Source of the DNA: Acidobacteriota bacterium
Lineage (GTDB): Bacteria; Acidobacteriota; UBA6911; RPQK01; JAJDTT01
Assembly (NCBI GenBank): GCA_965222655.1
Contig: CBDCUP010000019.1
Span: 280,825-344,824, forward strand
Reading direction: 5' to 3'
Length of the DNA stretch: 64,000 bases
In this document: positions 1-64,000 of the stretch, piece by piece
How the letters are laid out: each line of letters begins with the position of its first letter
Position numbering within the stretch: position 1 is the first letter of the stretch
Notes under the pieces: generated by a model
What the model saw: the letters and a program-made list of their open reading frames with translations, nothing else
Databases searched by the model: none
Told to the model about the DNA's origin: nothing
Translations under genes and position numbers: made by a program

Positions 1-770
1 CCTCAGGGACCTGTACCGCTACCATTCGCCACTGCAACCATCTGGGACGCCTTGCAAGCTACATGCGGATGGCGGCGCAAGAAGGAATGATCAGCATGTT
101 CATGGCCAACTCCCATGGACAGAGGGGGCTGGTTGCACCTTGGGGTGGCACGGAACCTCGGCTGGGAACGAATCCCATGGGGTTCGGGTTCCCCACCGAT
201 GGCGACCCCTTCATCCTGGATATGACGACTTGCGTGGCAGCGGCGGGAAAGGTCGCACTCTCGCACACCAAGCATGAGTCGACTCCAGAAGGCTGGCTGA
301 TCGACAGCGATGGAGCCCCTACGACCGATCCCGGCGTGCTGTTCCAGGATCCGCCGGGCGCGCTTCTCCCTTTGGGCGGCATCGCTGGACACAAGGGCTT
401 CGGCCTGGGACTGGCCGTTGAGGTCCTGGCCGGTGCTTTGAGCGGTGCCGGGTGCACACGATGGGAGTCCACCAGAGGAGGGAATGCCGTATTCCTGATG
501 GTTGCGAGTATTGAGGCCTTCCTACCGGTCGATCAGTTCCGATCGGAAGCTCAAAGGCTGATGGGCTACGTCAAGTCCTCACCCAGGACGGCAGGCTTCG
601 AACAGATCCAGATTCCAGGAGAGCTGGAGGCACAGCACAGAGAGAAGCGAGTCAGGGAGGGCATCCTCATCGATGAGAACACCTGGCAACAGCTGCTCAC
701 GGCCGCAGACAACGTCGGCCTGAGCTGGGAGCCCTCCCGGCAAGCCCTGGTCCAAAAGAGTCCTTCTTGA
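1..770 (+). CDS. Ldh_2 family malate/L-lactate/sulfolactate-type dehydrogenase, 5'-truncated at window edge
   Basis: C-terminal two thirds of an Ldh_2-type protein (HKGFGLGLAVEVLAGALSGAG motif region); reading frame is open back to position 3. Confidence 0.65.
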   Translation, partial: SGTCTATIRHCNHLGRLASYMRMAAQEGMISMFMANSHGQRGLVAPWGGTEPRLGTNPMGFGFPTDGDPFILDMTTCVAAAGKVALSHTKHESTPEGWLIDSDGAPTTDPGVLFQDPPGALLPLGGIAGHKGFGLGLAVEVLAGALSGAGCTRWESTRGGNAVFLMVASIEAFLPVDQFRSEAQRLMGYVKSSPRTAGFEQIQIPGELEAQHREKRVREGILIDENTWQQLLTAADNVGLSWEPSRQALVQKSPS

Positions 771-786
771 ACGAAAGGGTCAGACG

Positions 787-2475
787 ATGGTGAAAACCAA
801 ACTGCTCTGGATGGTACCGGTAGGACTGTTGTCAATCCTGGCCTGTGCGCCAGTAGAGAAGGAAACAGGGGAGGACATAAGCGGAACCGGCTTCCAGTCT
901 GATCGAAAACGAAAGCTGATCTACTACGACTCTGCCTCGCAGCAATCACACGGTTATCTGGATCGGGGCGTAGAAACGCCTTTCATGAGCCTGCTCTACG
1001 AAGTCACCGACGAGCAGTCGTTTCTGGATGTCCGCACCAGCCTGACTTTCGACACCCAGGTCGACACCTACGTCTGGCACATCGGAAACGGCTGTGATCC
1101 ACCCTATGACATACCCAAGAAGATGCTCTGGCCCTGCTTCAGCTCCTACGAGCAAGTCAGAGACGTGGTAATCAAGGCGTGCCACCAACAGGGAATTGAG
1201 ATCTGGGCTTCCCTACGCATGAACGACCTGCATTCCTCCTTCAGGTCCAGAACCCTGCAGGAGACCGACGATCCTCTCAAGGCCCAACACCCGGAGTATC
1301 TGATATCGCCACCCAGCGTCCGCGACCTGCCGACCGAGCTGACCGAACAACGGCTTTGGGTCGCCTTCAACTACGCCCATTCCGGGGTCCGACAACACCG
1401 GCTGGACTTCATCGAGAAAACCGCTTCGGAGCACGACTTCGACGGCTACGAGCTCGACTTCAATCGGATGGGAATCAGTTTCCCGCTGGGTGAGGAGCAG
1501 CAGCATGCACACCTACTGACCGACCTGATCCGGCAGATCCGGGAGCGTCTCAATGCAATTGGAGAGCGGCGAGGCCGGCCCTACACTCTCGCGATCCACG
1601 TGATGGACTCATTGGAGACCTCACTGGAACTGGGAATGGAAGTGGAGCGATGGAGCCGCGAGGGGCTGGTGGACGTGCTCCTGGTGGGATTGGGTTACAT
1701 GCCCTCACAGGTGCCCATCGACCAATGGGTGGAGCTCGCGAAGAGATACCGGGTGCAGGTCTATCCCACGATCAACCCGAACACATTCCGAGCCGGAGCT
1801 TGGGAAGAGTGGTCAGACAAACCCGTTTTCCAGCAGGCGATGCGCGCTGCTGCCGCCTATTTCCTGCAGCAGGGAGCCGACGGCCTCTACCTCTTCAACT
1901 TTGCCAATGAGCCCAGCCAGGAAGTGACAGACGAGGAGTTCACTTCAGCCTTGAACGAGCTGGGCGATCTGGAGAAGCTGGCAGACAAGGATAAGCTGTA
2001 TGGGATCGAGCCCACGGCCCACGGCGGGGGATCCTTCTATCACGGCTCCCAACCGGCACTGCTCCCGATCGTCCTGGATCGGGTCGAGCGAAAACTGCCC
2101 CTGAACATGGGTCCGGACGCCGGAGACTCACGCGCCCGCTTCAAGATCAGTGTCTGGACTGCCGAGGCTTCGGAAGACACGGTCCTGTGGACCAGGCTGA
2201 ACCACGTTCTGTTGCCCAAGCCGACCCGGGAGGGGCCTTGGTTTCACATGGAGGTTCCAGCTGGAGTCATGCGGAAGGGGTACAACGAACTGAGTCTCTG
2301 GTGCAATGTCCCGTCAGGGGGTCCTTACGCGGGATTGGTAGGCCCGCCCGGGGCCGATCCCAGCGAGTTCCTGAAGCAGGCCTTCGGCCGCGGACAAAAG
2401 CCCGCACCGAGCACCCAGGGTCCGGTCATCGTCCACCAGATCCTGGTAGCGGCCACCTATTCCGAAACGCCGTGA
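787..2475 (+). CDS. hypothetical lipoprotein, possibly TIM-barrel glycosidase-like
   Basis: 562-aa ORF with N-terminal lipoprotein-like signal (LLSILAC); no motif I can name confidently. Confidence 0.45.
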   Translation: MVKTKLLWMVPVGLLSILACAPVEKETGEDISGTGFQSDRKRKLIYYDSASQQSHGYLDRGVETPFMSLLYEVTDEQSFLDVRTSLTFDTQVDTYVWHIGNGCDPPYDIPKKMLWPCFSSYEQVRDVVIKACHQQGIEIWASLRMNDLHSSFRSRTLQETDDPLKAQHPEYLISPPSVRDLPTELTEQRLWVAFNYAHSGVRQHRLDFIEKTASEHDFDGYELDFNRMGISFPLGEEQQHAHLLTDLIRQIRERLNAIGERRGRPYTLAIHVMDSLETSLELGMEVERWSREGLVDVLLVGLGYMPSQVPIDQWVELAKRYRVQVYPTINPNTFRAGAWEEWSDKPVFQQAMRAAAAYFLQQGADGLYLFNFANEPSQEVTDEEFTSALNELGDLEKLADKDKLYGIEPTAHGGGSFYHGSQPALLPIVLDRVERKLPLNMGPDAGDSRARFKISVWTAEASEDTVLWTRLNHVLLPKPTREGPWFHMEVPAGVMRKGYNELSLWCNVPSGGPYAGLVGPPGADPSEFLKQAFGRGQKPAPSTQGPVIVHQILVAATYSETP

Positions 2476-2530
2476 AACTTCGGCGAACTTGGGAGGAAGC
2501 TCGAATTTTGTTTTGACAGGATCTACGCGG

Positions 2531-2737
2531 AAGGCGTTACTGCGTGTAGCCCAGGGTTGCAATGCGAAGCGAGCTACCCTGGGTCTAGATCGTAAAGGGC
2601 GTTACCCCAACGGGGTTATTGCCGCCCGGAGACGTTTTGGCAACAACGCTTTCAGCGTAGAAAAGACGAGAGACAACTCAAACCCAGGGTAGCTCGCTTC
2701 GCATTGCAACCCTGGGCTACACGCAATAACGCCTTCG
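2531..2737. repeat. large near-perfect palindrome with arms of about 55 bp and a loop of about 100 bp
   Basis: aaggcgttactgcgtgtagcccagggttgcaatgcgaagcgagctaccctgggt at 2531-2587 is reverse-complementary to 2686-2737, with 1 mismatch. Confidence 0.8.
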
Positions 2738-2869
2738 GCGTAGGCGATAGAGAAGTTTCCCCCATGATCCTGCGTCAGCTGGTGACCCCACTGGGCTGGA
2801 TGACGCAATCCCGTTGGGATTGACTTCTATTGATGTCGCCCCGGCGTACGCCTGACTAAACTGGCGATC

Positions 2870-3451
2870 CTACCCAAAATAGGCAGGTGCGCCGTCTGGT
2901 TTCCACTTGATATTGCAGCCGATGCTGGGCTTCTGGTCCGGGTCGGGTTCGTCTCCGGCCAAGACCTGGTCCAGAGCGGCCCTCAGGTCTTTTCCGTCAA
3001 CGGGACTATCGTTCCCAGGGCGTCCGTCGTCCAACTGCCCGCGATAGACCAATCTCTGCTGGGCATCGAACAGAAAGAAATCAGGGGTGCAGGCGGCCGT
3101 ATAGGCCTTGGCTGTCTGTTGGCTCTCGTCATAGCAGAAGGGAAACGAGAAACCGAGATCCTGGGCCATGGAGCACAGCTGGTCTGGGGAGTCGTCCGGA
3201 TAGTTGTCGGCATCGTTCGAACTGATCGCCACGATGCCTGCATCCCGATCGCCATAGTCCCTTCCGATCCGGGCCAGCTCGTCCTGGACGTGGATCACGT
3301 AGGGACAGTGCCTACAAATGAACATCACCAGGAGGGCCTTCTTTCCCTCGAAGCTTCCCAGTGAAACCGATTCTCCAGAGACGACATCCGGAAGCTCGAA
3401 CTCGGGAGCCGTCGTCCCCAGGTCCAACATGGTTGAGGGAGTAAGAACCAT
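2870..3451 (-). CDS. thioredoxin-fold redoxin (AhpC/TSA-TlpA-like thiol-disulfide oxidoreductase)
   Basis: CxxC motif FICRHCPYV in thioredoxin-like context; GCNIKW C-terminal region. Confidence 0.7.
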   Translation of the reverse strand: MVLTPSTMLDLGTTAPEFELPDVVSGESVSLGSFEGKKALLVMFICRHCPYVIHVQDELARIGRDYGDRDAGIVAISSNDADNYPDDSPDQLCSMAQDLGFSFPFCYDESQQTAKAYTAACTPDFFLFDAQQRLVYRGQLDDGRPGNDSPVDGKDLRAALDQVLAGDEPDPDQKPSIGCNIKWKPDGAPAYFG

Positions 3452-3514
3452 TGCATTCCTCCTTTGATCAATACCGACTGAGTTGACTATTCGATTGAGA
3501 CCGACGTCGAGCCT

Positions 3515-4267
3515 TCAATTCTTCTTCTCAGAGCGGACGTGGGTCTTCCGCAGATGTTCCTGATAGCGGGTGTTCGCCCCGGTGTCGCGTTTAGCCCGAG
3601 AGGAGTGGAAGGCAAAGCCCAGGTTTCGCCTGTGATCACCCGTTTGATTCGGTCCCGTCCGATGGATCACGTTGACGTGGTGAAGCGACAGATCGCCCGG
3701 CTTCATACAGAGCGGAACCTCGGGATGCCGGTTGAGGTCTGGGGCCTCGGCTAGACCCAGGCTGGCTCCGGTTACGCCGGAAGGCCGATGGGGAAGAATC
3801 GGACTTTCATGGGACCCTTTGAGACACACGATCGTACCGTTTTCCTCGGTTGCTTCATCCAGGGCCAGGGTTGCCGCCACCGCCTCGGGTGGATCCCAGA
3901 ACTGGTAGGCGTTGTCCTGATGATAGGGGAACTCGTAGGACGCTCGGGGGGCCTTATCGATCAGCATCACGCCATCTGCCGTCACCTCTGTGCCCGGGAA
4001 CAGGGCTTCCGCAACGGCGATCAGACGCGGATCCCACATCAGCTTTTCGAAGTAATCGGAACGTTGGTTCATCCGAAACACGCAACGTATCGACCTGCTG
4101 GCGGCATCCTCGTAATAGACTTCGCCTGAGTCGGCTGTGGAGAGGGACTCCTCGAGATAGGACTGAAGATGACCGTCCACGGCCCTCAGCTCCTCCAACG
4201 AGAAGAACCCTCGAACGATTCCGAAACCGTTTTCGTGGAAGTCCTTGGCTATCGCGGCGTAATCCAT
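3515..4267 (-). CDS. phytanoyl-CoA dioxygenase (PhyH) family Fe/2OG oxygenase
   Basis: PhyH-like motifs (FPYHQD ... HHVNVIHRTGPN). Confidence 0.7.
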   Translation of the reverse strand: MDYAAIAKDFHENGFGIVRGFFSLEELRAVDGHLQSYLEESLSTADSGEVYYEDAASRSIRCVFRMNQRSDYFEKLMWDPRLIAVAEALFPGTEVTADGVMLIDKAPRASYEFPYHQDNAYQFWDPPEAVAATLALDEATEENGTIVCLKGSHESPILPHRPSGVTGASLGLAEAPDLNRHPEVPLCMKPGDLSLHHVNVIHRTGPNQTGDHRRNLGFAFHSSRAKRDTGANTRYQEHLRKTHVRSEKKN

Positions 4268-4359
4268 GCTGCCCTCCAGCAGGCGACGGACGGGAATTTT
4301 GGGTAGTGGAACGATACTCGGGGACGTTTTCGATCCGCTAGCGTGAATCCCTTCTTCTT

Positions 4360-5139
4360 TTACGGCGTTTTTCCCCCGTCGAACTCTCGGCGGTAGGCGA
4401 TGTCGTCCCCCAGCGGGACAGCCCGGAACTGGTGTTCGATCTTGCGGTCGTGTACCGGGTCGTGCAGACCTATCAGAAAGCTATCCCCAACACCGAGAGC
4501 CGCCTCCTTGGGGAGGCCTAGACGGTCCACGGTGGCTTCAACCGAATCGAGAAAAGAGCTGCAGCCACAATAGAGGACCATCGGATCTGCAAGTCCTTTG
4601 ACCTCGTCCATGGCCAGCAGGTGTTCCAGGTCCACCAGTTCATCGAGGGTGGTGTCCTGGAGAGGCACCGTTTGCCCAAGTATACCGACCTGGCTATAGA
4701 TTCGCAGCTGATCCCAATGGGAGCGGACCTCGTCGTAAGGCCAGGCATCGCAAGCCAGGGGGTGGGGACACATCTGCTTGGGCTTGTCGGGGAAGATCGG
4801 ATCGAGCTCACGATCGCATTGATCGCTGCCTACCGAGATGAAGATTTCCTCTCCGACTCGGAGGGCTACCACCTCTGCTTCTCCGCCGGTCATGGTGCCC
4901 TGGACCTCGAACTCCGGGCCTTGGGTCAAAAGATAGCGGCCCAGATGAAAGACCGAGGGGTTGGTTCTGGTAGCCATGGTGTAGCGGCCATCGCGCTCGA
5001 GCATCTCATCCATTTCCTGACGCATAGCCTCCACATCGCGCGAGCAGAATCGAGCTCCTGACACGGAACCGATGGGGAAGGCGCGCTCCTGGACCCCCTC
5101 TTTACTGTGTATCCTCATCTCGATAGGACCGATCTTCAT
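4360..5139 (-). CDS. hypothetical protein
   Basis: 259-aa ORF; coding-like composition; no recognisable motif. Confidence 0.4.
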   Translation of the reverse strand: MKIGPIEMRIHSKEGVQERAFPIGSVSGARFCSRDVEAMRQEMDEMLERDGRYTMATRTNPSVFHLGRYLLTQGPEFEVQGTMTGGEAEVVALRVGEEIFISVGSDQCDRELDPIFPDKPKQMCPHPLACDAWPYDEVRSHWDQLRIYSQVGILGQTVPLQDTTLDELVDLEHLLAMDEVKGLADPMVLYCGCSSFLDSVEATVDRLGLPKEAALGVGDSFLIGLHDPVHDRKIEHQFRAVPLGDDIAYRREFDGGKTP

Positions 5140-5184
5140 GGTTTAAGTTCCTTCGATTGCATCCGCCTTCTCTTAGGGCGCCGT

Positions 5185-6432
5185 CTACAAGAATTCAATA
5201 GTCTGCCCGGCAACCACGTCGCTGGCAGAATAGGCCACTTTGCTCCGGACTCTTCCGTCCGGGTCCAACAGGAGGACCTCGTCCCCTGTGTTGTTGAGGG
5301 GCAGCTTGCCGGCTGGGAGCGAAATCTCATGATCTTCTCCAGCCGCAACGGATCCTTCGAGGCTCAGCCGGCTACCCGCCCGATCCTGCAAGATCCAACC
5401 CTGGAGGTTGGCGGTCGCCGTTCCCAGATTGCGCAAGGTCACACCTTCGAGACCTCGATCGGAACCCACGGGATCGGGCAGAAGCGAAACGATTGCCAAA
5501 GCTCCAGACCCAGCATCGTCGCGTGCGACGATCCTGTCGGTGATCTGGTCGGCAGTGGTCACCACCATCTGTGGACGACCCCGAAACGTGCTGAGCCGAC
5601 CTGTGACATAGGCATAACTCCGTCTCGGGCGACCCTCCCCGTGGCTGAAATAACGCGTCCCCAATAAGTCAGCGATTTCTTCCCCCGCGGGAGCGTCGAT
5701 ATCAGGAAGAAAAAGTTTGAAGGGTTGCTGGTCCGATCCAATGTCGATCAGGCCGTGTCGACCACCCGCCCGGCTAAGAGAATACAGCTCCGTAAACACT
5801 GTAGCGCTTTCTCCTGCCTGGGCCTTGGCCTCCAGGATCGCGTAGTCCAGCCTGGTATTGAGCACCGAAGCGTCCACAGCCTTCAACTTCCGATACTCGT
5901 CGATGATGCTGGCGCGCAGCTGCCACCAGGTGCCCAGCGCGGCGTAGTTTCTGATCTCGACACCATTGACGGTCGTCTGATCCCATACCCCCAGACGCCG
6001 GCGCTGTGCTTCCCGCTCGGCCTCGACGTATCGCTCGTGGTGGCCGGCGAATTGGGCATTGCCGTATTTGACAAAGTAGGGGCTGAATCCTTCCCGAATC
6101 ATGGTTCTCTGGAAATCTACTCCGCCCCGGTAGACGTATACCAACAGCCGGCCGAAATTGCCACGGTGTTTCTGCAGGGCTGTCTCCAAACTCTCATTGC
6201 CCGGAAACTCGATTGTTACCGTGTCTGCGCCCTGGAAAAACTCCTGGGCACGCTTCTTCGCCTCCTTGCCCCAGGGCGTCACCGGCTTGCTACCAAACGA
6301 ATACGACTCTTCTGTGTCCAAGGCCAGAATCCGGAGGGACTCGTCGCTCTGGGCACCGGGTAGAAAAACGCGGATGGTATCGCCATCCACGACGCGACTG
6401 AATCTAACGTCGAGATGGGTTCCTTTGATCAT
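5185..6432 (-). CDS. thermonuclease (SNase-like) family protein with C-terminal lamin-tail domain
   Basis: N-terminal VDGDTIRV SNase-type motif; C-terminal LTD-like region (LRNLGTATANLQGWILQD ... NNTGDEVLLLDPDGR). Confidence 0.65.
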   Translation of the reverse strand: MIKGTHLDVRFSRVVDGDTIRVFLPGAQSDESLRILALDTEESYSFGSKPVTPWGKEAKKRAQEFFQGADTVTIEFPGNESLETALQKHRGNFGRLLVYVYRGGVDFQRTMIREGFSPYFVKYGNAQFAGHHERYVEAEREAQRRRLGVWDQTTVNGVEIRNYAALGTWWQLRASIIDEYRKLKAVDASVLNTRLDYAILEAKAQAGESATVFTELYSLSRAGGRHGLIDIGSDQQPFKLFLPDIDAPAGEEIADLLGTRYFSHGEGRPRRSYAYVTGRLSTFRGRPQMVVTTADQITDRIVARDDAGSGALAIVSLLPDPVGSDRGLEGVTLRNLGTATANLQGWILQDRAGSRLSLEGSVAAGEDHEISLPAGKLPLNNTGDEVLLLDPDGRVRSKVAYSASDVVAGQTIEFL

Positions 6433-6752
6433 ATTCTTGAGGCTACCTCTCCACCGCCTAAAGGCGGTGGATTCGACCTGCGACTAAAGTCGCCTAAAGA
6501 CCTCGCCTCCGATCCAGGCGACTCCCTTGAGCACCTCCAACAGTCGGCTCGGCGCCCACTTCGTCGAGTCGTCGAGCAACCCAGACGCTAGCCGGCTACC
6601 TTCCCTACGCACACCGGCTTGCTGGAGCAAGCCTCCTGAAGGCTTCGCCTAAAGGCGAGGGGGTTCACCCATCCCCGAATGGGACCCTAAGCTGGCACTT
6701 CCTTGACGAGAAGATCATTCAAGAGCCTCGAGTTGACACAGCCGTGATCTTC

Positions 6753-6810
6753 GTAGGATGGGCACTCTTGCCCGTCGCTGTGATCGACGGGCAGGAGTGC
6801 CCGTCCTACA
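6753..6810. repeat. REP-like palindromic element, family 1; a second copy lies at 45375-45431
   Basis: gtaggatgggcactcttgcccgtc ... gacgggcaggagtgcccgtcctac; almost identical palindrome at 45375-45431. Confidence 0.8.
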
Positions 6811-7069
6811 ACGGACATGCTGCTATGGATGCTCGTGGCTAGAGACAACCCTGTTTCTTTCTCGAATGGGGCAGCACCGCTGGGGGCGGGACTGACCTGA
6901 AACTTAAATCTTTAGCAACTATCAATGATATCAGCGATCGGTTCCGCAAACAGCGGAGAGATCGTGTGGCATCCTAACACACCCTCACAGAAGCAGTCTC
7001 AAGGTGTCCATGGCGGAGAATGGCTGATACCCTGGGACAGACGATGCCAAAGTTCCAGGCGGGTGGTAT

Positions 7070-8807
7070 GTGAGAGTCCAGATCAAGGCATTATCCATCC
7101 TATTCCTCCTTCTCGGAGCAGCCTTGCTCCCATTGCTGGCACAGATCCCTCGACCTGCTAGCTCAGACCAGTTGTCCCAGTTCACAGTTGTCGAGACCTC
7201 CATCCCGGATACTCAGTTAGCTTTGGAAAAGGGACTGGTGACATCGCGAGGACTGGTGCTGCAGTATCTGGCACGAATCGCCACCTATGAAGACAAACTG
7301 AACGGCGTCATCACGGTCAACTCCGGCGCACTGGGGGAGGCCCGAAGCCCTTGACCGTGAACGGGCTTTGGGCCAGATCCGGGGACCGCTGCATGGGATC
7401 CCGGTGGCTCTGAAGGACAACATCCACACCACGGATATGCCTACTACCGGGGGAGCACTGGCCCTCGACGGCCTCGTCCCCCCCTACGAGGCTACTCTGA
7501 CCCGAAACCTGCGGGCTGCGGGCGCCATCATCCCGGCCAAGACCGCGATGACGGAACTTGCAAACTGGGTGTCGGGACATCCAACGTCAATGCCGGACAA
7601 CTACACTGCCCTCGGCGGATACGGGATGAATCCCTACGATCCACGACGAGATTCCCGAGAGGGCAGCTTCGATGGCCGTCCGGCGCTTTTGCCGGGTGGG
7701 TCCAGCTCGGGAATTGGCACGGCCGTGAGCTTCTGGGCGGCCAACGTGGGAACCGAGACCTCGGGTTCGATCCTGAGTCCTGCCAACCAGAACATGCTGG
7801 TTGGGATCAAGCCTACACTCGGCCGCATCAGCCGACACGGGATTATTCCCATCACCGCCGACCAGGACACGGCCGGACCCATCGCGAGATCCGTGACTGA
7901 TGCTGCGATTCTATTGGGAGTGATGGAAGGGCAAAGGCCGGACGAAAACGATCCGGCCAGCGGCCGATGCGAGCCTCCTCCCGCTAACGACTACACGCCC
8001 TTCCTGAAACGGAACGGTTTGAGCGGAGCTCGTATCGGGGTCCCCAGGCCCTTCTACTACGAAAAGGTCACGCCTCCTGGGACCGAGGGCTCGCGTGGCG
8101 GTCTGAATCCACACCAGGCGAAGGTCATGATGGAGGCACTGGCAGTTCTAAGGCAACAGGGAGCCATAATCGTGGATCCAACCCCGATTCCCAGCATCGT
8201 GCACCCGGACCCGAAGCACAATTTCCTGCTCTGGCCCATCTGCTCTGGAGTTGCACATGCGAAGGGGAAGGACGAGTCCTGCTCCGTGGTCTTCAAGTAT
8301 GGAATGAAACGAGACTTCAACCAGTGGCTGCGCTCCCTGGGCCCGGCGGCTCCGGTGAAGTCACTGACGGAGCTGCGCCAATGGAATCTGGCCCACCAGA
8401 GAGCCGACAGTATCAAGTACGGACAGGCCAGACTGGATATCTCCGACGAGATGGATCTGGATGCAGATCGAACGCGTTACCACTCCGACCGGGCCAAGGA
8501 CCTGGCCCTTGCTGGAAGCCACGGTATCGATAAGGTCATGAAAGACTACCGGCTGGATGCGCTGCTGTTTCCCGGAGCAAAAGGGGCGTCGATCGCCGCT
8601 CGACCAGGGTACCCGACGGTGATCGTCCCCTTCGGCAGGGTTCCCAACGAGCCGACTCCTCCCTTCCCGGAGGGATTCGAGGCGCAGCCTTCCCCCTTTG
8701 GCATCAGCTTCACCGGCCTGGCCTGTAGCGAGCCGAGGCTTATCGAAATCGCCTACGCCTTCGAGCAGGCCACCCGCCGCCGGGTGATCCCACCTGGGTT
8801 TCGGTAG
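7070..8807 (+). CDS. secreted amidase (amidase-signature family) interrupted by a +1 frameshift near 7345
   Basis: ORF 7070-7354 (signal peptide plus N-terminus) and ORF 7368-8807 (GPLHGIPVALKDNI ... GGSSSG) are one gene; frame 2 reads PEALDRERALGQIRGPLHGIP straight across the ORF1 stop. Confidence 0.75.
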
Positions 8808-8996
8808 AGGTTTTCCTTCGAAATTCGCTTGAGCACTCAGAGCTAATCCTGGGTCTTGAAGGTAGCATCCTCACCGTCCTGGGAAACCAGCACTTCGACC
8901 TCACGTCCCGGCCACAGGAGATTCTGGTGATAGAGAAACGAAGTAACCCATTGAGTTACCGTAGGATAGAGAATTATCCAAGCAATTGTCTGAAAA

Positions 8997-9079
8997 CCGT
9001 GGCGGTGGCCTCCGTGCCGCCGTTTTTCGAGCCAAAGGCTCGAAGGAAAGAACACGGCGGCACGGAGGCCACCGCCACG
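8997..9079. repeat. nested-palindrome REP-like element, family 2
   Basis: 26-bp perfect inverted arms ccgtggcggtggcctccgtgccgccg / cggcggcacggaggccaccgccacg around an inner tcgagcc-aaa-ggctcga hairpin. Confidence 0.75.
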
Positions 9080-9181
9080 TCCCTCGACTGAAGTTTCTTT
9101 CCTATACGATCCGGCGGTCTGCAGCCGGGGGCGGCGCTAAGCTGAAACATGAATAAGCCTGTGCCAGTGAAACGTGCCTTC

Positions 9182-9257
9182 GGTCTCCAGGCCGAAGTCT
9201 TCCACTTTCGAGCCTCTTGGCTCGAAACACGGCCGCCTGGAGACCGCCGCCACGTCC
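9182..9257. repeat. nested-palindrome REP-like element, family 2; a related copy lies at 46658-46729
   Basis: ggtctccaggccgaag ... inner tcgagcc...ggctcga hairpin ... cggccgcctggagaccgccgccacg. Confidence 0.7.
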
Positions 9258-9426
9258 AAGACAAAGTTTCATTTCGCGAACGGGGCCAGTGCTTCCTGGG
9301 GGTAGGACTGATCTGGATCTTGTGGTTCATTCCTTCCTCCAGTGGCGGTTTTTCAGAGCCCAGGTAAGGACACACCAGACAGCCTTTCGGGCCAGCTGAG
9401 CGTGGAATGTGGGTTCAGGAGGGGCT

Positions 9427-10176
9427 TTAGAGCTTCAGTCCCAACAGCCGAATGGCGTTGCCACCCAGCACCATCTTCTTCTCTTCATCGGTAATCTGGC
9501 TGACAAGCACCTTGGCAATCTGCTGAGAGGCATCCAGAAGGGGCATGTCGGTACCGAACAAGACCCGATCCGCCCTTCCCTCTTTGACAGCATGCTCGAC
9601 ACTGCGCAGTCCAGAACTGCAGGTTTCCACGTAGACACTGGAAAAATCTCGGACCGCCCTCGTCGCCTCCTTCCCGCTACCCCCGCCGGCATGAGCCATG
9701 ACCCAGTTGATCTGGGGAAATCGCTTCACCAGGCCCTCGTATCGATCGTAGATCGAGGTGGAAGGAGGGTCGAAGTAGTGCCTGGCGTGAGACATGATGG
9801 CTAGCTTGCGCTCATTGGCGTACTCGTAGATAGGAAAATAGAGAGGATCGTCGTGGGCGACCCGAACATAGTGAGGGTAGATCTTGATGAACTTCGTCCC
9901 CAGTTGGCTGAAACATCGCTCCAGCTCCTTGACCATCTCGCCGGGGTAGTTGGGAGTGACAAAAGCGACACCCACAAACCGTTTGGGCCACTTTCGGACG
10001 TACTGGGCTACCAGATCGTTGCCTCGATCGGCATCGCCGAAGAAGATGCAGTTGAGGCAGGCCACGTCGATGCCGGCATTGTCCATGCAGCGCAGATAGA
10101 TCTCGGGGTCGTCGAGCATTCCGAAGCGGCCCCAATTCCCAAGATGTGCGTGAAAGTCGACGACTGGAGTATTCAT
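9427..10176 (-). CDS. amidohydrolase-2 family metal-dependent hydrolase
   Basis: VDFHAHLG start motif and TIM-barrel amidohydrolase_2 pattern. Confidence 0.7.
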   Translation of the reverse strand: MNTPVVDFHAHLGNWGRFGMLDDPEIYLRCMDNAGIDVACLNCIFFGDADRGNDLVAQYVRKWPKRFVGVAFVTPNYPGEMVKELERCFSQLGTKFIKIYPHYVRVAHDDPLYFPIYEYANERKLAIMSHARHYFDPPSTSIYDRYEGLVKRFPQINWVMAHAGGGSGKEATRAVRDFSSVYVETCSSGLRSVEHAVKEGRADRVLFGTDMPLLDASQQIAKVLVSQITDEEKKMVLGGNAIRLLGLKL

Positions 10177-10179
10177 GAT

Positions 10180-10959
10180 CTAACCCATTTCCAGGAGGCG
10201 TTCCAGGTTGCCTGAACAGATGGCCCGAACGGTGGACTCGCTCAGCCCCATATGGTGCAGTGCGTAAACGTTGATCCCCATGGCGGAGTCGGGATAGCGG
10301 GATCCAAACAGAATGCGTTTTTCGTCCATGAACTCGAGGAAGCGGTTGATGGGATCGGCGATGGTCAGCCGGGAGGTCTCCACGTGCATGTTGGGAAGAC
10401 TCTTGAGCAGCGGGACGGCCCAGGAGACATTGGAGTAGTGGATCTCGCTGAGCACCACATTGAGACGAGGATGCTCTTTGATGGTGTCGTAGACGTCCGA
10501 GGCGTTCAGCTCCGTAGTATTCCCGAAAACGGTATAGGTGCTGGGAAGCCAGAGAGCTACGCCTTCGCGTTCCATCCAATCCAGCCAGGGACCCACCACC
10601 CACTCGCGGAAGGGATAGTGCTGATACTGAGGCACCATCCGAAGGGAGCGCACCGCAACGTCCTTGATGCTTCGGGTGAGGGCATCGAAGTCGTCGAAGG
10701 AGGGATTACAGAGGAACTGCGGCACCAGCCTCGAATCACCGTGGATCAGCTCCATCAGGATGAGGTTCCCCTCGATGGAATCGTAGGCGACACCGTGAGG
10801 ATGCCAGACCAGTGCACGGTCCACCCCGGCGCGGCCCATTTCCTCGAATAACTGCTCCGGAGTGTCCTTGTTGACAACCTGATCGTGTCGGCGTCCCAGG
10901 GCGACATTGGCATCGAAGACCGGTACCGACGGCTTGAAGTTGAGATCGACTTTTCCCAT
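10180..10959 (-). CDS. amidohydrolase-2 family metal-dependent hydrolase (tandem paralog)
   Basis: Similar architecture; 4-bp spacing to the upstream gene suggests an operon. Confidence 0.65.
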   Translation of the reverse strand: MGKVDLNFKPSVPVFDANVALGRRHDQVVNKDTPEQLFEEMGRAGVDRALVWHPHGVAYDSIEGNLILMELIHGDSRLVPQFLCNPSFDDFDALTRSIKDVAVRSLRMVPQYQHYPFREWVVGPWLDWMEREGVALWLPSTYTVFGNTTELNASDVYDTIKEHPRLNVVLSEIHYSNVSWAVPLLKSLPNMHVETSRLTIADPINRFLEFMDEKRILFGSRYPDSAMGINVYALHHMGLSESTVRAICSGNLERLLEMG

Positions 10960-11106
10960 GGCGTTCTACTTTCCGTTGATAGAACCAAATCCCAGACTCA
11001 CCTGACTCGGGCCGATTCTAGCAGCCGCAACGCCGCCTTTCAATACGGGAAGGTGATCCAAATTCTCACTGATTCCATCCGAATAACAGTAAGGAGGAGA
11101 TGATCC

Positions 11107-12141
11107 ATGAGAGTACTGGTACGACGAACGACGGGAAGGCACCTGACGCTGATTCTGATTCTAGCGGGAATCATGGCTTCCTCAGCGTCGGGAGCCGACG
11201 CAACCTCGTCCAGATTGGACCCAGGGCCGAGATTCAAGATCGAATCGGAAGTGGTTCGCGTTCCTGTAGTGGTTGTCGACGAGGAGGGCCGCCTCTATAC
11301 GGACCTCAAGAATGAGCAATTCAAGATCCTGGAGGATGGAGTCGAACAACCCGTGACAATCTTCACCGGCGGGGAGGCGCCGATGAACATCCTCCTGCTG
11401 TTGGAATACAGCGGTCGCATCCTCCCGCTGCTGGGTGAAGTTTTGTACCCGGCGGACATGTTCATCTCCCAGATCCTGAACGAAGAGGACTACGCCGCCC
11501 TGATCTCTTTCGACATCAAACCCAGGGTGGTCTCGGACTTTACTTCTCACCGCGGCAAGCTTTTCAACTCCCTCAGGGGACTCGCCAATGATCCCCCCTT
11601 TTTCCGCGATAGTTCCCTGTACGACGCGCTCGATTTCGCACTTGCGGGGAACATGGACTATGCGGGATTGTCCAGAGTCCAGGGGCGAACTGCCGTGCTC
11701 CTGATCTCCACGGGCCGCGATAGCCTGAGCAAGATCAACTTCGACGAGGCACGGAGGGTGGTGGCCAACGCCGGAGTGCCCGTCTATTCCATAGGCATAG
11801 GAGAGGGGGCTGCCCTGCGAGCGGATCCCTACACGAGTGACATCGGCCGCCTCGAGCACTACCAATCCAGAAACACGCTGCGCACCTTTTCTGCGAGCTC
11901 AGGCGGCAGATCCTATACGGTCCGGTTCCAGGCCGATATAGAGGAGGTCCTGAAATCCATCGCGGCCATGATCCGCTTCCAGTACACCCTCGGTTACACA
12001 CCTCTCAACGATCGACAAGAGGGCAAGAAGAGAAAGATCAAGGTGTTGGTGGACATAGACGGCGATGGCGAACCAGACAACAAACGTCTGCAACTCCAAC
12101 ACCGTCAGTTCTACGTAGAACCTAAGTACACTGGAACGTAA
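11107..12141 (+). CDS. VWA domain protein of the Acidobacteria-type (TIGR03436-like)
   Basis: Signal peptide, then FKIESEVVRVPVVVVDEEGRLYTDLKNEQFKILEDGVEQPV signature, then a VWA core. Confidence 0.7.
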   Translation: MRVLVRRTTGRHLTLILILAGIMASSASGADATSSRLDPGPRFKIESEVVRVPVVVVDEEGRLYTDLKNEQFKILEDGVEQPVTIFTGGEAPMNILLLLEYSGRILPLLGEVLYPADMFISQILNEEDYAALISFDIKPRVVSDFTSHRGKLFNSLRGLANDPPFFRDSSLYDALDFALAGNMDYAGLSRVQGRTAVLLISTGRDSLSKINFDEARRVVANAGVPVYSIGIGEGAALRADPYTSDIGRLEHYQSRNTLRTFSASSGGRSYTVRFQADIEEVLKSIAAMIRFQYTLGYTPLNDRQEGKKRKIKVLVDIDGDGEPDNKRLQLQHRQFYVEPKYTGT

Positions 12142-12278
12142 ATACGGCAACGTATGTGGCGAGCGCGACGGGAATGATCGCCACCCAGGGACTTACAGAC
12201 CTCCTTCGCGAACCCCCATTGATCCTTCCAGGCCACCGATATAGCCTGGCTCTAGGATTCCCTCGGCAAGGAGGATAG

Positions 12279-13051
12279 ATGATGAGGACGGCACTGCTTG
12301 TTTTCAGTCTGCTGCTATCCGTGGCGGCGGCATTGGCGAACCCAGCCGAGCACACCGAGGCCCTGGACATCGGCTCGCGACTGGAGCTGTTCGTGGATGA
12401 CTGGCTGATCGATTCCATGAAGGGGGTGAGGCTGAAGCTGCATGAGCCTAAATCCGCCGGGAAGGTTCTCAGCTTCGACAAGCCCTGGGAAGGCAATACA
12501 AGCACCTACGTCAACATCCTCCAGGACGAAGACCGTCTCCGAATGTACTACCGAGGCAGCACCAGCCGCGGCAGCGTCCAGATGTCCTTCCTGAAACCGG
12601 GGGAGGTGGTGGTCCCGGACCATCTACGGGTGATCGCCTATGCCGAGAGTCGCGATGGTGTCACCTGGGAGCGACCCGCCCTGGGCATCTACGAATTTCA
12701 GGGCTCGAAGGAAAACAGTATCGTCTGGATGGACGCGCCGGGGGAGAATACCGCAGGCTGCTTACCAGGCCGCTGACCTTCGAGGGAGAGAACCTGGTTC
12801 TGAACTTCGCCACTTCGGCTGCCGGAAGCATCCGTGTGGAGGTCCAGGACGCCAACGGCAACCCTTTACCTGGCTTCGCCCTGGAGGAATCACCGCTGAT
12901 CTGGGGTGACGAGATCGAGCATACGGTGCGGTGGGCACGGACTCATGCCAAGGCGACTTCAGATAAGCCCCTGGCCAGGATTGCAGGGAAGCCGGTTCGG
13001 CTGCGCTTCGTGATGAAGGACGCGGATCTCTATTCCCTGAGGTTCAGGTAG
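12279..13051 (+). pseudogene. decayed paralog of the beta-propeller glycosidase-like family (N-terminal 160 aa fused out of frame to the C-terminal 100 aa; core deleted)
   Basis: N-terminus matches 25797-27440 (IGSR.ELF.DD..ID, YA.SRDG..WERP.LG..EF.GSK.N) and C-terminus matches its last 100 aa (RPLTFEG.NLV.NF ... GKPVRLRF..KDADLYSLRFR), but in a different frame and lacking about 290 central codons. Confidence 0.65.
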
Positions 13052-13104
13052 CGGGTAGAGCCGCCCACCCGTCCGAGGGCTCTTGCTTCTGTCGCAACGG
13101 GGGT

Positions 13105-14721
13105 TCAGCTCCCGACGTAAAGGGCATGAAAGCGGATATCCTTTACACCCGCTCCTTCGAAGCTCACCTTGATCTTGAAGGGCTTGTCCCATCCGGTAAT
13201 CCCTTCCTTCCCAGGCCAGGAGACCGCGACACGGAGACCTGATTCCTTGAGCACAGCCCCCTTTGCTCCCGAATAGCCGGCCAGGGGACGCTCGAGTTCG
13301 TCCAACAGCTCCAGTCTCAGCGTGGAGTCATTGGAAACCCCTTCGGCGTTGACCCACAGCTTCGCCGGTCCACCGGTCTGGATGGCGGACGTCATGAAGG
13401 CGGCCGAAATCGAGCTGTCCCTGACTGAGAAGGATCCCAGACGGTCGCGCTCCAGCGTGGCCAAACCCACGCCGCCACGGGGTTTCAGGGACCCCGGGTC
13501 CCAGGTTCCGTACCAGATGTAGGTCTGCTCCTCCACGTTCTCGAAGCCCTGGCCCTGGATCAGTCCTCCCTGGTCCCATTCCTGGCGCTCGCCCCTGCGG
13601 AGAAACACGAACTCGGTGACGGGTTCCCGGAAGTGAAGACCATCGTTGCTGACGACAAAGCCCAGGTCGACGGTTCGCCCCTCCCAATCGGGAGAGCCAT
13701 GCCAGATTCCGTAGAGTCCCAGCAGAACGTTCCCTCGGTTCCAGACACTGATCCCTTCATGGGATTCCTCTCCGCTTCCGCTGCGGACCTTCTTGTACTG
13801 TCCCTCTCGGACGAAGGAGAGAGTCCCGGTGGGATCCCAGTGGGCAAAGTCGGCGGAGCGATGGGTCGCTACGGATCGTCCCCAGGTGTCGACCGGAAAG
13901 ACCGGGCGGGATCCCTGACCCGAGGCATGGTACAGACCATTCCATTTGTAGAGTCCGCCAGCCGCCTCGAAGTGATGCTCAGGTAGGACCATGCTTTCCT
14001 TGGGCAGCAGACCGTCCACCGGAATTCCAGGAACGCCCAGACGCCACTTCAAACCATCGCCGCTCAACGCGGGGGCCAGAGTCCCTTTCCCCTTCTTGTC
14101 TCCCTCGCGCCACCAGGTGTGGAGCGACATCTTGAATTGCCTTGAAGGATCGGGGTCTTCGGGGTCATGGATCACCTTCAGATTGATGACACCCAGCGGC
14201 CCTGGCTCCAGCAGCACCAGATTGTTGCTCCGGCTGTCCTCGTACTCCACCAGACCCAACTCGGGGCGCGTCCACTGAATGCCGTCTTCGCTTTCGGCAT
14301 ACGCGGGCCGCCACTTCAAGGGGACCACGTCGACCCGGGGACTCCACATCTTGTCCTGTTCCACCACCGTGAAGGGATCGCGGGCGGCGGCGACGTACCA
14401 GAGTTTGAACTTTCCCTGGTGGCGGATTACGGAGCCGTAGAACTGGACCCCGAACTCGTCCGGAGCCCCCTCGGGGCCTCTGGGGAGGACCGGATTGTCG
14501 GGATGCTTATTGGGTTGGTTCAGCTGCAGTAGGAGGTTATTGGTATAGGGAATCGAGTAACTGTCAAAAGGGAAAAGCACCGCCTCCTTCACGGTCGGAC
14601 GGCTTCCCACCAGAACCGTCACTCCACCGGACTGGTTCTGGGCACGCTCCTCCTCTTGGCAGGAGGCAGTCAACGACAGGCAGAGAAGGAGAGAGTTTCT
14701 GATCCAGGACAGATATTTCAT
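13105..14721 (-). CDS. secreted/lipoprotein beta-propeller glycoside-hydrolase-like protein (GH43/GH130-like fold; family assignment tentative)
   Basis: Signal/lipobox; shares YAES.DG..W.RPELG..EYE.S..NN and WYGTWD motifs with 25797-27440. Confidence 0.55.
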   Translation of the reverse strand: MKYLSWIRNSLLLCLSLTASCQEEERAQNQSGGVTVLVGSRPTVKEAVLFPFDSYSIPYTNNLLLQLNQPNKHPDNPVLPRGPEGAPDEFGVQFYGSVIRHQGKFKLWYVAAARDPFTVVEQDKMWSPRVDVVPLKWRPAYAESEDGIQWTRPELGLVEYEDSRSNNLVLLEPGPLGVINLKVIHDPEDPDPSRQFKMSLHTWWREGDKKGKGTLAPALSGDGLKWRLGVPGIPVDGLLPKESMVLPEHHFEAAGGLYKWNGLYHASGQGSRPVFPVDTWGRSVATHRSADFAHWDPTGTLSFVREGQYKKVRSGSGEESHEGISVWNRGNVLLGLYGIWHGSPDWEGRTVDLGFVVSNDGLHFREPVTEFVFLRRGERQEWDQGGLIQGQGFENVEEQTYIWYGTWDPGSLKPRGGVGLATLERDRLGSFSVRDSSISAAFMTSAIQTGGPAKLWVNAEGVSNDSTLRLELLDELERPLAGYSGAKGAVLKESGLRVAVSWPGKEGITGWDKPFKIKVSFEGAGVKDIRFHALYVGS

Positions 14722-14919
14722 GTGTCTTCAAGCCCTCAGGCCGATCACCACGGGCTTCCAAGCTACGAGGCAACCTATCTACCGAATACTAGATCTTTGG
14801 GCCCGGAAGGGCAATCTCAGAGGGCGCCGTAACAGGGGAATCTCCGGGAAAGACTGCAATTAGGCTCGCAGATTCTCAATCTCCATCGTTATTCTTGGTA
14901 AGCACCAGATTGAAGACAA

Positions 14920-14969
14920 TGGCGCGCCCGGAGAGATTCGAACTCCCGACCTACGGATTCGAAGTCCGT
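14920..14969 (-). repeat. tRNA-Arg(TCG)-like 3' half (anticodon arm to CCA) with no 5' half; att-like direct repeat, copy 1
   Basis: Reverse complement reads acgga-cttcgaa-tccgt aggtc gggag-ttcgaat-ctctc cgggcgc-g-cca; identical 50-mer at 19949-19998; similarity extends with mismatches to about 90 bp. Confidence 0.7.
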
Positions 14970-15639
14970 TCGGGAAAAGTGCCGAATCGTTAGGAAACGT
15001 TAGGAAACACAACAGGATAGCTGGGTTTTCCGCCAATTAGAAAACCGAATCATTAGGAAAGATTAGGAACCGCAGTGGGAGACATTTGGGAGACAGTGGC
15101 TCAGAAGTTCGACTCTGGGGCGCTGTAGGTGCGCTTTTTCAACGCGCTGTAACTCAGCAGTGGCAGGGGTTTCGCGGGAATCTAAACGAAGAAGCTAGTC
15201 GACGTTCTCGCACCCTGGATTCACTATGGAGCGAGGCTTCAGGGGCTTCGAGAGCGACGGGCCAATTTCGGCGGCAAGATGCTGCTCGCTGCTGCCGTCT
15301 ATTTCCGCTATGTCCTGTGTCTTGTCTCCCAAACCGATCGATCCAGTCAGACCAGAGTAAACGGTCAGGACAGTTTTCAGATCTGCGGTCGCCGGGCCTT
15401 CACTGCAAAGGAATCACGTTGACCGGCTGTCCTGAGAGTTGGACATTGCCATCCTCAGCCTGGACTCCCAGGGCGACTCCATAGACTTCGCCTGAACCAG
15501 CCAGTTCCATCTCTACTAGACCCAAAACAAGTAGATGAAAGTGGATTAAGCCGCGTGTAAACACCTGAAATGCCAGACCTGACGGGTATTCTGGAGTTAA
15601 CAAAGAAACCTCAGAGAGACCCGAAAGGAGGCATTTCAG

Positions 15640-17485
15640 GTGAAGAAAAAGCATAGCGCAATCATCCGAAAGCGGGAAGCAGAAGTTGCTGATCGGCTGA
15701 GCCCCAGTTGGAACGGTGAGGATCCGAAACCGGTCCTCTCGGCCGAAGGCATCAGCTACGAGGTCTCGGAGAAAATTCACGGCGTCAGTTACGGTGGGCT
15801 GGGGCTGCTGCGGCAGATCGTGAAGTGGAGCGGGCTGGGGAAAGCGATTGATCAGGGGGTGAAGTTGTTCAAACGCCACCAGCCGTACCACGAATCGGAC
15901 CACGTGCTGAGCCTGATCTACAACGTGGCCACGGGCGGGACCCGCTATCAGGATATCGAAATGCGGCGTCAAAGTGTCAGCTTCCTGGAAGCGGTAGGAG
16001 CGGAGAAGATCCCCGCGCCCAGCACGGCCGGAGATTTTGTGCGCCGCTTCCAAGCGCCGGATGTGATCGATCTGATGGAAGCCGTCAATGAGAGCCGCCG
16101 CAAGGTCTGGGCCCAACAACCGGCGAGGTTCTTCGAACGGGCGGAGATCGACGTGGATGGCACGATTGCCCCCACCAGCGGGGAATGCAAGGAAGGGATG
16201 GAGATCAGCTACGACGGGCAGTGGGGCTATGCACCGTTGATCGTGACGCTGGCCCAGACGGGAGAGGTGCTCTATGCCGTCAACCGCTCGGGGAATCGCC
16301 CCTCTCATGAGGGAGCCCCCGAATGGCTGGATCGGAGTATCGAGTTGGTCCGAGAGGCGGGTTTTCGAACGGTGCGCCTGCGCGGGGACACGGATTTTTC
16401 GCTGACAGCTCATTTTGACCGCTGGACGGAAGCGGGCGTGGAATTTGACTTCGGGATGGATGCCCATCCGAGCTTCATCAAGTGGGCCGAGGCGTTGCCG
16501 CAAGCGAATTGGAAGGAGCTGGTGCGCCCCGGCAAGGAGAAAGGAAAAGGGAAAAAGCGGCGCAAGCGGCGCGACAAAGTGAAGCCGGAGATTGTCAAGG
16601 AGCGCGGGTTCAAGACCCTGAGGCTGGAACGGGAAGAGATCGTGGAGATCGACTACCGTCCGAGCAAAGCGAAGCGAACGTATCGGCTGGTGATCTTGCG
16701 CAAGACGATCCTGGTCGAGAAAGGCCAGAAGCGGCTTCTGCCGCAGACGCGCTATCACTTTTATGTGGTTCATCCGGTAAATGGGGAGGTGCCGCCAGTC
16801 AAAGGTAGGCCATGGAAACTGCCGCACTATGCAAACCGTGGAAAAACAAGTAGTTCTGGAGGAGAACTGGCAAGTGCTCGCAGTTGTTTTTCCACCGTTC
16901 GCACAGCGCTTGGAAAACTCCGTATCACGGGCTTGCTGGCCCGGTTCGATGTCGCTCGGAGTTTTCCACAGTTCCCACGGCCTCTGCTACTGCAGCCGAC
17001 TATATGGACAAGCGAACGGGGAGCAGATTTGGGATCCGGAAGGTGCCAACCACGTCCCCACCTCCCCATTTACCGGATGACCCTTTTATGTCACGAATAT
17101 CCCGGCGGCCCAGTTGGGAACGGCGGGAGTGGTTCGGGAAAACAACCGGCGCTGCAATCAAGAGAACGTCATTGAACAACTCAAGAACGGAGTCGAGGCC
17201 CTGCGGATGCCCTCGGATACGCTGGTGGCCAACTGGGCCTATCTGGTGATTGCGGCGCAGGCCTGGAATCTGAAGGCCTGGATGGGGTTGGTTCTGCCGG
17301 CTCGACTGCAGGCCAGACAGCTGGTGAAGATGGAATATCGCCGTTTCCTGCGAGAGATCATTGAAATGCCCTGCCAGATTCTGCGGAGGGGCCGACGGTT
17401 GGTCTATCGGCTGCTGGATGTCAATGGTTGGAGCCGTCTTCTCCTGGAAGGCAGTAGGTGGTTGAAACGCCGGCCAGCTACCTGA
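15640..17485 (+). pseudogene. IS1380-family-like DDE transposase, disrupted (N-part 15640-about 16800; C-part 17114-17485; about 300-bp non-homologous insert between)
   Basis: C-terminal ORF carries the IS1380-type motif NQENVIEQLKNGVEALRMPSDTLVANWAYLVIAAQAWNLKAW in another frame from the 511-aa N-terminal ORF; the intervening segment holds two perfect hairpins. Confidence 0.55.
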
Positions 17486-17705
17486 AACTGAAAGGAGATA
17501 AAGAAGCTCTGAGGGTCGCGAGAGCTGGGGAGTAGTGTCTCTGAAAACGCCGCTCAAGGGGGCAGAATCGCCCCGCATGAGCGATCGCCGTGCAGGAGTG
17601 CAGAACACGAGCCGAGGTCTAAGGGACTTAGCGGGAAAATCTAGAATTTAGGCCTCCAAAACGGCCCCCAGGAGCCGGGAAAGGGGTCTACTTTCCAACT
17701 TGCGC

Positions 17706-18470
17706 TTATTTTGGGACTAGAGCGGCAGAGACCGTTTCAGGGAAGCCAGTAATCACCTCGTGGAGAAAGAAAGCTCTCTGGCCCAAGATCTGCACTGTTC
17801 CGGTCAGAGTATTGTCACCCTGCACTACTGAACTCCCTGAGTCCTGCTCTGGTAGATGCACCGTGATATTTACAATCGAGTTGGGTACGGTAACAAAGGC
17901 AGCAACCCCCACGTCAAACCCACCACCCCGAGATGTGACAAAACGGAATCCCCTTCCAGCCGGGGAAGGCGGCACGGCGACACTATCGACCAGATTGTCC
18001 TGGGAATCTCGAATGTTGTAGAAGAATGAAAAAGCAAGGTCGGATAGTGCTGCCCCGGAACCCGTTGTTCTAATCCCCTCCCTCGGAACTTGGAGCAATT
18101 CAAGTCTTTCAACGACTGCGAACCCAGCGAATGGATCAAAAAGAACCTTTGTACGGGCGGTTCCAATCTTAATTCTTAAACACTCTTCAGCACCCAGAAA
18201 GATCGGAACTGGTCCCTGATAGGGGAGCTCGTTAATCAAGAGACTAGTGGGAATTGAACGGTCATTTCGAAACACAGCGAACTGACCTTGAAACCCTCCC
18301 GGCGAGCACACCCTCATCACAGGGGAGTAATACAGATCCCCTACCTGTCCAGCCACGAACTGGGGGAATGCAACAGTATTAAATGGGTCGTGAAAGCTCT
18401 CAACCTCAAGAGACGGCACTAGGATGAGGCTGATTAGAATCGTGAATTGGACCAGGCGCTTTGTTTTCAT
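17706..18470 (-). CDS. hypothetical secreted protein (lower-GC islet)
   Basis: Signal peptide MKTKRLVQFTILISLILVPS; GC content drops in this region. Confidence 0.5.
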   Translation of the reverse strand: MKTKRLVQFTILISLILVPSLEVESFHDPFNTVAFPQFVAGQVGDLYYSPVMRVCSPGGFQGQFAVFRNDRSIPTSLLINELPYQGPVPIFLGAEECLRIKIGTARTKVLFDPFAGFAVVERLELLQVPREGIRTTGSGAALSDLAFSFFYNIRDSQDNLVDSVAVPPSPAGRGFRFVTSRGGGFDVGVAAFVTVPNSIVNITVHLPEQDSGSSVVQGDNTLTGTVQILGQRAFFLHEVITGFPETVSAALVPK

Positions 18471-18963
18471 TGCTTTTCCTCCTCCAAAACTGGACTTCCT
18501 TATTACATTGGAGTTGCTAAGGTCGAGACACCTTCGCTCTGAGACCCGTATTGTCAGTAGATTACGCCTAGAAAAGCCGAAAGGGAAATCTGCTCAAAGA
18601 GAATGACTCGGCATCGGACCAACGGGATAGACTTCGCCAGCTTTAGACCCTTTCCTTGGTACTAGAAAAATGCGAAGATCGAGTTGGGTCACCCACTGAA
18701 AGCTGAAACGCCGGAATACCCGCCTCCGTTTCGGTCTCAAAGGGGCGATCCGGCGCACTTTTTGCGCCGCTTTTAAAATCCGCTTCCTGCCTGGATTTGG
18801 CTGTAGTCGTCGCTCGCAGTTCAATGCTTCCTCTGAGCTGATAACGCGGCCCCGATTGCCAAGCCTATAGCCCCAGTGTCCCATACCGCCTGATGACCTA
18901 GCCCACCTGCCGCCTTGAAGCGCAGCAGAAAGAAGTGGCAAGATGGAGCAAATCGTCAGACTA

Positions 18964-19557
18964 CTATCTGACTCGAATATACCAATATGCCTGCATCAAA
19001 GATGCGATCTGCGCACCTGGATACTCTACCCGACCACGACTTCGAATAGTCTGCGGTGAAGGCCAAGGATCTCTTACAACAACTGACTGTACAATTGGTC
19101 CCCTCGCTGACCGAATAAAGCTTGCATCCGTGACAACGACAGCGTGCCCACTTGGGCCTGATTGGTATGCCACTATCACAGGTCTTCCTTGACTCAGTTC
19201 CTCAAGCAATATTGCTGGTGTTGGTACTCCAACATTCAGTGATGCCGTAACCAAGTATCGTCGCCCTCTGTAGTCAATACTCCAATTGTGCAGGTTAGCC
19301 GTTATTACCCGAAGACTCCCCCCCCAATTCGGCAGGCGGCCAAATGGGTCTGTACGATATGTTCTCGCTACGATTTGTTCTTGCGTTATAGCAACGCCAT
19401 AGTAATTGAGAATCATCTGAATTGATGCAGCCCAACACCATTGAGAGTTGCTTTGAGAGGCCGCAGAAAAAGTCATCTGGGCAGAACGTATTCCTACGTA
19501 TTGGGGAGGCAGCGGATACTGCCTGATTGGGTAACGATCCTCCGCCAGTGCACCCAC
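18964..19557 (-). CDS. C39-like papain-fold cysteine peptidase domain protein
   Basis: QWCWAASIQMILNYYG catalytic-Cys motif and downstream GHAVVV His motif. Confidence 0.6.
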   Translation of the reverse strand: MGALAEDRYPIRQYPLPPQYVGIRSAQMTFSAASQSNSQWCWAASIQMILNYYGVAITQEQIVARTYRTDPFGRLPNWGGSLRVITANLHNWSIDYRGRRYLVTASLNVGVPTPAILLEELSQGRPVIVAYQSGPSGHAVVVTDASFIRSARGPIVQSVVVRDPWPSPQTIRSRGRVEYPGAQIASLMQAYWYIRVR

Positions 19558-19681
19558 CGGAGATTGCGACGACGAGTCTTCTTCTTGCTGTTTGCTCGAA
19601 TTCGAGAGGGCATCAGTCCTAGCCGGTCACTAGCCTATGGCTTAGGCGTCTTGAAAGAGGAGTTTCCCCTGGGGTGGAACG

Positions 19682-19942
19682 TGTGCAAAATGGGCACAGG
19701 TCCCGTGGTTAAGAATTCACGATCTGCGGCGATTTCGGGCAACCCAGTGGGCAATGGCAGGTATCCCAGTGCACACGATTCAGAAGCTTCTCGGGCATGC
19801 TAGTTTGCAGACGACGACAAGGTATCTACAACATGTGGACGCCTCGTTCGACCTTGTGCGGGCGGCTTTTGAGCGGGAGAGTGGGAGACAAATAGGAGAC
19901 ACCCCTGAAGGCCTGTCAGAGGCACTTCCGCTAAACCATTGA
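19682..19942 (+). pseudogene. tyrosine recombinase (phage integrase) C-terminal remnant
   Basis: Frame reads WLRIHDLRRFRATQWAMAGIPVHTIQKLLGHASLQTTTRYLQHV (R...HxxR...Y catalytic box); no upstream N-terminal domain; ends 7 bp before the att-like repeat. Confidence 0.7.
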
Positions 19943-19948
19943 AAAGAA

Positions 19949-19998
19949 TGGCGCGCCCGGAGAGATTCGAACTCCCGACCTACGGATTCGAAGTCCGT
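19949..19998 (-). repeat. tRNA-Arg(TCG)-like 3' half, att-like direct repeat copy 2
   Basis: Identical 50-mer to 14920-14969; no tRNA 5' half follows. Confidence 0.7.
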
Positions 19999-20508
19999 GA
20001 CGCAAAAGCACGAATCGTGACGAAACCTTTATAAAACAACGCATCTGGCCTGGTTCTCCGTCAGCGACAAACGTGAATCATGACGATAGATTGAGCATCG
20101 CAGCGGGTGAAAAGCGGGTGATCACCCACTCACCCTCCCGACCCTCAGGATTTCAGGAGCAACCGTACAACCGAATTCAATCGCGCCGCTTGGGGGGATC
20201 CCTTTTCCCTCACTCCAGAGCTGCCTCACTTCCGGGCTCGCAGACGCCAGTAGTATGTGCCACCTCTTCGGCAATAGCGCCCAGGAGGTCATCGACTTGT
20301 GCGATGAGACTTGTGGTTTGGATCTGGGCGGGTACAAGCGATTGCGAGGAGTCCTACGTACAGCTCTAGATGAATGGCAAAAGAAGGGGCCCGATGACTG
20401 GGTTGGCGATTTCAGAGTGATTCAAGCGTTCTGGTGGGCAGTGGATCGTGAGATCGGGATTGCCGAGGGCTAGTCCCTGGCGTCGTTTCGGGTGCCAGAG
20501 ACAGAGTG

Positions 20509-21285
20509 TCAGGGTACTTGATTCATGACCGTCGATGGTATAGTTGTGAAGAGGGTACTCCCGGTTTGGCGTAGTCCGATCATTGACAGCACCTGCCCCG
20601 AGTCCGCCATCACCATCACCGTGCCGACGAAGTCAGGTGGGATCTCCGCGCCCGGCAGTTCATCCACGAACAGCGCAATCTTCGTCATCATACTCAGAGT
20701 CTGGCTATGGGATACAATGACGTCAAACGTCGGATCATAGACATTGATCTGTATCTGCTGGTCGACATTGCTGCTATTGAAAACCGCGATTCCCAGCCGC
20801 ACGTTGCCCCGTTGGTCCATCGTCACCTGCAGCATGTTACCTCGAGGGGAAGAGAAAACTGTGGCCTCAGCCAACTTCTCTCCGTCGGCTGCATAGTAGG
20901 AATAGATCACCTGTGCTGTGACCTCACTCGAGCAGTTCACAGTCAATGCGCCCGTCTGGAGGGGCACCGTTCCGAACACCTTGTAGACGGCCCAGCCGAA
21001 AGGAATCAGACCGAAATTAAATGAAGAGGCGCTTTCCCCACCCACGATATCAACGAACGTCGGTGTGGCGCCCTTCGTTTCCACAGCACAACTGACGCCG
21101 GTGGCCGAGGTCCAATTCGTAACCATCAGCGTAAACTCGTAGTAGCTTCCGTCCGGAAAAGAGCCGAAAACCACCTGAGGGATTTCGTGGAAGGTAGCGC
21201 GTCCATCGGAAGCTCCGGTGGCTTGGGCTAGGGCCGATGTGGGTACCACGAACAATAGACTGATGAGGACAATTGTCTTCTTCAT
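20509..21285 (-). CDS. hypothetical secreted protein
   Basis: Signal peptide MKKTIVLISLLFVVPTSALA; 258 aa. Confidence 0.5.
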   Translation of the reverse strand: MKKTIVLISLLFVVPTSALAQATGASDGRATFHEIPQVVFGSFPDGSYYEFTLMVTNWTSATGVSCAVETKGATPTFVDIVGGESASSFNFGLIPFGWAVYKVFGTVPLQTGALTVNCSSEVTAQVIYSYYAADGEKLAEATVFSSPRGNMLQVTMDQRGNVRLGIAVFNSSNVDQQIQINVYDPTFDVIVSHSQTLSMMTKIALFVDELPGAEIPPDFVGTVMVMADSGQVLSMIGLRQTGSTLFTTIPSTVMNQVP

Positions 21286-21595
21286 GGTGTCTCCTTTGTC
21301 AGGTCGGCATATGCACGGGACGCCATCAGCGGGTGCACGGTTGGAGTGTATCCGGATACTTCATCCTACGAGGTGACGGAGAGGAGAGTCAATGGGTACC
21401 AGATTCTAGGACCCTGAAGCTGCGTTCGGAGATCCGGGGAAGGAGGCATGGGCGCGCTCTCCATCACACGAGTACACTACTCTGACATGAATTCACAAGC
21501 AAAAAAGCGTAGGAAAAGCTGAAGAACCAGCGGGCCTCTCTGGCTGCCTTCCGACGCTGCGGCAAGGTAGACATGGCTGCTAAGGTGGCTAGCAT

Positions 21596-21984
21596 CCTAG
21601 GGGCTTCCCGTGTTGCGTGCGCTTCCCTGGTGTACATGCTGTCGCCACTACCCCGGCGCAGCGACTGGGTGCCTGCTCCGCTCACTTCCCCAGCCCTATC
21701 AGCCTTCCCCGGTCTAGGAGCCGGGTCGGCCTGCGCATCGTCCTTTTCGAGGCTTGCTCAGCGTTCACTCGCGTTACGGCCTGCACACTCGCGCGGTCAC
21801 CAATTCGTGACTCGCTTCACCAGAGGCTTCAACCATTTCGTTACCTCCATAGTTGCTCCGGTTGCTTCCGGCTGGAGCGGTTGCCGGGTGGGACTCTCAC
21901 CCACTGGGAAAGCGCCGCCTTACCACGGCGCACCCTAGAAGCGGTCATTCAAGTTTCCCGCGGAAACGTCGAATGAACGACCGC
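21596..21984. repeat. about 390-bp inverted repeat, copy A (partner at 25109-25498)
   Basis: About 98% identical to the reverse complement of 25109-25498; the 119-aa ORFs inside it on opposite strands are mirror images. Confidence 0.85.
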
Positions 21985-22106
21985 AAAACGGCCATAACCG
22001 GTCACCCGTACTCAGCAGCCTAGCACATCGTGTGGTCGTTCTTTGAGGTCTCGGGAATGACTTGAATGCTCGACGATCTTGCCGTTCTACCTGTTGTAGG
22101 TGAAGT

Positions 22107-24822
22107 TCACTCCGTCGGGACCAGCTGCTTGAGCTCTTCGAACCAGTTGAGGACGATAGTCAACTGCGAGCGTGCGGAGGCTTGCTCTTCGACGTCCTTC
22201 AGCATCAGGAAGCGCTGTCCGTCGCGGTCAATGTCGTAGTTTCGACCCGCGGCCACGCTGTAGCTTCCGGTGAACAACACTTCAGGACTTCCCGCCTTGA
22301 AAGTGGGCTCGGTTTCGACACGCACCACCATCATGCGATCACCGCTACGATAAAACAGCTCTCGCCCGTCCGGTGCCCACACTGTCGAGACTCCCCAATC
22401 ACCTGAGATCTGCCACTTTCCTTCCTCCACGTTGGGGAAGGGGCGAACATAGATTTCATCGCGCCCGGTCTCATAGGAGCGATAGGCAATGAACCGGCCA
22501 TCGGGGGAGATCTCTGCACGGCTTGTGGGTCCCACGTTCTGCAAACCAGTTGAGTCCTGGTAGCGACCTTGGATAAGCATCTTCGCGATGGGCTCAGCCC
22601 CCAGCGACGCCACGCCAATGCCAGCCATCCCGGCGACTCCCCCCCATTCTGAGAAAACCAGCGTCTTGCCATCAGGGGTGAAGGAATAGGGGTCTTGGTG
22701 GTTTGGACGCGTAGTGAGTTGCTCAACCTGACCTGTACCGTCCGCCCTCTTCCAGAATAGGTCACTCCCCTCTGCACCCTGGCGGCTGGACGCGAACAAC
22801 AGTCGTTGACCATCCGGGGTCCAGACCGGGCAATCGTCACGAGCCGGATCGAAGGTGAACCGACTGAGTGTCTCGCGGACCAGATCATAGATCCAGATCT
22901 CGCCGTCAAGATCTCTCTGACCGATAACCACGGCCATGCGCTTTCCGTCTGGGGAGATCCGGGGGAAACGGTAAAAGTGCGGCTCTGCAGCCAAGGGTTC
23001 CTCCCGCCCCTCCCGATCCACCCAGACCAGGCGCCGCCTGGAAGAAGCTGGACCTCCACCGGGCAGATAAACAAGAGTTCCGGTCCGTGAGAAATCGAAC
23101 TGGGCCTGAGACAATTCTGGCCGTGACCTAACGCCTTCGAGGATCGGAACCGGCGAGTCTGTCAGCTCCAGCCGATCGAGATCAAAAGGTGCAGCAAAGA
23201 GGGTGGCCTCTCGCATGAACACCAGGTGTCCCGTGGGGAGATAGCGGCCAAGGTAACCGCCTTGCTGAAGGACTCTTCTTTCGCCCGTCTCCAGAGACTG
23301 GGCTACAATGTTCCAGGATTGGACGTTCCCCCTGTCACCGGCACTGAAAAGCACCCATTCGCCGCCCGGCAAAACATGAGGGTATCGATGGGAATCCTCG
23401 CCGTTTTCTAGGTCTGGGACTGTAACCTCATCGGGCATTCCGCCGGTGGCGGGAACGTGTGACAGGCCCCTCAGGCCCGTCAAAGCAAAGACGATGGTGT
23501 CATCAGCAGCCCAGCTCGCCCCTTCCATGTTCGGGGATGGCACACCACACAAAGTCAGCGGCGCCCCACCAGAGAAGGCGACCTTTTTGAGCTTCTGATT
23601 GGCGGCGAATCCCACCCACTGGCCATCGGGAGAGAAGAAAGGACTGTGTGCCCCTTCCGTTCCAGCCAGAAGCCTGCCTTCTAATTCATCGAGGGCTCGC
23701 ACATAGAGGTTGATCCCTTGGGATTCTGTGACCGCGTAGGCCAGGCGCTTGCCGTCAGGAGAAATGGCCATGGCGGGGCCAGGATCTGTGTGCAGCGATT
23801 GGTCGGGGGACAAACCGAGACGAAATCGCATCGGCGTTGGTTCTACCGGATCGGTTGCCTGCCACTGCCAGAGCAGCGAAAGCAAAAATGCGACCGCCAA
23901 CAGTCCGGCAATTCCCCAGGGAAGAATCCGGGACACCGATCTTTCCACGTCGGATGCTGTTTCGAAGGAATCCTCGCTGCCAGACGCCAGCTCAGCCAGA
24001 TCAGTCCCCACCTCATGGACGGACTGGTAGCGTCGGTCCGGCTCTTTGGCCAGCATCTTTCTGACCGTGTGCTGAAGCAGTCCCGGTGCCTTGTCCAGAT
24101 ACTTGGTCACAGGGGCAGCGGCTTCATTGAGAACGGCATTGGCCGTCTCCACCGAGGAATCCTTCTGGAAGGGATGAAACCCAGTCAGCATCTCGTAGAG
24201 CACTACGCCGAAGGAGAAGATGTCAGAGCGAGCATCGATCTCTTGTCCTCGCAATTGCTCCGGGGACATATAAGGTACGGTCCCAAGCGTGTCACCCGTT
24301 TGGGTCAGGTTGGCGGTGAGGGTCTTTTCCTGACTGTCTCCTCCGTCCGCAGGAGTCAGCCGTTTGGCCAACCCAAAATCCAGGACCTTGATGTGCCCCT
24401 CGGGGGTGATCATGATGTTCGAGGGCTTGAGATCCCGATGGATGATGTTCTGCCGGTGGGCGGCTTCTAGGGCCTCGGCAATCTCGGTGGCCTTTTCGAG
24501 CGCGTCCGGTAGAGCAAGCGCGCCTTCTTCCAGCAGGTCCTTGAGCGTCTCGCCTTGGACATATTCCCGAGATGAAGGAGTTGCCTTCCGCTTCCCCCAC
24601 CTCATGAATGTGGCAAATATAGGCGTGGTCCAGCGCGGCCGCCGATTTGGCTTCCCGCAAAAACCGCTTCCTGGCGGTTTCGTCTCCCTGCATCTCCTCG
24701 GTCAGGAATTTCAAAGCGACTTTGCGATCTAGTCTCGTGTCTTCCGCCAGATACACCTCGCCCATCCCGCCTTCGCCGAGCTTAGAGGTGATCTTGTAAT
24801 GGGAGATGGTCTGGCCTAACAA
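22107..24822 (-). CDS. Hanks-type Ser/Thr protein kinase fused to TolB-like (PD40/WD40) beta-propeller, frameshifted at a G-run near 24567
   Basis: ORF 24292-24822 has kinase subdomains I-IV ([14 protein letters not shown]); ORF 22107-24605 continues with subdomain V onward ([22 protein letters not shown]), a TM segment and PD40 repeats; removing one g from the tcgggaat run near 24567 restores a single reading frame (...[13 protein letters not shown]...). Confidence 0.75.
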
Positions 24823-25108
24823 CGAGCCTCCAAGCTGTAGGGGAGCCTATCTAGCGAATACTAGATCTTTGAGTCTGGAAGGGCAATCTCAGAGGACGGT
24901 GGATATAAGAAATAGGAAGGATAGGCGGAACTCAATCCGCCTTTTCCGCTGACACTCGGAACGTTGTTTGCTGCGACGCTGGTCGTGTGCTTGAAACTGC
25001 CATCCTTGTCCTTGTTTCTCGCAAAGGCAACCCATTCTCTTCAGCCACAAGCTTTTCGTGGTCGCATGACCGCTTGGTCTGTGCGGAATGACCGCTTTTG
25101 GGCCGGTT

Positions 25109-25498
25109 AGCGGTCGTTCAATCGACGTTTCCGCGGGAAACTTGAATGACCGCTTTTAGGGTGCGCCGTGGTAAGGCGGCGCTTTCCCAGTGGGTGAGAG
25201 TCCCACCCGGCAACCGCTCCAGCCGGAAGCAACCGGAGCAACTATGGAGGTAACGAAATGGTTGAAGCCTCTGGTGAAGCGAGTCACGAATTGGTGACCG
25301 CGCGAGTGTGCAGGCCGTAACGCGAGTGAACGCTGAGCAAGCCTCGAAAAGGACGATGCGCAGGCCGACCCGGCTCCTAGACCGGGGAAGGCTGATAGGG
25401 CTGGGGAAGTGAGCGAAGCCGGCACCCAGTCGCTGCGCCGGGGTAGTGGCGACAGCATGTACACCAGGGAAGCGCACGCAACACGGGAAGCCCCTAGG
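25109..25498. repeat. about 390-bp inverted repeat, copy B
   Basis: See 21596-21984; a partial related motif (gttcgacgtttccgggaaaatttgaatgaccgctt) recurs at about 27640-27710. Confidence 0.85.
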
Positions 25499-25796
25499 CG
25501 TGGTCAGGGATGGCCAACCGGAAGCCCGTGAGGGACAGGCCGGGCACCAGTGGGGACGCCGAGCGGGGCCTGCCCGTAGACGGGAGAACTTTCAGCCCAA
25601 CTATAAGGGTTGTCACAGAGAAGCTACTACGTCACCATGCGCACTGGCTACCTCGAAGCAGAAGCGGAGATCATCCGAATGAATGTCGCCTCCCTGGGGC
25701 GTTGCCCCTACGGTGAAGTCTGGCTTTCAGCCAGAAAACTCGAACTTCTGGCGGGAGGAAAGCGTCCCGTTCGAGGTGGAGTAGAGGAAGACGGGT

Positions 25797-27440
25797 ATGA
25801 CGATTCGACCTTTCCCGGAACTTTTCGTTGTTGGAGGTGTGCTGCTTGCCCTCACAGCTGATGCTTGGCCAGGGGCTCCCTCTTCCATCGAAATCGGATC
25901 CAGGAAGCAGCTTTTCATCGACGACGCCATTCTAGATCGCACCCACCTCATCACCCGGGTTCTCAACCGTCCGCGTAAACATGCCGGAGGGCCTGTCCTC
26001 AAGCCAGAGCGGAAGTGGGAGGGGAACTTCGTTGCCGCCAGCAATGTGATCTACGACGCCCAGGAGCGCCTCTTCAAGATGTGGTACGTGCCCAACCTGA
26101 TCACGACCCAGCCGCTGCCCCGGCCCATCGAAGAGTACGAGAACCTGCTCCGGGCTGCCAAATACCTCGAGGAGCTGGACCTTTCATGTTACGCGATCTC
26201 CCGGGACGGTATTCACTGGGAGAGACCGGAGCTGGGTATGGTCGAGTTTGAAGGATCGAAGAAGAACAACATCTTCTCCGGCGAGTCGGTCCGCTCCAAG
26301 GGGGCTCTCTACGGGGCGGGGCGAGCGCCCAACGGCTTCAAGGACCTACAGGAAAAGAATCCTGCCCGTCGCTACAAGGGACTGGGCTACGCCCGGAGCG
26401 CCAATGGCGAGACGGGTATCTGTCTCTACTTCTCAGCAGACGGCATCCACTGGAAGGAGTACGAAGGCAACCCGGTCATGGTGGGCACCGGAGACACCCA
26501 CACGGTTCTGGGCTGGGATCCGGCCAGGGGCAAATACGTGGCCTACCTGCGTCCAGGATGGAAGGACTACCGGGAGGCGGTGGATGCCTTCGAGAGCCTT
26601 CCCGCCCAGGTTCGGGCCGCCAGCATCCCCCGCTACTCGGTGGACCTGCTGGCCCCCCCTGCAGGTGATCGCCGCAAGCGCACCATCGGCTTCTCGGAGA
26701 GCGCCGATTTCATCCGCTGGAGCCCCATCGAGCCCGCTTTGATTCCCGACGACGAGGATCCAGTAGATCTCCAGTTCTATGGAATGCCGGTCATGCTCTA
26801 TGAGGATCTCTACCTGGGTTTTCCCTGGGGTTTTCGGACCAATGCCCTCACCATAGATACGCAGTTCGCCTACAGCAGGGACGGCAAGCGGTTCCTTCGG
26901 CTCCGGGATCGGGCCTCCTTCATCCCCCTGGGAGCCAACGGGACCTGGGACGACGGCTGTATCTATGGACGCCAGCCCTTCGTGTACGAGGATCGAATCC
27001 TGTTCTATTACGTCGGGGTCAATTGGACACACGGCGCCGAGGGTCTCCTGGCCGAAGGGGACAGGTCCCAGGCCGCCATCGGTCTGGCAACACTTCCGCT
27101 GGACGGGTTTGTTTCCCTCGATGCGGGTCCGGCCATGGGGACGGCCACCACCCGGCCGCTGAGCTTTGAGGGGAGTCGTCTGGTCGTCAACTTCGAGGAT
27201 GCCGAGAGGGGCTCGGCCGGGATGCATCAGGGGTCTTCGCTGCAGGTGGAGGTGCTGGATCCGCTGGGTGATCCCATTGAGGGGTTCGAGCTAGGGCAGG
27301 CTGAGGCGCTGACCCGGAGCTCTATGAAGCATGCCGTGTCCTGGAAGGGGGGATCCGACCTGAGTCGGCTGACAGGGCAGCCCGTGCGACTGCGATTTCA
27401 CCTGCGAAACGGAAAGCTCTATTCGTTTCGATTTCGGTAG
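25797..27440 (+). CDS. secreted beta-propeller glycoside-hydrolase-like protein (GH43/GH130-like; tentative), intact paralog
   Basis: Signal peptide; KWEGNFVAASNVIYD...FKMWY; YAISRDGIHWERPELGMVEFEGSKKNN; C-terminal jelly-roll-like tail LRFHLRNGKLYSFRFR. Confidence 0.55.
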   Translation: MTIRPFPELFVVGGVLLALTADAWPGAPSSIEIGSRKQLFIDDAILDRTHLITRVLNRPRKHAGGPVLKPERKWEGNFVAASNVIYDAQERLFKMWYVPNLITTQPLPRPIEEYENLLRAAKYLEELDLSCYAISRDGIHWERPELGMVEFEGSKKNNIFSGESVRSKGALYGAGRAPNGFKDLQEKNPARRYKGLGYARSANGETGICLYFSADGIHWKEYEGNPVMVGTGDTHTVLGWDPARGKYVAYLRPGWKDYREAVDAFESLPAQVRAASIPRYSVDLLAPPAGDRRKRTIGFSESADFIRWSPIEPALIPDDEDPVDLQFYGMPVMLYEDLYLGFPWGFRTNALTIDTQFAYSRDGKRFLRLRDRASFIPLGANGTWDDGCIYGRQPFVYEDRILFYYVGVNWTHGAEGLLAEGDRSQAAIGLATLPLDGFVSLDAGPAMGTATTRPLSFEGSRLVVNFEDAERGSAGMHQGSSLQVEVLDPLGDPIEGFELGQAEALTRSSMKHAVSWKGGSDLSRLTGQPVRLRFHLRNGKLYSFRFR

Positions 27441-28107
27441 CATGAGCCGAGTTTCAGTTGAAGGGCTGACAGGAGGAGGGGGAATGAGGGTAGGTCTGTT
27501 GCCGGTCGCGGTAGTTGACCTGATGTCCTTACTGCTTGCTCCGGTTACCAGGCCGCAGCAGATCGAATCAGGAGGCGCGATGGACATCGGCTCGCGTCTC
27601 GAGCTCTTCCGCTTCGAAGGCCCAGTTTACAGTCTGCAATTGGCCGTTTTGGGTAGTTCGTTCGACGTTTCCGGGAAAATTTGAATGACCGCTTATAGGT
27701 GCGGATTCAATCGGTCGATTTCGATCAGATCGGACGCTGTCTGTAAGATCGGGTGCCGACTATCACAAATGACCAATCAGACGATCCCAAGACCCAGCAG
27801 GGCGGAGCTTGAGATCTGTGCCTCCATGATGGTGATGTTCGCCGCCCTGAGAGTCTTAGAGCGGTACTACATAACCCTCAGGCTCGCGTGTGACATGTGC
27901 GTCGCGGGAAGTGGCTTGTCCACTCGGACATATATCGCCCTTATCGGAGAGGTGCCTGGAGCTAGAAAGCATTTCCAGAGCGGAGAGAGCCTCTTATTTC
28001 TGCAGATCCAGCAGGATGCGCCCAATCTGATTCATACGATGCGCGGCAAAATTACTAGATGATCCCTCGCGGGGTTCAGGCCCTGTTCGATAAACTCCGG
28101 CAACAAG

Positions 28108-28230
28108 CTTTAAGTAGGCACTTCGTGCCGACGGCCAAGGCCGTAAAAGGCTGTTTCGGGACACCCCGGCTGTGACGAAAGGGCGGTCTCAGAGAACAGC
28201 TCACTTGATTGAAATTCCGAGACTGTTAAG
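28108..28230. repeat. about 125-bp inverted repeat, copy 1 (partner at 41925-42052)
   Basis: taggcacttcgtgccgacggccaaggccgtaaaaggctgtttcgggacaccccggctgtgacgaaagggcggtctcagagaacagctcacttgattgaaattccgagac is reverse-complementary to 41925-42052. Confidence 0.85.
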
Positions 28231-28560
28231 TGCTCCGCGGGTTTCGGTGGAGGCTTTGGCTTTGTTGTTGTGTTTCTTGAGGGCGGGTGCCTCTGCTTGT
28301 CGCTGATCTCTTAGAGAGGTTCATGTTGAGCTCAACATAAAGAACGTTTTCTGGTGATTGTGATCGCTGCACCTCACTGCTGTCCGGTTTATTTTTCGAG
28401 GTCTGGCTGAAAGCCTTATGTGATGGGGCTTTGGGGAGATGGTGGAAAGAAGGGGGTTGTTTTTGGCCCGGAAGCTCCTGGGCCCGATTTGGGAAGGGGA
28501 CCTACCTTGGTTAAACTCTTTGGTTGTCATCAAAAAGCCAAAGAAGACCAAGGAGATCCC

Positions 28561-29748
28561 ATGGCCAAGTATACGTCAGTCCTGCATCAGTTGCTCCGTC
28601 ATATCCCCCGGGATGAGTTTCGCGCCATCGTGGAGCGCCGCCAAGGTGACAAGGGAGTCCGGAAGTTGTCGTGCTGGGGGCAGTTCGTGGCCCTTTTTTT
28701 CGGGCAGTTAACCGGACAGCATAGTTTGAGGGATCTGGTAACCGCTTTAGATGCAGGGCGAAAGAAGCTGCAGCAAGTGGGGCTGGGGGCGGTGAGCCGC
28801 TCCACGCTGGCGGATGCGAACCGCAAACGACCCCAGGAGATCTTCGGGGAGCTGTTTTCTTGCCTGTACAGCCGCTGTCGGAGTCAGGCTCCCGGTCAGC
28901 GTTTCGGCTTCCGGCATCGGGTGTACAGTCTGGATGCGACGGTGATCGATCTGTGCCTGAAAGTCTTTGACTGGGCGAAGTTTCGCAAGCGAAAAGGGGC
29001 GATCAAGTTACATCTGATCTTGGATCACGGGGGGCACATCCCCAGCTTTTGCGTGATGACCCCGGGCCGGGAGCACGAGATCGAGGTGGCGCGCGGCCAG
29101 CGCTACGAACCGGACAGCATCCTGACCTTTGACCGGGCCTACGTGGACTACCACTGGTTTGACCAACTCCACCGCCAGGGGGTGTACTTCGTGACCCGGC
29201 AGAAGCGCAACGCGCGTTACCGGGTGCTGGAGCGGCGGCCGGTGGGCTCCCCGCCGGGGATCACCTCGGATCAAGTCATTCGTCTGACCGGGAAGGCGGC
29301 CGGATGCCTGTCGACTCCCCTGCGCCGCATCGGCTACCGGGACCCGGAGACGAGGCAGTTCTATGTCTTCTTGACCAATCTGTTTCATCTCAGGGCGGCT
29401 GAGGTGGCCGCCATCTATAAGGCTCGCTGGCAAATCGAGCTGTTCTTCAAATGGGTCAAGCAGCACCTGAAGATCAAGAGCTTTCTGGGGACCACGGCCA
29501 ATGCGGTGATGACGCAGGTCTGGGTGGCGCTGTGTGTCTACCTGCTGGTGGCCTACGTGAAGTTTCTGCTGCGGCCCCCCGGGCGCCTGTACGAGATTTT
29601 CAAGCGGCTGCAGGTCACGGCCCTAGAGTACCTGGCTCTGGGGCAGGTCTTGACCTGGGAGACGAAAAACGGGCCCAAACGGGCACCAAAGTGGAGACAG
29701 CGCAACTTGTTCGGAAGACGGCTAAGGCCTTTGTTTGTAGGAGGATAG
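28561..29748 (+). mobile_element. IS4-family DDE transposase (apparently intact)
   Basis: DDE_Tnp_1-type C-terminus with YKARWQIELFFKWVKQHLKIK; ORF track start 28420, but Met at 28561 is the likelier start. Confidence 0.75.
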
Positions 29749-29886
29749 GAGTCGAGTGACTATAACCTTACAGTTAAGAGAGCTTTAAGTCTTTTAGAAT
29801 CAACGACATCAAACCGGACACTAGTGGGCCACGACCCAAACAATGGAGTGCCTTTCCCTCGATTTGATCGAGCATTCAAGAAAGGG

Positions 29887-29962
29887 TGGTCCCGGTGGGG
29901 TTCGAACCCACAGACTCCCGATTTTGAGACGGGCGCATGTGCCAATTCTGCTACGGGGCTTC
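29887..29962 (-). tRNA. tRNA-like gene, unresolved (good T-arm; acceptor strands not complementary)
   Basis: T-arm gtggg-ttcgaac-cccac and 3' cgggacc-a present; 5' strand reads gccccgt; anticodon loop ambiguous (ucUCAaaa). Confidence 0.35.
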
Positions 29963-30038
29963 TGGCCGGCTCGGGAGGAATTGAACCTCCAACGCGCAGG
30001 GCTTCAACCTGCCGCTCTACCCTTGGGGCTACGAGCCG
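29963..30038 (-). tRNA. tRNA-Phe(GAA)
   Basis: Hand-folded: acceptor cggctcg/cgagccg, anticodon arm gcagg-ttGAAgc-cctgc, T-arm ggagg-ttcaatt-cctcc, CCA encoded. Confidence 0.8.
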
Positions 30039-30055
30039 GAAAAATCTACGACAAT

Positions 30056-30132
30056 TGGTCTGGGCGGGAGGATTCGAACCTCCGAACACCCGGCTCCAAA
30101 CCGGGGAGTGAACCAGACCCACCTCCGCCCAG
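30056..30132 (-). tRNA. tRNA-Pro(TGG)
   Basis: Acceptor ctgggcg/cgcccag, anticodon arm cccgg-ttTGGag-ccggg, T-arm ggagg-ttcgaat-cctcc, CCA encoded; D-arm imperfect. Confidence 0.65.
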
Positions 30133-30212
30133 ACAAATCCAAGAGCCTCTGCCTGGACCCGGTTGGGAGCGGCAGACTCCCTCCTTGGAGAGGCGGAGAC
30201 TCAATCGTCCTC

Positions 30213-30291
30213 TGGTACCCCGGACGGGAATTGAACCCGTAGTTCACCAGGGTGAAAACCTGGCGACCATCCCAATGAAGTCGACCGGGGC
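30213..30291 (-). tRNA. tRNA-Glu(TTC)
   Basis: Acceptor gccccgg/ccggggt (G-U at 1-72), anticodon arm ccagg-ttTTCac-cctgg, T-arm acggg-ttcaatt-cccgt, CCA encoded. Confidence 0.6.
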
Positions 30292-30294
30292 TCT

Positions 30295-30371
30295 TGGCGG
30301 TACCGGCGGGGATCGAACCCGCATTCTCTACCTCGACAGGGTAGCTGCCTTCCCACTTCGCACACGATACC
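30295..30371 (-). tRNA. tRNA-Asp(GTC)
   Basis: Acceptor ggtatcg/cggtacc, anticodon arm ctacc-ctGTCga-ggtag, T-arm gcggg-ttcgatc-cccgc, CCA encoded; D-arm irregular. Confidence 0.6.
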
Positions 30372-30577
30372 GAATCCGCACTGCTGCAATCTCATGTTTG
30401 ACAGCTAGTGGACCGTAACACCTGAATTGCTAGCGCCTGAGCGTCCCTCGAGCCCGATCTCTGCGTTGCGCTTCCTCGCTATAGTCACGGCTATGCCTGC
30501 GTCAGCACGCCTTGACCTCGGGCCCGAATGGCTCACTCATCCACTACCGATTCAAGTGTTACAGTCCACTAGATAAC

Positions 30578-30650
30578 TGGTCCTGGACCGGGAATCGAAC
30601 CCGGGTCACTCGCTGATCAGGCGAGGGTCTTGCCACTAGACGACTCCAGG
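30578..30650 (-). tRNA. tRNA-Ile(GAT), acceptor with one mispair
   Basis: D-arm gtct-agtggca-agac, anticodon arm ctcgc-ctGATca-gcgag, T-arm ccggg-ttcgatt-cccgg. Confidence 0.55.
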
Positions 30651-30690
30651 TTTCTTCTCGTCCTCATCCTCATCCTCATCCCTCAGAATC

Positions 30691-30767
30691 TGGCGCGCCC
30701 CCAAGGATTCGAACCCTGATCCACGGGGTTGGAACCCGTGATGTTTGCCATTACACCAGGGACGCGC
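30691..30767 (-). tRNA. tRNA-Trp(CCA)
   Basis: Acceptor gcgcgtc/ggggcgc (1 mismatch), anticodon arm acggg-ttCCAac-cccgt, T-arm caggg-ttcgaat-ccttg, CCA encoded. Confidence 0.65.
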
Positions 30768-30775
30768 ACTTTCTC

Positions 30776-30850
30776 TGGTTGGGTCGGAGGGACTCGAACC
30801 CCCATCGACCTGGTTCGAAGCCAGGAGCCTTTCCGTTGAGCCACGGGCGC
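30776..30850 (-). tRNA. tRNA-Arg(TCG)-like, aberrant or chimeric (acceptor strands do not pair)
   Basis: 5' half gcgcccg...cctgg-cuUCGaa-ccagg is Arg-like; 3' part ggggg-ttcgagt-ccctc cgaccca-a-cca cannot pair with gcgcccg. Confidence 0.4.
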
Positions 30851-30852
30851 TC

Positions 30853-30927
30853 TGGAAGCGGCCCAGGGAGTCGAACCCTGATCTCCTGATTCAAAATCAG
30901 GCGTCATAGCCGTTTAACCAGGCCGCT
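30853..30927 (-). tRNA. tRNA-Gln(TTG)
   Basis: Acceptor agcggcc/ggccgct, anticodon arm cctga-ttTTGaa-tcagg, T-arm caggg-ttcgact-ccctg, CCA encoded. Confidence 0.75.
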
Positions 30928-30939
30928 TCAAAGAAAAAC

Positions 30940-31018
30940 TGGTACCCCTGGTAGGACTCGAACCTACACTGGATAGGGTCTGAACCTATCGCCTCTGCCA
31001 GATTGGGCTACAGGGGCA
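30940..31018 (-). tRNA. tRNA with anticodon CAG (Leu-like anticodon on a short-variable-arm type I scaffold)
   Basis: Acceptor gcccctg/caggggt, anticodon arm atagg-ttCAGac-cctat, T-arm gtagg-ttcgagt-cctac, CCA encoded; lacks the long variable arm expected for Leu. Confidence 0.45.
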
Positions 31019-31053
31019 CAAAAATCGTTGGCTGGGGCTCAGGGACTCAGCAA

Positions 31054-31127
31054 TGGAGTCCCAGGCCGGATTCGAACCGGCGTTCGACGGGTTGCAGCCG
31101 CCTGCCTGGCCACTCAGTCACCGGGAC
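31054..31127 (-). tRNA. tRNA-Cys(GCA)
   Basis: Acceptor gtcccgg/ctgggac, anticodon arm ggcgg-ctGCAac-ccgtc, T-arm gccgg-ttcgaat-ccggc, CCA encoded. Confidence 0.6.
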
Positions 31128-31130
31128 TCT

Positions 31131-31206
31131 TGGGGGGTCCGCGGGGAATCGAACCCCGCCGGTGCGGGCCACAACCGCACCCTCGCCCTGCGAACGGACT
31201 CCATAG
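31131..31206 (-). tRNA. tRNA-His(GTG)-like with truncated or absent D-arm (possible pseudogene)
   Basis: Anticodon arm (gg)tgcgg-ttGTGgc-ccgca(cc), T-arm cgggg-ttcgatt-ccccg, cggaccc-c-cca; only about 20 nt are available 5' of the anticodon stem. Confidence 0.35.
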
Positions 31207-31296
31207 TGGAGGAGGGAGAGGGACTCGAACCCTCATGCGCTGTTAACGCTGCCGGTTTTCGAAACCGGGCCCCGCCCCACTGGGGTCAACCCCTCC
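31207..31296 (-). tRNA. tRNA-Ser(CGA), type II with long variable arm
   Basis: Acceptor ggagggg/tccctcc, anticodon arm ccggt-ttCGAaa-accgg, long variable arm, T-arm gaggg-ttcgagt-ccctc, CCA encoded; 90 nt. Confidence 0.7.
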
Positions 31297-31435
31297 TCTG
31301 CTGAACCGATCCAGGACCTCACTGTTGGAGCCGGTGGCCCAACATCCCGGCCCTGGAGATTATTTATGTGGCCTTCCCTCCTTTCCGAGGAGCGCCGAAG
31401 ATCAATCCGGCGCCCCTCTCGAGTCGCGGTTGCGG

Positions 31436-32568
31436 CTAGTCCTCGACCGTCTTGTTACCGACCAGCGACCGTACCTGTTCGGTCAGCTCGCCCGAGCCGA
31501 AGATGAAGGTGGTCTTGGCGCCCGACAGGATTTCCTGCAGGCCCTCCAGTTCCTTCATCCGCGCCAGCACCGGGTTGTCGGCCATCAGCCGGGCGGTGTT
31601 GACCTGCGAGCGGACCGCGGCGGTCTCTTCACGTCGCTGAATCAGGTTGGCCTCGGCCCGCTTCTCGGCCTCGATCACCTGGTTCAGGATGGTCTTCATT
31701 TCACCCGGCAGGATGATGTCTCGCACACCCACCGAACGGACCGCGATACCAAAGTCCTCGGCTCGCGAGGCGAGCGCGTCCCGGACCTCGGTGCCGACCA
31801 CCTGCTTTTCAGCCAGCAGTTCGTCGATCCGACGAGTTCCCACTGCCGCCCGAAGCGCCAGCTGGGCCTCTCGGTAGACGGCCTGCTCGTAGTTGGTGAC
31901 CACGGTCAGGGCCAGCGTCGCGTCAGCTACCTGGTAGGTCACCAGCAGGTTGACCCGCAGAGTGACCTTGTCGGCGGTCATGATCTCCTGGCCGGCGACT
32001 TCTGCAACCTGCTCCCGCAGGTCGGCGGTCCAGAACTCGATCTTGCCGGCCTGCTTCCAGAAGGCGTGCAGACCCGGCTCCAGGACCTCGACCAGCCGCC
32101 CCTCCAGGAAGAGCAGGACCCGCTCATAGGTTCGAACCCGGACCGACTCCAGGCACTCGGCAGTTGCCGAGCGACCCAGGATGGACTCCAGTTTCGGGTG
32201 CTGGAAGCGGAAATCACGGACGTTGAACCGCTCCACTTCCAGCTCGTACGGCTTCCGCCAGAAGGCGTGACGGCCGCGTCCCAGGACCGAAGCCAGTCGC
32301 CCTTCCTTCCAGAGCAGGGCTCGTTCCTGCTCGGCCAGATCGACCAGGACCAGCTCGTCCCGCAACACCTCGTCCTCGACCAGGAGGTCGAGCAGCCGGT
32401 GCTCGAATCGAGTGGTGAGCCGGTTATAGACCTCGATCTTGACCCGGTCGGGATCCCACAGGCGTTCCACCGTTCGGTAGAAGCCTGGCTGCAGCACCCG
32501 CTCGAAATCTCCGAAGCGGAACCGCAGTCCGATCTGGTGCTTTTGAATTCGCGTCTTTAGAAACATGA
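31436..32568 (-). CDS. SPFH/band-7 (stomatin/HflK-like) domain protein
   Basis: SPFH core (QEIMTADKVTLRVNLLVTYQVAD ... AVRSVGVRDIILPGEMK) and coiled-coil tail; ORF-track start 32785 is probably an over-extension; Met at 32566 preferred. Confidence 0.7.
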
Positions 32569-33193
32569 CTGCGCTCCTTTCTGTTGCCGGAGAGAGTCTT
32601 GGTGCCTGGGGGAGAACTTGAACTTCCGAGTCGCGGCGGATGAAGCTGCAACCCCCGTTCAAATCTTCCCATTTCGCCAAACTTCCAACTCTCCAGGAAC
32701 ATGGATTGTCAGGATCTGCGACACCGCATCGAAGGAACCGCTGATCCCGTGACCATTCGAGACCCCTTGCCCCGAATGAACTCATTTCATTTTCTCCAAT
32801 AGCTCAGTTTCTTCTCCTGTTTCGACGGGCCAGTGGCCCGGCATGGCCGTCCTGCCCCCTCTGGCCGGCGGAGGCTGGGTTGAGACGACCCACCCGTAGC
32901 GTTGGCAATCGTCTTTCTGAGGCGAGCCGGTCTCCGTCGAAGGCACGAGAGATCGGTTCGTCCCATCAGAACGCTGCTTCCACGACTTCGGAGCCGTCGG
33001 TATCCCCCCGCCTGCAAGGCCGCCTTCAGGGTGCTTTCCGAGGAGCGATTGATCACAACCGAAAAACGGTCGCGAATCCTCTCACCATCGGAGAGCGTGC
33101 AAGTCGTGCCGCGCCGGATGCCACTGGGTCCGTCCATTGTCAGTAACTTCCGTCAAAGGGAAGTGTTAGGACCCTAAAACGAGGCCTAACCGT

Positions 33194-33267
33194 TGGACAT
33201 CAGGCAGGAATCGAACCTGCGACCGACGGGTTATGAGCCCGTTGCTCTGCCATCTGAGCTACTGATC
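33194..33267 (-). tRNA. tRNA-Met(CAT), initiator-like anticodon stem; acceptor stem irregular
   Basis: D-arm gctc-agatggc-agagc, anticodon arm acggg-ctCATaa-cccgt (three G-C pairs), T-arm gcagg-ttcgatt-cctgc; the 3' acceptor strand has 2 extra nt relative to the 5' strand. Confidence 0.5.
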
Positions 33268-33447
33268 CTCAGCCGACGCGGGGACTTGAAACCGTCACGG
33301 AACACACCGCTTCAACTAGCTGAAAAGCGGGGAAGCGGGGCGCCGCCGGAACCGACCGCGTCAACTGCCACGACCTGTGTAAATGCCTAACTGTTGCCGG
33401 GACACTACCAGTCGCGTGTACTGGGAGCGTGCTACTGGGTATTCGGG

Positions 33448-33480
33448 TGGGAATAAAAAAAGCCCCGAAGACTCAGTCTC
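33448..33480 (-). terminator. rho-independent terminator (GC hairpin followed by T7 on the minus strand)
   Basis: Minus-strand gccccggagactgagtcttcggggc followed by ttttttt. Confidence 0.5.
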
Positions 33481-33876
33481 CGGGGCATGAGAAGCCTAAA
33501 TGGGTGGCTTTTCTATCCCGGAGGACGGCACACTGCGCGCATATCCCATTGGCATTCGGCCAATGACTCAGCGAACCGTAGACTGGTCCCTATAGGTCCA
33601 GTTGGGCATTCATGTGTGTTGCTGAGTTGTTTCCGCATTTGTTGCCTTGCCACCTTTCTCCAGATTGAGATCCAAGAAGTCCGGGCTGCGCCCATCTATG
33701 AGGATGGACTCTCGCGGCTTGGATCGCCTGCCAACCGAAGCCTTAACCGAGCTCGGGTCTCAGCAGGGAAGAGACATTCTACAGAGAAAAGTCTCAGTGT
33801 CGAGCTTTTTTTTCGAATTTTCTCCGAGTGGAGTCATTTCGTAGGGGGAGAATTGTGACGCCATGAGGACTTCGGG

Positions 33877-34920
33877 TCACGACTCGACCCGCAGAACAAT
33901 CTTTCCGAACTGGCTCTGGTTCTCGAGATGTTTCATTGCATCCCTGGCTTGACTCAAAGGAAAGACTCTATCGATCACCGGTCTGAGCTTCCCCCTTGAG
34001 AGCAGTTCAACGATCTCTCGGTATTCCTGGCGGCTACTCATGCTGGAGCCCAGAATCTCGATCTGCTTCCAGAAGATGAGTCTCAGTTCGGTCTGGGGGT
34101 TGGGACCTGTGGTAGCGCCGCAGGTCACGATCCTGCCTCCCTTACGAACCATCTTGAGACTCTGGAGCCAGGTGGTGGCACCAGGGCCTTCCACCACGAT
34201 ATCCACACCCCGTTTCCCAGTGAGCTTGTACACCTCCTTGGCCACGTCGGCGGTAGTGTAATTGAAGCAGTGATCGGCACCGAGTTTACTGGCTTGTTCA
34301 AGCTTGGTCTCACTGGAAGAGCTGACGAAGGTGCGAGCACCCGACAGGACTGCGATTTGTAGGGCTGCAGATGCTACGCCGCCTCCGATCCCGTGAATGA
34401 AGACATCCTCGCCAGCCCGTAGCCGGGCACGGGTTTTCAACATTCTCCAGGCGGTTTGGGTCACCAGGGAAAAGGCGGCAGCCTCTTCGAAAGAGACGCC
34501 GCTGGGAATCTTCTCGAAGTTGGCCTCTGGAGCCTGGAAGTACTGTGCGAAGGTCCCTCCGGTATGCTCACCCATCAGGCCGAATCCTATGCAGAGGCTG
34601 TGCTCGCCCTGAACACAGAATTCGCACTGGCCACACGAGAGGCCCGGATTCAGCATCACCTGGTCTCCGGGCTCCAGACGGCTGACACCCTGACCCACTT
34701 CCTCGACGATTCCGGCCCCATCCGATCCCATCACGTGCGGCATCTCCAGATTCACTCCCGGAATGCCTTCCAGAACAAAGAGGTCGAGGCGGTTGAGGGC
34801 CACGGCTCTGGCTCGAACCAGGACGTGGCCTGGGTCTACCTGAGGACGATCGATTTCCTGGAAGTGGAGCTCATCCAGGGTTCCATGCCGGTGGATGACG
34901 GCGGCGTGCATCTTTCCCAT
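33877..34920 (-). CDS. Zn-dependent alcohol dehydrogenase / MDR superfamily oxidoreductase
   Basis: GHEGAG-like motif (MGSDGAGIVEEVG), structural Zn Cys cluster CGQCEFCVQGEHSLC, GxGxxG Rossmann motif. Confidence 0.8.
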   Translation of the reverse strand: MGKMHAAVIHRHGTLDELHFQEIDRPQVDPGHVLVRARAVALNRLDLFVLEGIPGVNLEMPHVMGSDGAGIVEEVGQGVSRLEPGDQVMLNPGLSCGQCEFCVQGEHSLCIGFGLMGEHTGGTFAQYFQAPEANFEKIPSGVSFEEAAAFSLVTQTAWRMLKTRARLRAGEDVFIHGIGGGVASAALQIAVLSGARTFVSSSSETKLEQASKLGADHCFNYTTADVAKEVYKLTGKRGVDIVVEGPGATTWLQSLKMVRKGGRIVTCGATTGPNPQTELRLIFWKQIEILGSSMSSRQEYREIVELLSRGKLRPVIDRVFPLSQARDAMKHLENQSQFGKIVLRVES

Positions 34921-34927
34921 TTTCGAC

Positions 34928-35914
34928 TCAGAGTCCCTCTATTTCCTTGATCCTTCGAGTCAAGGCAGGCACGACTTCGAGGAGATCGGCTACGATCCCG
35001 TAGTTGGCGATATTGAAGATGGGAGCATTGGGGTCGCTGTTGATGGCCACGATACAGCCTGAGTTTCTCATCCCAACGACGTGCTGGATCGCTCCCGAGA
35101 TGCCGCAGGCGAGATAGAGCCGGGGAGAAACGGTTTGCCCCGAACTGCCTATTTGTCGGGACCGTTCCAGCCACTCGCTGTCAACCGCCGCACGGCTGGC
35201 CCCGATCTCAGCGCCCAGGACCTCTGCTAGTTCCTGGATGATCTTCAGGTTCGCGGCCTCTTTGATGCCTCTGCCGACGGCCACGATGATCTCGGCCTTT
35301 CCCAGGTCCACCCTCTCTTTAGCGGACGCAACCACCTCGAGCGACTTTCGTTTCACCTCTATCTGCGAAAGGTCGACCGTCCGCTCTACGACCGAGCAAC
35401 TACCCTGGAGGATGTCGTCGGAGCTGACCGCCCCCGACTGCAAAGTCACCAGCCAGGGCGGAGCCGAGCGGATCCGTACATCGGCATTGATCTTGTTTCG
35501 GAACATCTGTCGTGAAAACAGGAGTTCGTCACCGCGTTGCTTGTAGCCAATACAGTCCGTGACCAGACCTGATTTCAAGCTGGCGGCAAGCCTGGGAGCC
35601 AGATCGATGTTCTGGTAGGTGTGAGCCATCAGAAACAGATCGGGCCGATCTTCCACCAGAATCTGACGCAAGGTCTCAGAGTAGATGTCGGGATTGTACT
35701 CACTGAGCCGTTCGTGTTGAACCGCAAGGACCGCTTCGGCCTTCCTGCCGATGACCTGCTGCGCCAGGGCCGCGGCATCTTGTCCCAGGATCAGCGGGTG
35801 AAGAGAGCCTCCCAGGTCCCGGGCCAGCTGCTGGCCAAAGACCAGCGTTTCCCAGGAGGCGGAGGGGATCTTTCCGTCACTGTGATCGAGCAGGGCGTAG
35901 ATGGTGTTCGTCAT
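34928..35914 (-). CDS. etfA: electron transfer flavoprotein alpha subunit
   Basis: FAD-binding C-terminal signature (RAAVDSEW ... PRLYLACGISGAIQHVVGM). Confidence 0.85.
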   Translation of the reverse strand: MTNTIYALLDHSDGKIPSASWETLVFGQQLARDLGGSLHPLILGQDAAALAQQVIGRKAEAVLAVQHERLSEYNPDIYSETLRQILVEDRPDLFLMAHTYQNIDLAPRLAASLKSGLVTDCIGYKQRGDELLFSRQMFRNKINADVRIRSAPPWLVTLQSGAVSSDDILQGSCSVVERTVDLSQIEVKRKSLEVVASAKERVDLGKAEIIVAVGRGIKEAANLKIIQELAEVLGAEIGASRAAVDSEWLERSRQIGSSGQTVSPRLYLACGISGAIQHVVGMRNSGCIVAINSDPNAPIFNIANYGIVADLLEVVPALTRRIKEIEGL

Positions 35915-35933
35915 CTCTTCAGAAGCGTCACGC

Positions 35934-36716
35934 TTAGATTACCTTGGCCTCTTTCCTCAGCTTCTCCACCAGTGTCTCCGCCAGAGTCTCGACGTTGCCC
36001 TCGAGCATCTCCGCCTTGGTGTGGGTCTGGGGGACATAGAGGTCAACTATCTCCAATTGCGGCATCGAGGCGAAGTCCAGCTCCAACTCACCTAGCTGGA
36101 TGTTTCGAATCTCCTTCTTTTTGGCTTGCATGATTCCTCGCAGTGGGGGGAAACGAACCTGAGAAATCCCGGCCTGAATAGCGAGTACGGCAGGCAGGGA
36201 CATCTCCACCCACTGGAAAAAGCCACTTTCCATCTCTCGAAGCGCCCTTACCTTCCCCAGGCTGGGATCGACATCAATCTGCATGACGATGGTGGCATGA
36301 GGTATCCCCAACAATTCGGCCAGGATCACGCCGGTCTGACCGTAACCGTAGTCGTCCGACTGAGTTCCCAGCAGGATCAATTCGAACTCCTCGGGACCCA
36401 GCACGCCAGCCAAAGCCGCCGCCACGGTGTAGGGACTGGTAAGCTCGCTGGACTCATCGACGACCCTGATCCCGCGGTCCGCCCCCATGGCCAAAGCCTT
36501 ACGCATCGACTTCTCGGAGCCCGTCGGTCCCGCGGTCACGACGACCACTTCACCTCCGTGCTGCTCTTTCAGCTTCAGGGCTTCTTCCAGGGAGTACTCG
36601 TCGCACTCGCTGATGTCGTAGGTGAGATCGGAGTCTTGGATCCAGGGCCTGTCTTCGCGCAGTTGGTAGCGGCTTTCGCGTCCGGGAACTGCCTTGAGAC
36701 AGGTCGCGAGCTTCAT
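35934..36716 (-). CDS. etfB: electron transfer flavoprotein beta subunit
   Basis: EtfB-typical N-terminus MKLATCLKAVP and overall pattern; 20-bp spacing to etfA. Confidence 0.85.
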   Translation of the reverse strand: MKLATCLKAVPGRESRYQLREDRPWIQDSDLTYDISECDEYSLEEALKLKEQHGGEVVVVTAGPTGSEKSMRKALAMGADRGIRVVDESSELTSPYTVAAALAGVLGPEEFELILLGTQSDDYGYGQTGVILAELLGIPHATIVMQIDVDPSLGKVRALREMESGFFQWVEMSLPAVLAIQAGISQVRFPPLRGIMQAKKKEIRNIQLGELELDFASMPQLEIVDLYVPQTHTKAEMLEGNVETLAETLVEKLRKEAKVI

Positions 36717-37156
36717 TTCTTGAACAAGCGCTCGAAAGCCTCACGCGGGTCTGTGGGACTCGATTCAGTGCTGGTAGTCCGCTGGGAGCTGACGACTTTC
36801 TCTACCGCTGTTCGGGTTTCAAAGAAATCACACATATTCCCCATGTCCTTTTTGGGAACGCGCTCCGGAATCGGTTCCGTGCACTCGAAGCGAGCGGTGG
36901 GGTCGAAGTGGACACAGTTTTTGCAGGTATGGAGGTCCGCCTCGCACTTGAGGCACTTGCTCGTATAGGTCACTTCGTCAAAGGATGTAGGGAGGGAGGC
37001 GCCACACAATGCGCACCGAACCACCTTGTGAAATCCGGTCATTCTGGGAGAGCGGGGACCTTCTCGAGAGGATGGAGAGCGTGGTTTCCGCTCTTTCTGG
37101 CGCCGCTCAGATCGCTCTGACCCGTCGCCGTAGCCCGGCTGCCGATACTTCTTCAT
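36713..37156 (-). CDS. zinc-ribbon (multi-CxxC) small protein
   Basis: CALC...C..C...C..C cluster; basic low-complexity N-terminus; overlaps the etfB stop (possible operon). Confidence 0.45.
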   Translation of the reverse strand: MKKYRQPGYGDGSERSERRQKERKPRSPSSREGPRSPRMTGFHKVVRCALCGASLPTSFDEVTYTSKCLKCEADLHTCKNCVHFDPTARFECTEPIPERVPKKDMGNMCDFFETRTAVEKVVSSQRTTSTESSPTDPREAFERLFKK

Positions 37157-37208
37157 GGGTGAATACCTCGGTTGAGAGTTTTCAATCCTCTTGACAGAGC
37201 CGTCCTAA

Positions 37209-37383
37209 CCCGCATTTCTCATCGCTGGTCTACTACGTCGCCGCAATCATCCGCCCTGGCTGCGTTACGCTCTCTCGGCCTCCTCGACGTACTGCACGAG
37301 TACGACTGCGGGGGCCTCGGTCGCAAGCCTTGCCAGGACGGCCCTTGCGGCGCCTCGCTACGACAAGCGATGAGAAATCCGGG
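37209..37383. repeat. 175-bp MITE-like element with imperfect terminal inverted repeats, copy 1 (copy 2 at 59157-59331)
   Basis: About 97% identical to 59157-59331; ends cccgcatttctcatcgctggtctac / gctacgacaagcgatgagaaatccggg are mutually reverse-complementary; internal hairpins cgtactgcacgagtacg and gcaagccttgc. Confidence 0.8.
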
Positions 37384-37531
37384 TTAACGCAGTGCAACCT
37401 GGGCTGCATCTAAACGATGCACTCCCACACCATTGATCTCCCCTTGTACCCGCTTTGTTTAGTAAGTCTGTCTACACTCGCCGCCCCAGCTGCGGGGTGT
37501 AGGACTTAGATGTCTAAGTAGTTGTTCTAAA

Positions 37532-38044
37532 TCAGAGTCCTGCGCAGGTGCTCTTGACGCCGCCAATTTCCAAGGCATCTGATCCGAAATCGATACGACG
37601 GATAATCCCCTCTTTGTCGACGACGAGCGTCGTTCTCTTGGAGATGCCCCGATCCGGATCATACACTCCATAGGCTTGACTGACCGTCCGGTGGGGGAAA
37701 TCACTCAGAAGAGGGAATTCGACCCCGAGCTTCTCGCGATACGCCTTGAGCGAGAATCTAGCATCAACGCTGATTCCGAATATTTGCGTATCCTTGTCGT
37801 TGAAGTATGCGATATCAGACTGATATCGCTGAAGTTCCGTCGTTCAGCCTCCGGTAAACGCGAGCACGAAAAAGGCAAGAACAACATTCTTCTTGCCTCC
37901 GAAGTCACTCAGACGTACCTTGTTTCCGTCCTGGTCGGATAGTTCGAAGTCAGGCGCTACATCACCCACGTTGAGGTTACTTGATTGGGCTTGAGCGAAC
38001 CCGATCATGAAACAACAAACGACAAGAGTTCTGAGCAGCTTCAT
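37532..38044 (-). CDS. secreted AhpC/TSA-family peroxiredoxin, candidate selenoprotein (in-frame TGA at 37844-37846 at the catalytic Cys position)
   Basis: Read-through gives [19 protein letters not shown]...[103 protein letters not shown]...; the FTGGUTTE site corresponds to Prx FTxVCPTE; the ORF track stops at the TGA. Confidence 0.65.
37809..37829 (-). promoter_or_regulatory. SECIS-like hairpin 14 nt downstream of the in-frame UGA
   Basis: mRNA UGA-ACGACGGAACUUCA-GCGAUAUCA-GUC-UGAUAUCGC: 9-bp perfect stem with GU in the apical loop. Confidence 0.5.
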
Positions 38045-38065
38045 ACTCTTGATTCTAGGACGTTG

Positions 38066-38323
38066 ATGCCCAGGAAGCAAATCAATTTCTACACACGACC
38101 CGGTTGCCACCTGTGCGAGGATGCTCTCAAAGTATTGCAAGATCTCCGAAGGGAATTCAAGTTCAGTCTCACAATCGTGGACATCTCTGATTCAGAGGAC
38201 CTGGTCGCCCGCTATGGCAACGACATCCCGGTAGCAGAGCTCGAGGGCCGGAGAATTTTCAAGCACCGAACGGATCGACGAGTTATGCGACGAGTTTTGA
38301 GCCGGCTTTGTGCAGCGGAGTAG
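38066..38323 (+). CDS. glutaredoxin-like (thioredoxin-fold, CxxC) small protein
   Basis: [13 protein letters not shown]...IVDI..D..L..RYGN.IPV pattern; ORF track extends to a TTG at 37985. Confidence 0.6.
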
Positions 38324-38495
38324 TAGGCTATAGTGACTACCAGATTCGCAGGCTGAGTTCTCATTGGATCGGCATCGCGTTTTTCAAGAAATGAAAACCT
38401 TCAACCTGCATCTTGTAACCTGCTAACCTGTAACCTATGACATTCATCCCCGAATCTTTCCCCGTGAGAACCTCGAAGGCCGAGCAGGAAACAAC

Positions 38496-39038
38496 ATGAA
38501 GATCTACACGGGTAGAGGTGACACTGGTTTGACCTCACTTTTCAGCGGGCAGCGTGTTGGAAAGGACGCCCTTCGGGTCGAGGCCTATGGAACGCTAGAC
38601 GAGCTGAATTCGATTCTGGGGAGTGCGCTGGCTTTCAGCCAGAATGCTGAAGTGGCCAGTATCCTCAAGGATCTTCAAGACAAGCTCTTTCGCTCCGGAT
38701 CCGATCTGGCTACGATTACCGGTGAGAGGGTTCGACGTCTGGGCGAGCCGGATTGGAGGGGACTCGAGACTACGATTGATCGGTTGGAGTCCGATCTTCC
38801 CCCCTTGAAGAACTTCATACTCCCCGGCGGTTCGCCCGCTGCATCCTTGATTCAGGTCGGACGCTCGGTATGCCGGCGAGCGGAGCGGTTGGCCGTGAGC
38901 CTGGCCAACCAGGAAGGCGACGTCAATCCGCATCTCATCGTTTATTTGAATCGGCTTTCCGATCTGCTTTTTGTTCTGGGACGCTATGAAAATCTCAAAG
39001 AGGGTGGGCAGGAGACCATCTGGAAGGAGGAAGCTTGA
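38496..39038 (+). CDS. ATP:cob(I)alamin adenosyltransferase, PduO-type
   Basis: MKIYTGRGDTGLTSLFSGQRV...AYGTLDELNS signature. Confidence 0.8.
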   Translation: MKIYTGRGDTGLTSLFSGQRVGKDALRVEAYGTLDELNSILGSALAFSQNAEVASILKDLQDKLFRSGSDLATITGERVRRLGEPDWRGLETTIDRLESDLPPLKNFILPGGSPAASLIQVGRSVCRRAERLAVSLANQEGDVNPHLIVYLNRLSDLLFVLGRYENLKEGGQETIWKEEA

Positions 39039-40015
39039 AGACTTTGGGTCTCGAGGCGTGCCCAAAGTGTAGAGGCTCGGGCTGGATTGTCCAGGCCGAT
39101 GCCGAACGAGACCAGGTGGCCCCCTGTCCCGAGTGCAGCTCCAAGCTTCGGATGCAGCGACTCCTGGCGAATGCCAAGATCCCGCCTCGCTACCTTTCCC
39201 GCGGCTTCGACGTCTACTCGATTCACCACCCCCTGCAGGGGCGTGCTCTCCGCCGGGCGATTGAATACGTGGAGGCTTTTCCAGCCGTCCCGCGAGGACT
39301 TCTCTTCCTGGGCCCCTGTGGAGTAGGGAAGACTCACCTGGCGGTTGCGATTCTGAAGGCGGTTGTCCAGGCCAAAGAGGTTTCGGCAAGGTTCGTGGAC
39401 GAAGCGGAATTGCTGCGGCGGCTGATGTATTCCTATGGCCCCGATTCTCCGGAGACAGAAAGGGAGCTCTTACTGCCTCTTCTTTCGGCCGATCTCGTGG
39501 TCTGGGACGACCTCGGCACGGGCAGACCCACCGAGTGGGTGGCGGAGACGATCCGGACGGTCTTGAATCACCGATACACCTACAACAAGCAGACTCTTCT
39601 AACCAGTAACTGGCCCGTGGAGACTCAAGTAAGAAACCGCCTGGGAAAGGAATCGCTGAAGGATCAAACTCTCGCTGAACGGATTGGCTTGAGGTTGTAT
39701 TCCCGCGTTATGGAGATGTGTGAACTGTTGCAAGTGGACGGACCCGATGCACGGACTGAAATTCACAAGGCTGGGTTGGATTTCCAGCAGGATCACAAGC
39801 AGGGCTCAACGATGAGCCTGCCCCCGGGAATTCTGCGCTGCACCAAGTGCGAATCACGCCAAGTCAGGCCGGTTGACTACTCTCGCCCTCGAGGTTCGGG
39901 AGAAGGCGAACATGTTGAAGTTTCCTGTCTGTGCGAGGACTGCGACGAGCACTTCCTGGCCCGCTTCTTCTCGCAGGGTTCTCGGGTTGAGTATCCCGGC
40001 ATCGCGGCATCCTAG
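39035..40015 (+). CDS. DnaC/IstB-family AAA+ ATPase flanked by N- and C-terminal zinc-ribbon motifs
   Basis: Walker A GPCGVGKTHLAVAI, Walker B LVVWDDLG; N-terminal CPKC...CPEC and C-terminal CTKC...CLCEDC; start overlaps the PduO stop by 4 bp. Confidence 0.6.
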   Translation: MKTLGLEACPKCRGSGWIVQADAERDQVAPCPECSSKLRMQRLLANAKIPPRYLSRGFDVYSIHHPLQGRALRRAIEYVEAFPAVPRGLLFLGPCGVGKTHLAVAILKAVVQAKEVSARFVDEAELLRRLMYSYGPDSPETERELLLPLLSADLVVWDDLGTGRPTEWVAETIRTVLNHRYTYNKQTLLTSNWPVETQVRNRLGKESLKDQTLAERIGLRLYSRVMEMCELLQVDGPDARTEIHKAGLDFQQDHKQGSTMSLPPGILRCTKCESRQVRPVDYSRPRGSGEGEHVEVSCLCEDCDEHFLARFFSQGSRVEYPGIAAS

Positions 40016-40283
40016 GCCGAGATCGAATCGAACCGTATAAAAATGCGGTTTGGCTTGTCCAAGTAGACTTTTTCGATCCAGATGGATCTCTGTAGGGGGG
40101 GTGGGGGCCCCGATACGTGTGCGTTGTTTTTTTTCAGACCCTGCGCATAGAATCGGGCAGGTTCGGCATAGGCTCATAGAGTCGAGGTAGGAATTGTGTG
40201 CGTGAGTATTTTCGGGCTGAGACCAGGCGCTTGTGCCTGATTTGATGTGGATCTTGGCTCCCGTAATCTGTAAGGAGGATTAG

Positions 40284-41516
40284 ATGTTCCAGTTTAGGTT
40301 TTCGCTGGTGCTTGGTCTGGTGACCTTGTTTTTCACGCCCGGTTACGGAGCGATCAAGAGGCTCGACGATCCGAACGCCTTTTCAGGTGCTTCCGTGACG
40401 ATCGACTTCGAAGGTCAGATCGAGGGAGCTGATGCCCGTAATCTGTTCGGCTCATGGCATTTGGCTTTCAAGGCGCCAGATCCCGACACCGTCCGGATCC
40501 GGAGCGAGTTCGTCCTCTTTTCGAACAATGTCATCAGAAACGAGGCCTTGGAGGGCTCTTCATCCGGCAGGCCTCTTATTATCAATCTTGGCCACCCATT
40601 CAAACGGGTTGGGTTCGTGCTCGGGAACGGCGGGCCCGGAGTGAGCGCCACGGCGCGGGCCTTTGATGAACAGGGAAACCTCCTGGGTGCCGAGATCGTA
40701 GATGATCTGATGGAGACCACTTTTCTTGGATTGGAGGATGAGGGAACCGCAGGCATCGCGAAGGTCACCATAGACTACGGAGCCTCTGATGCCGAGGAGC
40801 AGATCGACGATTTCATTTTCGACTATGGCTCTTCCCACGTGTTCAACACCTATGTTGCTCAGGTGGCCGACGCCCTTCAACTACAGACGGTGCTTGTCGT
40901 CTCGAATCTGAGTGCCACCACCGCTGATGGCGAACTGAGACTCTTTGACACGACCGGTGCTCCCCTTTCTCTCGACCTGAGTGGTACCACTGCCAGCGTC
41001 TTTCCATTTTCGATTGAGCCCTTCGGATCCGCCACTTTCAATACCACCGGGCTTGGTCCTGATGTGTCGGTTGGGTACGCGTGCATCGAGGCCAATGCGC
41101 CTGTGGGGTCCACCGCCATCTTCAGGATCTTGGATGCCGAAGGGAATGCGACCTCGGAAGCGGGAATCGGAGGATCCACCGGCACGTATATTTCAGTGGG
41201 TGTAGTGCAGAGGCGTATCCAGGGCGACGTCAACAGCGGCATTGCTGCCGTCAATATCTCCCCGGACATGAACGCCAGCAGCATTCGGCTGCTCAATGGC
41301 GCTGGGGTCGAGATCGCCTCAGACCTCGATTTTCTGGACCTGGAAGGAGGCCAGCAGAAGGCTCGCTTCTTGAACGAGATCTTCCCGGGCCTCCCGGCTG
41401 AAGACTTGGATGGTACACTGGTAATCACGAGTGACAAACCACTGGTGGTCGCAATTCTTCGCACCGCCGCCGGTCTTGTTATCTCGAGTCTGCCCGTAGG
41501 GAGTACACAGAAATAG
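40284..41516 (+). CDS. hypothetical secreted protein
   Basis: Signal peptide MFQFRFSLVLGLVTLFFTPGYGA; 410 aa. Confidence 0.45.
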   Translation: MFQFRFSLVLGLVTLFFTPGYGAIKRLDDPNAFSGASVTIDFEGQIEGADARNLFGSWHLAFKAPDPDTVRIRSEFVLFSNNVIRNEALEGSSSGRPLIINLGHPFKRVGFVLGNGGPGVSATARAFDEQGNLLGAEIVDDLMETTFLGLEDEGTAGIAKVTIDYGASDAEEQIDDFIFDYGSSHVFNTYVAQVADALQLQTVLVVSNLSATTADGELRLFDTTGAPLSLDLSGTTASVFPFSIEPFGSATFNTTGLGPDVSVGYACIEANAPVGSTAIFRILDAEGNATSEAGIGGSTGTYISVGVVQRRIQGDVNSGIAAVNISPDMNASSIRLLNGAGVEIASDLDFLDLEGGQQKARFLNEIFPGLPAEDLDGTLVITSDKPLVVAILRTAAGLVISSLPVGSTQK

Positions 41517-41529
41517 CGCTTCGAGTGCC

Positions 41530-41955
41530 TTGTGGCCTGTACTTTTACGATGGGCTAGCCGGCTTGCTCCCCTAGGTATCAAGGTGATGAAACTCAGTGC
41601 TCCCTTCCATATGTTTCGTCGAGGGTATCGATCTCATCTGAAGCTGGGGGTCCTGGTGGCTTGGGGATTCATGGCCCTGGCCCAAGCAGACGAATGGGTT
41701 GGAGTCTGGCGGATTACAGCCGTCGACGGCAGTCCCCTGGGAGTCACCTACCACCTTGCAATTTCAGGCGCAGAGGAGCGTAGTATTCGAGTCTTTGATG
41801 AGACTGGAAGACCCCTGATCGTACTGGACACGCATTTTGACGAGGCAGAACTGAATCTGGTGAGCACTCGAGTCGCCAGTAGGCCTCTACCCCTGCGCCT
41901 GCAGGCGACACGCACAGAGGGTCGACTTAACAGTCTCGGAATTTCAATCAAGTGA
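41530..41955 (+). CDS. hypothetical protein
   Basis: 141-aa ORF with hydrophobic N-terminus; weak support. Confidence 0.3.
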   Translation: MWPVLLRWASRLAPLGIKVMKLSAPFHMFRRGYRSHLKLGVLVAWGFMALAQADEWVGVWRITAVDGSPLGVTYHLAISGAEERSIRVFDETGRPLIVLDTHFDEAELNLVSTRVASRPLPLRLQATRTEGRLNSLGISIK

Positions 41956-42052
41956 GCTGTTCTCTGAGACCGCCCTTTCGTCACAGCCGGGGTGTCCCGA
42001 AACAGCCTTTTACGGCCTTGGCCGTCGGCACGAAGTGCCTACCTACTTAAAG
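41925..42052. repeat. about 125-bp inverted repeat, copy 2
   Basis: Reverse complement of 28108-28230. Confidence 0.85.
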
Positions 42053-43059
42053 GTGAGTGGACTCATATCCACCCCCAATACCCTACGGGAGGACAGCTAA
42101 CCGGTGTTAAAGTGAGTGCACTCTCAGGCGATTGGCAGCCCTTTAAAAAGTTGCGTAAACGTCACCAGGGCCCGTTCCTGGATGCTACCACGCTGCTCTG
42201 TGAAAGTGAAAAGTGGGAGACTTTCGAGGACTTTTCTGCATTCTGGGATCAGGAGGTAGAATCGAGTTTCTATTTGTTGCTCCAGGACCTGCTCTATAGC
42301 GATCGAGTAACACCGGAGAAGAAGGAGAAAGAGCTCAGGCGTATCTTTGCTCAGGTGAAGCGGCCGGGGGCGAAACTTGATTTCGTCCTGCATTTTCCGG
42401 AGCTGGTCGAGAGTGCGATCCGGGAGGTTACTGCTCAGTTCCCCGACTGGCAGCCGAGTTTCCACATCGTCAGCACCGTGGGCCCTTCCGCAGTCACAAC
42501 GAAGATCCTCTGGAGCCGACCTCTGGGCCCCGATGGAGGTTACAAGTGCTGCTCTGAAGAAGTCGTTGAGGTGAGGGACGAAGTGTATCTTCTCTTCGAT
42601 CCCTTCAGGTTGGCATCGAGGCCGGAGATTGCCCCGATCGTGGTGAAAAGACAGCTGTTTACGGCTCTTCTTTGGCCCATCACCAATCAGTCGATGGGCG
42701 CTGGCGACTCCCCCTTGAGCATGGAGATCTTTCGCCGCGGACTGGCGCTCCATCTTGCCTTGCAAAATGCAAGTCCAGATTATGCTTCTTTCCCGGGCGA
42801 AGGGTTCCCTGGCGACGCGAGTCGGCTCCAACGAGACCTTTACAAGGCCACCTCGTTAGTTTGGAAAAATTATTTTCCACACAGTCTCAACTTCGCACAG
42901 GGTCTGGGATACCGCTGGGGGCGCCATTTCGCCCGTTCCCTCACACGCCGTTTCAGCACCAGCCAGTTGGCGATGTTGCAAGAGGGCCAGATCAGGAAGG
43001 AATGGAGTCGATATCTGACTCGTGCGTTTCGAGAGAAGGTGACACCCCGCGGCCCTTGA
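41992..43059 (+). CDS. hypothetical protein
   Basis: 355-aa ORF; its start lies inside repeat copy 2. Confidence 0.4.
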   Translation: MSRNSLLRPWPSARSAYLLKGEWTHIHPQYPTGGQLTGVKVSALSGDWQPFKKLRKRHQGPFLDATTLLCESEKWETFEDFSAFWDQEVESSFYLLLQDLLYSDRVTPEKKEKELRRIFAQVKRPGAKLDFVLHFPELVESAIREVTAQFPDWQPSFHIVSTVGPSAVTTKILWSRPLGPDGGYKCCSEEVVEVRDEVYLLFDPFRLASRPEIAPIVVKRQLFTALLWPITNQSMGAGDSPLSMEIFRRGLALHLALQNASPDYASFPGEGFPGDASRLQRDLYKATSLVWKNYFPHSLNFAQGLGYRWGRHFARSLTRRFSTSQLAMLQEGQIRKEWSRYLTRAFREKVTPRGP

Positions 43060-43146
43060 GGATACGCCTGTTGGCACGACCTGATTGACCGTGATGGCGG
43101 TGGTTTCCACAGACAATTCTCCTTATCCCGAACAGATCACCAAACC

Positions 43147-44262
43147 ATGACACTCGAACCCGTTCAACTCACTCAAGAGCTTGTCGATATCAAGTCCGTC
43201 AGCCGCTGGAGCAATCTCGAGATCTCAGCTCTTGTCGAAGAACGCATGGTCCAAAATGGGTTCGAGACCGAGCGGCTCGAGTATGTGGACGAAAACGGTG
43301 AAAAGAAGGCAAACATCGTTGGCAGGAAGGGGGAGGGTACAGGAGGACTGGCATTCTTCTCCCACACAGATACCGTACCCGGCCAGGAGCAGGATTGGGA
43401 TGCCTTTTCCTCGACGGTGAAGGATGGACGGATCATCGGACGTGGTAGCTGCGACATGAAGGGGCCACTGGCGGCTACTATGGTTGCGGCTGCCCAGTGT
43501 GATGCGTCGCGTCTGAAGCGGCCGGTCTTGGTGATGGCCACAGCGGATGAAGAGGTGGGAGGCCGGGGAGTCAAGCAGGTAGTGAGCACTTCAGAACTCC
43601 TGCGGACCGCCACGCCCGCGTTTGGCGTGGTGGCAGAGCCCACCAGCCTCATCCCCGTCTACGCGCATAAAGGGGGAGCGCAAGTCTTCGTCACCGCTCA
43701 CGGAAAGGCTGCCCATACCAGCATGGACCTGGGGATCTCAGCGAACTTCATCATTGCCCCTTTTCTCGCCGAGATGGCCGATCTGGCCAAGAAGGTCAGA
43801 ATCGATGAGCGATTCATGAACCACGATTTCAAGCCTCCCACGAATGGCTTCAATATGGTGCTGGACGACGGGGGTACGAAACAGAACGTCACTGCTGCCA
43901 AGACCGTCTGCCAGGTTTGTTTCAGGCCCATGCCCGGAGACAAGAGCCAGGAGTTGCTGGAACTCATTACCGAGAAGGCAAAGCAACACGGACTGGAAGT
44001 CGAATCACGCATGGGTATGCCCTACTACATCTCTCCGGATGCACCGATCGTTCGGCTGGCCTGTGAAGTCACTGGAGTCAAGGAGCCGCAAACCGTGCCA
44101 TTCGGAACCGATGCCGTCAGAATAGGAGATGCTCTTGATCTGGTGGTTCTGGGACCCGGCGATATTGCCCAGGCTCACACAGTCGGCGAGTGGATCGCGG
44201 TGGATAATCTTCACGAAGCCGTCAGAGTGTACACGGACATGATCGAGCACGCTTGCATGTGA
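43147..44262 (+). CDS. M20 family metallopeptidase (ArgE/DapE-like deacylase)
   Basis: FFSHTDTVPG, GRGSCDMKG, ATADEEVGG metal-binding motifs. Confidence 0.8.
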   Translation: MTLEPVQLTQELVDIKSVSRWSNLEISALVEERMVQNGFETERLEYVDENGEKKANIVGRKGEGTGGLAFFSHTDTVPGQEQDWDAFSSTVKDGRIIGRGSCDMKGPLAATMVAAAQCDASRLKRPVLVMATADEEVGGRGVKQVVSTSELLRTATPAFGVVAEPTSLIPVYAHKGGAQVFVTAHGKAAHTSMDLGISANFIIAPFLAEMADLAKKVRIDERFMNHDFKPPTNGFNMVLDDGGTKQNVTAAKTVCQVCFRPMPGDKSQELLELITEKAKQHGLEVESRMGMPYYISPDAPIVRLACEVTGVKEPQTVPFGTDAVRIGDALDLVVLGPGDIAQAHTVGEWIAVDNLHEAVRVYTDMIEHACM

Positions 44263-44359
44263 CCTCAGCCTGCTTCCTCGACGCCGTCGTGCTCGCAACC
44301 GACCCAACCACCTTCTGCAATGCGACTTCTTACCAGCTGCGGGCGGAGGAAACACTGAG

Positions 44360-45310
44360 ATGGGAATTACTTCAATCGGCCTCGCTCTTTCTCTCCTTCT
44401 GTCCTTCGCACCCTTCCTGATGGCCGGAAGCGTCAAATCGTGGGAGGACTTGAAGCCGTATCAGGGCCGCGACTCCTATGTCCGGATCGATGGCGAGCTC
44501 AGACAGAAAATGTTTCTCGCCGTCTTCGATGAGATTCAGCGGCTCTATGGCGGAACAGTAGATGGTCAGCTTCACGAGGAGGTTGTTCTCCTATGCCCCC
44601 AGACGGCTGATTTCCTCTACTCCGAATTCACTCCGACCAGGGTCAGCTACCAGAAAGGGTCCCGACCCGTCCTTGAAGCCAAAGCGGGAGACTTGACCCG
44701 TGGTTTGGACGCTGACAGGCAGAAGGTTCTGGCCCTGCTGCGCTTCGTCAGGGATCTCTACAAAGGTTCCCCGGACAGCGCGCAGCCACCTCTTCAGGGG
44801 GGAACCGAAGAAGAGCTGATACAGTCCAATCCCCGGCTCTGTGAATCTCAGTCCCGCGTCCTGGCGGCGTTATGCCAGGTAGCGGGTTTCCCTTCCCGCA
44901 GGGTGGGACACTTCATTGGCGGCCATGCCGTCACCGAGGTCTTTTTCGAAGACAAGTGGGCCTACGTCGACATTCGTGGAATCTATTTTCTCAAGCCGGA
45001 CGGCAGGTTCGCCTCGACCTGGGAGGTCTGGCAGAACCCGGAATGGATCGAATCACAGAGCGAGGAAGTCAAGCGGGATCGACTCCCGGATGGCGACCCC
45101 CGAATCGACGACATCTATCGCTGGCAGGACACACCCGGGAAATACTTTCATCCCAGCGAGGTGACCACCATCATGAACTACGACCTCAGTCAGGTCGATC
45201 GCTATACCTACAGGAAAGTCGATCCTCGGAAGCTGGGGACACCTGAGGACGAACTCAAGCGCATCAGGCAGAAGCTCGGATCCTGGAGGCAGCTGATCTT
45301 TTCGAAGTAG
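44360..45310 (+). CDS. transglutaminase-like cysteine protease superfamily protein, secreted
   Basis: Signal peptide; RLCESQSRVLAALCQVAGFPSRRVGHF...GHAVTEV...D Cys-His-Asp arrangement. Confidence 0.55.
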   Translation: MGITSIGLALSLLLSFAPFLMAGSVKSWEDLKPYQGRDSYVRIDGELRQKMFLAVFDEIQRLYGGTVDGQLHEEVVLLCPQTADFLYSEFTPTRVSYQKGSRPVLEAKAGDLTRGLDADRQKVLALLRFVRDLYKGSPDSAQPPLQGGTEEELIQSNPRLCESQSRVLAALCQVAGFPSRRVGHFIGGHAVTEVFFEDKWAYVDIRGIYFLKPDGRFASTWEVWQNPEWIESQSEEVKRDRLPDGDPRIDDIYRWQDTPGKYFHPSEVTTIMNYDLSQVDRYTYRKVDPRKLGTPEDELKRIRQKLGSWRQLIFSK

Positions 45311-45374
45311 GGAAGGTCTCCGGATGGTTCCACCCCCAGGAAGCCCTGTCCCATTCCAGAAAGAAGCTTCGGTT

Positions 45375-45431
45375 GTAGGACGGGCACTCTTGCCCGTCAA
45401 GAACGGCGACGGGCAAGAGTGCCCGTCCTAC
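45375..45431. repeat. REP-like palindromic element, family 1, copy 2
   Basis: gtaggacgggcactcttgcccgtc-aagaacggc-gacgggcaagagtgcccgtcctac, perfect 24-bp arms. Confidence 0.85.
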
Positions 45432-45519
45432 AAGCGGTCAGAGCTCGATTCGATGAACTCTTGCACGATCTCCTAGCTGATGACGTTTCACCCTAGTCCC
45501 AACCCAATCAGGGCATCCT

Positions 45520-46626
45520 TCATTCAAAAAAAGACTCATCCACCAAGCATTCGTAGACCTGGGCGTGACCGGTTCGGTCCGAGGTGAAGACGACCCTGCG
45601 GCCATCCGGAGAAAAGCAGGGATGCGGGTGTGTGTGTTGAGGTGCGTATACCTGGACCGGACCGTCGTCATATGGGCAGTGGGTAGTATCCCAGTGGGCG
45701 CCCACGTTGCTCGATCGGGAAGCACACAGTCGACGGGGATTGCCCGCTCTATCGCTGGGATCGAAGCAGTGAAGCCCGGTGTCGGGAAAGTTCGTATCCG
45801 CGACCATGAGCGAACCCTGTCGGTTGATCATCGGATGCCAGGCCTTGAAAGATGTTACTGACCGAAGGTCGCCCGAATCGATGTCAACGCCGATTACTCC
45901 ATGGGGCCAGTTTACCGCCAGCAGTTCACGGGAACCTGGATTCCAGGTCTCGTGCACGATCCACTCCCTGCGCTCTCGGTTGCGGCTGTAGACGAGACGG
46001 TTGTCGCTGCCGTCCCGGTCGATCACCCACAACCGGTTGTCGTGGGGACCGGCATAGCGCAGTAGGCTCGAATCATTGGGGTGAAACTCCGGATGTCCAA
46101 TCTGATCGCATTCGAGGATCACCTGTTGACTGCCGGTTCTGGTATCGATCAGCACGAAGCGCGTAACAGCGCCGGTCTTGACCGGGATGGCCCACCAGTT
46201 GTCGTCATAGCTGAGCGCCGTGGTGCCCATGGCGGCCGCCACCATTCCTTTCTCGCGAATCTCGGCGTCGCCGAAATCGGCGAGCTGTTCTTCCCTCAGC
46301 GAGTCAGTGTGGACCCTCCAAGCACCCGAGTCGTCGGTGAAATATACATGGCGTCCATCGTGGGAGGGGGTAATAGACCACTCGCTCAGCTTGTCATGTT
46401 GGGTCAGCTGGAGCAGCCCCTGGGAGCCCTGTCTCTCGGCGAAGATCTCGGGTCGGCCTGTCCGGTGCGAGATGAAGATCAATCTCGCCATCTCGTCATC
46501 GTAGGCCGGGATGTAGAAGAATGGATGATGATGAATCGAGGGATGGTTAGTCACCTGCCGGACGACGCAATTGGCTTGCTTCTGGACCCAGGCGCTCGAT
46601 TCGGAGGGGTAGACGCTTCCTTTAGC
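45520..46626 (-). CDS. oligogalacturonide lyase (Ogl)-like beta-propeller protein (tentative)
   Basis: MAKGSVYPSE start and ...HPCFSPDGRRVVFTSDRTGHAQVY C-terminal pattern reminiscent of the Ogl family; ORF track extends upstream to 46728. Confidence 0.5.
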   Translation of the reverse strand, partial: AKGSVYPSESSAWVQKQANCVVRQVTNHPSIHHHPFFYIPAYDDEMARLIFISHRTGRPEIFAERQGSQGLLQLTQHDKLSEWSITPSHDGRHVYFTDDSGAWRVHTDSLREEQLADFGDAEIREKGMVAAAMGTTALSYDDNWWAIPVKTGAVTRFVLIDTRTGSQQVILECDQIGHPEFHPNDSSLLRYAGPHDNRLWVIDRDGSDNRLVYSRNRERREWIVHETWNPGSRELLAVNWPHGVIGVDIDSGDLRSVTSFKAWHPMINRQGSLMVADTNFPDTGLHCFDPSDRAGNPRRLCASRSSNVGAHWDTTHCPYDDGPVQVYAPQHTHPHPCFSPDGRRVVFTSDRTGHAQVYECLVDESFFE

Positions 46627-46657
46627 CATGACCGGGCTGCTCACTCCTACGTGGCTT

Positions 46658-46729
46658 CGGTCTCCAGGCCGAAGTGTTCTTGTCGAGCCTGGCGGCTCGA
46701 CCGACGGCGGCCTGGAGACCGCCACCACG
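46658..46729. repeat. nested-palindrome REP-like element, family 2
   Basis: cggtctccaggccgaag...tcgagcc-tggcg-gctcga...ggcggcctggagaccgccaccacg. Confidence 0.7.
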
Positions 46730-46745
46730 AAACCCTACCTCGAGA

Positions 46746-47777
46746 TCACTTTCCACGCCGATGGGCCAACCCCAGTACCGAAAGGGCGTTCCGGCTCAGG
46801 ATCTTGTTCCTATCCTGGGGAGGCAAGGACATCTTGTCGATCGCCGAGAGGGTTTCTCGAATGAACCCGGGTCCCTTTTCCGGGTCGAAGGGCATGTCGG
46901 AGCCGAACATCATGCGCTCGGCGCCGAAGAAGGCGATGCCGCACTCGATGGCTGCCTGCGATCCGAAGGTTGCCGTATCGGCGTAGAACCGCCGAAAAGC
47001 GTCGAGGGGCGGTTCCTGTAGGGGCGTCGCTACCGCATCTGCCAGCTCCGGTGGGTTTCGCGTTCCGAGCATCTGCAGGCCGGGCCCGAAGCGACCTTCC
47101 ATCATGGGAACCACTCCGCCGGCATGATGCGTGATGATCACCAGGTCGGGGTAGCGGTCGAAGAGTCCCGAGAACACCAGGCGGCCCATGGCCAGACTCG
47201 TCTCATAAGGCCACCCCAGCGCCCACCAGAGGTCGTACTTTGATACTTCTTCGTCCGGATAGTCCGACCTGCTCATGGCGCGTGCGGGATGAAGCCAGAT
47301 CGGTTTCCGCAGTTCTCCCATCGCCTCGAATAGTTGAAGGAACGGCTGCTGGTCCAAAGGTTGACCATTGACGTTCGTGAACACCTGGACGCCCACTGCT
47401 CCCAGCTCCCGGGTCGCACGTTCCGCCTCGGCCAGCGCGGCCTCGGGGTTGTTCATCGCCAGCGAGGCGACGAAACCCGGGAAGCGATCAGGGTGACGCT
47501 GGACCATCTCCGACTGGGCATCGTTGGCAATCCGGGCAAGATCCGCTGCTCCTGTGGGACCGTCCACGGCCTCGATCGGCGGCGACGCGATGCTGGGGAT
47601 CTGTCGGTAACCCTCGAACTGGTCCATCACCGAGAAACGGGCTTCAAGATCCACCATGACCGGGATCTGTGCAGCACGTTCCAACATGTGCAGCTGCTGA
47701 CCTGAACGGGCGAAGACCGCATCCAGGAATGGCTGTGGCAACCAGTGACAGAAGACGTCAACTACATCGGGCATCAT
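46746..47777 (-). CDS. amidohydrolase-2 family metal-dependent hydrolase
   Basis: VDVFCHWLP and TIM-barrel amidohydrolase_2 pattern. Confidence 0.7.
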   Translation of the reverse strand: MMPDVVDVFCHWLPQPFLDAVFARSGQQLHMLERAAQIPVMVDLEARFSVMDQFEGYRQIPSIASPPIEAVDGPTGAADLARIANDAQSEMVQRHPDRFPGFVASLAMNNPEAALAEAERATRELGAVGVQVFTNVNGQPLDQQPFLQLFEAMGELRKPIWLHPARAMSRSDYPDEEVSKYDLWWALGWPYETSLAMGRLVFSGLFDRYPDLVIITHHAGGVVPMMEGRFGPGLQMLGTRNPPELADAVATPLQEPPLDAFRRFYADTATFGSQAAIECGIAFFGAERMMFGSDMPFDPEKGPGFIRETLSAIDKMSLPPQDRNKILSRNALSVLGLAHRRGK

Positions 47778-48743
47778 CTAGAGGGCGTGTAGCTGCTGGA
47801 CGCAGTTGAACCCGATCGCTTCCAGGTCCACTCGAATTCGTTCGATCTCCTCATTCGCGAGCGGGCGGATGGGGCGTCTGAAGGTAGTGCTGGGAAACCT
47901 GCCCAGCAGCCAACGCGCCACCTTCATGCGCTGGTGGGCCGCAGAGCCTGGCTCCCCGAAGGCATACACAATGCGTGCCAGCGGCGCGACTACCTTCTGA
48001 GCCGCCTTGGCCCTGGCCAGGTCTCCATCCAGAGCGGCATGGACCAGCTTAACCATCAGCTCCGGGACGAAGCCGGCGAAGCCTATCAGCGCTCCGTCAC
48101 TCGCCTCCAGCAGTGTGGGCAACAGGAACTCATCGTGGCAGGTAATGATTGAGATGCTCGGCTCGACCTTCTTGATCTGCTCGTAGTCGAACAACCAGCG
48201 GGCCATGTCTCGGGTCCCCATCTTGATCGAGACAACTTGAGGAATCCGGGCCATCTCACACATCTCGTCGAGGCTGTAACCGGCCTTGGTCCAGGCCGGG
48301 TATTGGTGGACAATGATGGGAATGCCGGCTCCTTCTGCCAGGTCCTGGAAGAAGCCGATGGCAGTCTTTGAACTCCGCCCGAATCTGAGCCAGTGATGGG
48401 GAGGCATCAGCAAGATCGCGTCGGCTCCAGCTTCCCGGGCCGCCAGCGCATGATCGATCGCCTCCAGGCTTCCCTCGGCGGAAACCCCGGAAATCACTTT
48501 GACATCGGGGGCATGCTCTTGGGCTGCCCGGGCCACGATGGACGTTACCTTTGCCCGTTCCTGCGGGCGCAGCGACATCACTTCGCCGGTGTGCCCGTTG
48601 CAGGTTACGCCTCTGATGCCAGGAACGCCCGCCACCTCCGCGATGTAGGAACGGAGCCCTTCTTCGTCGATCGATTCGTCTTCATGGAAGGGACAGAGAG
48701 TCGCCGCGAAGACCCCTGACCAGGGATGGTCGTGCCAGCTCAT
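47778..48743 (-). CDS. DapA/NAL-family class I aldolase (dihydrodipicolinate synthase family)
   Basis: GV..NGHTGE motif region (GIRGVTCNGHTGEVMSL); adjacent to the upstream gene by 0 bp. Confidence 0.75.
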   Translation of the reverse strand: MSWHDHPWSGVFAATLCPFHEDESIDEEGLRSYIAEVAGVPGIRGVTCNGHTGEVMSLRPQERAKVTSIVARAAQEHAPDVKVISGVSAEGSLEAIDHALAAREAGADAILLMPPHHWLRFGRSSKTAIGFFQDLAEGAGIPIIVHQYPAWTKAGYSLDEMCEMARIPQVVSIKMGTRDMARWLFDYEQIKKVEPSISIITCHDEFLLPTLLEASDGALIGFAGFVPELMVKLVHAALDGDLARAKAAQKVVAPLARIVYAFGEPGSAAHQRMKVARWLLGRFPSTTFRRPIRPLANEEIERIRVDLEAIGFNCVQQLHAL

Positions 48744-48771
48744 TCGGTTTAGTCTCCTTCGGATCCAATCC

Positions 48772-49878
48772 TCAACGGCCCAGAAGCTGTGCGACCTTCG
48801 TCTTCGCAGCCGAGCGTGCCTTCTCCATCACCGCGCTCAGTTCAACGGAGGCCCCGCCTCGGCGTTTGCTTTCGTCGGCAGCCTCCATGAAGGCGTAGAT
48901 CTCCAGGGTTTCTGAGTCGGCCACTGGAGAGACACCGCTGCGGAGGAACTTGACTATTTCGACCACCAGCGGCTCGTAGCCGTCGTAGGATCCAACCGCG
49001 GAGGTCCCCTCGGTCGTGAAGACCGTTCCTCCGTAGCCCTTCTTTCCGTCTCGAATGCCCCGAAAGGTACCGATCCGTCCACCCTCCCAGATCCCGACCA
49101 GGACGTCAGTTCCAGACGACGTGGATCGGCTGACGCTCTGGCATCCGGTACCCATGACCGTGAAGAGACTCTCCAGCCCGTGAATACCGTACCAGAACAG
49201 ATCCGGATGGTGGGGCTCCAACGGGGAGGGCGAGTAGGTATCGCAACCGATCACCTTTCCCCGCTTGCCGGCGCGGACTTCCTGGACGCCTTTGCCATAG
49301 CGGAGGGCAGACGAGGAGAAAATGGGAACCCGGTAGTGGCGCGCCAGCTCGAAAATGGCAATTGTGTCAACCAGGGTGCCCCCTACCGGTTTGTCGATGA
49401 AAAGTGTCTTGCCGGATCGCAGGACGGGCAGGGCCTGTTGGAGGTGCGGGCGTCCGTCGTTTGTTTCCAGCATGACTACATCCACCTTGCCCAGCAGGGC
49501 CTCGATGGAATCGACTATCTCGACCTCCATTTCGCGCATGCTCTGGGTATATTTCGGAACCCGGCTCACGCTCGACTCGATATCCTGACTGCCCTCGGGA
49601 AAGGCGGCCACCACTCGACAGCCCAGCATCTCCGCCTTCCAGGCCGGGTCACGCATGATCTCGGTGAACTTGAGGGCGTGGGAAGTGTCCAGTCCGATAA
49701 TGCCGACCCTGAGCAGTTCTTCCGAGGGTTTTACCGCCAGCAGTGTAAGAGGCGAAAGCATGAAGCAGATCGCTAGCGTCTTCAGCAAGTCAAAACCTCG
49801 CTTTCTTTGCTTTTCCTTCATTCCAACGTTACCAAGAGTACATTGCATCGAGATCATCCCCCGGACATCTCGATCCAC
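48772..49878 (-). CDS. Gfo/Idh/MocA family NAD(P)-dependent oxidoreductase
   Basis: Signal-like N-terminus then LRVGIIGLDTSHALKF Rossmann N-terminus. Confidence 0.7.
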   Translation of the reverse strand: MDRDVRGMISMQCTLGNVGMKEKQRKRGFDLLKTLAICFMLSPLTLLAVKPSEELLRVGIIGLDTSHALKFTEIMRDPAWKAEMLGCRVVAAFPEGSQDIESSVSRVPKYTQSMREMEVEIVDSIEALLGKVDVVMLETNDGRPHLQQALPVLRSGKTLFIDKPVGGTLVDTIAIFELARHYRVPIFSSSALRYGKGVQEVRAGKRGKVIGCDTYSPSPLEPHHPDLFWYGIHGLESLFTVMGTGCQSVSRSTSSGTDVLVGIWEGGRIGTFRGIRDGKKGYGGTVFTTEGTSAVGSYDGYEPLVVEIVKFLRSGVSPVADSETLEIYAFMEAADESKRRGGASVELSAVMEKARSAAKTKVAQLLGR

Positions 49879-51512
49879 CCCTGTGAAATGGCCAGGGCCA
49901 ACAGCGCTGCCCCAGGGGAGATTAGAGCCATAGCAATCCCGCAGATCCAGAGCCAGCCGGTGGTCAGTCGCCCCGGGAGAATGCGCTTATCCACATCATG
50001 GTAGCGCAGGTACAAGGCTCCCAGACCCTGGATCGGATACATCAGGACTGCAATCATACTGGACATCATCAGCATCAGGGGTGGGTTTTCGAAGAGGCTG
50101 TAAGAAAAAGAATAGAGTCCCAACGCAACGACGATCAGGATACGAATCACCTTCAGGCGTCCCGGGTAATCCGCAGGATCGATGAATCCCAGGACGCAGA
50201 AGGTGTCGGCTATCAGTCGGCTGAGGCCGGCGGCCCCGGAGAGCACAGTCGAAAACAGGACGACGAAGGCTCCCACTACAAACAAGGTGGCAGCCCAGCT
50301 GCCCAGGCTCTCAGTGTAGACGAGGCTGAGTGTCCTGAGGGTCTCGGGACCCTCGGGATTGAGCTCCATTCGATTCAGGATGGTGGCCCCTAGAAAATAG
50401 AAGCAGACGGTGCCGACGGTGTAGATCCCCAGTGCAAACAGGACGTCGGCGTACATCACCCGGATCCACCCACGGGCCCGCCGGGGCCATTCCGGACCCG
50501 GCACGTTGGCTCCGGCGAAGCGAGCGTATCCCTTCTCAACACAGAAATAGGTGTAGCTGCACATCTCGCCCCAGGCAATTCCGGTACCTGCGTACATGGC
50601 CAGGGCCGTGAGCGCAACGCCTGCCGCAAGCGGACTGGGGAAGGAGAAAGACAGTCCCTGGACGACGTCTTCAGGCGTGACCGCGTAACCGGTCCACTGC
50701 AACAGGATGGTACACACGATCGTTGTCACGGTGAAAGTAGCGACCATGCCCAGCGAAATTTTTTCGAGCGCCGAGTACCTGCCACTGATCAGGAGGACCG
50801 CACAAACCACGGCGGCGATGACAGCCCACTTGGTGCTGCCTCCGCTGCCCAGTAGATCGGGAAAGGCCAACTGCAATGCCTGGCCGGCACCTCCGAGAAT
50901 TGCTCCTCCATTGATGAAGAAAAGGAGCGAGATCGACAGCCACAGACAGGTGAACCAGTTGACATCAGGTCTGGGCTGGGTCGTCTCCATGCGGAAGAGA
51001 CCCGGTTTCCCTCTCTTCCTATGGGCAGCAATCACAACAGCCGAGATCAGCGCTCCGACGACAATTGCCGCCCCAATCGCTACCTCGGAAAAAGACGCGC
51101 GGTGTTCGCCAAGCAGGGTATAGATACCCAATCCGATGAAGGAGAGAAGTAGGACTGTCGCCAGCCACTCGAGGCTCAGCCAAGCCGGACGTTGAAAGCG
51201 GGGCCCGGGAAGGTCGCCAAAAACCTGGAGAAATGTCTTGCCGCTCGAGATTGTGTGTCGAGCAAGCTCGGCCTGGACGACGAATTTTCCGAAGCAGGAA
51301 ACAAACACCAGCCAGAGCATGAAGAAACCGGCCTCTGCTCCTAACTTGGTGGTCATGATGAGCTCGCCGGAACCGACGATTGCTCCCAGCAGAATCACCC
51401 CCGGTCCCAGATGTCTCAGCACCGACCCGAGTTTCTGGGGAGGCTCGCGAAAGCTGTCCTCACTGCGGGCATACGGATCCACGACCGGACTCTGATTGTC
51501 GGTAGTAGACAT
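49854..51512 (-). CDS. Nramp-family-like membrane transporter with non-canonical metal-site motif
   Basis: About 11 TM; GPGVILLGAIVGSGELIMTTKLGAEAGF aligns to the Nramp GPG...DPGN region but carries GSGE instead of DPGN. Confidence 0.55.
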   Translation of the reverse strand: MSTTDNQSPVVDPYARSEDSFREPPQKLGSVLRHLGPGVILLGAIVGSGELIMTTKLGAEAGFFMLWLVFVSCFGKFVVQAELARHTISSGKTFLQVFGDLPGPRFQRPAWLSLEWLATVLLLSFIGLGIYTLLGEHRASFSEVAIGAAIVVGALISAVVIAAHRKRGKPGLFRMETTQPRPDVNWFTCLWLSISLLFFINGGAILGGAGQALQLAFPDLLGSGGSTKWAVIAAVVCAVLLISGRYSALEKISLGMVATFTVTTIVCTILLQWTGYAVTPEDVVQGLSFSFPSPLAAGVALTALAMYAGTGIAWGEMCSYTYFCVEKGYARFAGANVPGPEWPRRARGWIRVMYADVLFALGIYTVGTVCFYFLGATILNRMELNPEGPETLRTLSLVYTESLGSWAATLFVVGAFVVLFSTVLSGAAGLSRLIADTFCVLGFIDPADYPGRLKVIRILIVVALGLYSFSYSLFENPPLMLMMSSMIAVLMYPIQGLGALYLRYHDVDKRILPGRLTTGWLWICGIAMALISPGAALLALAISQGWIEMSGG

Positions 51513-51624
51513 AACGAGCTCTCGCCAGAGAGCGATGGCCTTCCTCCAGGGTCAATCAACCCAGACTCTAAAGGCCAAGCTCGACCGAAGCAACCGTTCG
51601 CTCCTTTTGCCCTCGCCCCCGCTC

Positions 51625-51695
51625 CTGCCCTTGCCTCTGCCTTTGCCTTTGCCTTTGCCTTTGCCTTTGCCTTTGCCTCTGATTTTGATTTTTCA
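51625..51695. repeat. hexanucleotide microsatellite (CCTTTG/CCTCTG), about 8 units
   Basis: cccttgcctctgcctttgcctttgcctttgcctttgcctttgcctttgcctctgattttgatttt in the divergent promoter region between 49854-51512 and 51820-55059. Confidence 0.85.
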
Positions 51696-51819
51696 TCCAA
51701 GGTTCCACGGGCAAAGGCAAAGGCAAGTGTCAGGATGAGGGACGCACGCAGGACCCAGTCTTTTTGACCTTGCTTTAGCCCCGGGTTACAATCGGTCGCA
51801 AAGGAGCTAGCGACCCTGA

Positions 51820-54800
51820 TTGCTTTCAAAACCCGGATACCGAAATCCCAGAGAGATCATGGCTGTGCGATCTGAATCTCGCTCTCACTTACCTTCTATT
51901 CTCGGCGTTGTTCTGTGCATGATGCTCTGCGGAGCGTCTGCCGTCGCCGCCTCCAAGCTTGATGAATCGACTGTCGAGTTCAATCGGGATATCAGGCCCA
52001 TCCTCTCGGACAAATGCTATGCCTGTCATGGACCCGATGAGAACAAGCGGCTGACGAAGCTGCGATTTGACACCGAGGAGGGCGCGCTTGCGGATCTAGG
52101 AGGCCGCTTCGCGATCGTACGCGGGAGTCCCGGGCAGAGCGGGATTGTCAGCAGAATCACCACCGACATCGAAGCACAGAAAATGCCACCGGTGTACTCC
52201 GGAAAGGAGCTCACCGAACATCAAGTTGATCTGCTCCGGCGCTGGGTCTCTCAGGGTGCCAAGTGGCAGAGGCACTGGGCGTTCATACCGCCCGGACGGC
52301 CAGAGCTGCCCCACCTGGAGGACAGCAGGTGGGCTCGGATCGGACTGGACCATTTCATTCTCCAGCGGCTCGAAAAAGAAGGCCTGGACCCTTCACCCGA
52401 AGCGCACCTTGCCACCCAGATCCGCCGGCTGACACTCGATCTGACTGGCCTCCCGCCGACCCCCGCCGAAGTGGATGCCTTTCTCACTGACAGCTCTCCA
52501 GATGCTTACGAGAAGGTAGTCGATCGTCTGCTCCAATCCCCGCGCTACGCCGAGAAGATGGCGAGCCGCTGGCTGGATGCGGCCCGATATGCCGATACCA
52601 ACGGCTATCAGACGGATGCCGAGCGAAGCATGTGGAGGTGGCGCGATTGGGTCATTGATGCCTTCGACAAGAACATGCCCTTCGATCAGTTCACGATTGA
52701 GCAGATCGCCGGAGACATGCTGCCAAACGCTACTCTCGAGCAGAAGATCGCCAGCGGTTTCAATCGCAACCATCGCGGCAATGGGGAAGGCGGAATCGTT
52801 CCCGAAGAGTACTCCGTCGAATATGTAGTCGATCGGGTAGAGACGACTTCAACCGTGTGGTTGGGGCTGACGATGGGATGCGCCCGCTGCCACGATCACA
52901 AGTACGATCCCATCAAACAGAAGGATTTCTACCGGGTCTTTGCCTACTTCAACAACGTTCCCGAGCGGGGACGCGCCTTCAAGTTCGGCAATTCCGCGCC
53001 CTTCATCCCGGCGCCCACGCCGAGCCAGCTGCAGCAGCTGGGAAAGCTGGAGGCGAAACTGGCCGGGGCCGAGGAGCAGTTCGAAGCACTAGGTTCCGAG
53101 ATCGAGGAGTCGAAGCGGATCTGGGAAGCCTCTCTGGCCCAGTCCACGATCCTGGATTGGTCCTTCGACCGGGACCTGCTTCTTCGCTACCCGCTCGACG
53201 GCTCGCTGGCCGGTCAACCCAGCGGTTTCAAGGATAAGAAACCAGTCCAGGTCCGGCTGCTCGACGGCATGCCCCATTTCGTATCCGGGCGGCTGGGGGC
53301 TGCTGCCAGCTTCGACGGAAAGCGGTTTCTGGAAGCTGGAGATGTTGCGGAACTGGGCTTTTTCGACCGATTCTCTCTTTCCGCCTGGGTTTACCCGACA
53401 GCCCCGGACGGCCCCATCCTGGGACGGAATTTCGATACCCCGGAGGTTGGCGATCATGGGTTCAAGGGCTACGGCCTGTATCTGAGGGAGGGCAAGGTAC
53501 AACTGAATCTGGTGACTCGTTGGTTGGACGACTCCCTTCGAATCGAGACGGCGGAGCCGCTCGAATTGAACCGCTGGCACCACGTCGCTGCGACCTATGA
53601 TGGCACCCGTGTCGCAGAAGGTACCAGGATCTACGTCAACGGTCAGGCCAGCGCCCTCAACGTGAGGCTGAACCTGCTCAACCAGGATTTCCGTCTCCCC
53701 AACTCCTTCCGGATCGGCGCTGCGGGTGCTCGTCGCTTCTCCGGTCTAATCGATGAGGTTCGGGTCTACACAGAAGTCTTGTCCCCTCAGGAAGTCGCCG
53801 TGATCTCGCTGGCCGACAGCGTGAATGAGATCGCCGCCCTGCCTCCCGAAGGCCGCAGTCAGTCCCAGACTGACAAGCTTCGGTGGTGCTTCCTCGACCA
53901 GTACGCCGCCCCAAACATCCACAAGGCCTGGCAGCAGTTGCAGGATCTGCGCCGGCAGAAGCAGGAGATGGTCCGCGGCTTCCCCACCGTTATGGTGATG
54001 CATGAGGGAAAGACCCGCGATACCTTTGTGCTGGTCCGCGGCGCCTACGATAGACCCGGGGAAAAGGTGCTTCCCGGGGTGCCCTCTTTCCTTCCCCAAC
54101 TGCAGGAAGGTTGGGCCAACAACCGGATCGGATTGGCCCGCTGGCTGGTGGCTCCCGAGAATCCACTCACCGCACGGGTGACGGTGAACCGTTTCTGGCA
54201 GACGTATTTCGGCGTCGGGCTGGTCAAGACCGCCGAGGATTTTGGTTCGCAGGGTGAATGGCCGCTGCATCTGGAACTTCTGGACTGGCTCGCCACCGAG
54301 TTTGTTTCCAGCGGCTGGGACGTCAAGGCACTTCAGAAAACGATCGTGATGAGCGCGACCTACCGACAGTCCTCGAAGGTGCGGCCCGAGCTGCTGAAAC
54401 GAGATCCGGAGAATCGGTTGCTGGCTCGGGGTCCGCGTTTCCGGTTGCCGGCAGAAGTCGTGCGTGACCAGGCGCTGGCGGTTTCGGGTTTGCTCGTAGA
54501 GCAGGTTGGCGGACCCTCCGTCAAGCCTTATCAGCCGGCTGGACTCTGGTCGGATTTAGCTGGAGGCGAGGATTACCAGAGAGGCGAAGGCAGCGATCTC
54601 TACCGCCGAAGCCTCTACACCTTCTGGAAACGGACCTCGGCCCCCCCCTCCATGACCACTTTTGACTCCGGCCAGCGTGAGACTTGCTCGGTTAGGCAGG
54701 AACGGACCAACACCCCTCTTCAGGCCCTCAACCTGATGAACGACGTAACTTATGTGGAAGCATCCCGGGTGCTGGCTCAGCGGATGATGGAGGAGGGCGG

Positions 54801-55059
54801 TAAGACGCCAGCGGAGCGGATTGCCTTTGCCTACAAGGTGGTCACGGCCCGGACACCCCAGTCCAGCGAGGGCGGGATTCTACTCGAGGGTTTCCAGCAC
54901 TACTTGCGAGATTATCGGGACGATCGCGGGGCCGCCCTGAAGCTGGTTTCCCAGGGCGAGCATCCTCGCAATCTGGCTCTGGACGTCGCCGAGCTGGCCT
55001 CCTATGCCACGGTTGCCAGCCTGATCCTCAATCTTGACCGGGCCATTACCAAGGAGTGA
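51820..55059 (+). CDS. PSCyt1/DUF1549/DUF1553 domain protein (planctomycete-type cytochrome c domain; LamG-like middle domain)
   Basis: Signal peptide; CYACHG heme motif; characteristic DUF1549 and DUF1553 stretches (WLDAARYADTNGY..., RLLARGPRFRLPAEVVRDQALAVSGLL...). Confidence 0.85.
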   Translation: MLSKPGYRNPREIMAVRSESRSHLPSILGVVLCMMLCGASAVAASKLDESTVEFNRDIRPILSDKCYACHGPDENKRLTKLRFDTEEGALADLGGRFAIVRGSPGQSGIVSRITTDIEAQKMPPVYSGKELTEHQVDLLRRWVSQGAKWQRHWAFIPPGRPELPHLEDSRWARIGLDHFILQRLEKEGLDPSPEAHLATQIRRLTLDLTGLPPTPAEVDAFLTDSSPDAYEKVVDRLLQSPRYAEKMASRWLDAARYADTNGYQTDAERSMWRWRDWVIDAFDKNMPFDQFTIEQIAGDMLPNATLEQKIASGFNRNHRGNGEGGIVPEEYSVEYVVDRVETTSTVWLGLTMGCARCHDHKYDPIKQKDFYRVFAYFNNVPERGRAFKFGNSAPFIPAPTPSQLQQLGKLEAKLAGAEEQFEALGSEIEESKRIWEASLAQSTILDWSFDRDLLLRYPLDGSLAGQPSGFKDKKPVQVRLLDGMPHFVSGRLGAAASFDGKRFLEAGDVAELGFFDRFSLSAWVYPTAPDGPILGRNFDTPEVGDHGFKGYGLYLREGKVQLNLVTRWLDDSLRIETAEPLELNRWHHVAATYDGTRVAEGTRIYVNGQASALNVRLNLLNQDFRLPNSFRIGAAGARRFSGLIDEVRVYTEVLSPQEVAVISLADSVNEIAALPPEGRSQSQTDKLRWCFLDQYAAPNIHKAWQQLQDLRRQKQEMVRGFPTVMVMHEGKTRDTFVLVRGAYDRPGEKVLPGVPSFLPQLQEGWANNRIGLARWLVAPENPLTARVTVNRFWQTYFGVGLVKTAEDFGSQGEWPLHLELLDWLATEFVSSGWDVKALQKTIVMSATYRQSSKVRPELLKRDPENRLLARGPRFRLPAEVVRDQALAVSGLLVEQVGGPSVKPYQPAGLWSDLAGGEDYQRGEGSDLYRRSLYTFWKRTSAPPSMTTFDSGQRETCSVRQERTNTPLQALNLMNDVTYVEASRVLAQRMMEEGGKTPAERIAFAYKVVTARTPQSSEGGILLEGFQHYLRDYRDDRGAALKLVSQGEHPRNLALDVAELASYATVASLILNLDRAITKE

Positions 55060-55062
55060 TTC

Positions 55063-56535
55063 ATGGATCCCAGGCTTGATCGCCGATTGTCGATGACTCG
55101 CCGCCATTTCTTCGGATTGGGGAGCACTGGCATTGGTACCGCGGCACTGGCTACTCTTCTGGATCGCAGTCTGCTGGGTAGGACCGGACTGAAGGGTCCG
55201 GGTGATGGACCCGCTCAAGGCGGGTTGTCGGGGCTCCCGCATTTCGCTCCGAAAGCCAAGCGGATCATCTATCTGTTTCAGTCGGGTGCTCCTTCCCAGA
55301 TGGACTTGTTCGACTACAAACCGAAACTGGAGGCTCTGGCCGGTACGGAGCTGCCCGACTCGATTCGCAAGGGGCAGCGTTTGACCGGGATGACGGCCAC
55401 CCAATCCAGTTTTCCGGTGGCTCCATCGGTATTCGAGTTCGCCCAGCACGGCGCGTCCGGTGCCTGGGTCAGCGAGTTGATGCCGCATACGGCCAAGATT
55501 GCCGATGACCTCTCGTTCATCAAATCGATGCACACGGAGGCCATCAACCATGATCCTGCGATCACGTTTTTCCAGACCGGGGCCCAACTGGCAGGACGAC
55601 CCAGTATCGGCTCCTGGCTTTCCTACGGCCTAGGCAGCGAGAACCGGGATCTTCCGAGCTTCGTGGTTATGGTCTCCAGTGGCGAGGACGGTGCTGGACA
55701 ACCACTCTACGATCGACTCTGGGGAAGCGGGTTTCTCCCCACCCGGTATCAGGGGGTCAAGTTCCGCTCGATCGGGGACCCGGTGCTCTATCTATCGAAT
55801 CCGCCAGGACTGAGCAGACCCAACCGGCGCCGATTCCTGGACGATTTGAACCGGCTCAACCAGCTGCAGCTGGAGGAGTTTGGGGATCCGGAGATCGCGA
55901 CCCGGATCGAGCAGTATGAGATGGCCTATCGAATGCAGACGTCCGTCCCCGATCTAACAGACCTTTCAGGCGAACCGGAGCACGTATTCAAGCTCTACGG
56001 CCCCGAGGCAAAGAAGCCCGGGACATATGCGTACAACTGTTTGCTGGCCCGTCGTCTGACGGAACGCGGGGTCCGCTTTATTCAGCTTTTCCACCGCGGT
56101 TGGGACCAGCACACCACGCTGCCCGAGGAAATCAAGGTCCAGTGCAAAGACACCGATCAAGCTTCGGCGGCCCTGGTTCAGGATCTGAAGGAGCGGGGTC
56201 TGTTGGAGGACACGCTGGTAGTCTGGGGAGGCGAGTTTGGCAGGACGGTCTATTCACAAGGCAAGCTGACCGCGACCGATTATGGACGCGATCACCATCC
56301 CCGCTGCTTTTCCATCTGGCTGGCAGGCGGAGGCATCAAACCCGGTGTCATCTACGGTGAGACTGACGACTACGGCTACAACATCACGCGCGATCCAGTG
56401 CATGTCCACGATCTGCACGCGACCCTGCTCCACTGCCTGGGCATCGATCACACCAAGCTGACCTTCAAATACCAGGGGCGAGATTTCCGCCTGACCGACA
56501 TCCACGGAAAACTGGTAAAGAAGCTCCTAGCGTAG
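55063..56535 (+). CDS. DUF1501 (sulfatase-like) protein with Tat signal
   Basis: [20 protein letters not shown] twin-arginine signal; the DUF1501 pair partner of the DUF1553 protein, 3 bp downstream. Confidence 0.85.
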
Positions 56536-56549
56536 CGTCCCTTTCTTTG

Positions 56550-56712
56550 CCCGTGCCCGTGCCCGACTTTATGTTCTTGCTGAGTTGACCACGAGACCCC
56601 GGTTTCGCCACCATTTGCCATGAACGTTCCACGCCAGAGAAAGACGAAGGGATTGTGGAAACACGCCCCGCGCACGGGCACGGGTAAGGGCAAAGGCAAG
56701 GGAGGAAAGGGG
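56550..56712. repeat. inverted CCCGTG/GGCAAA simple-repeat pair between convergent genes
   Basis: ctttgcccgtgcccgtgcccg (56545-56566) is reverse-complementary to cgcacgggcacgggtaagggcaaaggcaagg (56671-56702). Confidence 0.7.
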
Positions 56713-56754
56713 TCGAAGGACGTGCGACGTGCAGACGTTCCGACGTGCGACGAC

Positions 56755-58158
56755 CTATCGTCCCAACGCCGCCGCCATCTCTTCAACAGTAGTGAACTTG
56801 ACTCTGGGCCTACCCGACTGGAGCCCCTTTTCCCGCTCGATCTCGTCTATCCTCTGCCAATCCGCGTAGGAGAAGTAGTCGGGACGGTTACGTCGAATCA
56901 GTGTCTCGGTATCGCTGCTCCCCTGGCGCGAGGGCTTTAACGTCAACCCCGCCTTCAGGTCTTCAAGCATGCAGGACACGGTTTCCAGGGCGTCCGGTTT
57001 GTTGGTGCCGATGACTCCGTTGGGCCCGCGCTTGATCCAGCCTGCCGTGTATTCACCTACGATAGGCTTCCGAGTCTCCGGCTCCACAACTCGACCCTTC
57101 TCGTTGAGGATTACACCCCATTTCGGATTGAAGGGAATGTCTGAGAGCGGCAGGCCCTTGTAGCCAATGGATCTGAACACCAGGCCAACCTCGAGTTCCT
57201 CAAACCTGTCAGTAGCTCTGGGGCGGAGCGTTCCCATGTCGGTGGAATAGAGTTCGTTCTGGACCAGTCGCATAGCCTTCACCTGACCTGAGCTGCCCAG
57301 GATCTCAACCGGAGAAACCAGGAAGCGAAGGTGGATGGTGCGCGACTGGCCAGCCCGCTCGCGGGAGGCAATCTTCTCCAGAATCTCAATTCTCTTCAAT
57401 GCGACCCGATCGTTCTCTCGCTCTAACGCCTGCTGGCTCAAGGAGTCGGGGGTTGCCTCCTCCGGAGGAATAGTGACGTGGACATTATCCAACTCCCCCA
57501 ATTCCTTGATCTCAGGATTGGTAAAGGCCGCCTGTGCCGGCCCTCGTCGTCCCAGCATGTAGACTTCTCGCACCCGGCTTTGGCGGAGCTGCTCGAGGGC
57601 ATAATCCGCAATGTCCGTCTGCGCTAGATCCTCGGGAGTGCGACTCAGAATCCGGATCACGTCAATAGCCACGTTGCCCAGACCGACTACTGCAGCCCGC
57701 TCTTGGGACAAGTCGAACTCATAGTCGCGAAAGTCGGGGTGGCCGTTGTACCAGGCCACGAAATCGGTAGCTGAATAGCTACCCTTCAGGTTTTCGCCGG
57801 GTATGCCGAGGTTGCGGTCTGATGGGGCGCCCGTAGTGTAGATGATCTGGTGATAGTGGTCTCGCAGCTGGGCCCGGGTAATATCACGTCCCAACCCAAC
57901 CTGGCCAAAGAATTTGAAGCCGGGATTGGCTGCAGTCCGGTCGAAAGTCCTGGTGACCGCCTTGATCCGCTGATGATCGGGAGCGACGCCATTTCGAACC
58001 AGACCGAAAGGCGTCGGAAGACGATCGAACATGTCGATCTCGACGATGATACCGTCCTGCCGGAACAGATGCTCAGCGGCATAGAAACCCGCTGGTCCCG
58101 CACCAACAATCGCGACCCGCAGCGGGCAGTCGCTGGTACCTGGCTTGGCCATCTTCAA
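56755..58158 (-). CDS. FprA-type FAD-dependent ferredoxin-NADP+ reductase-like oxidoreductase
   Basis: VAIVGAGPAGFYAA FAD-binding GxGxxG, second Rossmann motif VVGLGNVAIDV; about 460 aa adrenodoxin-reductase-like layout. Confidence 0.65.
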   Translation of the reverse strand: MKMAKPGTSDCPLRVAIVGAGPAGFYAAEHLFRQDGIIVEIDMFDRLPTPFGLVRNGVAPDHQRIKAVTRTFDRTAANPGFKFFGQVGLGRDITRAQLRDHYHQIIYTTGAPSDRNLGIPGENLKGSYSATDFVAWYNGHPDFRDYEFDLSQERAAVVGLGNVAIDVIRILSRTPEDLAQTDIADYALEQLRQSRVREVYMLGRRGPAQAAFTNPEIKELGELDNVHVTIPPEEATPDSLSQQALERENDRVALKRIEILEKIASRERAGQSRTIHLRFLVSPVEILGSSGQVKAMRLVQNELYSTDMGTLRPRATDRFEELEVGLVFRSIGYKGLPLSDIPFNPKWGVILNEKGRVVEPETRKPIVGEYTAGWIKRGPNGVIGTNKPDALETVSCMLEDLKAGLTLKPSRQGSSDTETLIRRNRPDYFSYADWQRIDEIEREKGLQSGRPRVKFTTVEEMAAALGR

Positions 58159-58201
58159 TGACTTCCTCTACTGGAGAGATGTGGGGGGCAGGGTGCAGGC
58201 T

Positions 58202-58630
58202 TCAAACCGTGGAAAGCCGGGTCTGAAGAGATTCGACCTGGCCTTCATACTGGTCCCGCTGTGTCCGGACGACATCCATGATCGAGATGATGCCAACGAG
58301 CTCGCCGTTGTCGACGACGGGAAGATGGCGAAATCTCTTTTCAGTCATGGTATTAGCCACAAGCCTCGCGTCATCGGTGGGGCTGGTTATGATCACTTCC
58401 TGAGTCATGAGACTGTCTACCCGCCGGTCGAACACCGCCTCGTCCCTGGCCGCTCCGCGAACGATATCTCGCTCGGAAAGGATGCCCATGGGATGATTGG
58501 TCTCGTCTACTACAACCAGGGCGCCGATATTATGTCGGGCTAGTAAAGCGAGTGCCTCCCTGATCGAATCGTCGGGGCGGACGACGACGACGCTCGAGCA
58601 TTTGGTAGCAAGGATTCTCTCGACGTTCAT
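58202..58630 (-). CDS. CBS-domain pair protein
   Basis: Two CBS repeats (HNIGALVVVDE..., RHLPVVDNGELVGIISIMDV). Confidence 0.75.
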   Translation of the reverse strand: MNVERILATKCSSVVVVRPDDSIREALALLARHNIGALVVVDETNHPMGILSERDIVRGAARDEAVFDRRVDSLMTQEVIITSPTDDARLVANTMTEKRFRHLPVVDNGELVGIISIMDVVRTQRDQYEGQVESLQTRLSTV

Positions 58631-58716
58631 CTTCGTGGAAGCTCCTTAATTCAATACCACCTCTGACCCCTCATCATACTGTTCGAGAGTCTTGGGTTCA
58701 ACGGCAGCGGCCGGTT

Positions 58717-59139
58717 CTACTCGTCTTCCGGATCGACGCGAGAGCGGACTTGTTTCATCTTGCTGCGGTGATGCTTGGCGCGGAGTCTTCGCTCGGCTGC
58801 GGCCCGGGTGGCGACCGTTGGGATCCGAGGAGTTGCTTGAGCAAGAGCCTCCGAGAGCAGGCGTACAAACCGCTCCTGAGCCTCCTGCCGGTTCAAGTGC
58901 TGACTGCGGTGACGCTGACAGACGACCCGAAGTATCCCGGCTCGACTGACCCGGGTGCTCAGACGGCTTCCTACTCGCCGCTTTTCCTCCTCGCTAAGGC
59001 TATCTGTCTTCTCCAGGTTGAACAAGAGCGTGACGCGAGTGCTGACCTTGTTGACGTGTTGGCCACCAGGCCCGCTGCTCCTGGCCGCGGTAAAGCGGAT
59101 CTCATCGTCCGGTATTGAAAGGCTACGGTTGATCTGGAC
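58717..59139 (-). CDS. arfB: peptidyl-tRNA hydrolase ArfB (alternative ribosome-rescue factor B)
   Basis: GGQHVNKVSTRV GGQ motif and basic C-terminal tail. Confidence 0.75.
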   Translation of the reverse strand, partial: VQINRSLSIPDDEIRFTAARSSGPGGQHVNKVSTRVTLLFNLEKTDSLSEEEKRRVGSRLSTRVSRAGILRVVCQRHRSQHLNRQEAQERFVRLLSEALAQATPRIPTVATRAAAERRLRAKHHRSKMKQVRSRVDPEDE

Positions 59140-59156
59140 CATTGGAAGTAGACTAT

Positions 59157-59331
59157 CCCGCATTTCTCATCGCTGGTCTACTGCGTCGCCGCAACCATCC
59201 GTCCTGGCTGCGTTACGCTCTCTCGGCCTCCTCGACGTACTGCACGAGTACGACTGCGGGGGCCTCGGTCGCAAGCCTTGCCAGGACGGCCCTTGCGGCG
59301 CCTCGCTACGACAAGCGATGAGAAATCCGGG
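59157..59331. repeat. 175-bp MITE-like element, copy 2
   Basis: See 37209-37383. Confidence 0.8.
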
Positions 59332-60090
59332 CTATAACCTTCCGAGAACGACCATCGAACCCGTAGGTTGAGGACTTCCTCCCTTGGGCTCTATGGTCAG
59401 CGCGAACGCTTGGAGTGCCACGACTCCCGCAGGAAGATTCAGCTGAAGCTCGGTGACCTGACCCAGGCTTTGGAACACCGTCGAGGGGTGAGGCGCCTTA
59501 TCCTTCTCGATCACCCACAGCTGAAAATCTTGATCTTCACTCAGCGCGGGTAGGTTGTGTAAGAAGACAGTAGCTCGTTCCTCCTCGGTCTGGACAAACA
59601 CACTCCCGGCGACTGATTCGTAGTTGGTGAGTCCCACGAGATTGATGAACTTGAGGTCCGGGCGCGCCAGCTCGTTCACCTTGATGTTCAAGTCCTGATT
59701 AGCGATACGCAGCCGCTCGACCTCGGCTTGCAAAGAGCTGATCGTAAGGTCCTTTTGGTAGCTGACCTGGTAGAAGCGCAGCAGGACCGCTGCTCCCAGG
59801 ATAAGCAGGATGGAGGCGGCAATCGCTGCGGCGCGCCACCAGGATCCCTTGTGCTCAACGGAGCCATGAGTCTTGGAGATTTCCTCGAGCAAAGCCTCCT
59901 TTACGGAGGGCGCGGGAGTGCTTTGGGGTAAGGCATGCGGGAGGCTGTGGAGGACCTCCTCCAGCTCCACCAACTTTTCCCTGCACTCCGAACACTCGAC
60001 CAGATGGTCCTCAAACTCTCGAGATTGAGGTTCTCCTAGAGTGCCCAGGACATACTCGATGTAGTGTTCTCCGAATCTTTGCTCAGCCAT
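59332..60090 (-). CDS. anti-sigma factor (zinc-finger N-terminus, single TM, periplasmic C-domain)
   Basis: H..EC.EC..... N-terminal motif (DHLVECSECREKL), TM segment; overlaps the sigma-factor gene by 8 bp. Confidence 0.65.
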   Translation of the reverse strand: MAEQRFGEHYIEYVLGTLGEPQSREFEDHLVECSECREKLVELEEVLHSLPHALPQSTPAPSVKEALLEEISKTHGSVEHKGSWWRAAAIAASILLILGAAVLLRFYQVSYQKDLTISSLQAEVERLRIANQDLNIKVNELARPDLKFINLVGLTNYESVAGSVFVQTEEERATVFLHNLPALSEDQDFQLWVIEKDKAPHPSTVFQSLGQVTELQLNLPAGVVALQAFALTIEPKGGSPQPTGSMVVLGRL

Positions 60091-60721
60091 TGCGAAAAAC
60101 CGGGGCTAGTCTCCTCCGCAGCTTCTCGAGTCCCAGTTGGATCCGAGTCTTCACGGTTCCAAAGGGTGCCTCCAAGGTCTCGGCGATCTGCCGATGGGAT
60201 AGTCCATCATAGTAGGCAAGGTAGATCGCTTGCTTTTGCTCTTCGGGAATCTCCGACAGCGCCTGCAGGACGATCTCCCTCCGTTGACCTTGAATCGCCT
60301 TCGAGAGGGGATTCTTCTGTTCCGAACTATCGACGGCCTCCGGGATCTCCTCAGCCAGGGAGACCTCTCTGGATCGGCTTTCTTTTCTCCACTCGTCGAT
60401 CGCAAGGTTTCTAGCGATCGCGAAAAGCCAGGTGGATACGCCCGCCAGTTTGGGGTCATACCGCCCTGCCTTCTCCCAGACCGAGATGAAGGTGTGTTGA
60501 ACCACAACCTCCGCCGATTTCTGATTCCGGAGGATTCTCAGCGCCAGGCTGTAGATGGCTCCTGAATAGACATCGTAGAGATCGGAAAGCGCTTGTGCGT
60601 CCCTGAAAGTGATCTTGCGCAGAAGGAGCCAGTCTTGAGGCATGAGTATTGTCTTCGACCCGAGTGGATGCATTGTATTGAACCACCACTTCCAGAGCAA
60701 ATCCGTGTCGCCCAATCCCAC
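60083..60721 (-). CDS. ECF (sigma-70 family) RNA polymerase sigma factor
   Basis: Region 2 (FISVWEKAGRYDPKLAGVSTWLFAIARNLAIDEWR) and region 4 HTH (LSHRQIAETLEAPFGTVKTRIQLGLEKLRR). Confidence 0.8.
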   Translation of the reverse strand: MGLGDTDLLWKWWFNTMHPLGSKTILMPQDWLLLRKITFRDAQALSDLYDVYSGAIYSLALRILRNQKSAEVVVQHTFISVWEKAGRYDPKLAGVSTWLFAIARNLAIDEWRKESRSREVSLAEEIPEAVDSSEQKNPLSKAIQGQRREIVLQALSEIPEEQKQAIYLAYYDGLSHRQIAETLEAPFGTVKTRIQLGLEKLRRRLAPVFRNG

Positions 60722-60785
60722 CCTTGCCTTTGCCTTTGCCCTTGTCCTTGTCCTTGCCTCTGCCTTAGCCTTTGCCTTCGCTCGT
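60718..60785. repeat. hexanucleotide microsatellite (CCTTTG/CCTTGT variants) immediately upstream of the ECF sigma-factor start
   Basis: cccttgcctttgcctttgcccttgtccttgtccttgcctctgccttagcctttgccttcgc. Confidence 0.85.
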
Positions 60786-60869
60786 TCAATCCAGTCAGCC
60801 TGCAGAACCCTTCGAGATCCTGAGTGTCTGCGTTGACTCCGCCCCTTATTCGATGTTAAGTCTCAAACC

Positions 60870-61307
60870 ATGTCGGAGGAACAGGGTAGCCAGTGGGTTC
60901 AGACGGATTTCCGGGTCCGCTACGCCGAGACAGACCAAATGGGGATCGCCTACCATTCCAACTATCTGATCTGGTTTGAGGTAGCAAGGGTCGAGTTCTT
61001 CCGACGATTTGGCTTTACCTACAATCGATTGGAAAAGGAGACGGGCACCTTCCTTCCGGTGGTGGAAGTGCACTGCAGGTACCTCCTACCACTGCGCTAC
61101 GATGACGAATTCACGGTCAAGACGCGCTTGGATGAATTTGGCAGGAGGCTGCTCGGTTTTGCTTACGAGTTGGTCAATAAGGATGGGGAAAGCGTCTATG
61201 CTCGGGCCCAGACAAAACACGTAGCAACCGACAAGAGCGGCAGGCCCAAAACTCTCCCAAAGGGGTTCCTCGACTTTCTCAGTCAAGCGAATCCCAGCCC
61301 GGTTTAG
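60870..61307 (+). CDS. 4HBT/YbgC-type acyl-CoA thioesterase
   Basis: FRVRYAETDQMGIAYHSNYLIWFEVARVEF hotdog-fold signature. Confidence 0.75.
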   Translation: MSEEQGSQWVQTDFRVRYAETDQMGIAYHSNYLIWFEVARVEFFRRFGFTYNRLEKETGTFLPVVEVHCRYLLPLRYDDEFTVKTRLDEFGRRLLGFAYELVNKDGESVYARAQTKHVATDKSGRPKTLPKGFLDFLSQANPSPV

Positions 61308-61382
61308 TTCGGGATCCGCATCCGAAAAACCGATCTGGATCCCATGCCGTCCGCTCAACTCAGGTGAAAAGGAGATCGTCCC

Positions 61383-61799
61383 ATGGCTCAGCTGGAAAGG
61401 ACCGTAATTGATCCGGAACAACTCCAGACTCCCGGAGGTGAGTACTCTTCAGGACTCAAGGTGAAGGCTGGATCACTACTCTTCGTGGCGGGTCAGACCG
61501 CCATGAATTCGAAAGGCATCCTGGTCGGTGAAGGCGACGCGGCGGCTCAAACACGGCAAGCTTTCGAGAATATCGGTCACATCCTCGAGAGTGCTGGAGC
61601 GTCCTTCAGCGACGTCGTCGAGTTCACGACCTACCTGGTCGGGATCGAGTCAGTCCAACTCTTCATGGAGGCCCGGACGGAGCTGTTCCGCGAACTCTAT
61701 CCTGAGGGTGACTATCCCACCAACACGCTGCTGAACATCGTTTCGCTTGCAGGTAGCAAGGCTTTGGTGGAGATAAAGGCCCTTGCCGTGCTTCCTTGA
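61383..61799 (+). CDS. RidA/YjgF family reactive-intermediate deaminase
   Basis: YjgF-like pattern (LFVAGQTAMN...SFSDVVEFTTYL...). Confidence 0.8.
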   Translation: MAQLERTVIDPEQLQTPGGEYSSGLKVKAGSLLFVAGQTAMNSKGILVGEGDAAAQTRQAFENIGHILESAGASFSDVVEFTTYLVGIESVQLFMEARTELFRELYPEGDYPTNTLLNIVSLAGSKALVEIKALAVLP

Positions 61800-61859
61800 G
61801 GCGCGGTGTTTTCGATTCGGCCGTGGCCCAAACCCGAAGCCCAGGGCGAGCAGGCAGAC

Positions 61860-62795
61860 TCAAGCCGGGATTTTCAGCTTCAACAAGCGGGCTCCGTTGT
61901 CGTAGGTGATGCGGCGGAGGATCCCGGAATCTGCGACGTATTCTTTCAACAGGGCAAGCGAGCTCTGAGCGATGCAGTAACCCTTCTGGTAGTCACCGCC
62001 CCTACCATCGTGGCAGGGACAGTCACTTCCCCAGATGAGCTTCTGGGAAAGTCGCAAGACGAAGTCCGAGGCAAAGTCCGGATCCCGACTCAGGGCATTG
62101 CGGCCGGAATTGGCCGAAAGATCGCCGTGCATGTTGGCATAGTCCGACAGCAGACGGTCGGTGATTCCCCCAGGCTTCACCCGGCCGCTGGGATAGCCGC
62201 CGGGAGCGCCCACCGCGCTGATGTTGGCCCACCAACCCGTGGCGTGTCCGATGAAGTTGACCTCGGGGTAGGCCTCCAGGACCTTGTGGAATCGCTCTAG
62301 ACCCGTGTTGTATTCGCCGCCGAAGTGGAGCAGAACGGGCACATCGAAGTCCCGGGCGACATCGTATACCCTTCGCATTTCGGCGGAGTCAGCCGGGAGT
62401 TTGAACTTCTGCTCCCCGATGCCCAGGGCACCCTTCTTCAGATGGGTTCGGAGGACCTGCTGGGCGTCCTCGCGTTCGGGATCCACGTTGCAGAAGGTCA
62501 CGTAGCCACGCGGATGAGCCTTCAGGTGGCTCCAGCACTCATCGTTGCCTGCTAACTGGACGTGCATCCAGCCGTCTCCCGGGAGCAAAACCGTCGTAGT
62601 CACTGCCAAGACATCTTGATGAAGAACCAGCTTCTGCTCAGGTCTGTCTCCGAATAGCACATGCTGGTGGATGTCGAGGAGCAGAGGATCCAAGGACGTG
62701 GCATTCCTGCACGAGTTGGATACGGAGACCGCCGCTGCGGCGACTCCAGTCATGAAGTCACGGCGTGTCGTGAAGCTAGGCATCGTGGATTTCAT
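61860..62795 (-). CDS. Tat-exported amidohydrolase-2 family hydrolase
   Basis: RRDFMTGVAAAAV twin-arginine signal; LDIHQHV metal-binding start motif. Confidence 0.6.
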   Translation of the reverse strand: MKSTMPSFTTRRDFMTGVAAAAVSVSNSCRNATSLDPLLLDIHQHVLFGDRPEQKLVLHQDVLAVTTTVLLPGDGWMHVQLAGNDECWSHLKAHPRGYVTFCNVDPEREDAQQVLRTHLKKGALGIGEQKFKLPADSAEMRRVYDVARDFDVPVLLHFGGEYNTGLERFHKVLEAYPEVNFIGHATGWWANISAVGAPGGYPSGRVKPGGITDRLLSDYANMHGDLSANSGRNALSRDPDFASDFVLRLSQKLIWGSDCPCHDGRGGDYQKGYCIAQSSLALLKEYVADSGILRRITYDNGARLLKLKIPA

Positions 62796-63225
62796 GTGAG
62801 CACAACTCCATTATGATCGGCAAGAGGAAAGCTGCAAGACGGAGATCTGAGCTATCGATGTTCACGCTTCGGCTCGAGGGTGATACGGGATCTCGGTTGT
62901 GAGCGTCTCTGCAACGTGGGAACCTCGAATCAGACCTTGCTGGAGGGGCTGCTGGCCTCCATCGACTGTCGTAGCGAGGCGCCGCAAGCGCTTTCCTTCA
63001 ATCCCAACCGCTTCCACAGCATTTGGAGATTGTCTGGGACAACGCAACAGTGAGCTGGGCAAACCAGGGCGTCCACATGCTGGACCTGGCCCTCTGGGGC
63101 ATCCAGAAGATGCGAGGCCAGAAGAAGTGTCTCCCCACACGGGTCTCCGGACAAGGGAGTATCTATTGGCTCGACGCGCGAGCCTGCGGGGGAGAAAACC
63201 GTTTCCCAGGCTCTCGTTCCCAGTC

Positions 63226-63999
63226 TCAATTGCCAGCATCGCCGACCCAGCGAAGGATCCAGGTCGCAGCATCCGGGTGCGCTTTGTTGTAGGTGGAGTG
63301 GCCGCCCGGGCTCTCCGAGGGAGTGATAACCAGCTTCAACACCTCCTCTGACCAGATGTCTTGCATGGGTTTCATGTGAGAGGGCGACAACTCCATGAGC
63401 TTCAGTGCAAAATCTACGGCGTGGCGGCTACCCACCCGCAGGTCGTTGTGGCCTATTTGGATGAAGAGGTGACGGGTGGCCAGTTTGGGAGCCAGCGACA
63501 TCACGTCCAGAGGCAGGGCCAGAGCTGGGTCCTTCATGTCTCCGAACTCCCGCAGGGCTAGGAGGTCCGTGACAGGAGCAAAGGCTACCACAGCGCCGAT
63601 GCGAGGCTCGACGGCGGCGAGGTGGAGGGCCATGAACCCACCCCGGGAAGGACCGAAGGCAACGATCCGCTTCGGATCCACATATTCCTCCTGGATCAAG
63701 AAGTCCAGCACAGTCGAGACCCGGGGCAGGAACTCGGCGAGGAAGTTTTCACCCTTCTCCAGACGGTGGCGCCATCCCGAGAGGCCGGGCGGCTCACCGG
63801 GTCTTTGATCGTCTCCATGACAGGGAATGTCCAGAGCGACGGAGAGGAAGTCGTGTTGGGCTAGAATCCAGCCCAGCGTGTTGGCAGACTTTTCCTCGAG
63901 GGCTCTCCGCATCGCCCCTGCGAAGACAACCAGGGTGGGCGAGGGCCGGACTGCCTTCTTCCCGAGCAGAGCAAAGCGGATTCCCGAAGGGGACTCCAT
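63226..63999 (-). CDS. alpha/beta hydrolase (dienelactone hydrolase / prolyl-oligopeptidase-like); N-terminus at window edge
   Basis: GPSRGG nucleophile elbow, downstream Asp/His (IQIGHNDLRVG). Confidence 0.6.
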   Translation of the reverse strand: MESPSGIRFALLGKKAVRPSPTLVVFAGAMRRALEEKSANTLGWILAQHDFLSVALDIPCHGDDQRPGEPPGLSGWRHRLEKGENFLAEFLPRVSTVLDFLIQEEYVDPKRIVAFGPSRGGFMALHLAAVEPRIGAVVAFAPVTDLLALREFGDMKDPALALPLDVMSLAPKLATRHLFIQIGHNDLRVGSRHAVDFALKLMELSPSHMKPMQDIWSEEVLKLVITPSESPGGHSTYNKAHPDAATWILRWVGDAGN

Positions 64000-64000
64000 G

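Follow-up and report, generated by a model that had tools for sequence, protein, structure and literature searches.

The segment described here is very probably the remnant of two different tyrosine-integrase elements, which were inserted successively into a minus-strand tRNA-Arg(UCG) gene and then decayed. It lies in a 64-kb stretch of Acidobacteriota DNA, which was analyzed as a whole and is called the window below. A decayed tRNA-targeting integrative element had already been proposed in the initial annotation, and this is supported by the att-type cores and arms and by the gene layout at a related locus, L002. Two successive integrations had been offered there as a possibility. This is now preferred, because the two sides of core copy 2 carry the arm words of two element types. 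The features were assigned as follows (position, strand where assigned, and feature).

14909..14919, 11-nt block ATTGAAGACAA directly 3' of the tRNA end, common to copy 2, L001, L002, and L003
14920..14969, minus, core copy 1: tRNA-Arg(UCG) positions 27-76, displaced 3' fragment, attR-type junction of island A
14970-19948, island A: the region between the two cores, with arm X1 and the P' arm in the integrase stump
14970..15098, plus, X1 arm (P-arm type): TTAGGAAA at 14990, 15000, and 15053; TTAGGAAC at about 15063; central GGGTTTTCCGCC; GGGAGACA pair at 15077 and 15088
15400..15515, minus, C-terminal portion (about 40 codons) of a secreted-protein gene, cut off from the rest by the IS and in frame after restoring a single CTAG
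15516..17720, plus, IS1380-family IS: IS proper 15520-17716, transposase 15640-17485, interrupted
16767..17082, MITE-like insert of 316 bp with 25-nt terminal inverted repeats
17706..18470, minus, hypothetical protein, cargo: 254 aa (about 290 aa before the IS), signal-peptide-like N-terminus
18964..19557, minus, cargo papain-like C39_2 / C70 cysteine peptidase (Pfam Peptidase_C39_2 / C70)
19655..19942, plus, tyrosine-integrase C-terminal stump: 95 aa, Pfam Phage_integrase profile positions 127-169 of 172
19883-19901, P' arm of island A: GGGAGACA-AAT-AGGAGACA pair in the last codons of the integrase stump
19949..19998, minus, core copy 2: tRNA-Arg(UCG) positions 27-76, hybrid junction of island A (integrase side) and island B (X2 side)
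19999 to about 21595, island B: X2 arm and remainder
19999..20126, plus, X2 arm: X1 architecture with different words, TGACGA[AT]A at 20018 and 20081, GCGGGTGA pair at 20103 and 20114
20127..21595, island B remainder: 258-aa secreted hypothetical protein (20509-21285, minus) and the start of a small ORF

The exact 50-mer TGGCGCGCCCGGAGAGATTCGAACTCCCGACCTACGGATTCGAAGTCCGT was found twice in the 64-kb window, and no further match was detected there at three or fewer mismatches (shuffled sequences expect 0). Both copies are on the minus strand in direct orientation, 5029 bp apart, and contain the anticodon arm, variable loop, T arm, 3' acceptor strand, and CCA. The reverse complement is nt 28-77 (canonical positions 27-76, CCA included) of the intact tRNA-Arg(TCG) at L002, a locus in a related Acidobacteriota MAG which served as the source of the intact reference. 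This exact match confirms the initial identification of the repeats as positions 27-76 of a minus-strand tRNA-Arg(TCG). It was also correct that the cores have no 5' half. ARAGORN called no tRNA at copy 1 or copy 2, the Rfam tRNA scores of the two cores (27.1 and 26.7 bits) were below the gathering score of 29, and the true tRNA-Arg(UCG) 5' half, GCGCCCGTAGCTCAGCTGGATAGAGCG, had no match anywhere in the 64-kb window. The same window contained no intact or regenerated tRNA-Arg(TCG) and no tRNA fragments beyond the two cores. Weaker similarity had been reported to about 90 bp; it is real but reaches further, i.e., 11 nt to the left (ATTGAAGACAA / ATTGAAAAGAA) and about 130 nt to the right with 65% identity and a common architecture. 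Intact tRNA-Arg(TCG) was found in relatives at L002, L015-17, L019, and L023-24. In a 98%-related MAG, all three copies of the 50-mer were fragments, and the target tRNA may have been lost in that lineage or may be of different sequence.

Each core carries an attP-type arm of about 130 nt on its right side, made of paired direct repeats. The two arms gave nhmmer E-values of 7e-36 and 5e-28, and no X arms other than X1 and X2 were found in the 64-kb window. The repeat words of X1 are TTAGGAAAC (four copies) and GGGAGACA (two copies), and TTAGGAAA is confined to X1 within the window. On the plus strand of the 64 kb, GGGAGACA was present only at 15077, 15088, and 19883, the first two sites being in X1 and the third in the integrase stump. 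Therefore, X1 and the stump were assigned as the two arms of island A. The cores are identical at 50 of 50 positions, whereas the arms are identical at 85 of 131. This difference (100% versus 65%) indicates att-site duplication rather than simple duplication, and it would follow from a single tRNA origin of the cores and from arms contributed by two elements.

Twelve arm copies were grouped into three sequence types (X1, X2, and X3) with one architecture, and from one type to the next the two members of each direct-repeat pair vary in concert. Position 27 of the tRNA is the constant point of attachment for the arm, which was seen with Arg(TCG), Arg(ACG), Leu(TAG), and Leu(TAA), and X1-type arms that are 85-96% identical are joined there to four different tRNA cores. 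Three loci retain just the 17-nt anticodon stem-loop of the tRNA. In L008 and L010, one word pair is found on both sides of the Arg(ACG) core. The GCGGGTGA pair of X2 resembles the GCGGGCGA pair at the integrase end of L002, and the L002 integrase is of a different type from that of island A (int_A). No conserved RNA structure or fold was detected in X; covariation was seen in the tRNA arms only. The assignment of X as the putative distal arm of the element rests on the motif sharing and on X3 homology running into the element interior.

The integrase stump retains the motifs HDLRR, LLGHASLQTTTRY, and a terminal TTTRY, but compared with PF00589 two thirds are missing on the N-terminal side, and with them the first catalytic Arg. 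A fragment with the catalytic box ending 7 bp before copy 2 had been described. HDLRR is indeed present, but the stop codon is placed 6 nt ahead of the core. The position and orientation of the stump are correct for a gene adjoining the tDNA end of an island. No second integrase remnant was found in the 64-kb window, and no close full-length homologue of the 95-aa stump was found in a word-indexed protein search.

By Pfam, NCBIfam, and PHROGs, the genes of island A are the integrase stump, the IS transposase, the peptidase, and one protein without a family, and nothing else. The IS1380-type transposase, C39-like peptidase, and integrase C-terminus named in the initial annotation were thus upheld by Pfam. 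The family-less protein is the 254-aa cargo protein, and an exact-sequence look-up of the peptidase gave no match. The drop in GC content between the repeats was confirmed for island A minus the IS, whose value of 0.52 is the lowest among all 2.8-kb windows (mean 0.581, sd 0.019), but the IS itself is ordinary at 0.58.

The IS was assigned to the IS1380 family by its DDE_Tnp_1_4 transposase, terminal inverted repeats (ACCCAAAACAAG / TCCCAAAATAAG), and 4-bp target duplication, CTAG, at 15516-15519 and 17717-17720. The Pfam matches to DDE_Tnp_1_4 (PF13701, E = 8e-19) cover 15640-17175 and 17114-17485. The MITE-like insert lies between copies of a 9-bp target duplication, CTTTTATGT, at 16758-16766 and 17083-17091. 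It is missing from the 99.9%-identical strains L011-L013, which encode an intact 506-aa version of the transposase. Movement of the IS and the MITE among these 99.9%-identical strains is very recent. The IS1380 copy was also considered as a recombinant joining unrelated DNA, but this was disfavored by the single CTAG target duplication and the in-frame continuation of the cargo gene, and a simple insertion is favored. In L011, the region of copy 1 is shortened (65 nt versus 144), apparently through misassembly or else a deletion at this site.

Island B is 98% identical to L003 throughout, and L003 is without island A. The similarity to L003 ends at 21596, the start of a group II intron fragment. 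The secreted cargo proteins of islands A and B were tested as paralogues and are not paralogous. No island B integrase was found in the 64-kb window, and no tRNA-His neighbor either. Because tRNA-Arg(UCG), the island B integrase, and tRNA-His are all absent from the window, this is a tandem array without its expected anchor.

Intact layouts were found elsewhere. As had been recommended, the tRNA-Arg target was searched for in relatives, and L002 has it intact with an integrase adjoining it. The L002 integrase gene is truncated (225 aa), apparently decayed, and ends 15 nt from the 3' end of the tRNA; this locus shows the canonical layout, with an integrase beside an intact tRNA. Related intact integrases adjoin intact Arg(TCG), Arg(TCT), Arg(ACG), Asp, and Ser tRNAs, and at most loci a primase, a TubC_N protein, and a MerR-type excisionase-like gene are placed ahead of them. 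In L005, a live-looking element of this element family abuts a unit of core and X1. One integrase of identical sequence with the same P' arm was found beside tRNA-Arg(UCG) in some contigs and beside tRNA-Arg(UCU) in another. The 27-43 mismatches, seen both in the tRNA next to the integrase at L023 and in the fragment at L006, are consistent with a hybrid origin, with a putative crossover in the anticodon loop. No complete relative with integrase and tRNA at one end and core and X at the other was found, and 18 integrase loci had no distal fragment or X arm within 10 kb. Viral contigs scanned with the X1 word pair and with a 40-nt core gave no match.

The order of integrase, core, and X around copy 2 is that of an attP, and the same order is found in L005 and L003. 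Copy 2 and both its sides could accordingly be the native unrecombined attP of one larger element, i.e., a single integration event. This is quite improbable, because the left side has GGGAGACA words (type A) and the right side GCGGGTGA words (type B), matching a different integrase type, and because the type-A partner arm, X1, is found 5 kb leftward and is oriented as the other end of A should be. It had also been cautioned that the 50-mer might be a common dispersed repeat. Related genomes do have the 50-mer and its arm at several loci; every one of these copies, however, is a junction of att type. It is very unlikely that the unit of about 190 bp, i.e., tRNA 3' part and X, is a small mobile repeat of tRNA origin, dispersed like a MITE or SINE, which brackets the 5 kb by chance. 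Such a repeat would agree with several copies per related genome, three of them in one MAG, with most copies having no integrase near, and with the sharp end of homology at the outer end of X1 (after GGGAGACAGTG) in nine loci. This sharp end is unusual for random decay and counts against the preferred explanation, as do the missing anchor, the failure to find a complete relative or a close full-length homologue of the stump in the searches above, and the 98%-related MAG in which all copies of the 50-mer are fragments. However, X is constant while the tRNA part varies (four isoacceptors or the stem-loop only), so the unit was not copied whole. The unit also has neither flanking target duplications nor terminal inverted repeats, integrase ends abut the core in the window, L002, L003, L005, and L010, and the arm words are found again in the integrase-side arm.

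The direct repeat 5029 bp apart with partial similarity of the flanks would also suit a local segmental duplication of a stretch containing a tRNA fragment, with no site-specific recombination. As even decay would then be expected, the 100% identity exactly over the tRNA part against 65% in the arm, together with the replacement of the repeat words in concert, makes this extremely unlikely. There is next to no chance that the fragments function as half-genes of a split tRNA whose other half is the Arg-like 5' half in the tRNA array. A 5' half of this kind had been noted in the array 11 kb away, where a pseudo-tRNA (30776-30850) combines an acceptor 5' strand that matches, GCGCCCG, with a 3' strand that is mismatched. 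The identification does not hold, because this copy, although it has the acceptor 7-mer and the loop motifs in common with the native gene, is only 57/80 identical to it overall, has a different 3' part, and carries its own anticodon and T arms. The acceptor 7-mer is generic among Arg tRNAs of this group, i.e., common to Arg(TCG) and Arg(TCT) and, with one change, Arg(ACG). In addition, the native 5' half is absent from the 64-kb window, X has no sequence complementary to the array copy and no conserved structure or pairing, and Leu and other Arg fragments are joined to the same X. The nearby array is unrelated to the tRNA-Arg scar.

In tandem integration followed by decay, each attP would have had three parts: the P' arm near the integrase, tRNA positions 27-76 copied as 50 nt, and, at the distal end, the X arm of about 130 nt. 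Recombination, probably centered on the anticodon stem-loop, would give the order flank, core, X, element interior, integrase, and regenerated tRNA. A second integration into a core would then give flank, core 1, X1, island A, int_A, core 2, X2, and island B. Core copy 1 would be the displaced fragment of A and copy 2 the A/B junction, and neither would ever have had a 5' half. We infer the crossover position and the order of the two integrations, and the arm repeats are presumably bound by proteins. During decay, int_A would have been reduced to 95 aa, and the far end of island B, with integrase and regenerated tRNA, would have been lost or moved. The IS1380 copy split the cargo gene and was itself then struck by the MITE. 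Island A, with identical cores and both arms kept, is now non-autonomous, and any present-day mobility would at most be movement in trans, like that of a cis-mobilizable element (CIME).

The two orphan tRNA-Arg(UCG) 3' pieces are a common and well-understood kind of genomic scar, and tandem decayed islands are already a known kind. Current understanding is not challenged by any of these findings. For annotation, a single coherent scar now accounts for the low-GC patch, the pseudo-integrase, and both orphan tRNA fragments, and an uncharacterized Acidobacteriota family of tRNA-targeting elements is documented. The arm repeats could locate island ends where the integrase or tRNA is gone. It is possible, but rather doubtful, that in a family of small integrative elements with primases, spread across the Acidobacteriota, the conserved arms and the tRNA-derived core behave as modules that can be separated. 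In favor are the X1-type arms joined to four tRNA cores and the one integrase placed beside tRNA-Arg(UCG) as well as tRNA-Arg(UCU). If so, the integrases would read little beyond the anticodon stem-loop, and orphan scars of core and arm, both present ones included, would be usable landing pads where new elements stack and exchange cargo.

In the lambda-type attP, a core is accompanied by arm-type sites that serve the N-terminal domain of the integrase and accessory proteins. The attP proposed here is alike in its size (about 250 bp), in the paired direct repeats set at constant spacing from the core in both arms, and in repeat words that co-vary with element type. It is unlike in that the core is a 50-nt tRNA segment, the P' words are inside the integrase coding end, and the arm-site binding is putative. 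A further comparison is with CIMEs and the accretion of integrative elements; CIMEs are short att-flanked islands which have lost their own recombination and mobility genes. Island A is likewise short and att-flanked, has lost its own mobility genes, lies in tandem with another element, and apparently arose by integration into a resident att site. Its attL-/attR-type direct repeats have 50/50 identical cores, X1 and P' have GGGAGACA words in common, and no functional recombination or transfer genes were found in it by Pfam, NCBIfam, and PHROGs. In contrast to CIMEs, the host is an Acidobacteriota and not a Firmicutes member, the live relatives have a primase module in place of one for conjugation, and the mobilization of island A is putative.

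Integrated elements leave partial tRNA genes that are mis-called as tRNAs; the detailed cases are archaeal, and Bacteria are noted too (PMC9897764). The present fragments are likewise partial tRNA genes from mobile-element integration, but they are below the thresholds of tRNA callers. Recurrent integration at ssrA in Dehalococcoides, reported in PMC3146451, is a comparable case. According to the Islander database paper, tandem islands and anticodon-centered attP sites are common (PMC4383910). Unlike islands of that set, the window has neither the anchoring intact tDNA, which would be at the integrase-proximal end and is absent from the 64 kb, nor a complete integrase, and an Islander-type search (tDNA, fragment, and integrase) would not call its islands. 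As in Islander tandem islands at tRNA/tmRNA genes (PMC4383910), direct-orientation 3' tDNA fragments mark the ends, here two displaced 50-nt fragments in target orientation. The identity block is of attP type A, i.e., anticodon-centered, with the start at position 27 in four tRNA species, the integrase, here only a 95-aa stump, would adjoin the tDNA end, and the successive integrations would stack.

Two exact copies of a 50-mer were found in the window, as the initial annotation had reported, and no further copy with up to three mismatches was present there; by chance none was expected. The features needed in the following are listed by position.

14920-14969, minus strand: copy 1 of the tRNA-Arg(UCG) 3' part (core)
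14970-15098: X1, the arm right of copy 1
15520-17716: IS1380 copy, target duplication CTAG
16767-17082: 316-bp MITE, 9-bp duplication CTTTTATGT
19655-19942: integrase stump
19949-19998, minus strand: copy 2 (core)
19999-20126: X2, the arm right of copy 2
19999 to about 21595: island B

ARAGORN called 13 tRNAs in the window, none of them at either 50-mer site. The cores scored 27.1 and 26.7 bits with the Rfam tRNA model, below the threshold of 29. When one genome of each species was scanned with the 50-mer, five loci in three Acidobacteriota MAGs matched. The intact target that a repeat search had been proposed to find was identified in a related locus, L002, as a 77-nt tRNA-Arg(TCG). Its nucleotides 28-77 are identical to the 50-mer, and the fragments are therefore canonical tRNA positions 27-76, i.e., anticodon arm, variable loop, T arm, acceptor 3' strand, and CCA. 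No match to the 5' half of the native gene (GCGCCCGTAGCTCAGCTGGATAGAGCG) was found anywhere in the window, so neither copy has a 5' half, as had been stated.

Island A extends from 14970 to 19948. By Pfam, it encodes a DDE transposase of IS1380 type, broken into two pieces, a C39_2/C70 papain-like peptidase, and a tyrosine-integrase remnant that covers the final ~45 positions of the profile, in agreement with the earlier gene calls. The integrase fragment does lie just before copy 2, at a distance of 6 nt and not 7. The GC drop between the repeats was also reproduced: without the IS, island A has a GC content of 0.52 versus 0.581 +/- 0.019 in 2.8-kb windows, and the GC minimum of the window falls in the cargo from the IS to copy 2. 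When the IS and one CTAG are removed, 18470-17721 reads in frame into 15515-15400; the cargo gene therefore originally had about 290 codons.

In 99.9%-identical assemblies, which lack the 316-bp MITE, the transposase is therefore intact (506 aa). A distinct MITE-like element of ~250 bp, at 6436-6692 in the window, is missing from that place in one 99.9%-identical assembly, in which a 93%-identical copy (L011 5230-5485) sits a short way upstream of the integrase stump, at window-equivalent 19640-19650. In a further sample, island A is divided between two contigs, with the breaks at IS1380 copies. The region is a very active spot for insertion and rearrangement.

The arms X1 and X2, each ~130 nt, show 65% identity (85/131) and a common layout, i.e., GAATC, a 9-mer pair, ~20 nt, GGGTTTTCCGCC, ~15 nt, GAATCA, a second 9-mer pair, and a closing pair of 8-9-mers.

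Arm words of the three arm types
X1: TTAGGAAAC and TGGGAGACA
X2: TGACGAAAC-like and GCGGGTGA
X3 (third type, in L001 and L005): TCTAACGAAA and CTGGACGA

Within each repeat pair, both members switch jointly from one arm type to another. Judged from these words, the concerted change would be the behavior of protein-binding arm sites and not of base-paired RNA. Covariation in the alignment fold was confined to the tRNA anticodon and T arms. In a metagenome scan with the X1 word pattern and in the genome loci, X1-type arms (85-96% identical) were joined at tRNA position 27 to fragments of four tRNA species, i.e., Arg(TCG), Arg(ACG), Leu(TAG), and Leu(TAA); three arms were attached to the 17-nt anticodon stem-loop alone. 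Anticodon-centred attP sites, the commoner of the two classes in the Islander database (2083/3919 islands; PMC4383910), are marked by an identity block of this kind, with its start on the 5' side of the anticodon stem.

The word GGGAGACA occurs three times on the plus strand of the whole window. The occurrences at 15077 and 15088 form the outer end of X1, and the one at 19883, followed by AGGAGACA, lies inside the stump of the integrase gene, in its final codons. TTAGGAAA is restricted to X1 in the window. In L008 and L010, an Arg(ACG) core lies between the remnant of an integrase end, which carries GAGACA-TGT-GGGAGACA, and an X1-type arm. From the shared word and this arrangement, X1 and the stump would be the two arms of a single attP, opened by integration.

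The final pair of X2, GCGGGTGA, resembles the GCGGGCGA pair that ends the L002 integrase beside the intact tRNA, and in L003 the core and X2 come after a remnant of an L002-type integrase end. Both point to copy 2 as a hybrid junction, in which the left side is a P' (integrase-side) arm of type A and the right side a P arm of type B. Such a hybrid is the exact product expected of a tandem pair of different elements. The suggestion of two successive integrations is thus supported by the two arm types that flank copy 2. Copy 1 would be a displaced tRNA fragment and copy 2 an inter-element junction, which would explain the missing 5' halves; a regenerated tRNA would be expected only at the far end of island B.

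The main rival explanation, that the core with its X arm is a small mobile repeat in itself, is contradicted. The tRNA part can be exchanged for another, no target duplications are seen, and the integrase side repeats words of the arm.

Neither a second integrase remnant (tblastn) nor a further arm was found in the window, i.e., the far end of island B is absent from it. L003 matches 19925 to 21596 at 98% identity, apart from an additional IS. Island A is missing from it, and to the left its core is preceded by a kinase N-terminus fused to ~75 nt of a B-type integrase end. The similarity ends exactly at the start of a 398-nt group II intron fragment in the window, and L003 continues instead with a Leu(TAG) fragment that carries an X1-type arm. 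In L023 and L024, a tRNA-Arg(TCG) gene lies 5 nt from tRNA-His, a pair not present in the window. With the far end and this pair missing, the anchor, i.e., the tRNA end, was therefore probably lost or moved through later rearrangement. A 98%-related MAG contains three 50-mer copies, each a fragment, a hint that the tRNA-Arg(UCG) gene may be gone from this lineage. This tRNA is dispensable given tRNA-Arg(ACG) with inosine, e.g., in E. coli.

The group II intron 5' fragment is present in two 398-nt copies, 21596-21993 (minus) and 25101-25498 (plus), each with 102.8 bits to Rfam group-II-D1D4-4. The copies are inverted, 98% complementary, and enclose a frameshifted Ser/Thr kinase-PD40 gene (22107-24822, minus). 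No reverse-transcriptase ORF adjoins them, and the left one interrupts a small ORF (MA[AT]KVASI...). Directly after the X2 arm, one sister assembly, L013, has a 212-bp tandem duplication (11158-11163; window 20128-20340), which could be either real or an assembly artefact.

The L005 integrase adjoining a core with X1 belongs to a large Acidobacteriota family (135 matches at E <= 1e-20). The layout of plus-strand integrase and intact minus-strand tRNA was seen consistently (n=8 look-ups), and upstream of the integrase most of these loci encode a DUF7146-Toprim primase, a TubC_N protein, and a MerR/HTH_17 excisionase-like gene. The tRNA targets are Arg(TCG), Arg(TCT), Arg(ACG), Asp(GTC), and Ser(TGA). 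One identical integrase protein, P0001, with a near-identical P' arm, lies beside Arg(TCG) in four metagenome contigs (L015-L017 and L019) and beside Arg(TCT) in one (L018); these two tRNAs have the anticodon stem ACGGA/TCCGT in common and different T arms. Position 27-43 is a C27 x U43 mismatch in the integrase-adjacent tRNA of L023, a C27 x A43 mismatch in the displaced fragment of L006, and a G27.U43 wobble in L015. These discordances add support for an anticodon-centred attP and fit a tRNA 3' part supplied by the element, which is suggestive and not proof.

No complete element with a distal arm was found, and no fragment or X arm lay within 10 kb of these integrase loci; we therefore infer X to be the distal arm from the shared words and from X3-type homology running ~100 nt further into the element side (two loci).

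In L005 (702-744, 813-960, and 7216-7258), a primase-integrase element is enclosed by two att-type units in inverted orientation, X3 with a Leu(TAG) stem-loop on the left and an Arg core with X1 on the right. The same 43-nt box lies on the outer side of each unit. The arrangement suggests inversion or nested integrations. The L002 tRNA-Arg(TCG) has integrases on both sides. The second (1397-2539, minus), full-length with 380 aa, abuts its 5' side and is followed by phage-like genes (methyltransferases); among local matches to the stump of the window, the C-terminal catalytic segment of this integrase ranks first (58% over 41 aa).

An Arg-TCG-like 5' half with the complementary acceptor strand had been noted in the tRNA array. 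The sequence lies at 30776-30850, scores 36 bits in Rfam over model positions 6-65, and shows 57/80 identities with the native tRNA. It includes an anticodon arm and a T arm of its own, and its acceptor 5' strand GCGCCCG is generic among Arg tRNAs of this group. It was ruled out as the partner of the fragments and is a separate, degenerate gene. Within 1.4 kb, the dense array (29885-31296, minus) holds 12 tRNA genes and an Arg(TCG)-like pseudo-tRNA. Rfam scores in the array are in several cases low or sub-threshold: the Pro call has 25.9 bits, the His call does not match the Rfam tRNA model, and the Ser call matches the tRNA-Sec model (39 bits). Directly beside it lies an IS4-like/DUF4372 transposase (28420-29748) that is mobile in sister strains. 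The array looks accessory and was possibly imported.

An 80-nt sequence is found at 14747-14826 and 24819-24898 (83% identical) and at L003 1291-1408, upstream of unrelated genes, i.e., a 538-aa GH32-like protein and kinases. With TTGCCC-17 nt-TAGTAT on its minus strand, it may be a shared promoter/leader module. On either side of the island/IS region lies one of two distant paralogues (13105-14721, minus, and 25797-27440, plus; 23% identity, E = 3e-20), secreted proteins of ~540 aa with a weak match to the GH32 N-terminal beta-propeller.

The observation is real and had been correctly interpreted. The structure behaves like tRNA-integrated islands in tandem, and the left one may be regarded as a remnant resembling a cis-mobilizable element. 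By a strict definition it is not an island, since through decay it has neither an intact tDNA nor a complete integrase. It is a scar of an ordinary kind: the element family and the arm code are new only as further examples of something familiar.

What the first reader, a model, noticed from the sequence alone, without database searches (positions are those of the whole stretch)
29887..31296. Dense minus-strand tRNA array of about 13 genes next to an IS4 transposase, with several structurally aberrant members
Thirteen tRNA or tRNA-like genes lie head-to-tail on the minus strand, with spacers as short as 2-3 nt. Nine fold into clean cloverleaves by hand: Phe-GAA, Pro-TGG, Glu-TTC, Asp-GTC, Ile-GAT, Trp-CCA, Gln-TTG, Cys-GCA and Ser-CGA, most with encoded CCA. 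Four are abnormal. The first has unpaired acceptor strands. An Arg-TCG-like gene carries an Arg 5' half fused to a 3' part whose acceptor strand (cgaccca) cannot pair with gcgcccg. A CAG-anticodon tRNA sits on a type-I scaffold. A His-GTG-like gene lacks a D-arm. An intact IS4-family transposase sits immediately upstream (28561-29748), and the whole block is enclosed by the 125-bp inverted repeat pair. This mix of functional and degenerate tRNAs in a tight array beside a transposase resembles mobile tRNA arrays known from phages and integrative elements, rather than a housekeeping tRNA operon.
Basis: partly seen in the sequence, partly recalled or inferred. Interest (0 to 1): 0.8.

Follow-up and report, generated by a model that had tools for sequence, protein, structure and literature searches.

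The report
Accessory tRNA array beside slipin gene
This is a real cluster of 13 spare, partly odd transfer-RNA genes in an uncultured Acidobacteriota genome; it belongs to a recurring package (a tRNA-shaped RNA, a new structured leader RNA, a slipin protein and, in relatives, an RNA-repair ligase) found in two bacterial phyla and one phage, and the neighbouring transposase is a later intruder.

Summary
ARAGORN finds 12 tRNAs and Rfam finds one more tRNA-like gene, head to tail on the minus strand at 29885-31296.

All four "aberrant" members now have an explanation:
- **Arg-like gene:** a deletion chimera of Arg-TCG and the neighbouring Lys-TTT.
- **CAG tRNA:** a member of a short-variable-arm tRNA-Leu class that is common in phages.
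- **His-like gene:** it keeps G-1, C73 and GTG but has a compact D hairpin.
- **Leu-CAA:** it carries a strain-specific acceptor mismatch.

The IS4 element is a secondary insertion into a tRNA-Met gene. The "125-bp inverted repeat" is a TTAA-duplicating MITE, and one of its two copies in the window is absent in sister strains. Neither delimits a mobile block. The locus is syntenic in a related species.

The array follows a conserved cassette: a tRNA-like element with a drifting anticodon, a pseudoknotted leader RNA that is not in Rfam, and a slipin gene. This cassette recurs in Acidobacteriota, in Phycisphaerae (inside 25-38-tRNA arrays with RtcB and HNH genes) and in one bona fide phage.

In Anabaena, a tRNA L-array, rtcB, an HNH gene and a slipin gene are co-regulated under translational stress.

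Best reading: an eroding, supernumerary L-array-type tRNA operon tied to an RNA-damage or translational-stress response.

The parts
33195..33268 (-). Upstream tRNA-like element (CAT anticodon here). It belongs to a class found 300-800 nt upstream of the slipin gene in 56 of 74 loci, with a drifting anticodon loop.
   Evidence: (59 bits).
32852..33037 (-). Core of a conserved non-coding leader RNA. It has helix P1, an internal loop (N-GGAUACC opposite UCAA-R), helix P2, a terminal hairpin and a pseudoknot. GGATACC lies at 32999-33005.
   Evidence: No Rfam hit.
32600..32668 (-). Degenerate second tRNA-like element just upstream of the slipin start. The copy is intact in L013, L014 and L015, where it has Leu anticodons TAA or CAG and A73.
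31436..32566 (-). Slipin (SPFH/Band 7) family gene, 376 aa, with an invariant AAAGGAG-N7-ATG start.
31297..31435 (-). Strongly structured spacer between the slipin stop and the first tRNA: a 13-bp GC hairpin plus a second hairpin, with no U tract.
   Evidence: z = -3.5. No terminator called.
31207..31296 (-). tRNA-Ser(CGA), type II, 7/5 acceptor, odd D arm, U73, CCA encoded.
31131..31202 (-). tRNA-His(GTG)-like gene with G-1 (31202), C73 and a compact D hairpin.
31054..31127 (-). tRNA-Cys(GCA). The L012 orthologue has GTA.
30940..31017 (-). Short-variable-arm tRNA-Leu(CAG) with A73, A14, A15-U48 and G18G19.
30853..30927 (-). tRNA-Gln(TTG).
   Evidence: 60.5 bits.
30776..30850 (-). Pseudogene: a chimera of the 5' part of tRNA-Arg(TCG) and the 3' part of tRNA-Lys(TTT), made by a one-unit deletion between the two T arms.
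30691..30765 (-). tRNA-Trp(CCA).
30579..30651 (-). tRNA-Ile(GAT), with an A1.A72 mismatch and no CCA.
30405..30572 (.). A 168-nt MITE with terminal inverted repeats CTAGTGGACYGTAACAC, inserted between Ile and Asp. It is absent in L005.
30295..30371 (-). tRNA-Asp(GTC).
30213..30291 (-). tRNA-Glu(TTC).
30056..30132 (-). tRNA-Pro(TGG), with G8. It scores below the Rfam cut-off but is nearly invariant across four genomes.
29963..30038 (-). tRNA-Phe(GAA), with a C1-G72 pair.
29885..29960 (-). Short-arm tRNA-Leu(CAA) with A73. The A1.C72 mismatch is conserved; a window-specific G70A change adds a C3.A70 mismatch.
29828..29838 (-). 5' fragment (TGGGTCGTGGC) of the tRNA-Met(CAT) gene that the IS4 split.
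28375..29826 (+). IS4-family element with inverted repeats CACTnnTGTCCGGTTT and a transposase at 28561-29748. It is a secondary insertion. The left flank in the window is rearranged relative to L001.
28111..28231 (.). Copy 1 of a 121-nt MITE with a TTAA target duplication.
41925..42045 (.). Copy 2 of the same MITE, absent at this site in L001-L004 and L006.

Best explanation
The block is a supernumerary, L-array-type tRNA operon in the chromosome of an uncultured Acidobacteriota bacterium.

**Transcription unit (inferred).** It lies directly downstream of a conserved cassette and is probably transcribed with it. The cassette consists of a tRNA-shaped element whose anticodon is free to drift, a pseudoknotted leader RNA and a slipin gene.

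**Function (inferred by analogy).** The array supplies spare tRNAs, several with irregular bodies, which the host synthetases probably charge. This inference rests on conserved identity elements: A73 plus the D/T tertiary set for the short-arm tRNA-Leu, and G-1/C73/GTG for His. By analogy with the Anabaena trn L-array and its TrcR regulon, these tRNAs would be used when the normal tRNA pool or translation is damaged. They could act as replacements or as sponges for tRNA-cleaving toxins. The tRNA shapes would also provide RNase P/Z processing sites that release the leader-slipin mRNA.

**State in this strain (shown).** The array is being eroded:
- A one-unit deletion fused Arg and Lys.
- An IS4 element inserted into tRNA-Met, and the flank was then rearranged.
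- A MITE inserted between Ile and Asp.
- A point mutation weakened the Leu-CAA acceptor stem.

**Shown versus inferred.** Shown: anatomy, comparative conservation, secondary origin of the IS and MITEs, recurrence of the cassette, and linkage to RtcB, HNH genes and a phage. Inferred: co-transcription, aminoacylation, stress induction and what the slipin does.
For: 1. The array is real and dense.
2. Membership varies between close relatives. L005 has intact Arg-TCG, a MITE-split Lys-TTT, Gln-CTG and Met-CAT. L038 has Lys-TTT but lacks Asp and Glu. L012 lacks Phe and Leu-CAA. The window's array has no Lys, Ala, Gly, Val, Thr, Asn or Tyr tRNA, so the genome must encode tRNAs elsewhere. The copies present in sister strains are therefore dispensable.
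3. Structure is under purifying selection. Stem positions vary at 46/666 against 94/631 for unpaired positions. There are 7 compensatory double changes and 17 one-sided changes that keep pairing. The Ser CGA to TGA and Leu CAG to TAA shifts stay within the same amino acid.
4. Synteny with L038 at 86-93% protein identity indicates vertical inheritance.
5. The cassette recurs. 56 of 74 slipin loci have a same-strand tRNA-like element 300-800 nt upstream, and 21 of 74 have a tRNA within 300 nt downstream. The leader's covariation is strong: 90.7% of cells paired against 71% in shuffles and about 40% in slid controls, and 19 of 23 pairs change on both sides.
6. Phycisphaerae arrays of 25-38 tRNAs embed the slipin with RtcB and HNH genes. 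RtcB lies within 10 kb of the slipin in 11 loci.
7. Phage L092 carries 36 tRNAs, the tRNA-like element, a GGATACC...CTCAAG leader and the slipin, next to terminase and portal genes.
8. Literature: in Anabaena the trn L-array, rtcB, the HNH gene all8564 and the slipin gene alr0740 are all repressed by TrcR and induced by translational stress (PMC10272220; PMC8421152).
9. In Citrobacter, rtcR is divergently adjacent to a homologous slipin gene (38% identity over 95% of the length). That gene has a sigma-54-type promoter and a leader with a T-arm mimic.
Against: - There are no expression, processing or charging data.
- The rest of the 4.7-Mb genome could not be scanned, so redundancy is inferred, not shown.
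- No RtcB or HNH gene lies near the array in this window.
- No promoter was found between the upstream terminator and the tRNA-like element.
- Conserved synteny argues against recent mobility, which is the usual hallmark of L-arrays.
- I could not verify that Anabaena alr0740 belongs to the same slipin subfamily.
- Thirteen stem pairs are broken in at least one orthologue, and three members are destroyed in this strain. At least part of the array may therefore be drifting towards loss.
Confidence: 0.6

Rival explanations
1. The array is a decaying relic: a once-acquired (possibly phage-derived) tRNA array that no longer functions and is being dismantled by deletions, IS elements and MITEs.
For: - The Arg/Lys chimera, the IS4 in tRNA-Met followed by a rearrangement, the MITE between Ile and Asp, and the G70A change in Leu-CAA.
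- In L005 two MITE copies sit in the anticodon loop of tRNA-Lys.
- The L012 Cys and Trp orthologues have changed anticodons and broken pairs.
- Three members fall below the Rfam cut-offs.
Against: - Stems vary half as often as loops, and there are 7 compensatory changes.
- Even the oddest members (the His-like and Pro genes) are nearly invariant across four genomes at about 10% protein divergence.
- The array keeps the same position after the slipin gene in three species and in a paralogous locus.
Confidence: 0.17
2. The tRNAs do not serve translation. They act as RNA decoys or sponges for tRNA-targeting nucleases, as processing punctuation for the slipin mRNA, or as ligands for the leader RNA.
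For: - The upstream tRNA-like class has 31 different 'anticodons' in 56 loci, and only 29 have a canonical loop, while the D and T arms are nearly invariant.
- RtcB is linked to the slipin.
- A sponge role was proposed for Anabaena operonic tRNAs (PMC8421152).
- Acidobacterial irregular tRNAs with G-1 are charged but not used in translation in E. coli (PMC5389517).
Against: - The array members proper mostly have canonical 7-nt anticodon loops, encoded CCA and identity elements.
- Anticodon shifts in Ser and Leu stay synonymous, as expected for decoders.
Confidence: 0.15
3. One reading: a recently acquired mobile block carried by the IS4 transposase and bounded by the 121-nt inverted repeats.
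For: An intact IS4 transposase lies next to the array, and an inverted repeat pair encloses 13.7 kb.
Against: - The block between the repeats holds syntenic housekeeping genes (ETF, ADH) shared with L038.
- The 41925 repeat copy is absent in L001-L004 and L006, and the repeat is a MITE with a TTAA duplication.
- L005 and L038 have the array without the IS4.
- The IS4 interrupts tRNA-Met.
Confidence: 0.03
4. It is an ordinary housekeeping tRNA operon.
For: The position is chromosomal and syntenic. Most members are recognised by ARAGORN and Rfam.
Against: - Members are gained and lost between strains.
- The short-arm Leu, compact-D His, G8 Pro and the chimera are irregular.
- Rfam scores are modest at 36-60 bits.
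- Arrays of this length were not seen in Acidobacteria in a phylum-wide survey (PMC8421152).
Confidence: 0.05

Closest known systems
L-arrays (long supernumerary tRNA gene arrays), e.g. the Anabaena sp. PCC 7120 trn operon (Santamaria-Gomez et al. 2021, PMC8421152; TrcR regulon, PMC10272220)
   Same: - Many tightly packed, same-strand, non-periodic tRNA genes that include pseudogenes and irregular members.
- Related arrays carry an HNH endonuclease and RtcB.
- In Anabaena a slipin gene, rtcB and the HNH gene are co-regulated with the array.
   Different: - It is shorter: 13 genes here and 15 in the L005 array, against up to 43.
- It is chromosomal and syntenic across species rather than sporadic.
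- It is physically fused to a tRNA-like/leader/slipin cassette, which the papers I searched (nothing found) do not describe for L-arrays.
- It is in Acidobacteriota, where the 2021 survey saw only accretive arrays.
tRNA array units (Tran et al. 2016, PMC4758250; Mycobacterium arrays, PMC5966550, PMC12803027)
   Same: Very high tRNA gene density (about 9 per kb) and a suspected accessory or anti-defence role.
   Different: It falls below the defining threshold of 20 genes, and it is not on a plasmid, ICE or phage here.
Phage tRNA arrays
   Same: The short-arm tRNA-Leu D-arm signature is found in at least 120 IMG/VR contigs. One phage (L092) has the whole cassette with 36 tRNAs.
   Different: There are no phage genes in the window neighbourhood. 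No INPHARED phage matches the array or the slipin.
Irregular tRNA polycistrons and allo-tRNAs of Acidobacteria (Mukai et al. 2017, PMC5389517)
   Same: Acidobacterial, polycistronic, irregular tRNAs, some with G-1. Anticodons are decoupled from the tRNA body.
   Different: All members here have a 7/5 acceptor/T configuration, not 8/4 or 9/3. The array is much longer, and no toxin-antitoxin genes are adjacent.
Rtc RNA-repair loci with tRNA-like Y RNAs (rsr-yrlA-rtcBA under RtcR)
   Same: A tRNA-mimicking non-coding RNA sits next to RNA-repair genes. RtcB is often adjacent to this slipin, and rtcR is adjacent to it in Citrobacter.
   Different: The Rfam YrlA model scores only 14.8-26.8 bits against a cut-off of 69. 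There is no Rsr gene. The element here is a full cloverleaf.

Membership tests
L-array (Santamaria-Gomez et al. 2021) | Long run of same-orientation tRNA genes close enough to be co-transcribed | tested here: met
   12 + 1 genes in 1.41 kb, with spacers of 2-207 nt. L005 has 15.
L-array (Santamaria-Gomez et al. 2021) | Non-periodic composition (not built by tandem accretion) | tested here: met
   No direct-repeat family of 40 nt or more. 12 different anticodons. Only local paralogues (Lys/Met, Gln TTG/CTG).
L-array (Santamaria-Gomez et al. 2021) | Supernumerary: duplicates the housekeeping tRNA set | tested here: inconclusive
   Presence/absence polymorphism of members between strains implies dispensability. 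The rest of the genome could not be scanned.
L-array (Santamaria-Gomez et al. 2021) | Sporadic distribution and spread by horizontal transfer | tested here: inconclusive
   Syntenic in L038, which points to vertical descent. But the cassette is shared with Phycisphaerae at about 60% slipin identity and with a phage.
L-array (Santamaria-Gomez et al. 2021) | Neighbouring HNH homing endonuclease and RNA-processing genes | tested here: not met
   None in the window neighbourhood. Present in related arrays: HNH in 7 loci and RtcB in 11.
L-array (Santamaria-Gomez et al. 2021) | Silent under normal conditions and induced by translational stress | not testable with these tools
   No expression data.
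tRNA array unit (Tran et al. 2016) | At least 20 tRNA genes | tested here: not met
   13 in the window, 15 in L005.
tRNA array unit (Tran et al. 2016) | Density of at least 2 tRNA genes per kb | tested here: met
   About 9 per kb.
Phage- or ICE-borne tRNA array | Located within a phage, prophage, plasmid or integrative element (integrase or structural genes, attachment sites) | tested here: not met
   The flanks are ETF, ADH, slipin and, in sister strains, glycosyltransferase or ABC transporter genes. No phage or plasmid match. The IS4 and MITEs are secondary.
Housekeeping tRNA operon | Canonical, stably conserved, non-redundant tRNAs | tested here: not met
   Irregular members, a chimera and variable membership.
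allo-tRNA (Mukai et al. 2017) | 12-bp acceptor branch in 8/4 or 9/3 configuration with a long variable arm | tested here: not met
   The Ser-CGA gene is 7/5. Its 39.3-bit tRNA-Sec hit is below the cut-off of 47.
Any Rfam family for the leader RNA (T-box, YrlA and others) | Match to the family's covariance model | tested here: not met
   No hit at E of 10 or less apart from the tRNAs. YrlA scores 14.8 and 26.8 bits against 69.
Bacterial tRNA-Leu identity set (E. coli; PMC9976931) | A73 plus A14, the A15-U48 Levitt pair and G18G19. The long arm is not required by E. coli LeuRS. | tested here: met
   Read directly from the Leu-CAG sequence against the review. Actual charging was not tested.

The most novel reading that the evidence does not exclude
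The tRNA-shaped element, the pseudoknotted GGAUACC/CUCAA leader RNA, the slipin gene, the spare tRNAs and (in relatives) RtcB and an HNH endonuclease form one cross-phylum, phage-exchangeable RNA-damage response module. In this reading the leader is a new sensor, either riboswitch-like or tRNA-binding. It couples tRNA status to expression of a membrane scaffold and a reserve tRNA pool.
Probability: 0.25. Interest if true: 0.85.

Novelty: new variant of a known kind. Interest (0 to 1): 0.62.

Why it matters
Accessory tRNA arrays are widespread but poorly understood. The only functional model is Anabaena, where the array, rtcB, an HNH gene and a slipin gene respond together to translational stress.

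Here the same components are physically joined in two other phyla and in one phage. They come with two RNA elements that I could not find described:
- a tRNA-like element whose anticodon drifts freely;
- a covariation-supported pseudoknotted leader RNA.

This gives testable handles on what these arrays do and how they are controlled. It extends long irregular tRNA arrays to Acidobacteriota. It also points to a large, apparently unremarked class of short-variable-arm tRNA-Leu genes in phages, which contradicts the textbook statement that tRNA-Leu always has a long arm outside animal mitochondria.

Tried and rejected
- **A coding ORF between the upstream tRNA and the slipin** (the 116-aa ORF at 32787-33137). 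Rejected. It was not called in any assembly, the spurious ORFs cluster in all frames, and conservation is block-wise with covarying helices.
- **T-box riboswitch.** The GGGNGGAUACCG box resembles the T-box sequence, but there is no Rfam T-box hit. The box lies in a two-sided internal loop, not a 7-nt bulge.
- **Transcription attenuation by the leader.** No convincing terminator downstream in three loci.
- **Recent transfer of whole arrays between phyla.** Rejected. Only the T arms, the short-arm Leu and the upstream tRNA-like element match between Acidobacteriota and Phycisphaerae arrays.
- **Anti-phage defence system.** No PADLOC hit for the slipin or its neighbours.
- **JGI metagenome scan with the His-like core.** 0 hits.
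- **nhmmer with the two leader halves on phage L092.** It missed the motif, which I found only by eye.
- **'Ser-TGA' in L005.** This ARAGORN call is the Phe-GAA orthologue with a 3-nt deletion in the variable region, not an anticodon switch.
- **First exact-protein look-up of the slipin.** It failed because the mechanical ORF start was too far upstream.
- **E. coli genome search with the Citrobacter rtcR-slipin DNA.** No match at megablast sensitivity.
Full report
**1. The observation**

ARAGORN finds 13 tRNA genes in the 64-kb window. Twelve of them lie head to tail on the minus strand at 29885-31296. In order of transcription they are Ser-CGA, His-GTG, Cys-GCA, Leu-CAG, Gln-TTG, Trp-CCA, Ile-GAT, Asp-GTC, Glu-TTC, Pro-TGG, Phe-GAA and Leu-CAA.

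Rfam at gathering threshold recognises nine of these (42-60 bits). At a permissive threshold:
- Pro reaches only 25.9 bits (cut-off 29).
- Ser matches only the tRNA-Sec model (39.3 bits, cut-off 47).
- The His-like gene gets no tRNA hit.

Spacers are 2-207 nt.

**2. Source and relatives**

Exact-protein look-ups place the window in long-read metagenome assemblies. One is a 4.73-Mb contig (ERZ25766727 ctg362384) that is 99.9% identical to window 28375-46034.

The slipin gene next to the array has its closest public relatives in Acidobacteriota MAGs: L012 (91%), L038 (88%) and L013 (82%). A divergent strain (L005/L010) and these species provide the comparisons that explain the anomalies.

**3. 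The four aberrant members**

*(a) The Arg-like gene.* L005, L038 and L012 have an intact Arg-TCG. In L038 and L012 it is followed by an intact Lys-TTT. Both genes share the T arm GGGGGTTCGAGTCC. The window sequence is the Arg 5' part joined, inside that T arm, to the Lys 3' end (CTCCGACCCAACCA). This is a one-unit deletion chimera at 30776-30850. It explains why the acceptor strands cannot pair.

*(b) The CAG tRNA on a type-I scaffold.*
- It has A73, A14, A15-U48 and G18G19. According to the identity review, these are what E. coli LeuRS needs; the long arm is not required (PMC9976931).
- Its L013 orthologue has anticodon TAA, also Leu, with a compensatory change in the anticodon stem.
- The same D-arm signature (GTAGCCCAA-N-GGCAGAGGC) marks short tRNAs with Leu anticodons in the Phycisphaerae arrays.
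- The signature occurs in at least 120 IMG/VR contigs. In the 80 fetched viral loci, 80 of 81 matching tRNAs are 73-79 nt long with Leu anticodons.
- It is therefore a member of a phage-typical short-arm tRNA-Leu class, not a broken gene.

*(c) The His-like gene.* It has a genomic G-1, C73, GTG and a compact D hairpin (5-bp stem, 3-nt loop in the minimum-free-energy fold). It is nearly invariant in four genomes.

*(d) The 'first' gene.* This is a 76-nt Leu-CAA with A73. The A1.C72 mismatch is shared by all orthologues. The C3.A70 mismatch is a window-specific G70A change.

**4. The transposase and the repeats are latecomers**

The IS4 element:
- It spans 28375-29826, with inverted repeats CACTnnTGTCCGGTTT.
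- In L038 the Leu-CAA gene is followed after 47 nt by a tRNA-Met(CAT). In the window lineage the IS4 sits after the first 11 nt of that gene (TGGGTCGTGGC, 29828-29838).
- In L001 the target duplication regenerates the tRNA on the far side of the IS4. In the window the far flank is unrelated sequence, so an IS-mediated rearrangement has removed it.
- L005 and L038 have the array but no IS4.

The '125-bp inverted repeat':
- It is a 121-nt MITE flanked by TTAA.
- The 41925 copy is missing in L001-L004 and L006.
- In L005 two tandem copies sit exactly in the anticodon loop (CTTTTA|A) of tRNA-Lys.

A second MITE (30405-30572; inverted repeats CTAGTGGACYGTAACAC) accounts for most of the 207-nt Ile-Asp gap and is absent in L005.

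The block between the 121-nt repeats contains ETF, ADH and other genes. These are syntenic with L038 at 86-93% protein identity. No phage or plasmid record holds the array. The locus is thus chromosomal and vertically inherited in this lineage. It is not a repeat-bounded mobile block.

**5. Functional or dead?**

Across the orthologous arrays (L001, L005, L038, L012, L013):
- Paired positions vary at 46/666, against 94/631 for unpaired positions.
- There are 7 compensatory double changes, 17 one-sided changes that keep pairing, and 13 pairs broken in at least one sequence.
- Anticodon shifts in Ser (CGA to TGA) and Leu (CAG to TAA) stay synonymous.
- The L012 Cys-to-GTA and Trp-to-TCA variants come with other damage.

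Membership differs between relatives. The window array lacks tRNAs for many amino acids, including Lys. The genome must therefore encode tRNAs elsewhere, and array copies such as Lys-TTT are dispensable. The array behaves like a supernumerary set under structural selection that is being eroded in this strain.

**6. The surroundings: a conserved cassette**

The array starts 139 nt after a 376-aa slipin (SPFH) gene. Among the 80 best of 498 confirmed relatives in GTDB genomes:
- 56 of 74 loci with enough flank have a same-strand tRNA or tRNA-like element 300-800 nt upstream of the slipin.
- 21 of 74 have a tRNA within 300 nt downstream.

The upstream elements share nearly invariant D and T arms. 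But they show 31 different 'anticodons' in 56 loci, including AAT, ATA, ATC, TTA and 5-6-nt loops. Only 29 have a canonical loop. The window's Met-CAT at 33195-33268 belongs to this class.

A non-coding leader lies between this element and the slipin start:
- Its core (window 32852-33037) is shared by Acidobacteriota and Phycisphaerae.
- It consists of helix P1, an internal loop (N-GGAUACC opposite UCAA-R), helix P2, a terminal hairpin, and a pseudoknot between an upstream CGGC box and the hairpin loop.
- On a 25-sequence alignment, 90.7% of cells pair, against 71% in shuffles and about 40% in slid controls. Nineteen of 23 pairs change on both sides, including all four pseudoknot pairs.
- The structure was derived from these same sequences, which inflates the numbers somewhat. 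The covariation is still extensive.
- nhmmer finds both halves in order in 37 of 77 loci.
- No Rfam family matches.

**7. What the relatives add**

- Six Phycisphaerae loci embed the slipin in arrays of 25-38 tRNAs.
- These arrays also embed RtcB RNA ligase (219-232 bits) and HNH endonuclease genes, and they are flanked by ordinary chromosomal genes.
- RtcB homologues lie within 10 kb of the slipin in 11 loci, several of them without arrays. HNH genes occur in 7 loci.
- One IMG/VR contig (L092, 94 kb) has 36 tRNAs, an HNH gene, a terminal tRNA-like element, a leader with GTGGATACC...CTCAAG, and a slipin (44% identity). These are followed by terminase large subunit (phrog_675, 300 bits) and portal genes.
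- Only three IMG/VR contigs and no INPHARED phage have this slipin. The cassette is therefore mainly cellular but does occur in a phage.

**8. Link to known biology**

- L-arrays are long, supernumerary, horizontally spread tRNA operons. The Anabaena trn operon is silent until translation is impaired. It is flanked by an HNH endonuclease gene and co-regulated with rtcB (PMC8421152).
- The TrcR paper lists the genes derepressed more than 8-fold in the trcR mutant: rtcB (77x), the HNH gene all8564 (17x) and alr0739-alr0740, where alr0740 is a 'slipin family protein' (42x). TrcR binds their promoters and represses the trn operon (PMC10272220).
- The set that is co-regulated in a cyanobacterium is thus physically clustered here.
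- Independently, a homologous slipin (37-38% identity over 95% of the length) in Citrobacter lies divergently next to rtcR. In about 30% of complete E. coli genomes it forms a slipin-nucleotidyltransferase pair.
- Both enterobacterial versions have a conserved sigma-54-type promoter and a leader containing a perfect T-arm mimic.
- I could not verify that alr0740 is of the same subfamily.

**9. Mechanism proposed**

Shown:
- the array, its conservation pattern and its erosion;
- the cassette and its recurrence;
- the linkage to RtcB, HNH genes and a phage.

Inferred:
- One transcript starts upstream of the tRNA-like element. A strong terminator lies just before that element, and none lies between it and the end of the array.
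- RNase P and RNase Z cut at the tRNA shapes, releasing the leader-slipin mRNA and the tRNAs.
- The tRNAs act as a reserve or decoy pool when tRNAs are damaged or translation is impaired.
- The role of the leader (sensor?) and of the slipin (protease scaffold?) is unknown.

**10. Verdict**

This is a real, interesting but not categorically new feature: a new variant of the L-array kind. It is the first such array that I can document in Acidobacteriota, where the 2021 survey saw only accretive arrays. It comes with a previously undescribed tRNA-like/leader/slipin cassette. The IS4 and the repeats are incidental.

Noticed in passing
window 32852-33037 (-); also L012-L079 upstream of the slipin genes: A conserved pseudoknotted leader RNA (N-GGAUACC / UCAA-R internal loop) lies upstream of slipin genes in Acidobacteriota, Phycisphaerae and one phage. 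It is absent from Rfam 15. Covariation is strong: 19 of 23 pairs change on both sides.
   Followed up: partly
window 33195-33268 (-); position ~9400-9680 in L016-L091: A tRNA-like element 300-800 nt upstream of the slipin in 56 of 74 loci. D and T arms are nearly invariant, but there are 31 different 'anticodons', including unnatural ones and 5-6-nt loops.
   Followed up: partly
L094-L173 (IMG/VR contigs); window 30940-31017: Short-variable-arm (73-79 nt) tRNAs with Leu anticodons and the D-arm signature GTAGCCCAA-N-GGCAGAGGC are abundant in viral contigs (at least 120 contigs). A review states that tRNA-Leu has a long arm everywhere except animal mitochondria.
   Followed up: partly
L005 15146-15452: Two tandem copies of the 121-nt TTAA-duplicating MITE are inserted exactly in the anticodon loop of tRNA-Lys(TTT).
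   Followed up: yes
L217 6553-7000 (Citrobacter freundii); L218 4001-4530 (E. coli WAT): The enterobacterial slipin-nucleotidyltransferase operon has a sigma-54-type promoter (CTGGCACGCTTCTCGCA) and a conserved leader of about 280 nt with a T-arm mimic (TGGGTTCGATTCCCA). rtcR is adjacent in Citrobacter. The pair is present in 1625 of 5426 complete E. coli genomes, next to a zeta-toxin gene.
   Followed up: partly
window 21596-21993 and 25101-25498: A 398-nt inverted repeat pair (98%). Each arm holds a full group II intron D1-D4 match (102.8 bits). The pair flanks a Ser/Thr kinase-PD40 gene (22107-24605).
   Followed up: no
window 33462-33803 (-): A conserved promoter-like site (TCGACA-16-TAGAAT, 10/12) is followed about 290 nt later by a strong terminator (11-bp stem plus T7). 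It lies between the ADH gene and the tRNA-like element and is also present in L038 and L005. It may be a small RNA or small-protein gene.
   Followed up: no
window 30652-30690 (-): The Trp-Ile spacer contains a (GATGAG)n-like microsatellite (GGATGAGGATGAGGATGAGGACGAG).
   Followed up: no
window 30133-30212 (-): An 80-nt spacer between Glu and Pro keeps the same length in L005 and L012. It is not a tRNA, and its fold is not exceptional (z = -0.76).
   Followed up: partly
L012 and L013 (contigs 495 and 546 of the same MAG, Langseth_Bin_00184): Two different slipin-plus-array loci (91% and 82% slipin identity, different tRNA content) are binned in one MAG. This is either a paralogous second locus or a mixed bin.
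   Followed up: no
window 16766-17083 and 59153-59331: Two further short dispersed repeats. A 318-nt element (99% identity) recurs beyond the IS4 in L001-L004. A 179-nt element (97.8% identity) is repeated between the glutaredoxin-like and orf147 genes.
   Followed up: no

Follow-up and report, generated by a model that had tools for sequence, protein, structure and literature searches.

Classical MITEs of bacteria include Correia/NEMIS in Neisseria, ERIC/IRU in the enterobacteria, RUP in Streptococcus pneumoniae, Nezha and Chunjie. They are 100-200 bp long, have terminal inverted repeats and fold into a hairpin over the whole element. They lie between or near genes, are often co-transcribed, come in size variants that differ by internal indels, and carry no transposase gene. 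Elements mobilised by Y1 enzymes (IS200/IS605, REP/RAYT) go in beside a short, invariant motif and leave their target unduplicated. REP-like repeats are themselves targets of IS110-family elements. Elements of the piggyBac type have CCC...GGG ends and insert at TTAA, and 4-bp duplications are known among IS1380 members. The ends of the IS5 group begin with GG or GA (ISfinder family table). REPs are 20-40 bp long with a GTAG or CGTC head and no target duplication (PMC3733652). A YTAR target with a 4-bp duplication is the signature of IS5 (PMC5009759), and nearly all IS701 members duplicate exactly 4 bp (PMC2266710). IS1380 serves as the prokaryotic outgroup of piggyBac (PMC10813416). The left end of ISEcp1 is CCTAGATTCTACGT, which starts CCTAG (PMC6061673), and the duplications of IS1247 and ISEcp1 are 5 bp (PMC3281130, PMC6061673). 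We found no described MITE family from uncultured Acidobacteriota in the literature.

The window considered here is a 64-kb stretch of DNA from an Acidobacteriota bacterium. Two full copies of a 175-bp element, A and B, and one relic are visible in it (Table 1), and copy number was taken from related species. The original prediction of two direct copies had their coordinates exactly right. It put their identity at about 97%; the near-identity holds but the figure is slightly low, since the copies match at 172 of 175 positions (98.3%, 3 differences). Homology ends abruptly at the inverted repeats on either side, and beyond them the flanks are unrelated apart from a YTAR motif of 4 nt adjoining each end. 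Both ends start CCCG (CCCG...CGGG). The terminal inverted repeats are 20 nt long (CCCGCATTTCTCATCGCTGG ... CAAGCGATGAGAAATCCGGG). There are four matches to the terminal 20-mer in the window, two in each copy in inverted orientation, with 0 and 2 mismatches, against a chance expectation of 0.03. Imperfect terminal repeats of about 25 bp had been quoted correctly, but the pairing does not stop there. The element is palindromic, though imperfectly, from end to end, and the pairing of the terminal repeats extends, with bulges, across its full length. The minimum free energy of the RNA is -86.6 kcal/mol for the plus strand (z -5.9) and -100.5 kcal/mol for the minus strand (z -8.8), and the DNA fold gives -51.1 (z -7.1). 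The relic sits between confidently read genes at 61860-62795 and 63226-63999.

Table 1. Positions in the window of the element copies, their ends, the flanking duplications and the relic.
Feature	Position	Strand	Remark
MITE copy A	37209-37383	+	175 bp; spacer between peroxiredoxin gene and zinc-ribbon/ETF operon
Left target-site duplication, copy A (CTAA)	37205-37208		3 of 4 positions equal to the right one
Right target-site duplication, copy A (TTAA)	37384-37387
Left terminal inverted repeat, copy A (CCCGCATTTCTCATCGCTGG)	37209-37228	+
Right terminal inverted repeat, copy A (CCCGGATTTCTCATCGCTTG on minus strand)	37364-37383	-
MITE copy B	59157-59331	+	175 bp; in 10-nt anti-sigma/arfB junction
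Left target-site duplication, copy B (CTAT)	59153-59156
Right target-site duplication, copy B (CTAT)	59332-59335		first three bases are the anti-sigma TAG stop (minus strand)
Left terminal inverted repeat, copy B	59157-59176	+
Right terminal inverted repeat, copy B	59312-59331	-
38-nt degenerate relic of right arm	62960-62997	-	element positions 127-164, 87% identical

Both copies had been placed downstream of the zinc-ribbon gene and arfB. This is the wrong way round. Since these genes are read from the minus strand, upstream means a higher coordinate, and both copies lie 5' of them. Copy A is 52 nt upstream of the zinc-ribbon ATG (37156), in a spacer that runs from the stop of a selenocysteine-type peroxiredoxin gene (37532) to the start of the zinc-ribbon/ETF operon, both genes being on the minus strand. 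It is placed in the leader or promoter region of that operon. Copy B is in a minus-strand string of ECF sigma, anti-sigma and arfB genes. It directly follows the anti-sigma gene, the stop codon of which (59332-59334) falls within the right duplication, and is 14 nt upstream of the arfB ATG (59142). The junction between the two genes is 10 nt long in relatives, which suggests co-transcription; should arfB and the anti-sigma gene still share a transcript, copy B would probably lie within it. It amounts to a 179-nt insertion (the 175-bp element plus a 4-bp duplication), with a potential hairpin of about -100 kcal/mol, in the junction leading to this ribosome-rescue gene. Copies A and B are natural experiments on polarity, and any effect that they may have on expression would be a by-product of insertion.

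A scan with the terminal-repeat 20-mer gives at least 64 loci. Among the matches listed, 60 fall in five Acidobacteriota species, each represented by a GTDB species-representative MAG (CBDCOR, CBDCMS, CBDCLS, CAUZIZ and JAKZYH). From these searches 41 full-length copies were recovered (173-189 bp, mostly 175 or 189) with unrelated flanks and the same end bases, along with deletion derivatives of 129, 93 and 42 bp. The 189-bp form is the 175-bp form plus an extra 14-bp mini-hairpin, and the indels among copies are 14, 2, 46 and 82 bp. Solo terminal repeats belong to truncated copies, or to copies split by IS21-like elements, IS110-family elements or a group II intron. They were considered as the ends of a larger element and rejected, as all of them are truncated or interrupted MITE copies. 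The IS110-family elements insert into the MITE at one fixed position. Judged from these genome sequences, several uncultured Acidobacteriota harbour the element in dozens of copies. The internal ORFs had been dismissed as probable artefacts and we agree, because they have no Pfam match, no ORF is conserved, and the indels (14-bp, 2-bp and larger) break the frames. Four short-read scaffolds of the same loci break off 49-54 nt inside the element. In short-read assemblies of these organisms the element accounts for spurious ORFs and for contig breaks.

The original prediction had proposed a search for target-site duplications, and they were found. The same 4-mer stands at both ends in 29 of 38 copies, with the consensus YTAR (CTAG 12, TTAG 6, TTAA 6, CTAA 3, CTAT 1, TTAC 1). 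In 8 of the remaining 9 copies the flanking 4-mers differ by a single base, and none of the 38 copies has a 5-mer duplication. One can imagine a TA duplication with a longer inverted repeat, but this is excluded by non-palindromic 4-mers that are directly repeated (TTAG...TTAG, CTAA...CTAA, TTAC...TTAC). There is no special preference for stop codons. Among 41 copies, 9 have a duplication that closes an open frame of 100 codons or more, a share equal to the 20% rate of YTAR sites in general.

Copy B has an exact empty site in relatives. Four of them (L076-L079) read GGAAGGTT-ATAG-TCnGTTTCCA-ATG, that is, the anti-sigma stop in a single ATAG, followed by a 10-nt spacer and the start codon of arfB. 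At the same junction the window has GGAAGGTT-ATAG-[175 bp]-ATAG-TCTACTTCCA-ATG. Exact-protein look-ups of the neighbouring genes returned only strains that carry the element, and the empty site came from more distant orthologues; between the window and L031 the spacer compared is too diverged to show one. At the site of copy A the related metagenomic contigs L085 and L090 carry the 189-bp form and L083 is without the element. On the contigs compared, then, copy B is specific to this lineage and copy A is common to two relatives. Recent mobility had been argued from the near-identity of the two copies. This argument is weak, because copies from different species are already 90-97% identical, copy A is shared by related contigs, and only copy B is lineage-specific. 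Since some lineages carry an insertion and others lack it, such insertions are a marker for strain typing.

We argue that the element is a MITE, a DNA transposon of 175 bp (also 189 bp) that neither codes for protein nor moves on its own, and put the probability of this at about 0.92. It has discrete ends, inverted repeats, YTAR duplications, many unrelated sites, one exact empty site and no coding capacity. The earlier description of it as MITE-like is borne out by its many copies in many genomes, its discrete ends and its target-site duplications. A transposase encoded elsewhere would recognise the 20-nt terminal inverted repeats. It would cut the YTAR target with a 4-nt stagger and join the element in, and gap repair would then leave the YTAR 4-mer on either side. 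We infer both the transposase and the continued mobility of the element.

An autonomous element with the same ends was sought as relaxed terminal-repeat pairs 0.6-3.5 kb apart with TA-centred flanks. There is none in the window or in about 477 kb of loci from MITE-bearing genomes (about 541 kb together), where the only pairs found are neighbouring MITEs. Metagenomes scanned for the left terminal repeat joined to a non-MITE interior yielded only three deletion derivatives; the filter used not-MITE-base codes at four invariant interior positions, and a parent with over about 60 nt of the MITE left arm, or with a different terminal 20-mer, would escape it. The terminal-repeat search gave no matches in viral contigs and chance matches only in plasmids. 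The co-resident IS1380-like, two IS4-like, IS110-family and IS21-like elements were rejected as relatives, as they have no similarity beyond CCC.

The alternative that survives best is that the element is mainly a structured non-coding RNA or a cis-regulatory hairpin (a terminator, attenuator, mRNA stabiliser or insulator) selected by the host, with its repetitive nature being secondary. The original prediction had suggested that the element could be transcribed as a structured RNA or act as a terminator or insulator, and no positive evidence for this was found. The hairpin is very stable, copy B would be within a transcript if arfB is still co-transcribed, and the 90-97% identity of copies across species exceeds that of orthologous coding DNA (80-87% between the window and a UBA6911 MAG). 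A minor allele is found in at least 3 copies in 2 of 106 paired columns versus 24 of 69 unpaired columns (Fisher p = 2e-9), though this test is partly circular as the consensus fold itself avoids variable columns. By this measure the hairpin stems are clearly constrained, with common substitutions sparing them. However, such conservation is equally expected if intact hairpins alone get amplified, and a compensatory change is seen in only 1 of 53 stem pairs. Rfam 15 has no match over the element at gathering thresholds across the whole window, and nothing relevant around copy A even at E <= 10 (best chance match E = 6.8). No promoter or terminator consensus was found in the element. Neither copy contains or adjoins a terminator-like site on the plus or the minus strand, and there is no T-run after the stem, which is followed by CTATAACC or TTAACGCA on the plus strand and by ATAGTCTA or TTAGGACG on the minus strand. 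Flanking genes show no significant orientation bias (27 same, 41 opposite), on a crude gene call that miscalled the copy A neighbourhood. The duplications and the exact empty site mean spread by transposition. We regard a primary RNA or regulatory identity as improbable. Even so, conservation across species and the sparing of stems could reflect a host function added to parasitism.

A second alternative is a palindrome of the REP/BIME or IS200/IS605 type whose mobility depends on a Y1 (HUH) transposase acting on single-stranded DNA, and not on a DDE enzyme. The element is a long, abundant, intergenic hairpin, and the fixed position at which IS110-family elements enter it would suit such a repeat. 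The true terminal inverted repeats and the variable 4-mers duplicated on both sides do not, and 175 bp is far above the 20-40 bp of REPs (PMC3733652). We consider a Y1 origin very improbable. A third alternative is that one stretch of the genome gave rise to the other by simple segmental duplication or by gene conversion, and in its favour the window shows no more than two full copies. Instead of two copies with homology running past 175 bp, however, we find homology that stops exactly at the inverted repeats, unrelated flanks, target duplications of 4 bp, an exact empty site and, in five further species, at least 41 more full-length copies whose sites are unrelated. The sharp ends, the many copies elsewhere and the empty site refute this alternative with next to no room for doubt.

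If the element is a MITE, it is worth considering which transposase family its ends resemble. The 4-bp YTAR target fits an IS5-group enzyme. MITEs of that group are also small, intergenic and present in many copies, with terminal inverted repeats and no ORF, but the ends here begin CCC. The roughly 541 kb and the filtered metagenome scan yielded neither a transposase of the IS5 family nor a full-length insertion sequence that matches. IS701 members share the 4-bp duplication, but their published end consensus (---YACT-Y--YR) is incompatible with the ends here (CCCGCATTTCTCAT), and a partner of this kind was not found in the DNA searched. An IS1380/piggyBac-like enzyme fits the ends (CCC...GGG) and a 4-bp duplication centred on TA, as that group has CC(C)...(G)GG termini and a short TA-centred duplication. 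Described IS1380 members, however, have duplications of 4-5 bp and no reported YTAR consensus, while the MITE has 4 bp and YTAR. An IS1380-family element (PF13701) does reside in the same genomes, with CCC...GGG ends and CTAG-centred duplications. Its duplications are 6 bp (NCTAGN), not 4 bp, and its ends share only CCC with the MITE; this mismatch rests on the only such element in reach, and other family members are possible elsewhere. The combination of CCC...GGG ends with a 4-bp YTAR duplication is unusual, and a partner transposase, if found, would show an enzyme family that pairs the two. One can go further and suppose that this is the first described MITE of a YTAR-targeting, piggyBac-like (IS1380-related) lineage, and that a second, host-level role (such as an RNA hairpin that governs read-through into downstream genes of the arfB kind), and not recognition by the transposase alone, lies behind the stem-sparing and the 90-97% identity. 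Both together would be a long shot.

Nothing here alters the present understanding of MITEs. REP and BIME sequences are likewise abundant intergenic palindromes that draw IS110-family insertions, but the MITE differs from REPs in its 175-bp length, true inverted repeats and 4-bp duplications. The classical bacterial MITEs are unrelated to it in sequence, Correia, ERIC and RUP use TA rather than a 4-bp YTAR target, and its hosts are uncultured Acidobacteriota. Their architecture, however, is the one that they have in common with the Acidobacteriota element.

Copies A and B of the 175-bp element differ at 3 of 175 positions with zero gaps in a pairwise alignment, and the homology ends at the element's borders. 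The flanks show no relationship except for a 4-nt motif on each side. Thus the two near-identical copies of the original prediction are present. The terminal 20-mer CCCGCATTTCTCATCGCTGG has 4 matches in the window, one per end per copy and inverted, where 0.03 are expected in shuffled sequence. The inverted ends are real, but they were predicted to be about 25 bp and the complementarity runs past that. As a whole the element forms an imperfect palindrome, and it folds into a single long hairpin with bulges. The folding energy is -86.6 kcal/mol (z -5.9) for + strand RNA, -100.5 kcal/mol (z -8.8) for - strand RNA and -51.1 kcal/mol (z -7.1) for DNA.

The element is a multi-copy mobile family. 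The terminal 20-mer was scanned against one genome per species, with two end variants allowed, and was found at no fewer than 64 loci. At least 60 of these are in five Acidobacteriota MAGs of different species: among the matches listed, CBDCOR has at least 22, CAUZIZ ('UBA6911') at least 13, CBDCMS and JAKZYH at least 11 each and CBDCLS at least 3. The other 4 loci among the matches listed are isolated 20-mer matches, which is the number chance predicts. A BLASTN search with the element as query brought the number of full-length copies to 41, the window's two included (175 bp, 22 copies; 173 bp, 1; 189 bp, 16; 188 bp, 2). Shorter copies were found as well: some are truncated, and others are derivatives of 129, 93 and 42 bp with internal deletions. 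One 42-bp mini-palindrome of just the two ends (L065:1-110) is the centre of a perfectly palindromic stretch on a short contig, and probably arose in assembly instead of being a genuine locus.

The 189-bp form has an extra 14-bp mini-hairpin, TCGCCACGAGTGGT, between short CTCG direct repeats, as read off the alignment. Both the 175-bp and the 189-bp forms are found in each substitution-defined subgroup and in each of three genomes. The orthologous site of copy A has the 189-bp form in two related metagenomic contigs (L085:1650-2030 and L090:880-1260) and the 175-bp form in the window. Rather than marking two lineages, then, the indel arises repeatedly or is swapped in situ. Since direct repeats bracket the segment, repeated loss through slippage or exchange through gene conversion is probable. 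The L085 copy also has an 11-bp tandem duplication at its end.

Three copies disrupted by another insertion sequence were set aside in counting target-site duplications. An identical 4-mer is found on both sides of 29 of the remaining 38 (CTAG 12, TTAG 6, TTAA 6, CTAA 3, CTAT 1, TTAC 1), with YTAR as the consensus, and 8 of the other 9 have flanking 4-mers one base apart. None of the 38 has a 5-nt duplication. By our estimate from base counts, flanks that each independently fit YTAR would be identical by chance in only ~28% of copies. One can imagine a TA duplication with one extra inverted-repeat base, but this is excluded by the non-palindromic 4-mers in direct repeat (TTAG...TTAG, CTAA...CTAA, TTAC...TTAC, CTAT...CTAT).

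The decisive evidence comes from an empty site. In relatives with an anti-sigma protein 86-88% identical to that of the window, the sigma/anti-sigma/arfB string is kept and has a 10-nt junction. Aligned to the window, their empty site reads GGAAGGTT-ATAG-TC(A/T)GTTTCCA-ATG, whereas the filled site reads GGAAGGTT-ATAG-[175 bp]-ATAG-TCTACTTCCA-ATG. A single ATAG in the relatives against two around the element means that copy B is a lineage-specific insertion with a 4-bp duplication. With inverted ends, many copies, duplications and an empty site, the original call of a MITE-like element was right at its core. Copy A is at the same site in the related contigs L085, L090 and L071, and it is older than copy B. 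Contig L083 is without copy A and has a single TTAG at the site, but the sequence on one side has changed too, so this empty site is not clean. Four short-read scaffolds of these loci break off 49-54 nt into the element, as scaffolds do at dispersed repeats.

Every gene neighbouring the two copies is read from the minus strand, which makes higher coordinates the upstream side. The copies were predicted to lie downstream of the zinc-ribbon gene and arfB. This is wrong, as both lie 5' of these genes. Copy A is 52 nt upstream of the first ATG of the zinc-ribbon/ETF operon (48 nt plus the 4-nt duplication). The TAG stop of the anti-sigma gene is within the right-hand duplication of copy B, and the arfB ATG is 10 nt past the left-hand one. 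A preference for stop codons must be rejected: 9 of 41 copies touch the stop codon of a frame that is open for 100 codons or more, no different from the 20% for YTAR sites generally. Such contacts arise because YTAR includes TAA or TAG on both strands. The anti-sigma and arfB frames are both intact despite copy B. An arfB start 10 nt after the anti-sigma stop suggests that the two were co-transcribed before the insertion; with copy B, 179 nt that include a very stable hairpin have come between the two genes. It is possible that copies A and B affect termination, processing or translation in the window. The peroxiredoxin gene beside copy A has an in-frame TGA (37844-37846) exactly at the expected peroxidatic cysteine (...AFTGG-TGA-TTELQ...), and its orthologues in L083 and L090 are also called as two pieces. 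A selenocysteine peroxiredoxin is the most likely reading, ahead of a pseudogene with a frameshift.

The structured RNA or terminator that was also proposed is still without support. Rfam gives no family match in the whole window at gathering scores or around copy A at E <= 10, and neither a sigma-70-type promoter nor a stem with a T-run was found in or at either copy. Only 1 of the 53 consensus-fold pairs has a compensatory change (columns 18/172, T-A to C-G, two copies). The ORFs inside the element are artefacts, as expected: they have no Pfam match, indels between copies (14 bp, 2 bp and larger) break them, and they extend into non-homologous flanks. The stems are constrained nonetheless. 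A minor allele in at least 3 copies is found in 2 of 106 paired versus 24 of 69 unpaired columns (Fisher p = 2e-9), although a consensus fold by its nature tends to leave variable columns unpaired. Where 8 or more copies carry the minor allele, which is the case in 10 columns, the column always lies in a bulge or loop. Amplification of only those copies whose hairpin is intact would also give this pattern. Copies are 90-97% identical between species, barely less than the 93-96% within a genome. For orthologous coding DNA of the window and the UBA6911 MAG the figure is only 80-87%. The contrast is a sign of strong constraint on the amplified sequence, or of horizontal spread. Part of the high cross-species identity may be ascertainment bias, since the scan demanded an exact 20-mer end.

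We argue that the best-supported reading is a non-autonomous cut-and-paste (or copy-and-paste) DNA transposon. The ends, duplication, copy number and presence/absence polymorphism are observed directly, and we infer the enzyme. A trans-acting DDE transposase would bind the terminal repeats, cut YTAR with a 4-nt stagger and integrate the element there. No autonomous parent, sought as a 0.6-3.5 kb segment with the element's ends, was found in the window and ~477 kb of loci from MITE-bearing genomes. A metagenome scan designed to exclude MITE interiors gave deletion derivatives only, and viral contigs and plasmids gave no parent. Solo terminal repeats that might have ended a larger element proved to be truncated or interrupted copies.

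The IS5 group is our tentative first choice for the transposase. Its ends begin with GG or GA (ISfinder table), which differs from the element. However, its target, 4 bp at YTAR, is exactly the same (PMC5009759). An IS1380-like enzyme is the second candidate and quite conceivable. Duplications in that family are usually 4-5 bp. It is the prokaryotic relative of piggyBac (PMC10813416). Its members IS1247 and ISEcp1 make 5-bp duplications (PMC3281130, PMC6061673), and ISEcp1 has the left end CCTAGATTCTACGT (PMC6061673). CC-start ends and a short TA-centred duplication match the element. The co-resident 1869-bp PF13701 element also has CCC...GGG ends and CTAG-centred insertion sites, but its duplications are 6 bp (ACTAGA, CCTAGT, GCTAGT) and only CCC is common to both. 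A source other than these two is somewhat less likely. IS701 has duplications of exactly 4 bp, like the element, but its end consensus does not match (PMC2266710).

Some copies carry insertions. An IS110-family element of ~1.57 kb (PF01548 + PF02371 transposase, 345 aa) at L013:3917-5488, found also in L044 and L032, is inserted directly after nt 2 of the MITE's left end, CC/TGATCTCATAAGAAC...GTTCTTATAGA/CGCATTT. The outer flanks (TTAG+CC and CTAG+CC) differ between L013 and L044, which shows that in these two loci it targets the MITE end specifically; L032 has the inner junction alone within the locus, and it is identical. Such repeat-targeting is known for IS110/IS1111 elements. In L024:6783-8000, L050:6701-8000 and L034:1-1456 a truncated MITE, broken at element nt 105-107 in L024 and L034, adjoins one of two repeat segments. 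These stand adjacent in L049:545-3218 and resemble halves of an IS21-like element, judged by eye from translation. The IS21-like and IS110 cases suggest that the MITE attracts other insertion sequences. Another copy (L023) is interrupted by an intron related to the window's group II introns.

The window holds other repeats. The PF13701 element has intact 1869-bp copies in L001, L011 and L020, and its L049 copy is cut off at the locus end. The unrelated 308-bp element ends in 25-nt inverted repeats (GGTTCATCCGGTAAATGGGGAGGTG) and is flanked by a 9-bp duplication (CTTTTATGT); L011 is uninterrupted at its site. The 121-nt repeat has no obvious terminal inverted repeats. TTAA is just inside both ends, so the inserted unit is a few nt shorter. 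It is absent at the orthologous site in L031 (GTCGAC-TGAA-AGG versus GTCGAC-TTAA-[element]-TTAA-AGG). This is another small mobile element, of a different kind. The group II intron segments lie 3.1 kb from each other and share 98% identity across 398 nt. The tRNA-like direct repeats flank ~5 kb holding the IS1380-family element, a stretch that could be an integrated island whose attachment sites were duplicated. The foldback may be a further small palindromic repeat.

Coordinates of the element and of neighbouring features in the window
Feature	Position	Strand	Remarks
MITE copy A	37209-37383	+	ungapped alignment with copy B
MITE copy B	59157-59331	+	ungapped alignment with copy A
Degenerate 38-nt right-arm fragment (third MITE trace)	62960-62997		between two confidently read genes
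Zinc-ribbon gene	ATG 37156	minus	147-aa cysteine-rich protein; no Pfam match; overlaps etfB/etfA
Peroxiredoxin (AhpC/TSA) gene	37532-38041	minus	3' end (stop 37532) borders copy A spacer
arfB (RF-1 domain)	58717-59142	minus	copy B gene string
RskA-type anti-sigma factor gene	59332-60090	minus	copy B gene string
ECF sigma factor gene	60083-60721	minus	copy B gene string
IS1380-family insertion sequence (PF13701)	15521-17715		CCC...GGG ends; duplications 15515-15520 and 17716-17721 (ACTAGA)
Second, unrelated MITE-like element, 308 bp	16767-17074		interrupts transposase gene of the IS1380-family copy
121-nt repeat, two copies	28111-28231 and 41925-42045	inverted orientation	99% identical
Group II intron D1-D4 segments	21596-21993 and 25101-25498	inverted	Rfam matches 21769-21906 and 25188-25325
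tRNA genes, ten within 1.3 kb and one 2 kb away	29887-31127 and 33196-33268	minus (cluster)	
Direct repeats like tRNA gene 3' part (GGAGAGATTCGAACTCCCGACC...)	14909-14979 and 19938-20008; also 14747-14826 and 24819-24898		
Foldback	2523-2743		two 62-nt arms, 97% complementary, 97 nt apart

No MITE family described from Acidobacteriota turned up in a literature search, and a large MITE survey names the phylum only for phage-borne elements. Correia, ERIC, RUP, Nezha and Chunjie are bacterial MITEs. The element shares their architecture and behaviour and is a textbook bacterial MITE, but it stands apart in sequence, host group and end/target combination.

Follow-up and report, generated by a model that had tools for sequence, protein, structure and literature searches.

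The window analysed here is a 64,000-nucleotide (64-kb) stretch of DNA from an Acidobacteriota bacterium. On its minus strand, a mechanically called open reading frame at 37844–38140 closes with a TGA at 37846–37844, and the same frame continues past this codon for 103 further codons to a second TGA at 37534–37532. The initial annotation had noticed that the frame stops at the column of a peroxidatic Cys and that about 100 codons of peroxiredoxin sequence follow; alignment confirmed the column, and the codon count agreed. Reading through the first TGA restored an AhpC-TSA domain (128.6 bits against a Pfam cutoff of 26, E = 1.7e-37), with a match that covered profile positions 1–123 of 124 and spanned the TGA. 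The locus encodes a 170-residue AhpC/TSA peroxiredoxin only when this in-frame TGA is read through. The coding sequence (37532–38044, minus strand) consists of 170 codons and the terminal TGA (37532–37534), and its start codon is likely the ATG at 38044–38042 rather than the TTG at 38140.

We compared 84 sequences, comprising the window gene, orthologs from 80 species-level genomes (almost all Acidobacteriota) and three metagenome contigs, with ortholog identities of about 50–94%. TGA stood at the active-site column in all 84, and this column aligned with the peroxidatic Cys of Mycobacterium tuberculosis AhpE (FTGIC) and with Cys in the homologs P0001, P0003, P0017, P0027, and P0035. An alternation of U and C at this site, which the initial annotation had proposed to look for, was thus observed, with TGA throughout the orthologs and Cys in more distant relatives. 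Alignment of a TGA with a conserved Cys of homologs is among the in silico criteria for bacterial selenoproteins summarised in PMC13188914. The UGA (37844–37846) would specify Sec as residue 67, at the peroxidatic position of the motif FTGG-U-TTE (TxxU). The peroxiredoxin motif T/S-x-x-C/U is present as T64-G-G-U67: Thr64 (37853–37855, minus strand) was invariant in alignment A2, and Arg137 (codon AGA, 37634–37636, minus strand), the conserved catalytic arginine of peroxiredoxins, occupied an invariant column in alignments A1 and A2. The window protein has Val (V60) where the PxxxTxxC/U motif canonically has Pro; among the 84 Sec-forms, Val was found at this site in 83 and Pro in L012 alone, while most Cys-forms keep Pro. 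Across the 84 orthologs, entropies at codon positions 1, 2, and 3 were 0.53, 0.37, and 1.45 bits upstream of the TGA and 0.78, 0.59, and 1.43 bits downstream, an equal coding periodicity on both sides that indicates translation of the 3′ part. On these comparisons, we regard recoding of the UGA at the catalytic column, and translation through it, as established.

The N-terminal 19 residues (37988–38044, minus strand) form a predicted Sec-type signal peptide with a basic n-region, a hydrophobic core and an AQA cleavage motif. The protein is extended at this end relative to AhpE, whose residue 2 aligned with query residue 24, and a comparable basic and hydrophobic N-terminus was present in nearly all complete orthologs, in line with the signal-like peptide noted in the initial annotation. 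We infer that this peptide is cleavable, and the signal-like N-terminus suggests that the mature enzyme most likely resides outside the cytoplasm. At the other end, Cys167 (37544–37546, minus strand), a candidate resolving residue, was Cys in 84/84 orthologs (codon TGC in 74 and TGT in 10) and is absent from actinobacterial AhpE homologs.

A divergent neighbour (38066–38323, plus strand) encodes an 85-aa glutaredoxin-like DUF836 protein (Pfam PF05768, E = 1e-17) that has CHLC close to its N-terminus and lacks a signal peptide. The two start codons are separated by a 21-bp spacer (38045–38065) that carries Shine-Dalgarno-like AAGAG on the minus strand and AGGA on the plus strand. The initial annotation had described this CxxC gene as starting divergently 21 bp from the peroxiredoxin ATG, which is the case, and had proposed a redox pair, which appears weak: the gene lies next to the peroxiredoxin in just 5 of the 82 Sec loci and beside the closest Cys-form, and its product lacks a signal peptide whereas the peroxiredoxin is apparently exported. 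The two proteins probably occupy different compartments. Neighbour clustering across the 82 loci yielded no family-wide conserved partner; the glutaredoxin-like gene is a sub-clade-specific neighbour.

Sequence comparison places the protein in the AhpE-like branch of AhpC/TSA. AhpE (Rv2238c) chains filled the first seven places among its PDB matches; six of these, the highest-ranked, come from M. tuberculosis (E = 2e-29 to 3e-28). The best match (E = 2e-29) extended over residues 21–152, and the next class, BCP, followed at E = 1.7e-22. Source records likewise label homologs as "mycoredoxin-dependent peroxiredoxin" or AhpE. AhpE (PDB 1XXU, 1XVW, 4X0X), a mycoredoxin-dependent 1-Cys peroxiredoxin, is the closest solved structure by sequence, and the active-site column, the LSDF motif and the catalytic Arg align between the two. 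AhpE is a cytoplasmic Cys enzyme without an N-terminal extension or a C-terminal Cys, whereas the window protein would have Sec, a signal-like extension and Cys167. The mycothiol/mycoredoxin system that reduces AhpE is actinobacterial.

The initial annotation had pointed to PrxU-type proteins for comparison, but AhpE-type proteins proved closest, and PrxU is not an ortholog (70 bits with NCBIfam NF040737, against a cutoff of 270). PMC13188914 traces the Sec-peroxiredoxin family (PF00578, TxxU) to PrxU of Eubacterium acidaminophilum (Sohling et al. 2001, cited therein), and repeated independent Cys-to-Sec conversions have occurred within it (PMC1794560, Table 1). The window protein shares with this family the AhpC/TSA fold, Sec in place of the peroxidatic Cys in T-x-x-U, a UGA followed by an in-frame hairpin, and the existence of Cys-form homologs. 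It differs from PrxU in being AhpE-like and in having a signal-like peptide, an invariant C-terminal Cys and Val for the motif Pro; the host phylum is Acidobacteriota for the window clade, in contrast to Clostridia or Deltaproteobacteria for PrxU-type Sec-peroxiredoxins. The motif FTGGU did not occur in the accessible parts of the 2006 selenoprotein sequence supplements. The peroxiredoxin-like thiol:disulfide oxidoreductase selenoproteins (UxxC/UxxU) and Prx-SUH (CxxU, NF045827) are also bacterial, thioredoxin-fold and AhpC/TSA-related, but the window motif TGGU-TTE has no Cys within three residues of U, and the Prx-SUH model, whose cutoff is 298 bits, gave a score of 43. No NCBIfam model reached its cutoff on the window protein.

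Downstream of the UGA lies a predicted bacterial SECIS hairpin (37809–37829, minus strand), a perfect 9-bp stem (GCGAUAUCA/UGAUAUCGC) with an apical GUC loop (37820–37818). It begins 14 nt past the UGA, with a loop–UGA gap of 23 nt; its position and loop were as the initial annotation had described. We assessed it by the four bSECIS criteria in PMC13188914. The 3-nt loop and 9-bp stem lie within the ranges of 3–9 nt for the apical loop and 4–16 bp for the upper stem. The second criterion asks for a G in the first two loop positions, usually followed by G or U; the loop read G(G/U)N in 84/84 sequences (GGC in 55, GUC, as in the window, in 22, and GGA in 7). The distance from UGA to apical loop was 23 nt, within the permitted 16–37 nt, in a gap-free alignment of the 84. 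The minimum free energy (MFE) was −11.8 kcal/mol in the window, where −7.5 kcal/mol or lower is expected, a level attained by 81/84 sequences over a 60-nt stretch and by 68/84 as an isolated 27-nt segment. Like the consensus bSECIS (bSECISearch model, with Escherichia coli fdhF as the archetype), the element is a coding-region stem-loop immediately 3′ of the UGA with a small loop beginning G-[G/U] and with spacing and MFE in range; unlike it, the element has a UAUCAGNNUGAUA core peculiar to the window gene family and a bulged U on the 3′ arm in the family consensus, and it has no Rfam match.

The weight of the hairpin evidence is comparative, not thermodynamic. The 81-nt fold was unremarkable (z = −1.84, with 10 of 200 shuffles equally stable). 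The 64-kb window contains six perfect hairpins (at least 9 bp, 3–9 nt loop) against a shuffle mean of 2.2, and we estimate a chance of roughly 0.2% that such a hairpin falls, for any one TGA, within the 22 positions permitted downstream of it. An Rfam search of 37400–38400 with E up to 10 gave no match to the hairpin and one chance snoRNA match on the opposite strand, and at the gathering threshold the whole window yielded only tRNAs and group II intron domains. A second perfect hairpin, at 37873–37898, was considered and set aside because it is not conserved. The initial annotation had regarded its reading as open to challenge by homologs that all terminate at the TGA with no downstream conservation, or by relatives in which hairpin and frame are not conserved; in the 84 sequences, the downstream periodicity, the frame and the G(G/U)N loop were all retained.

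We consider it highly probable (about 0.9) that 38044–37532 on the minus strand encodes an AhpE-like Sec-peroxiredoxin whose UGA is recoded via a hairpin SECIS. The UGA at 37846–37844 would be decoded as selenocysteine rather than as a stop during translation because, as we propose, the hairpin at 37829–37809 serves as a bacterial SECIS and brings in SelB loaded with Sec-tRNA(Sec); we infer this dependence on SelB and tRNA-Sec. Sec67 in the T-x-x-U motif would, with Arg137, reduce peroxides, and the invariant Cys167 would probably resolve the oxidised selenium. The signal-like peptide would be cleaved, and the mature enzyme would work outside the cytoplasm.

Among the alternatives, read-through without Sec survives best, although we judge it improbable. 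On this view, Trp, Cys or Arg would be inserted by a near-cognate tRNA, with the hairpin doing no more than delaying termination. The case for Sec is bioinformatic only, and no Sec machinery was found around the gene: ARAGORN detected no tRNA-Sec in the 64-kb window or in 60 related loci, and tblastn with E. coli queries gave no match to SelA, SelB or SelD in the window or any related locus, in agreement with what the initial annotation had reported for the window. However, the codon falls exactly on the catalytic Cys column, where Trp or Arg would abolish activity and where Cys would need only an ordinary Cys codon, as in relatives, and the specific bSECIS loop and spacing recur in 84/84 sequences. 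The phylum is, moreover, a known Sec user: Acidobacteria are documented as such, and Sec-peroxiredoxins (TxxU) are an established family (PMC1794560, PMC13188914). A protein search with Solibacter SelA found SelA to be abundant in Acidobacteriota, the best 120 matches all being close to Solibacter. Elsewhere in the window, 96 mechanical candidates for TGA-bridged frames included none with a redox motif or a plausible two-sided coding sequence.

Less probable still is a palindrome that arises only from encoding the conserved peptide Y-Q-x-D-I and has no function as RNA. The hairpin does lie within a conserved protein segment, and its upper stem is invariant and shows no compensatory changes. 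Yet its core codons, +7 to +10 from the UGA, read TAT (84/84), CAG (84/84), NNT (84/84), and GAT (83/84), and their third-position entropies (0–0.09 bits, where the mean over the gene is about 1.4) are the four lowest in the gene, the TGA excepted; third positions are frozen in these four codons and variable in all others. Tyr elsewhere in the gene favours TAC, as at +63 (TAC in 67 orthologs versus TAT in 15). At the frozen sites, the Cys-form DNA controls, only four of which are distinct, carried TAC, CAA, GCG or GCC, and the hairpin features were lost in these four. In the closest Cys-form (L087/L088), an identical RYQSD peptide is encoded by other codons, the hairpin is gone and the segment folds at only −1.7 kcal/mol; the Cys-form L089 retained a different hairpin of −10.8 kcal/mol.

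Covariation in the lower stem also counts against a by-product of the peptide; the upper stem, being invariant, yields no such evidence. The family consensus consists of a 5-bp upper stem, a bulged U on the 3′ arm and a 4-bp lower stem. This model had 92.3% of cells paired, compared with at most 61% when the partners were slid, and its covariation score was reached by 0 of 500 shuffles, statistics that are not probabilities because the sequences are phylogenetically related. Pair 21–36 (GC in 53, AU in 12, GU in 3, and CG in 2) showed an association with an odds ratio of 22 (p = 1.4e-6); values at other third positions were 0.2–4. We rejected GC bias as the source of the lower-stem covariation, which exceeds that bias, as the association at pair 21–36 persisted within each GC3 tertile. 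Run alone, RNAalifold recovered just the invariant 6-bp core, to which covariation contributed negligibly. An un-bulged 9-bp register fitted the family poorly (78.7% paired, with most lower-stem cells unpaired), and a perfect 9-bp stem is peculiar to the window's lineage. The proposal in the initial annotation that the hairpin is a SECIS was therefore upheld by the four criteria, the frozen sites and the covariation, but its un-bulged 9-bp stem is not the family consensus. The fdhF SECIS stem carries a bulged U, like the consensus of the window family. From these comparative data, we count selection on the RNA hairpin as demonstrated.

Three further explanations are hardly credible. A pseudogene, or a TGA arising from sequencing or assembly error, would suit the absence of a gene here in the source annotation, but 84/84 independent assemblies share the TGA at one column, the frame beyond it is unbroken and as periodic as the part upstream, and identities of about 50–94% exclude copies of a single contaminant. 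Genome-wide reassignment of TGA (code 4 or 25) is implied by W at the active-site column in JGI products, for which the underlying DNA has TGA; these W calls, however, were made on contigs about 1 kb long, which offered the caller little else, and TGA is the commonest stop among window ORFs of at least 250 aa (20/42). TGA also serves as the real terminator of this gene and of 27/84 orthologs, and so is not reassigned genome-wide. Finally, gene callers do emit fragments that would suit two separate polypeptides, an N-terminal one of 66 aa and a C-terminal one (P0041 and P0042), but neither fragment would contain the catalytic residue, and the domain is continuous across the TGA. No start codon or ribosome-binding site is conserved downstream of this codon, where the window's first in-frame start would yield a product of just 44 aa.

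The Sec-peroxiredoxin reading bears on how such genes are recorded. The source contig annotation has no gene called across roughly 900 bp at the locus; the 101-aa database matches P0041 and P0042 are post-TGA fragments of genes split in other assemblies, and none of four possible products, truncated or W-translated, had an exact match on record. The warning in the initial annotation that callers would truncate or miss the gene was thus borne out, as it is uncalled in the source and split or W-translated elsewhere. The gene is a well-supported example of a real gene lost by annotation pipelines.

The clade is widespread in Acidobacteriota, with at least 80 species-level genomes verified and at least 563 relatives returned by the scan, and the AhpE-like Sec clade has no curated model. 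Since Sec-peroxiredoxins are already established, the window gene extends a known family, and the conceptual gain is small: Sec-peroxiredoxins, Cys-to-Sec conversions and Sec use by Acidobacteria are all documented. Because the clade is commonly missed, inventories of the soil selenoproteome and of oxidative-stress functions are probably underestimates. Acidobacteriota are among the dominant soil phyla. More tentatively, and at somewhat under even odds, the orthologs may represent an uncatalogued clade of exported AhpE-type selenoperoxidases with a Sec/C-terminal-Cys redox pair and a strongly conserved bulged-U SECIS of their own, spread over hundreds of species in several Acidobacteriota classes. 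If so, present annotations (uncalled, split or Trp-translated) would systematically hide this clade, and selenium availability would directly condition envelope peroxide defence in soil.

The minus-strand reading frame across 37400–38700 was as the initial annotation had described it: the coding sequence runs from an ATG at 38044–38042 to an in-frame TGA at 37846–37844 and stays open for 103 further codons, its translation ending in ...KSTCAGL before a TGA at 37534–37532. In a Pfam profile search, the read-through product matched AhpC/TSA over the full domain (E 1.7e-37, profile positions 1–123 of 124). The nearest solved structure was M. tuberculosis AhpE (E 2e-29), and the in-frame TGA falls exactly on the column of its peroxidatic Cys, where it had been proposed to lie; AhpE lacks an equivalent of some 23 residues at the N terminus. 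Among 5.8 billion proteins searched, the best full-length matches were likewise AhpE-type peroxiredoxins, and no NCBIfam model reached its cutoff (PrxU, 70 bits versus 270; Prx-SUH, 43 versus 298). Judged by its sequence, the gene belongs to the AhpE-like branch and not to PrxU.

The distribution of TGA at the catalytic column was examined in a homologue scan with one genome per species, which yielded at least 563 relatives. Of these, the best 80 were nearly all Acidobacteriota MAGs (Terriglobia, Blastocatellia/Pyrinomonadaceae, Chloracidobacterium, and unclassified), among them a 94% orthologue (L005), and together with three metagenome contigs and the window they carried TGA at this column in 84 of 84 cases. 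Distant homologues had Cys there in the protein alignment, as FTGGCT or FTSGCR, giving the U/C alternation that the initial annotation had proposed looking for. Many JGI protein products showed Trp instead; in the DNA underlying one of them (metagenome contig L003, 534–536) this Trp was a TGA, apparently because the caller had picked a code in which TGA is Trp. The false catalytic W occurs in full-length "peroxiredoxin" entries called by JGI on contigs of about 1 kb (P0002, P0004–P0010, P0012, and P0021). Two 101-aa protein matches starting immediately past the catalytic column were, in the DNA of contigs L001 and L002, post-TGA fragments of intact genes. Two typical orthologues (L016 and L065) came from MAGs whose label reads "uncultured Clostridia bacterium"; the remaining carriers with a label at phylum level were all Acidobacteriota, and the two labels probably reflect taxonomic mislabelling or a binning error.

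Across the 84 sequences, entropies at codon positions 1/2/3 were 0.53/0.37/1.45 bits over the 40 codons upstream of the TGA and 0.78/0.59/1.43 bits over the 103 codons downstream, indicating that coding selection acts on the 3′ part just as on the 5′ part; a lack of downstream conservation, which would have spoken against the initial proposal, was thus not observed. Genome-wide reassignment of TGA was excluded, since TGA terminates the window gene and 27 of 84 orthologues and is the commonest stop among the long ORFs of the window. Recoding must therefore depend on local context.

The hairpin described in the initial annotation, GCGAUAUCA-GUC-UGAUAUCGC, lies at 37829–37809 on the minus strand, starts 14 nt after the UGA, and folds at −11.8 kcal/mol. 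Its folding energy by itself was unremarkable (z = −1.84), and perfect hairpins of such size were rare in the window (six, where shuffled sequence gave 2.2 on average); by our own arithmetic, the chance of a perfect hairpin at a permitted distance after a given TGA is about 0.2%. Bacterial SECIS (bSECIS) elements are constrained to a loop of 3–9 nt with an upper stem of 4–16 bp, a G within the first two loop positions (usually G[G/U]), 16–37 nt from UGA to loop, and an MFE no higher than −7.5 kcal/mol (PMC13188914). The window hairpin agrees with all four, having a 9-bp stem whose GUC loop lies 23 nt from the UGA, which bears out the SECIS-like position and loop chemistry claimed for it. Across the family, the loop was GGC, GUC, or GGA in 84/84 sequences, and the MFE was at or below −7.5 kcal/mol in 81/84.

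In a gap-free alignment of the 60 nt from the TGA onward, a core UAUCAG-NN-UGAUA was almost invariant. The third positions of its four codons were frozen (TAT 84/84; CAG 84/84; NNT, as GCT, TCT, or GAT, 84/84; GAT 83/84), with entropies of 0–0.09 bits, the lowest in the entire gene apart from the TGA, against a gene-wide third-position mean of about 1.4 bits; the Tyr codon at +63 of the same gene was TAC in 67 sequences and TAT in 15. The perfect, un-bulged 9-bp stem holds for the window, but only a minority of the family fits it (78.7% of cells paired); the consensus for the family places a bulged U between an upper stem of 5 bp and a lower stem of 4 bp, with 92.3% of cells paired versus at most 61% when the partners were slid. 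The covariation score of this bulged-U model was matched by 0 of 500 shuffles, a count that is not a probability because the sequences are phylogenetically related. RNAalifold on its own recovered the invariant core only, and Rfam contained no family matching the hairpin. Since both columns of the main covarying pair (21/36; GC 53, AU 12, GU 3, CG 2) are synonymous third positions, GC bias was tested as an explanation and rejected: the odds ratio was 22 (p 1.4e-6) and the association was kept within each GC3 tertile, whereas column 21 gave odds ratios of 0.2–4 with 13 other third positions.

Four distinct Cys-form genes served as controls (L087, which equals L088 over the hairpin stretch, and L089–L091). 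At the frozen positions they used TAC, CAA, GCG, GCC, or ACC, and L087/L088 encode an identical R-Y-Q-S-D peptide with a fold of −1.7 kcal/mol versus −11.8 in the window. At the SECIS position of another Cys-form (L089, P0017; codons +5 to +12 past the Cys) we noted a different hairpin, GGCGUACC-AGGCG-GGUAUUGCC (−10.8 kcal/mol), which may be a relic of Sec-to-Cys reversion or may have arisen by chance. A second perfect 9-bp hairpin within the coding region (37873–37898, 27–52 nt upstream of the UGA) occurred only in the window and L005 among the orthologues, in which this stretch had a median MFE of −4.65 and free third positions; it is probably an example of a chance palindrome in this data set. 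Together, these results indicate that the initial finding is real and its interpretation essentially correct, and we put at about 90% the probability that this peroxiredoxin gene has a SECIS and a UGA decoded as Sec.

Further features mark the clade. A Cys lies 3–20 residues from the C terminus in 84/84 sequences and is not present in actinobacterial AhpE; from the sequences, it would be the resolving residue, giving a Sec–Cys selenenylsulfide. Nearly all complete N termini carry a basic and then a hydrophobic segment, and the protein is predicted to be exported. The canonical Pro of PxxxTxxC/U (codon 60, window 37865–37867, and the same column in L001–L084) is Val in 83/84 Sec-forms, L012 being the sole exception with Pro; Pro is kept by most Cys-forms, and one (P0044) has Val. 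This Val may be an active-site adaptation that goes with Sec.

On the plus strand, a glutaredoxin-like gene (PF05768) begins at 38066, with 21 bp between it and the peroxiredoxin start. The divergent adjacency noted initially thus stands, but the proposed redox pair is doubtful: the two genes adjoin in just 5 of 82 Sec loci (the window, L005, and L012–L014), and the glutaredoxin-like protein has no signal peptide, making a direct partnership with an exported peroxiredoxin questionable. The gene also lies beside the closest Cys-form and is a sub-clade feature; no neighbour was conserved family-wide among the loci compared. Downstream of it are genes for a cob(I)alamin adenosyltransferase (PF01923) and an IstB/DnaC-like ATPase (PF01695) (38496–40015, plus strand). 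An IstB-like gene adjoins the glutaredoxin-like gene in L087 (1–480) as well, so a small neighbourhood is conserved within the sub-clade. In about a quarter of loci, a second, Cys-type peroxiredoxin gene (BCP/PrxQ-like) lies within 3 kb of the Sec-peroxiredoxin (L031 4536–5000, L090 1037–1495, and about 19 others).

As the initial annotation had stated, no tRNA-Sec, SelA, SelB, or SelD was found in the window, nor in the locus flanks. Within the phylum, Sec use is on record: Solibacter usitatus has SelA, SelB, and Sec-FdhA (PMC1794560), and Occallatibacter riparius is listed as well (PMC12013277). Thirteen closely packed tRNA genes (29885–33268, minus strand: Leu-caa, Phe, Pro, Glu, Asp, Ile, Trp, Gln, Leu-cag, Cys, His, Ser-cga, and Met) included no tRNA-Sec by ARAGORN, and a weak tRNA-like Rfam match at 30785–30845 was absent from the ARAGORN listing. 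No second selenoprotein gene was evident in the window; two long ORFs bridged by a single TGA (55057; 51820–56535, plus strand) were rejected as a selenoprotein and taken as adjacent genes, since the second opens with a twin-arginine-like signal. Two group II intron D1-D4-4 (RF02003) matches of 102.8 bits each (21769–21906, minus; 25188–25325, plus), inverted and about 3.3 kb apart, may reflect either a single mobile intron present twice or an inverted duplication.

TxxU peroxiredoxins are an established bacterial selenoprotein family included in a 2026 review (PMC13188914), which cites a 2001 experimental verification of PrxU; surveys listed 12 members with five independent Cys-to-Sec conversions in 2006 (PMC1794560) and 91 members in 78 organisms in 2016 (PMC5029168). 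The window gene works alike, yet it is AhpE-like and not PrxU. No description of an AhpE-like Sec clade was found in the cited selenoprotein literature (PMC1794560, PMC5029168, PMC13188914, PMC12013277), nor was the FTGGU motif found in the accessible text of the 2006 selenoprotein sequence supplements. Gene callers do miss the gene, as had been predicted: the source contig lacks any call over the roughly 900 bp that hold it, and exact look-up of four possible truncated or W-translated products returned no record. The finding adds no new principle; its value lies in solidly correcting an annotation and in revealing a widespread, uncurated clade.
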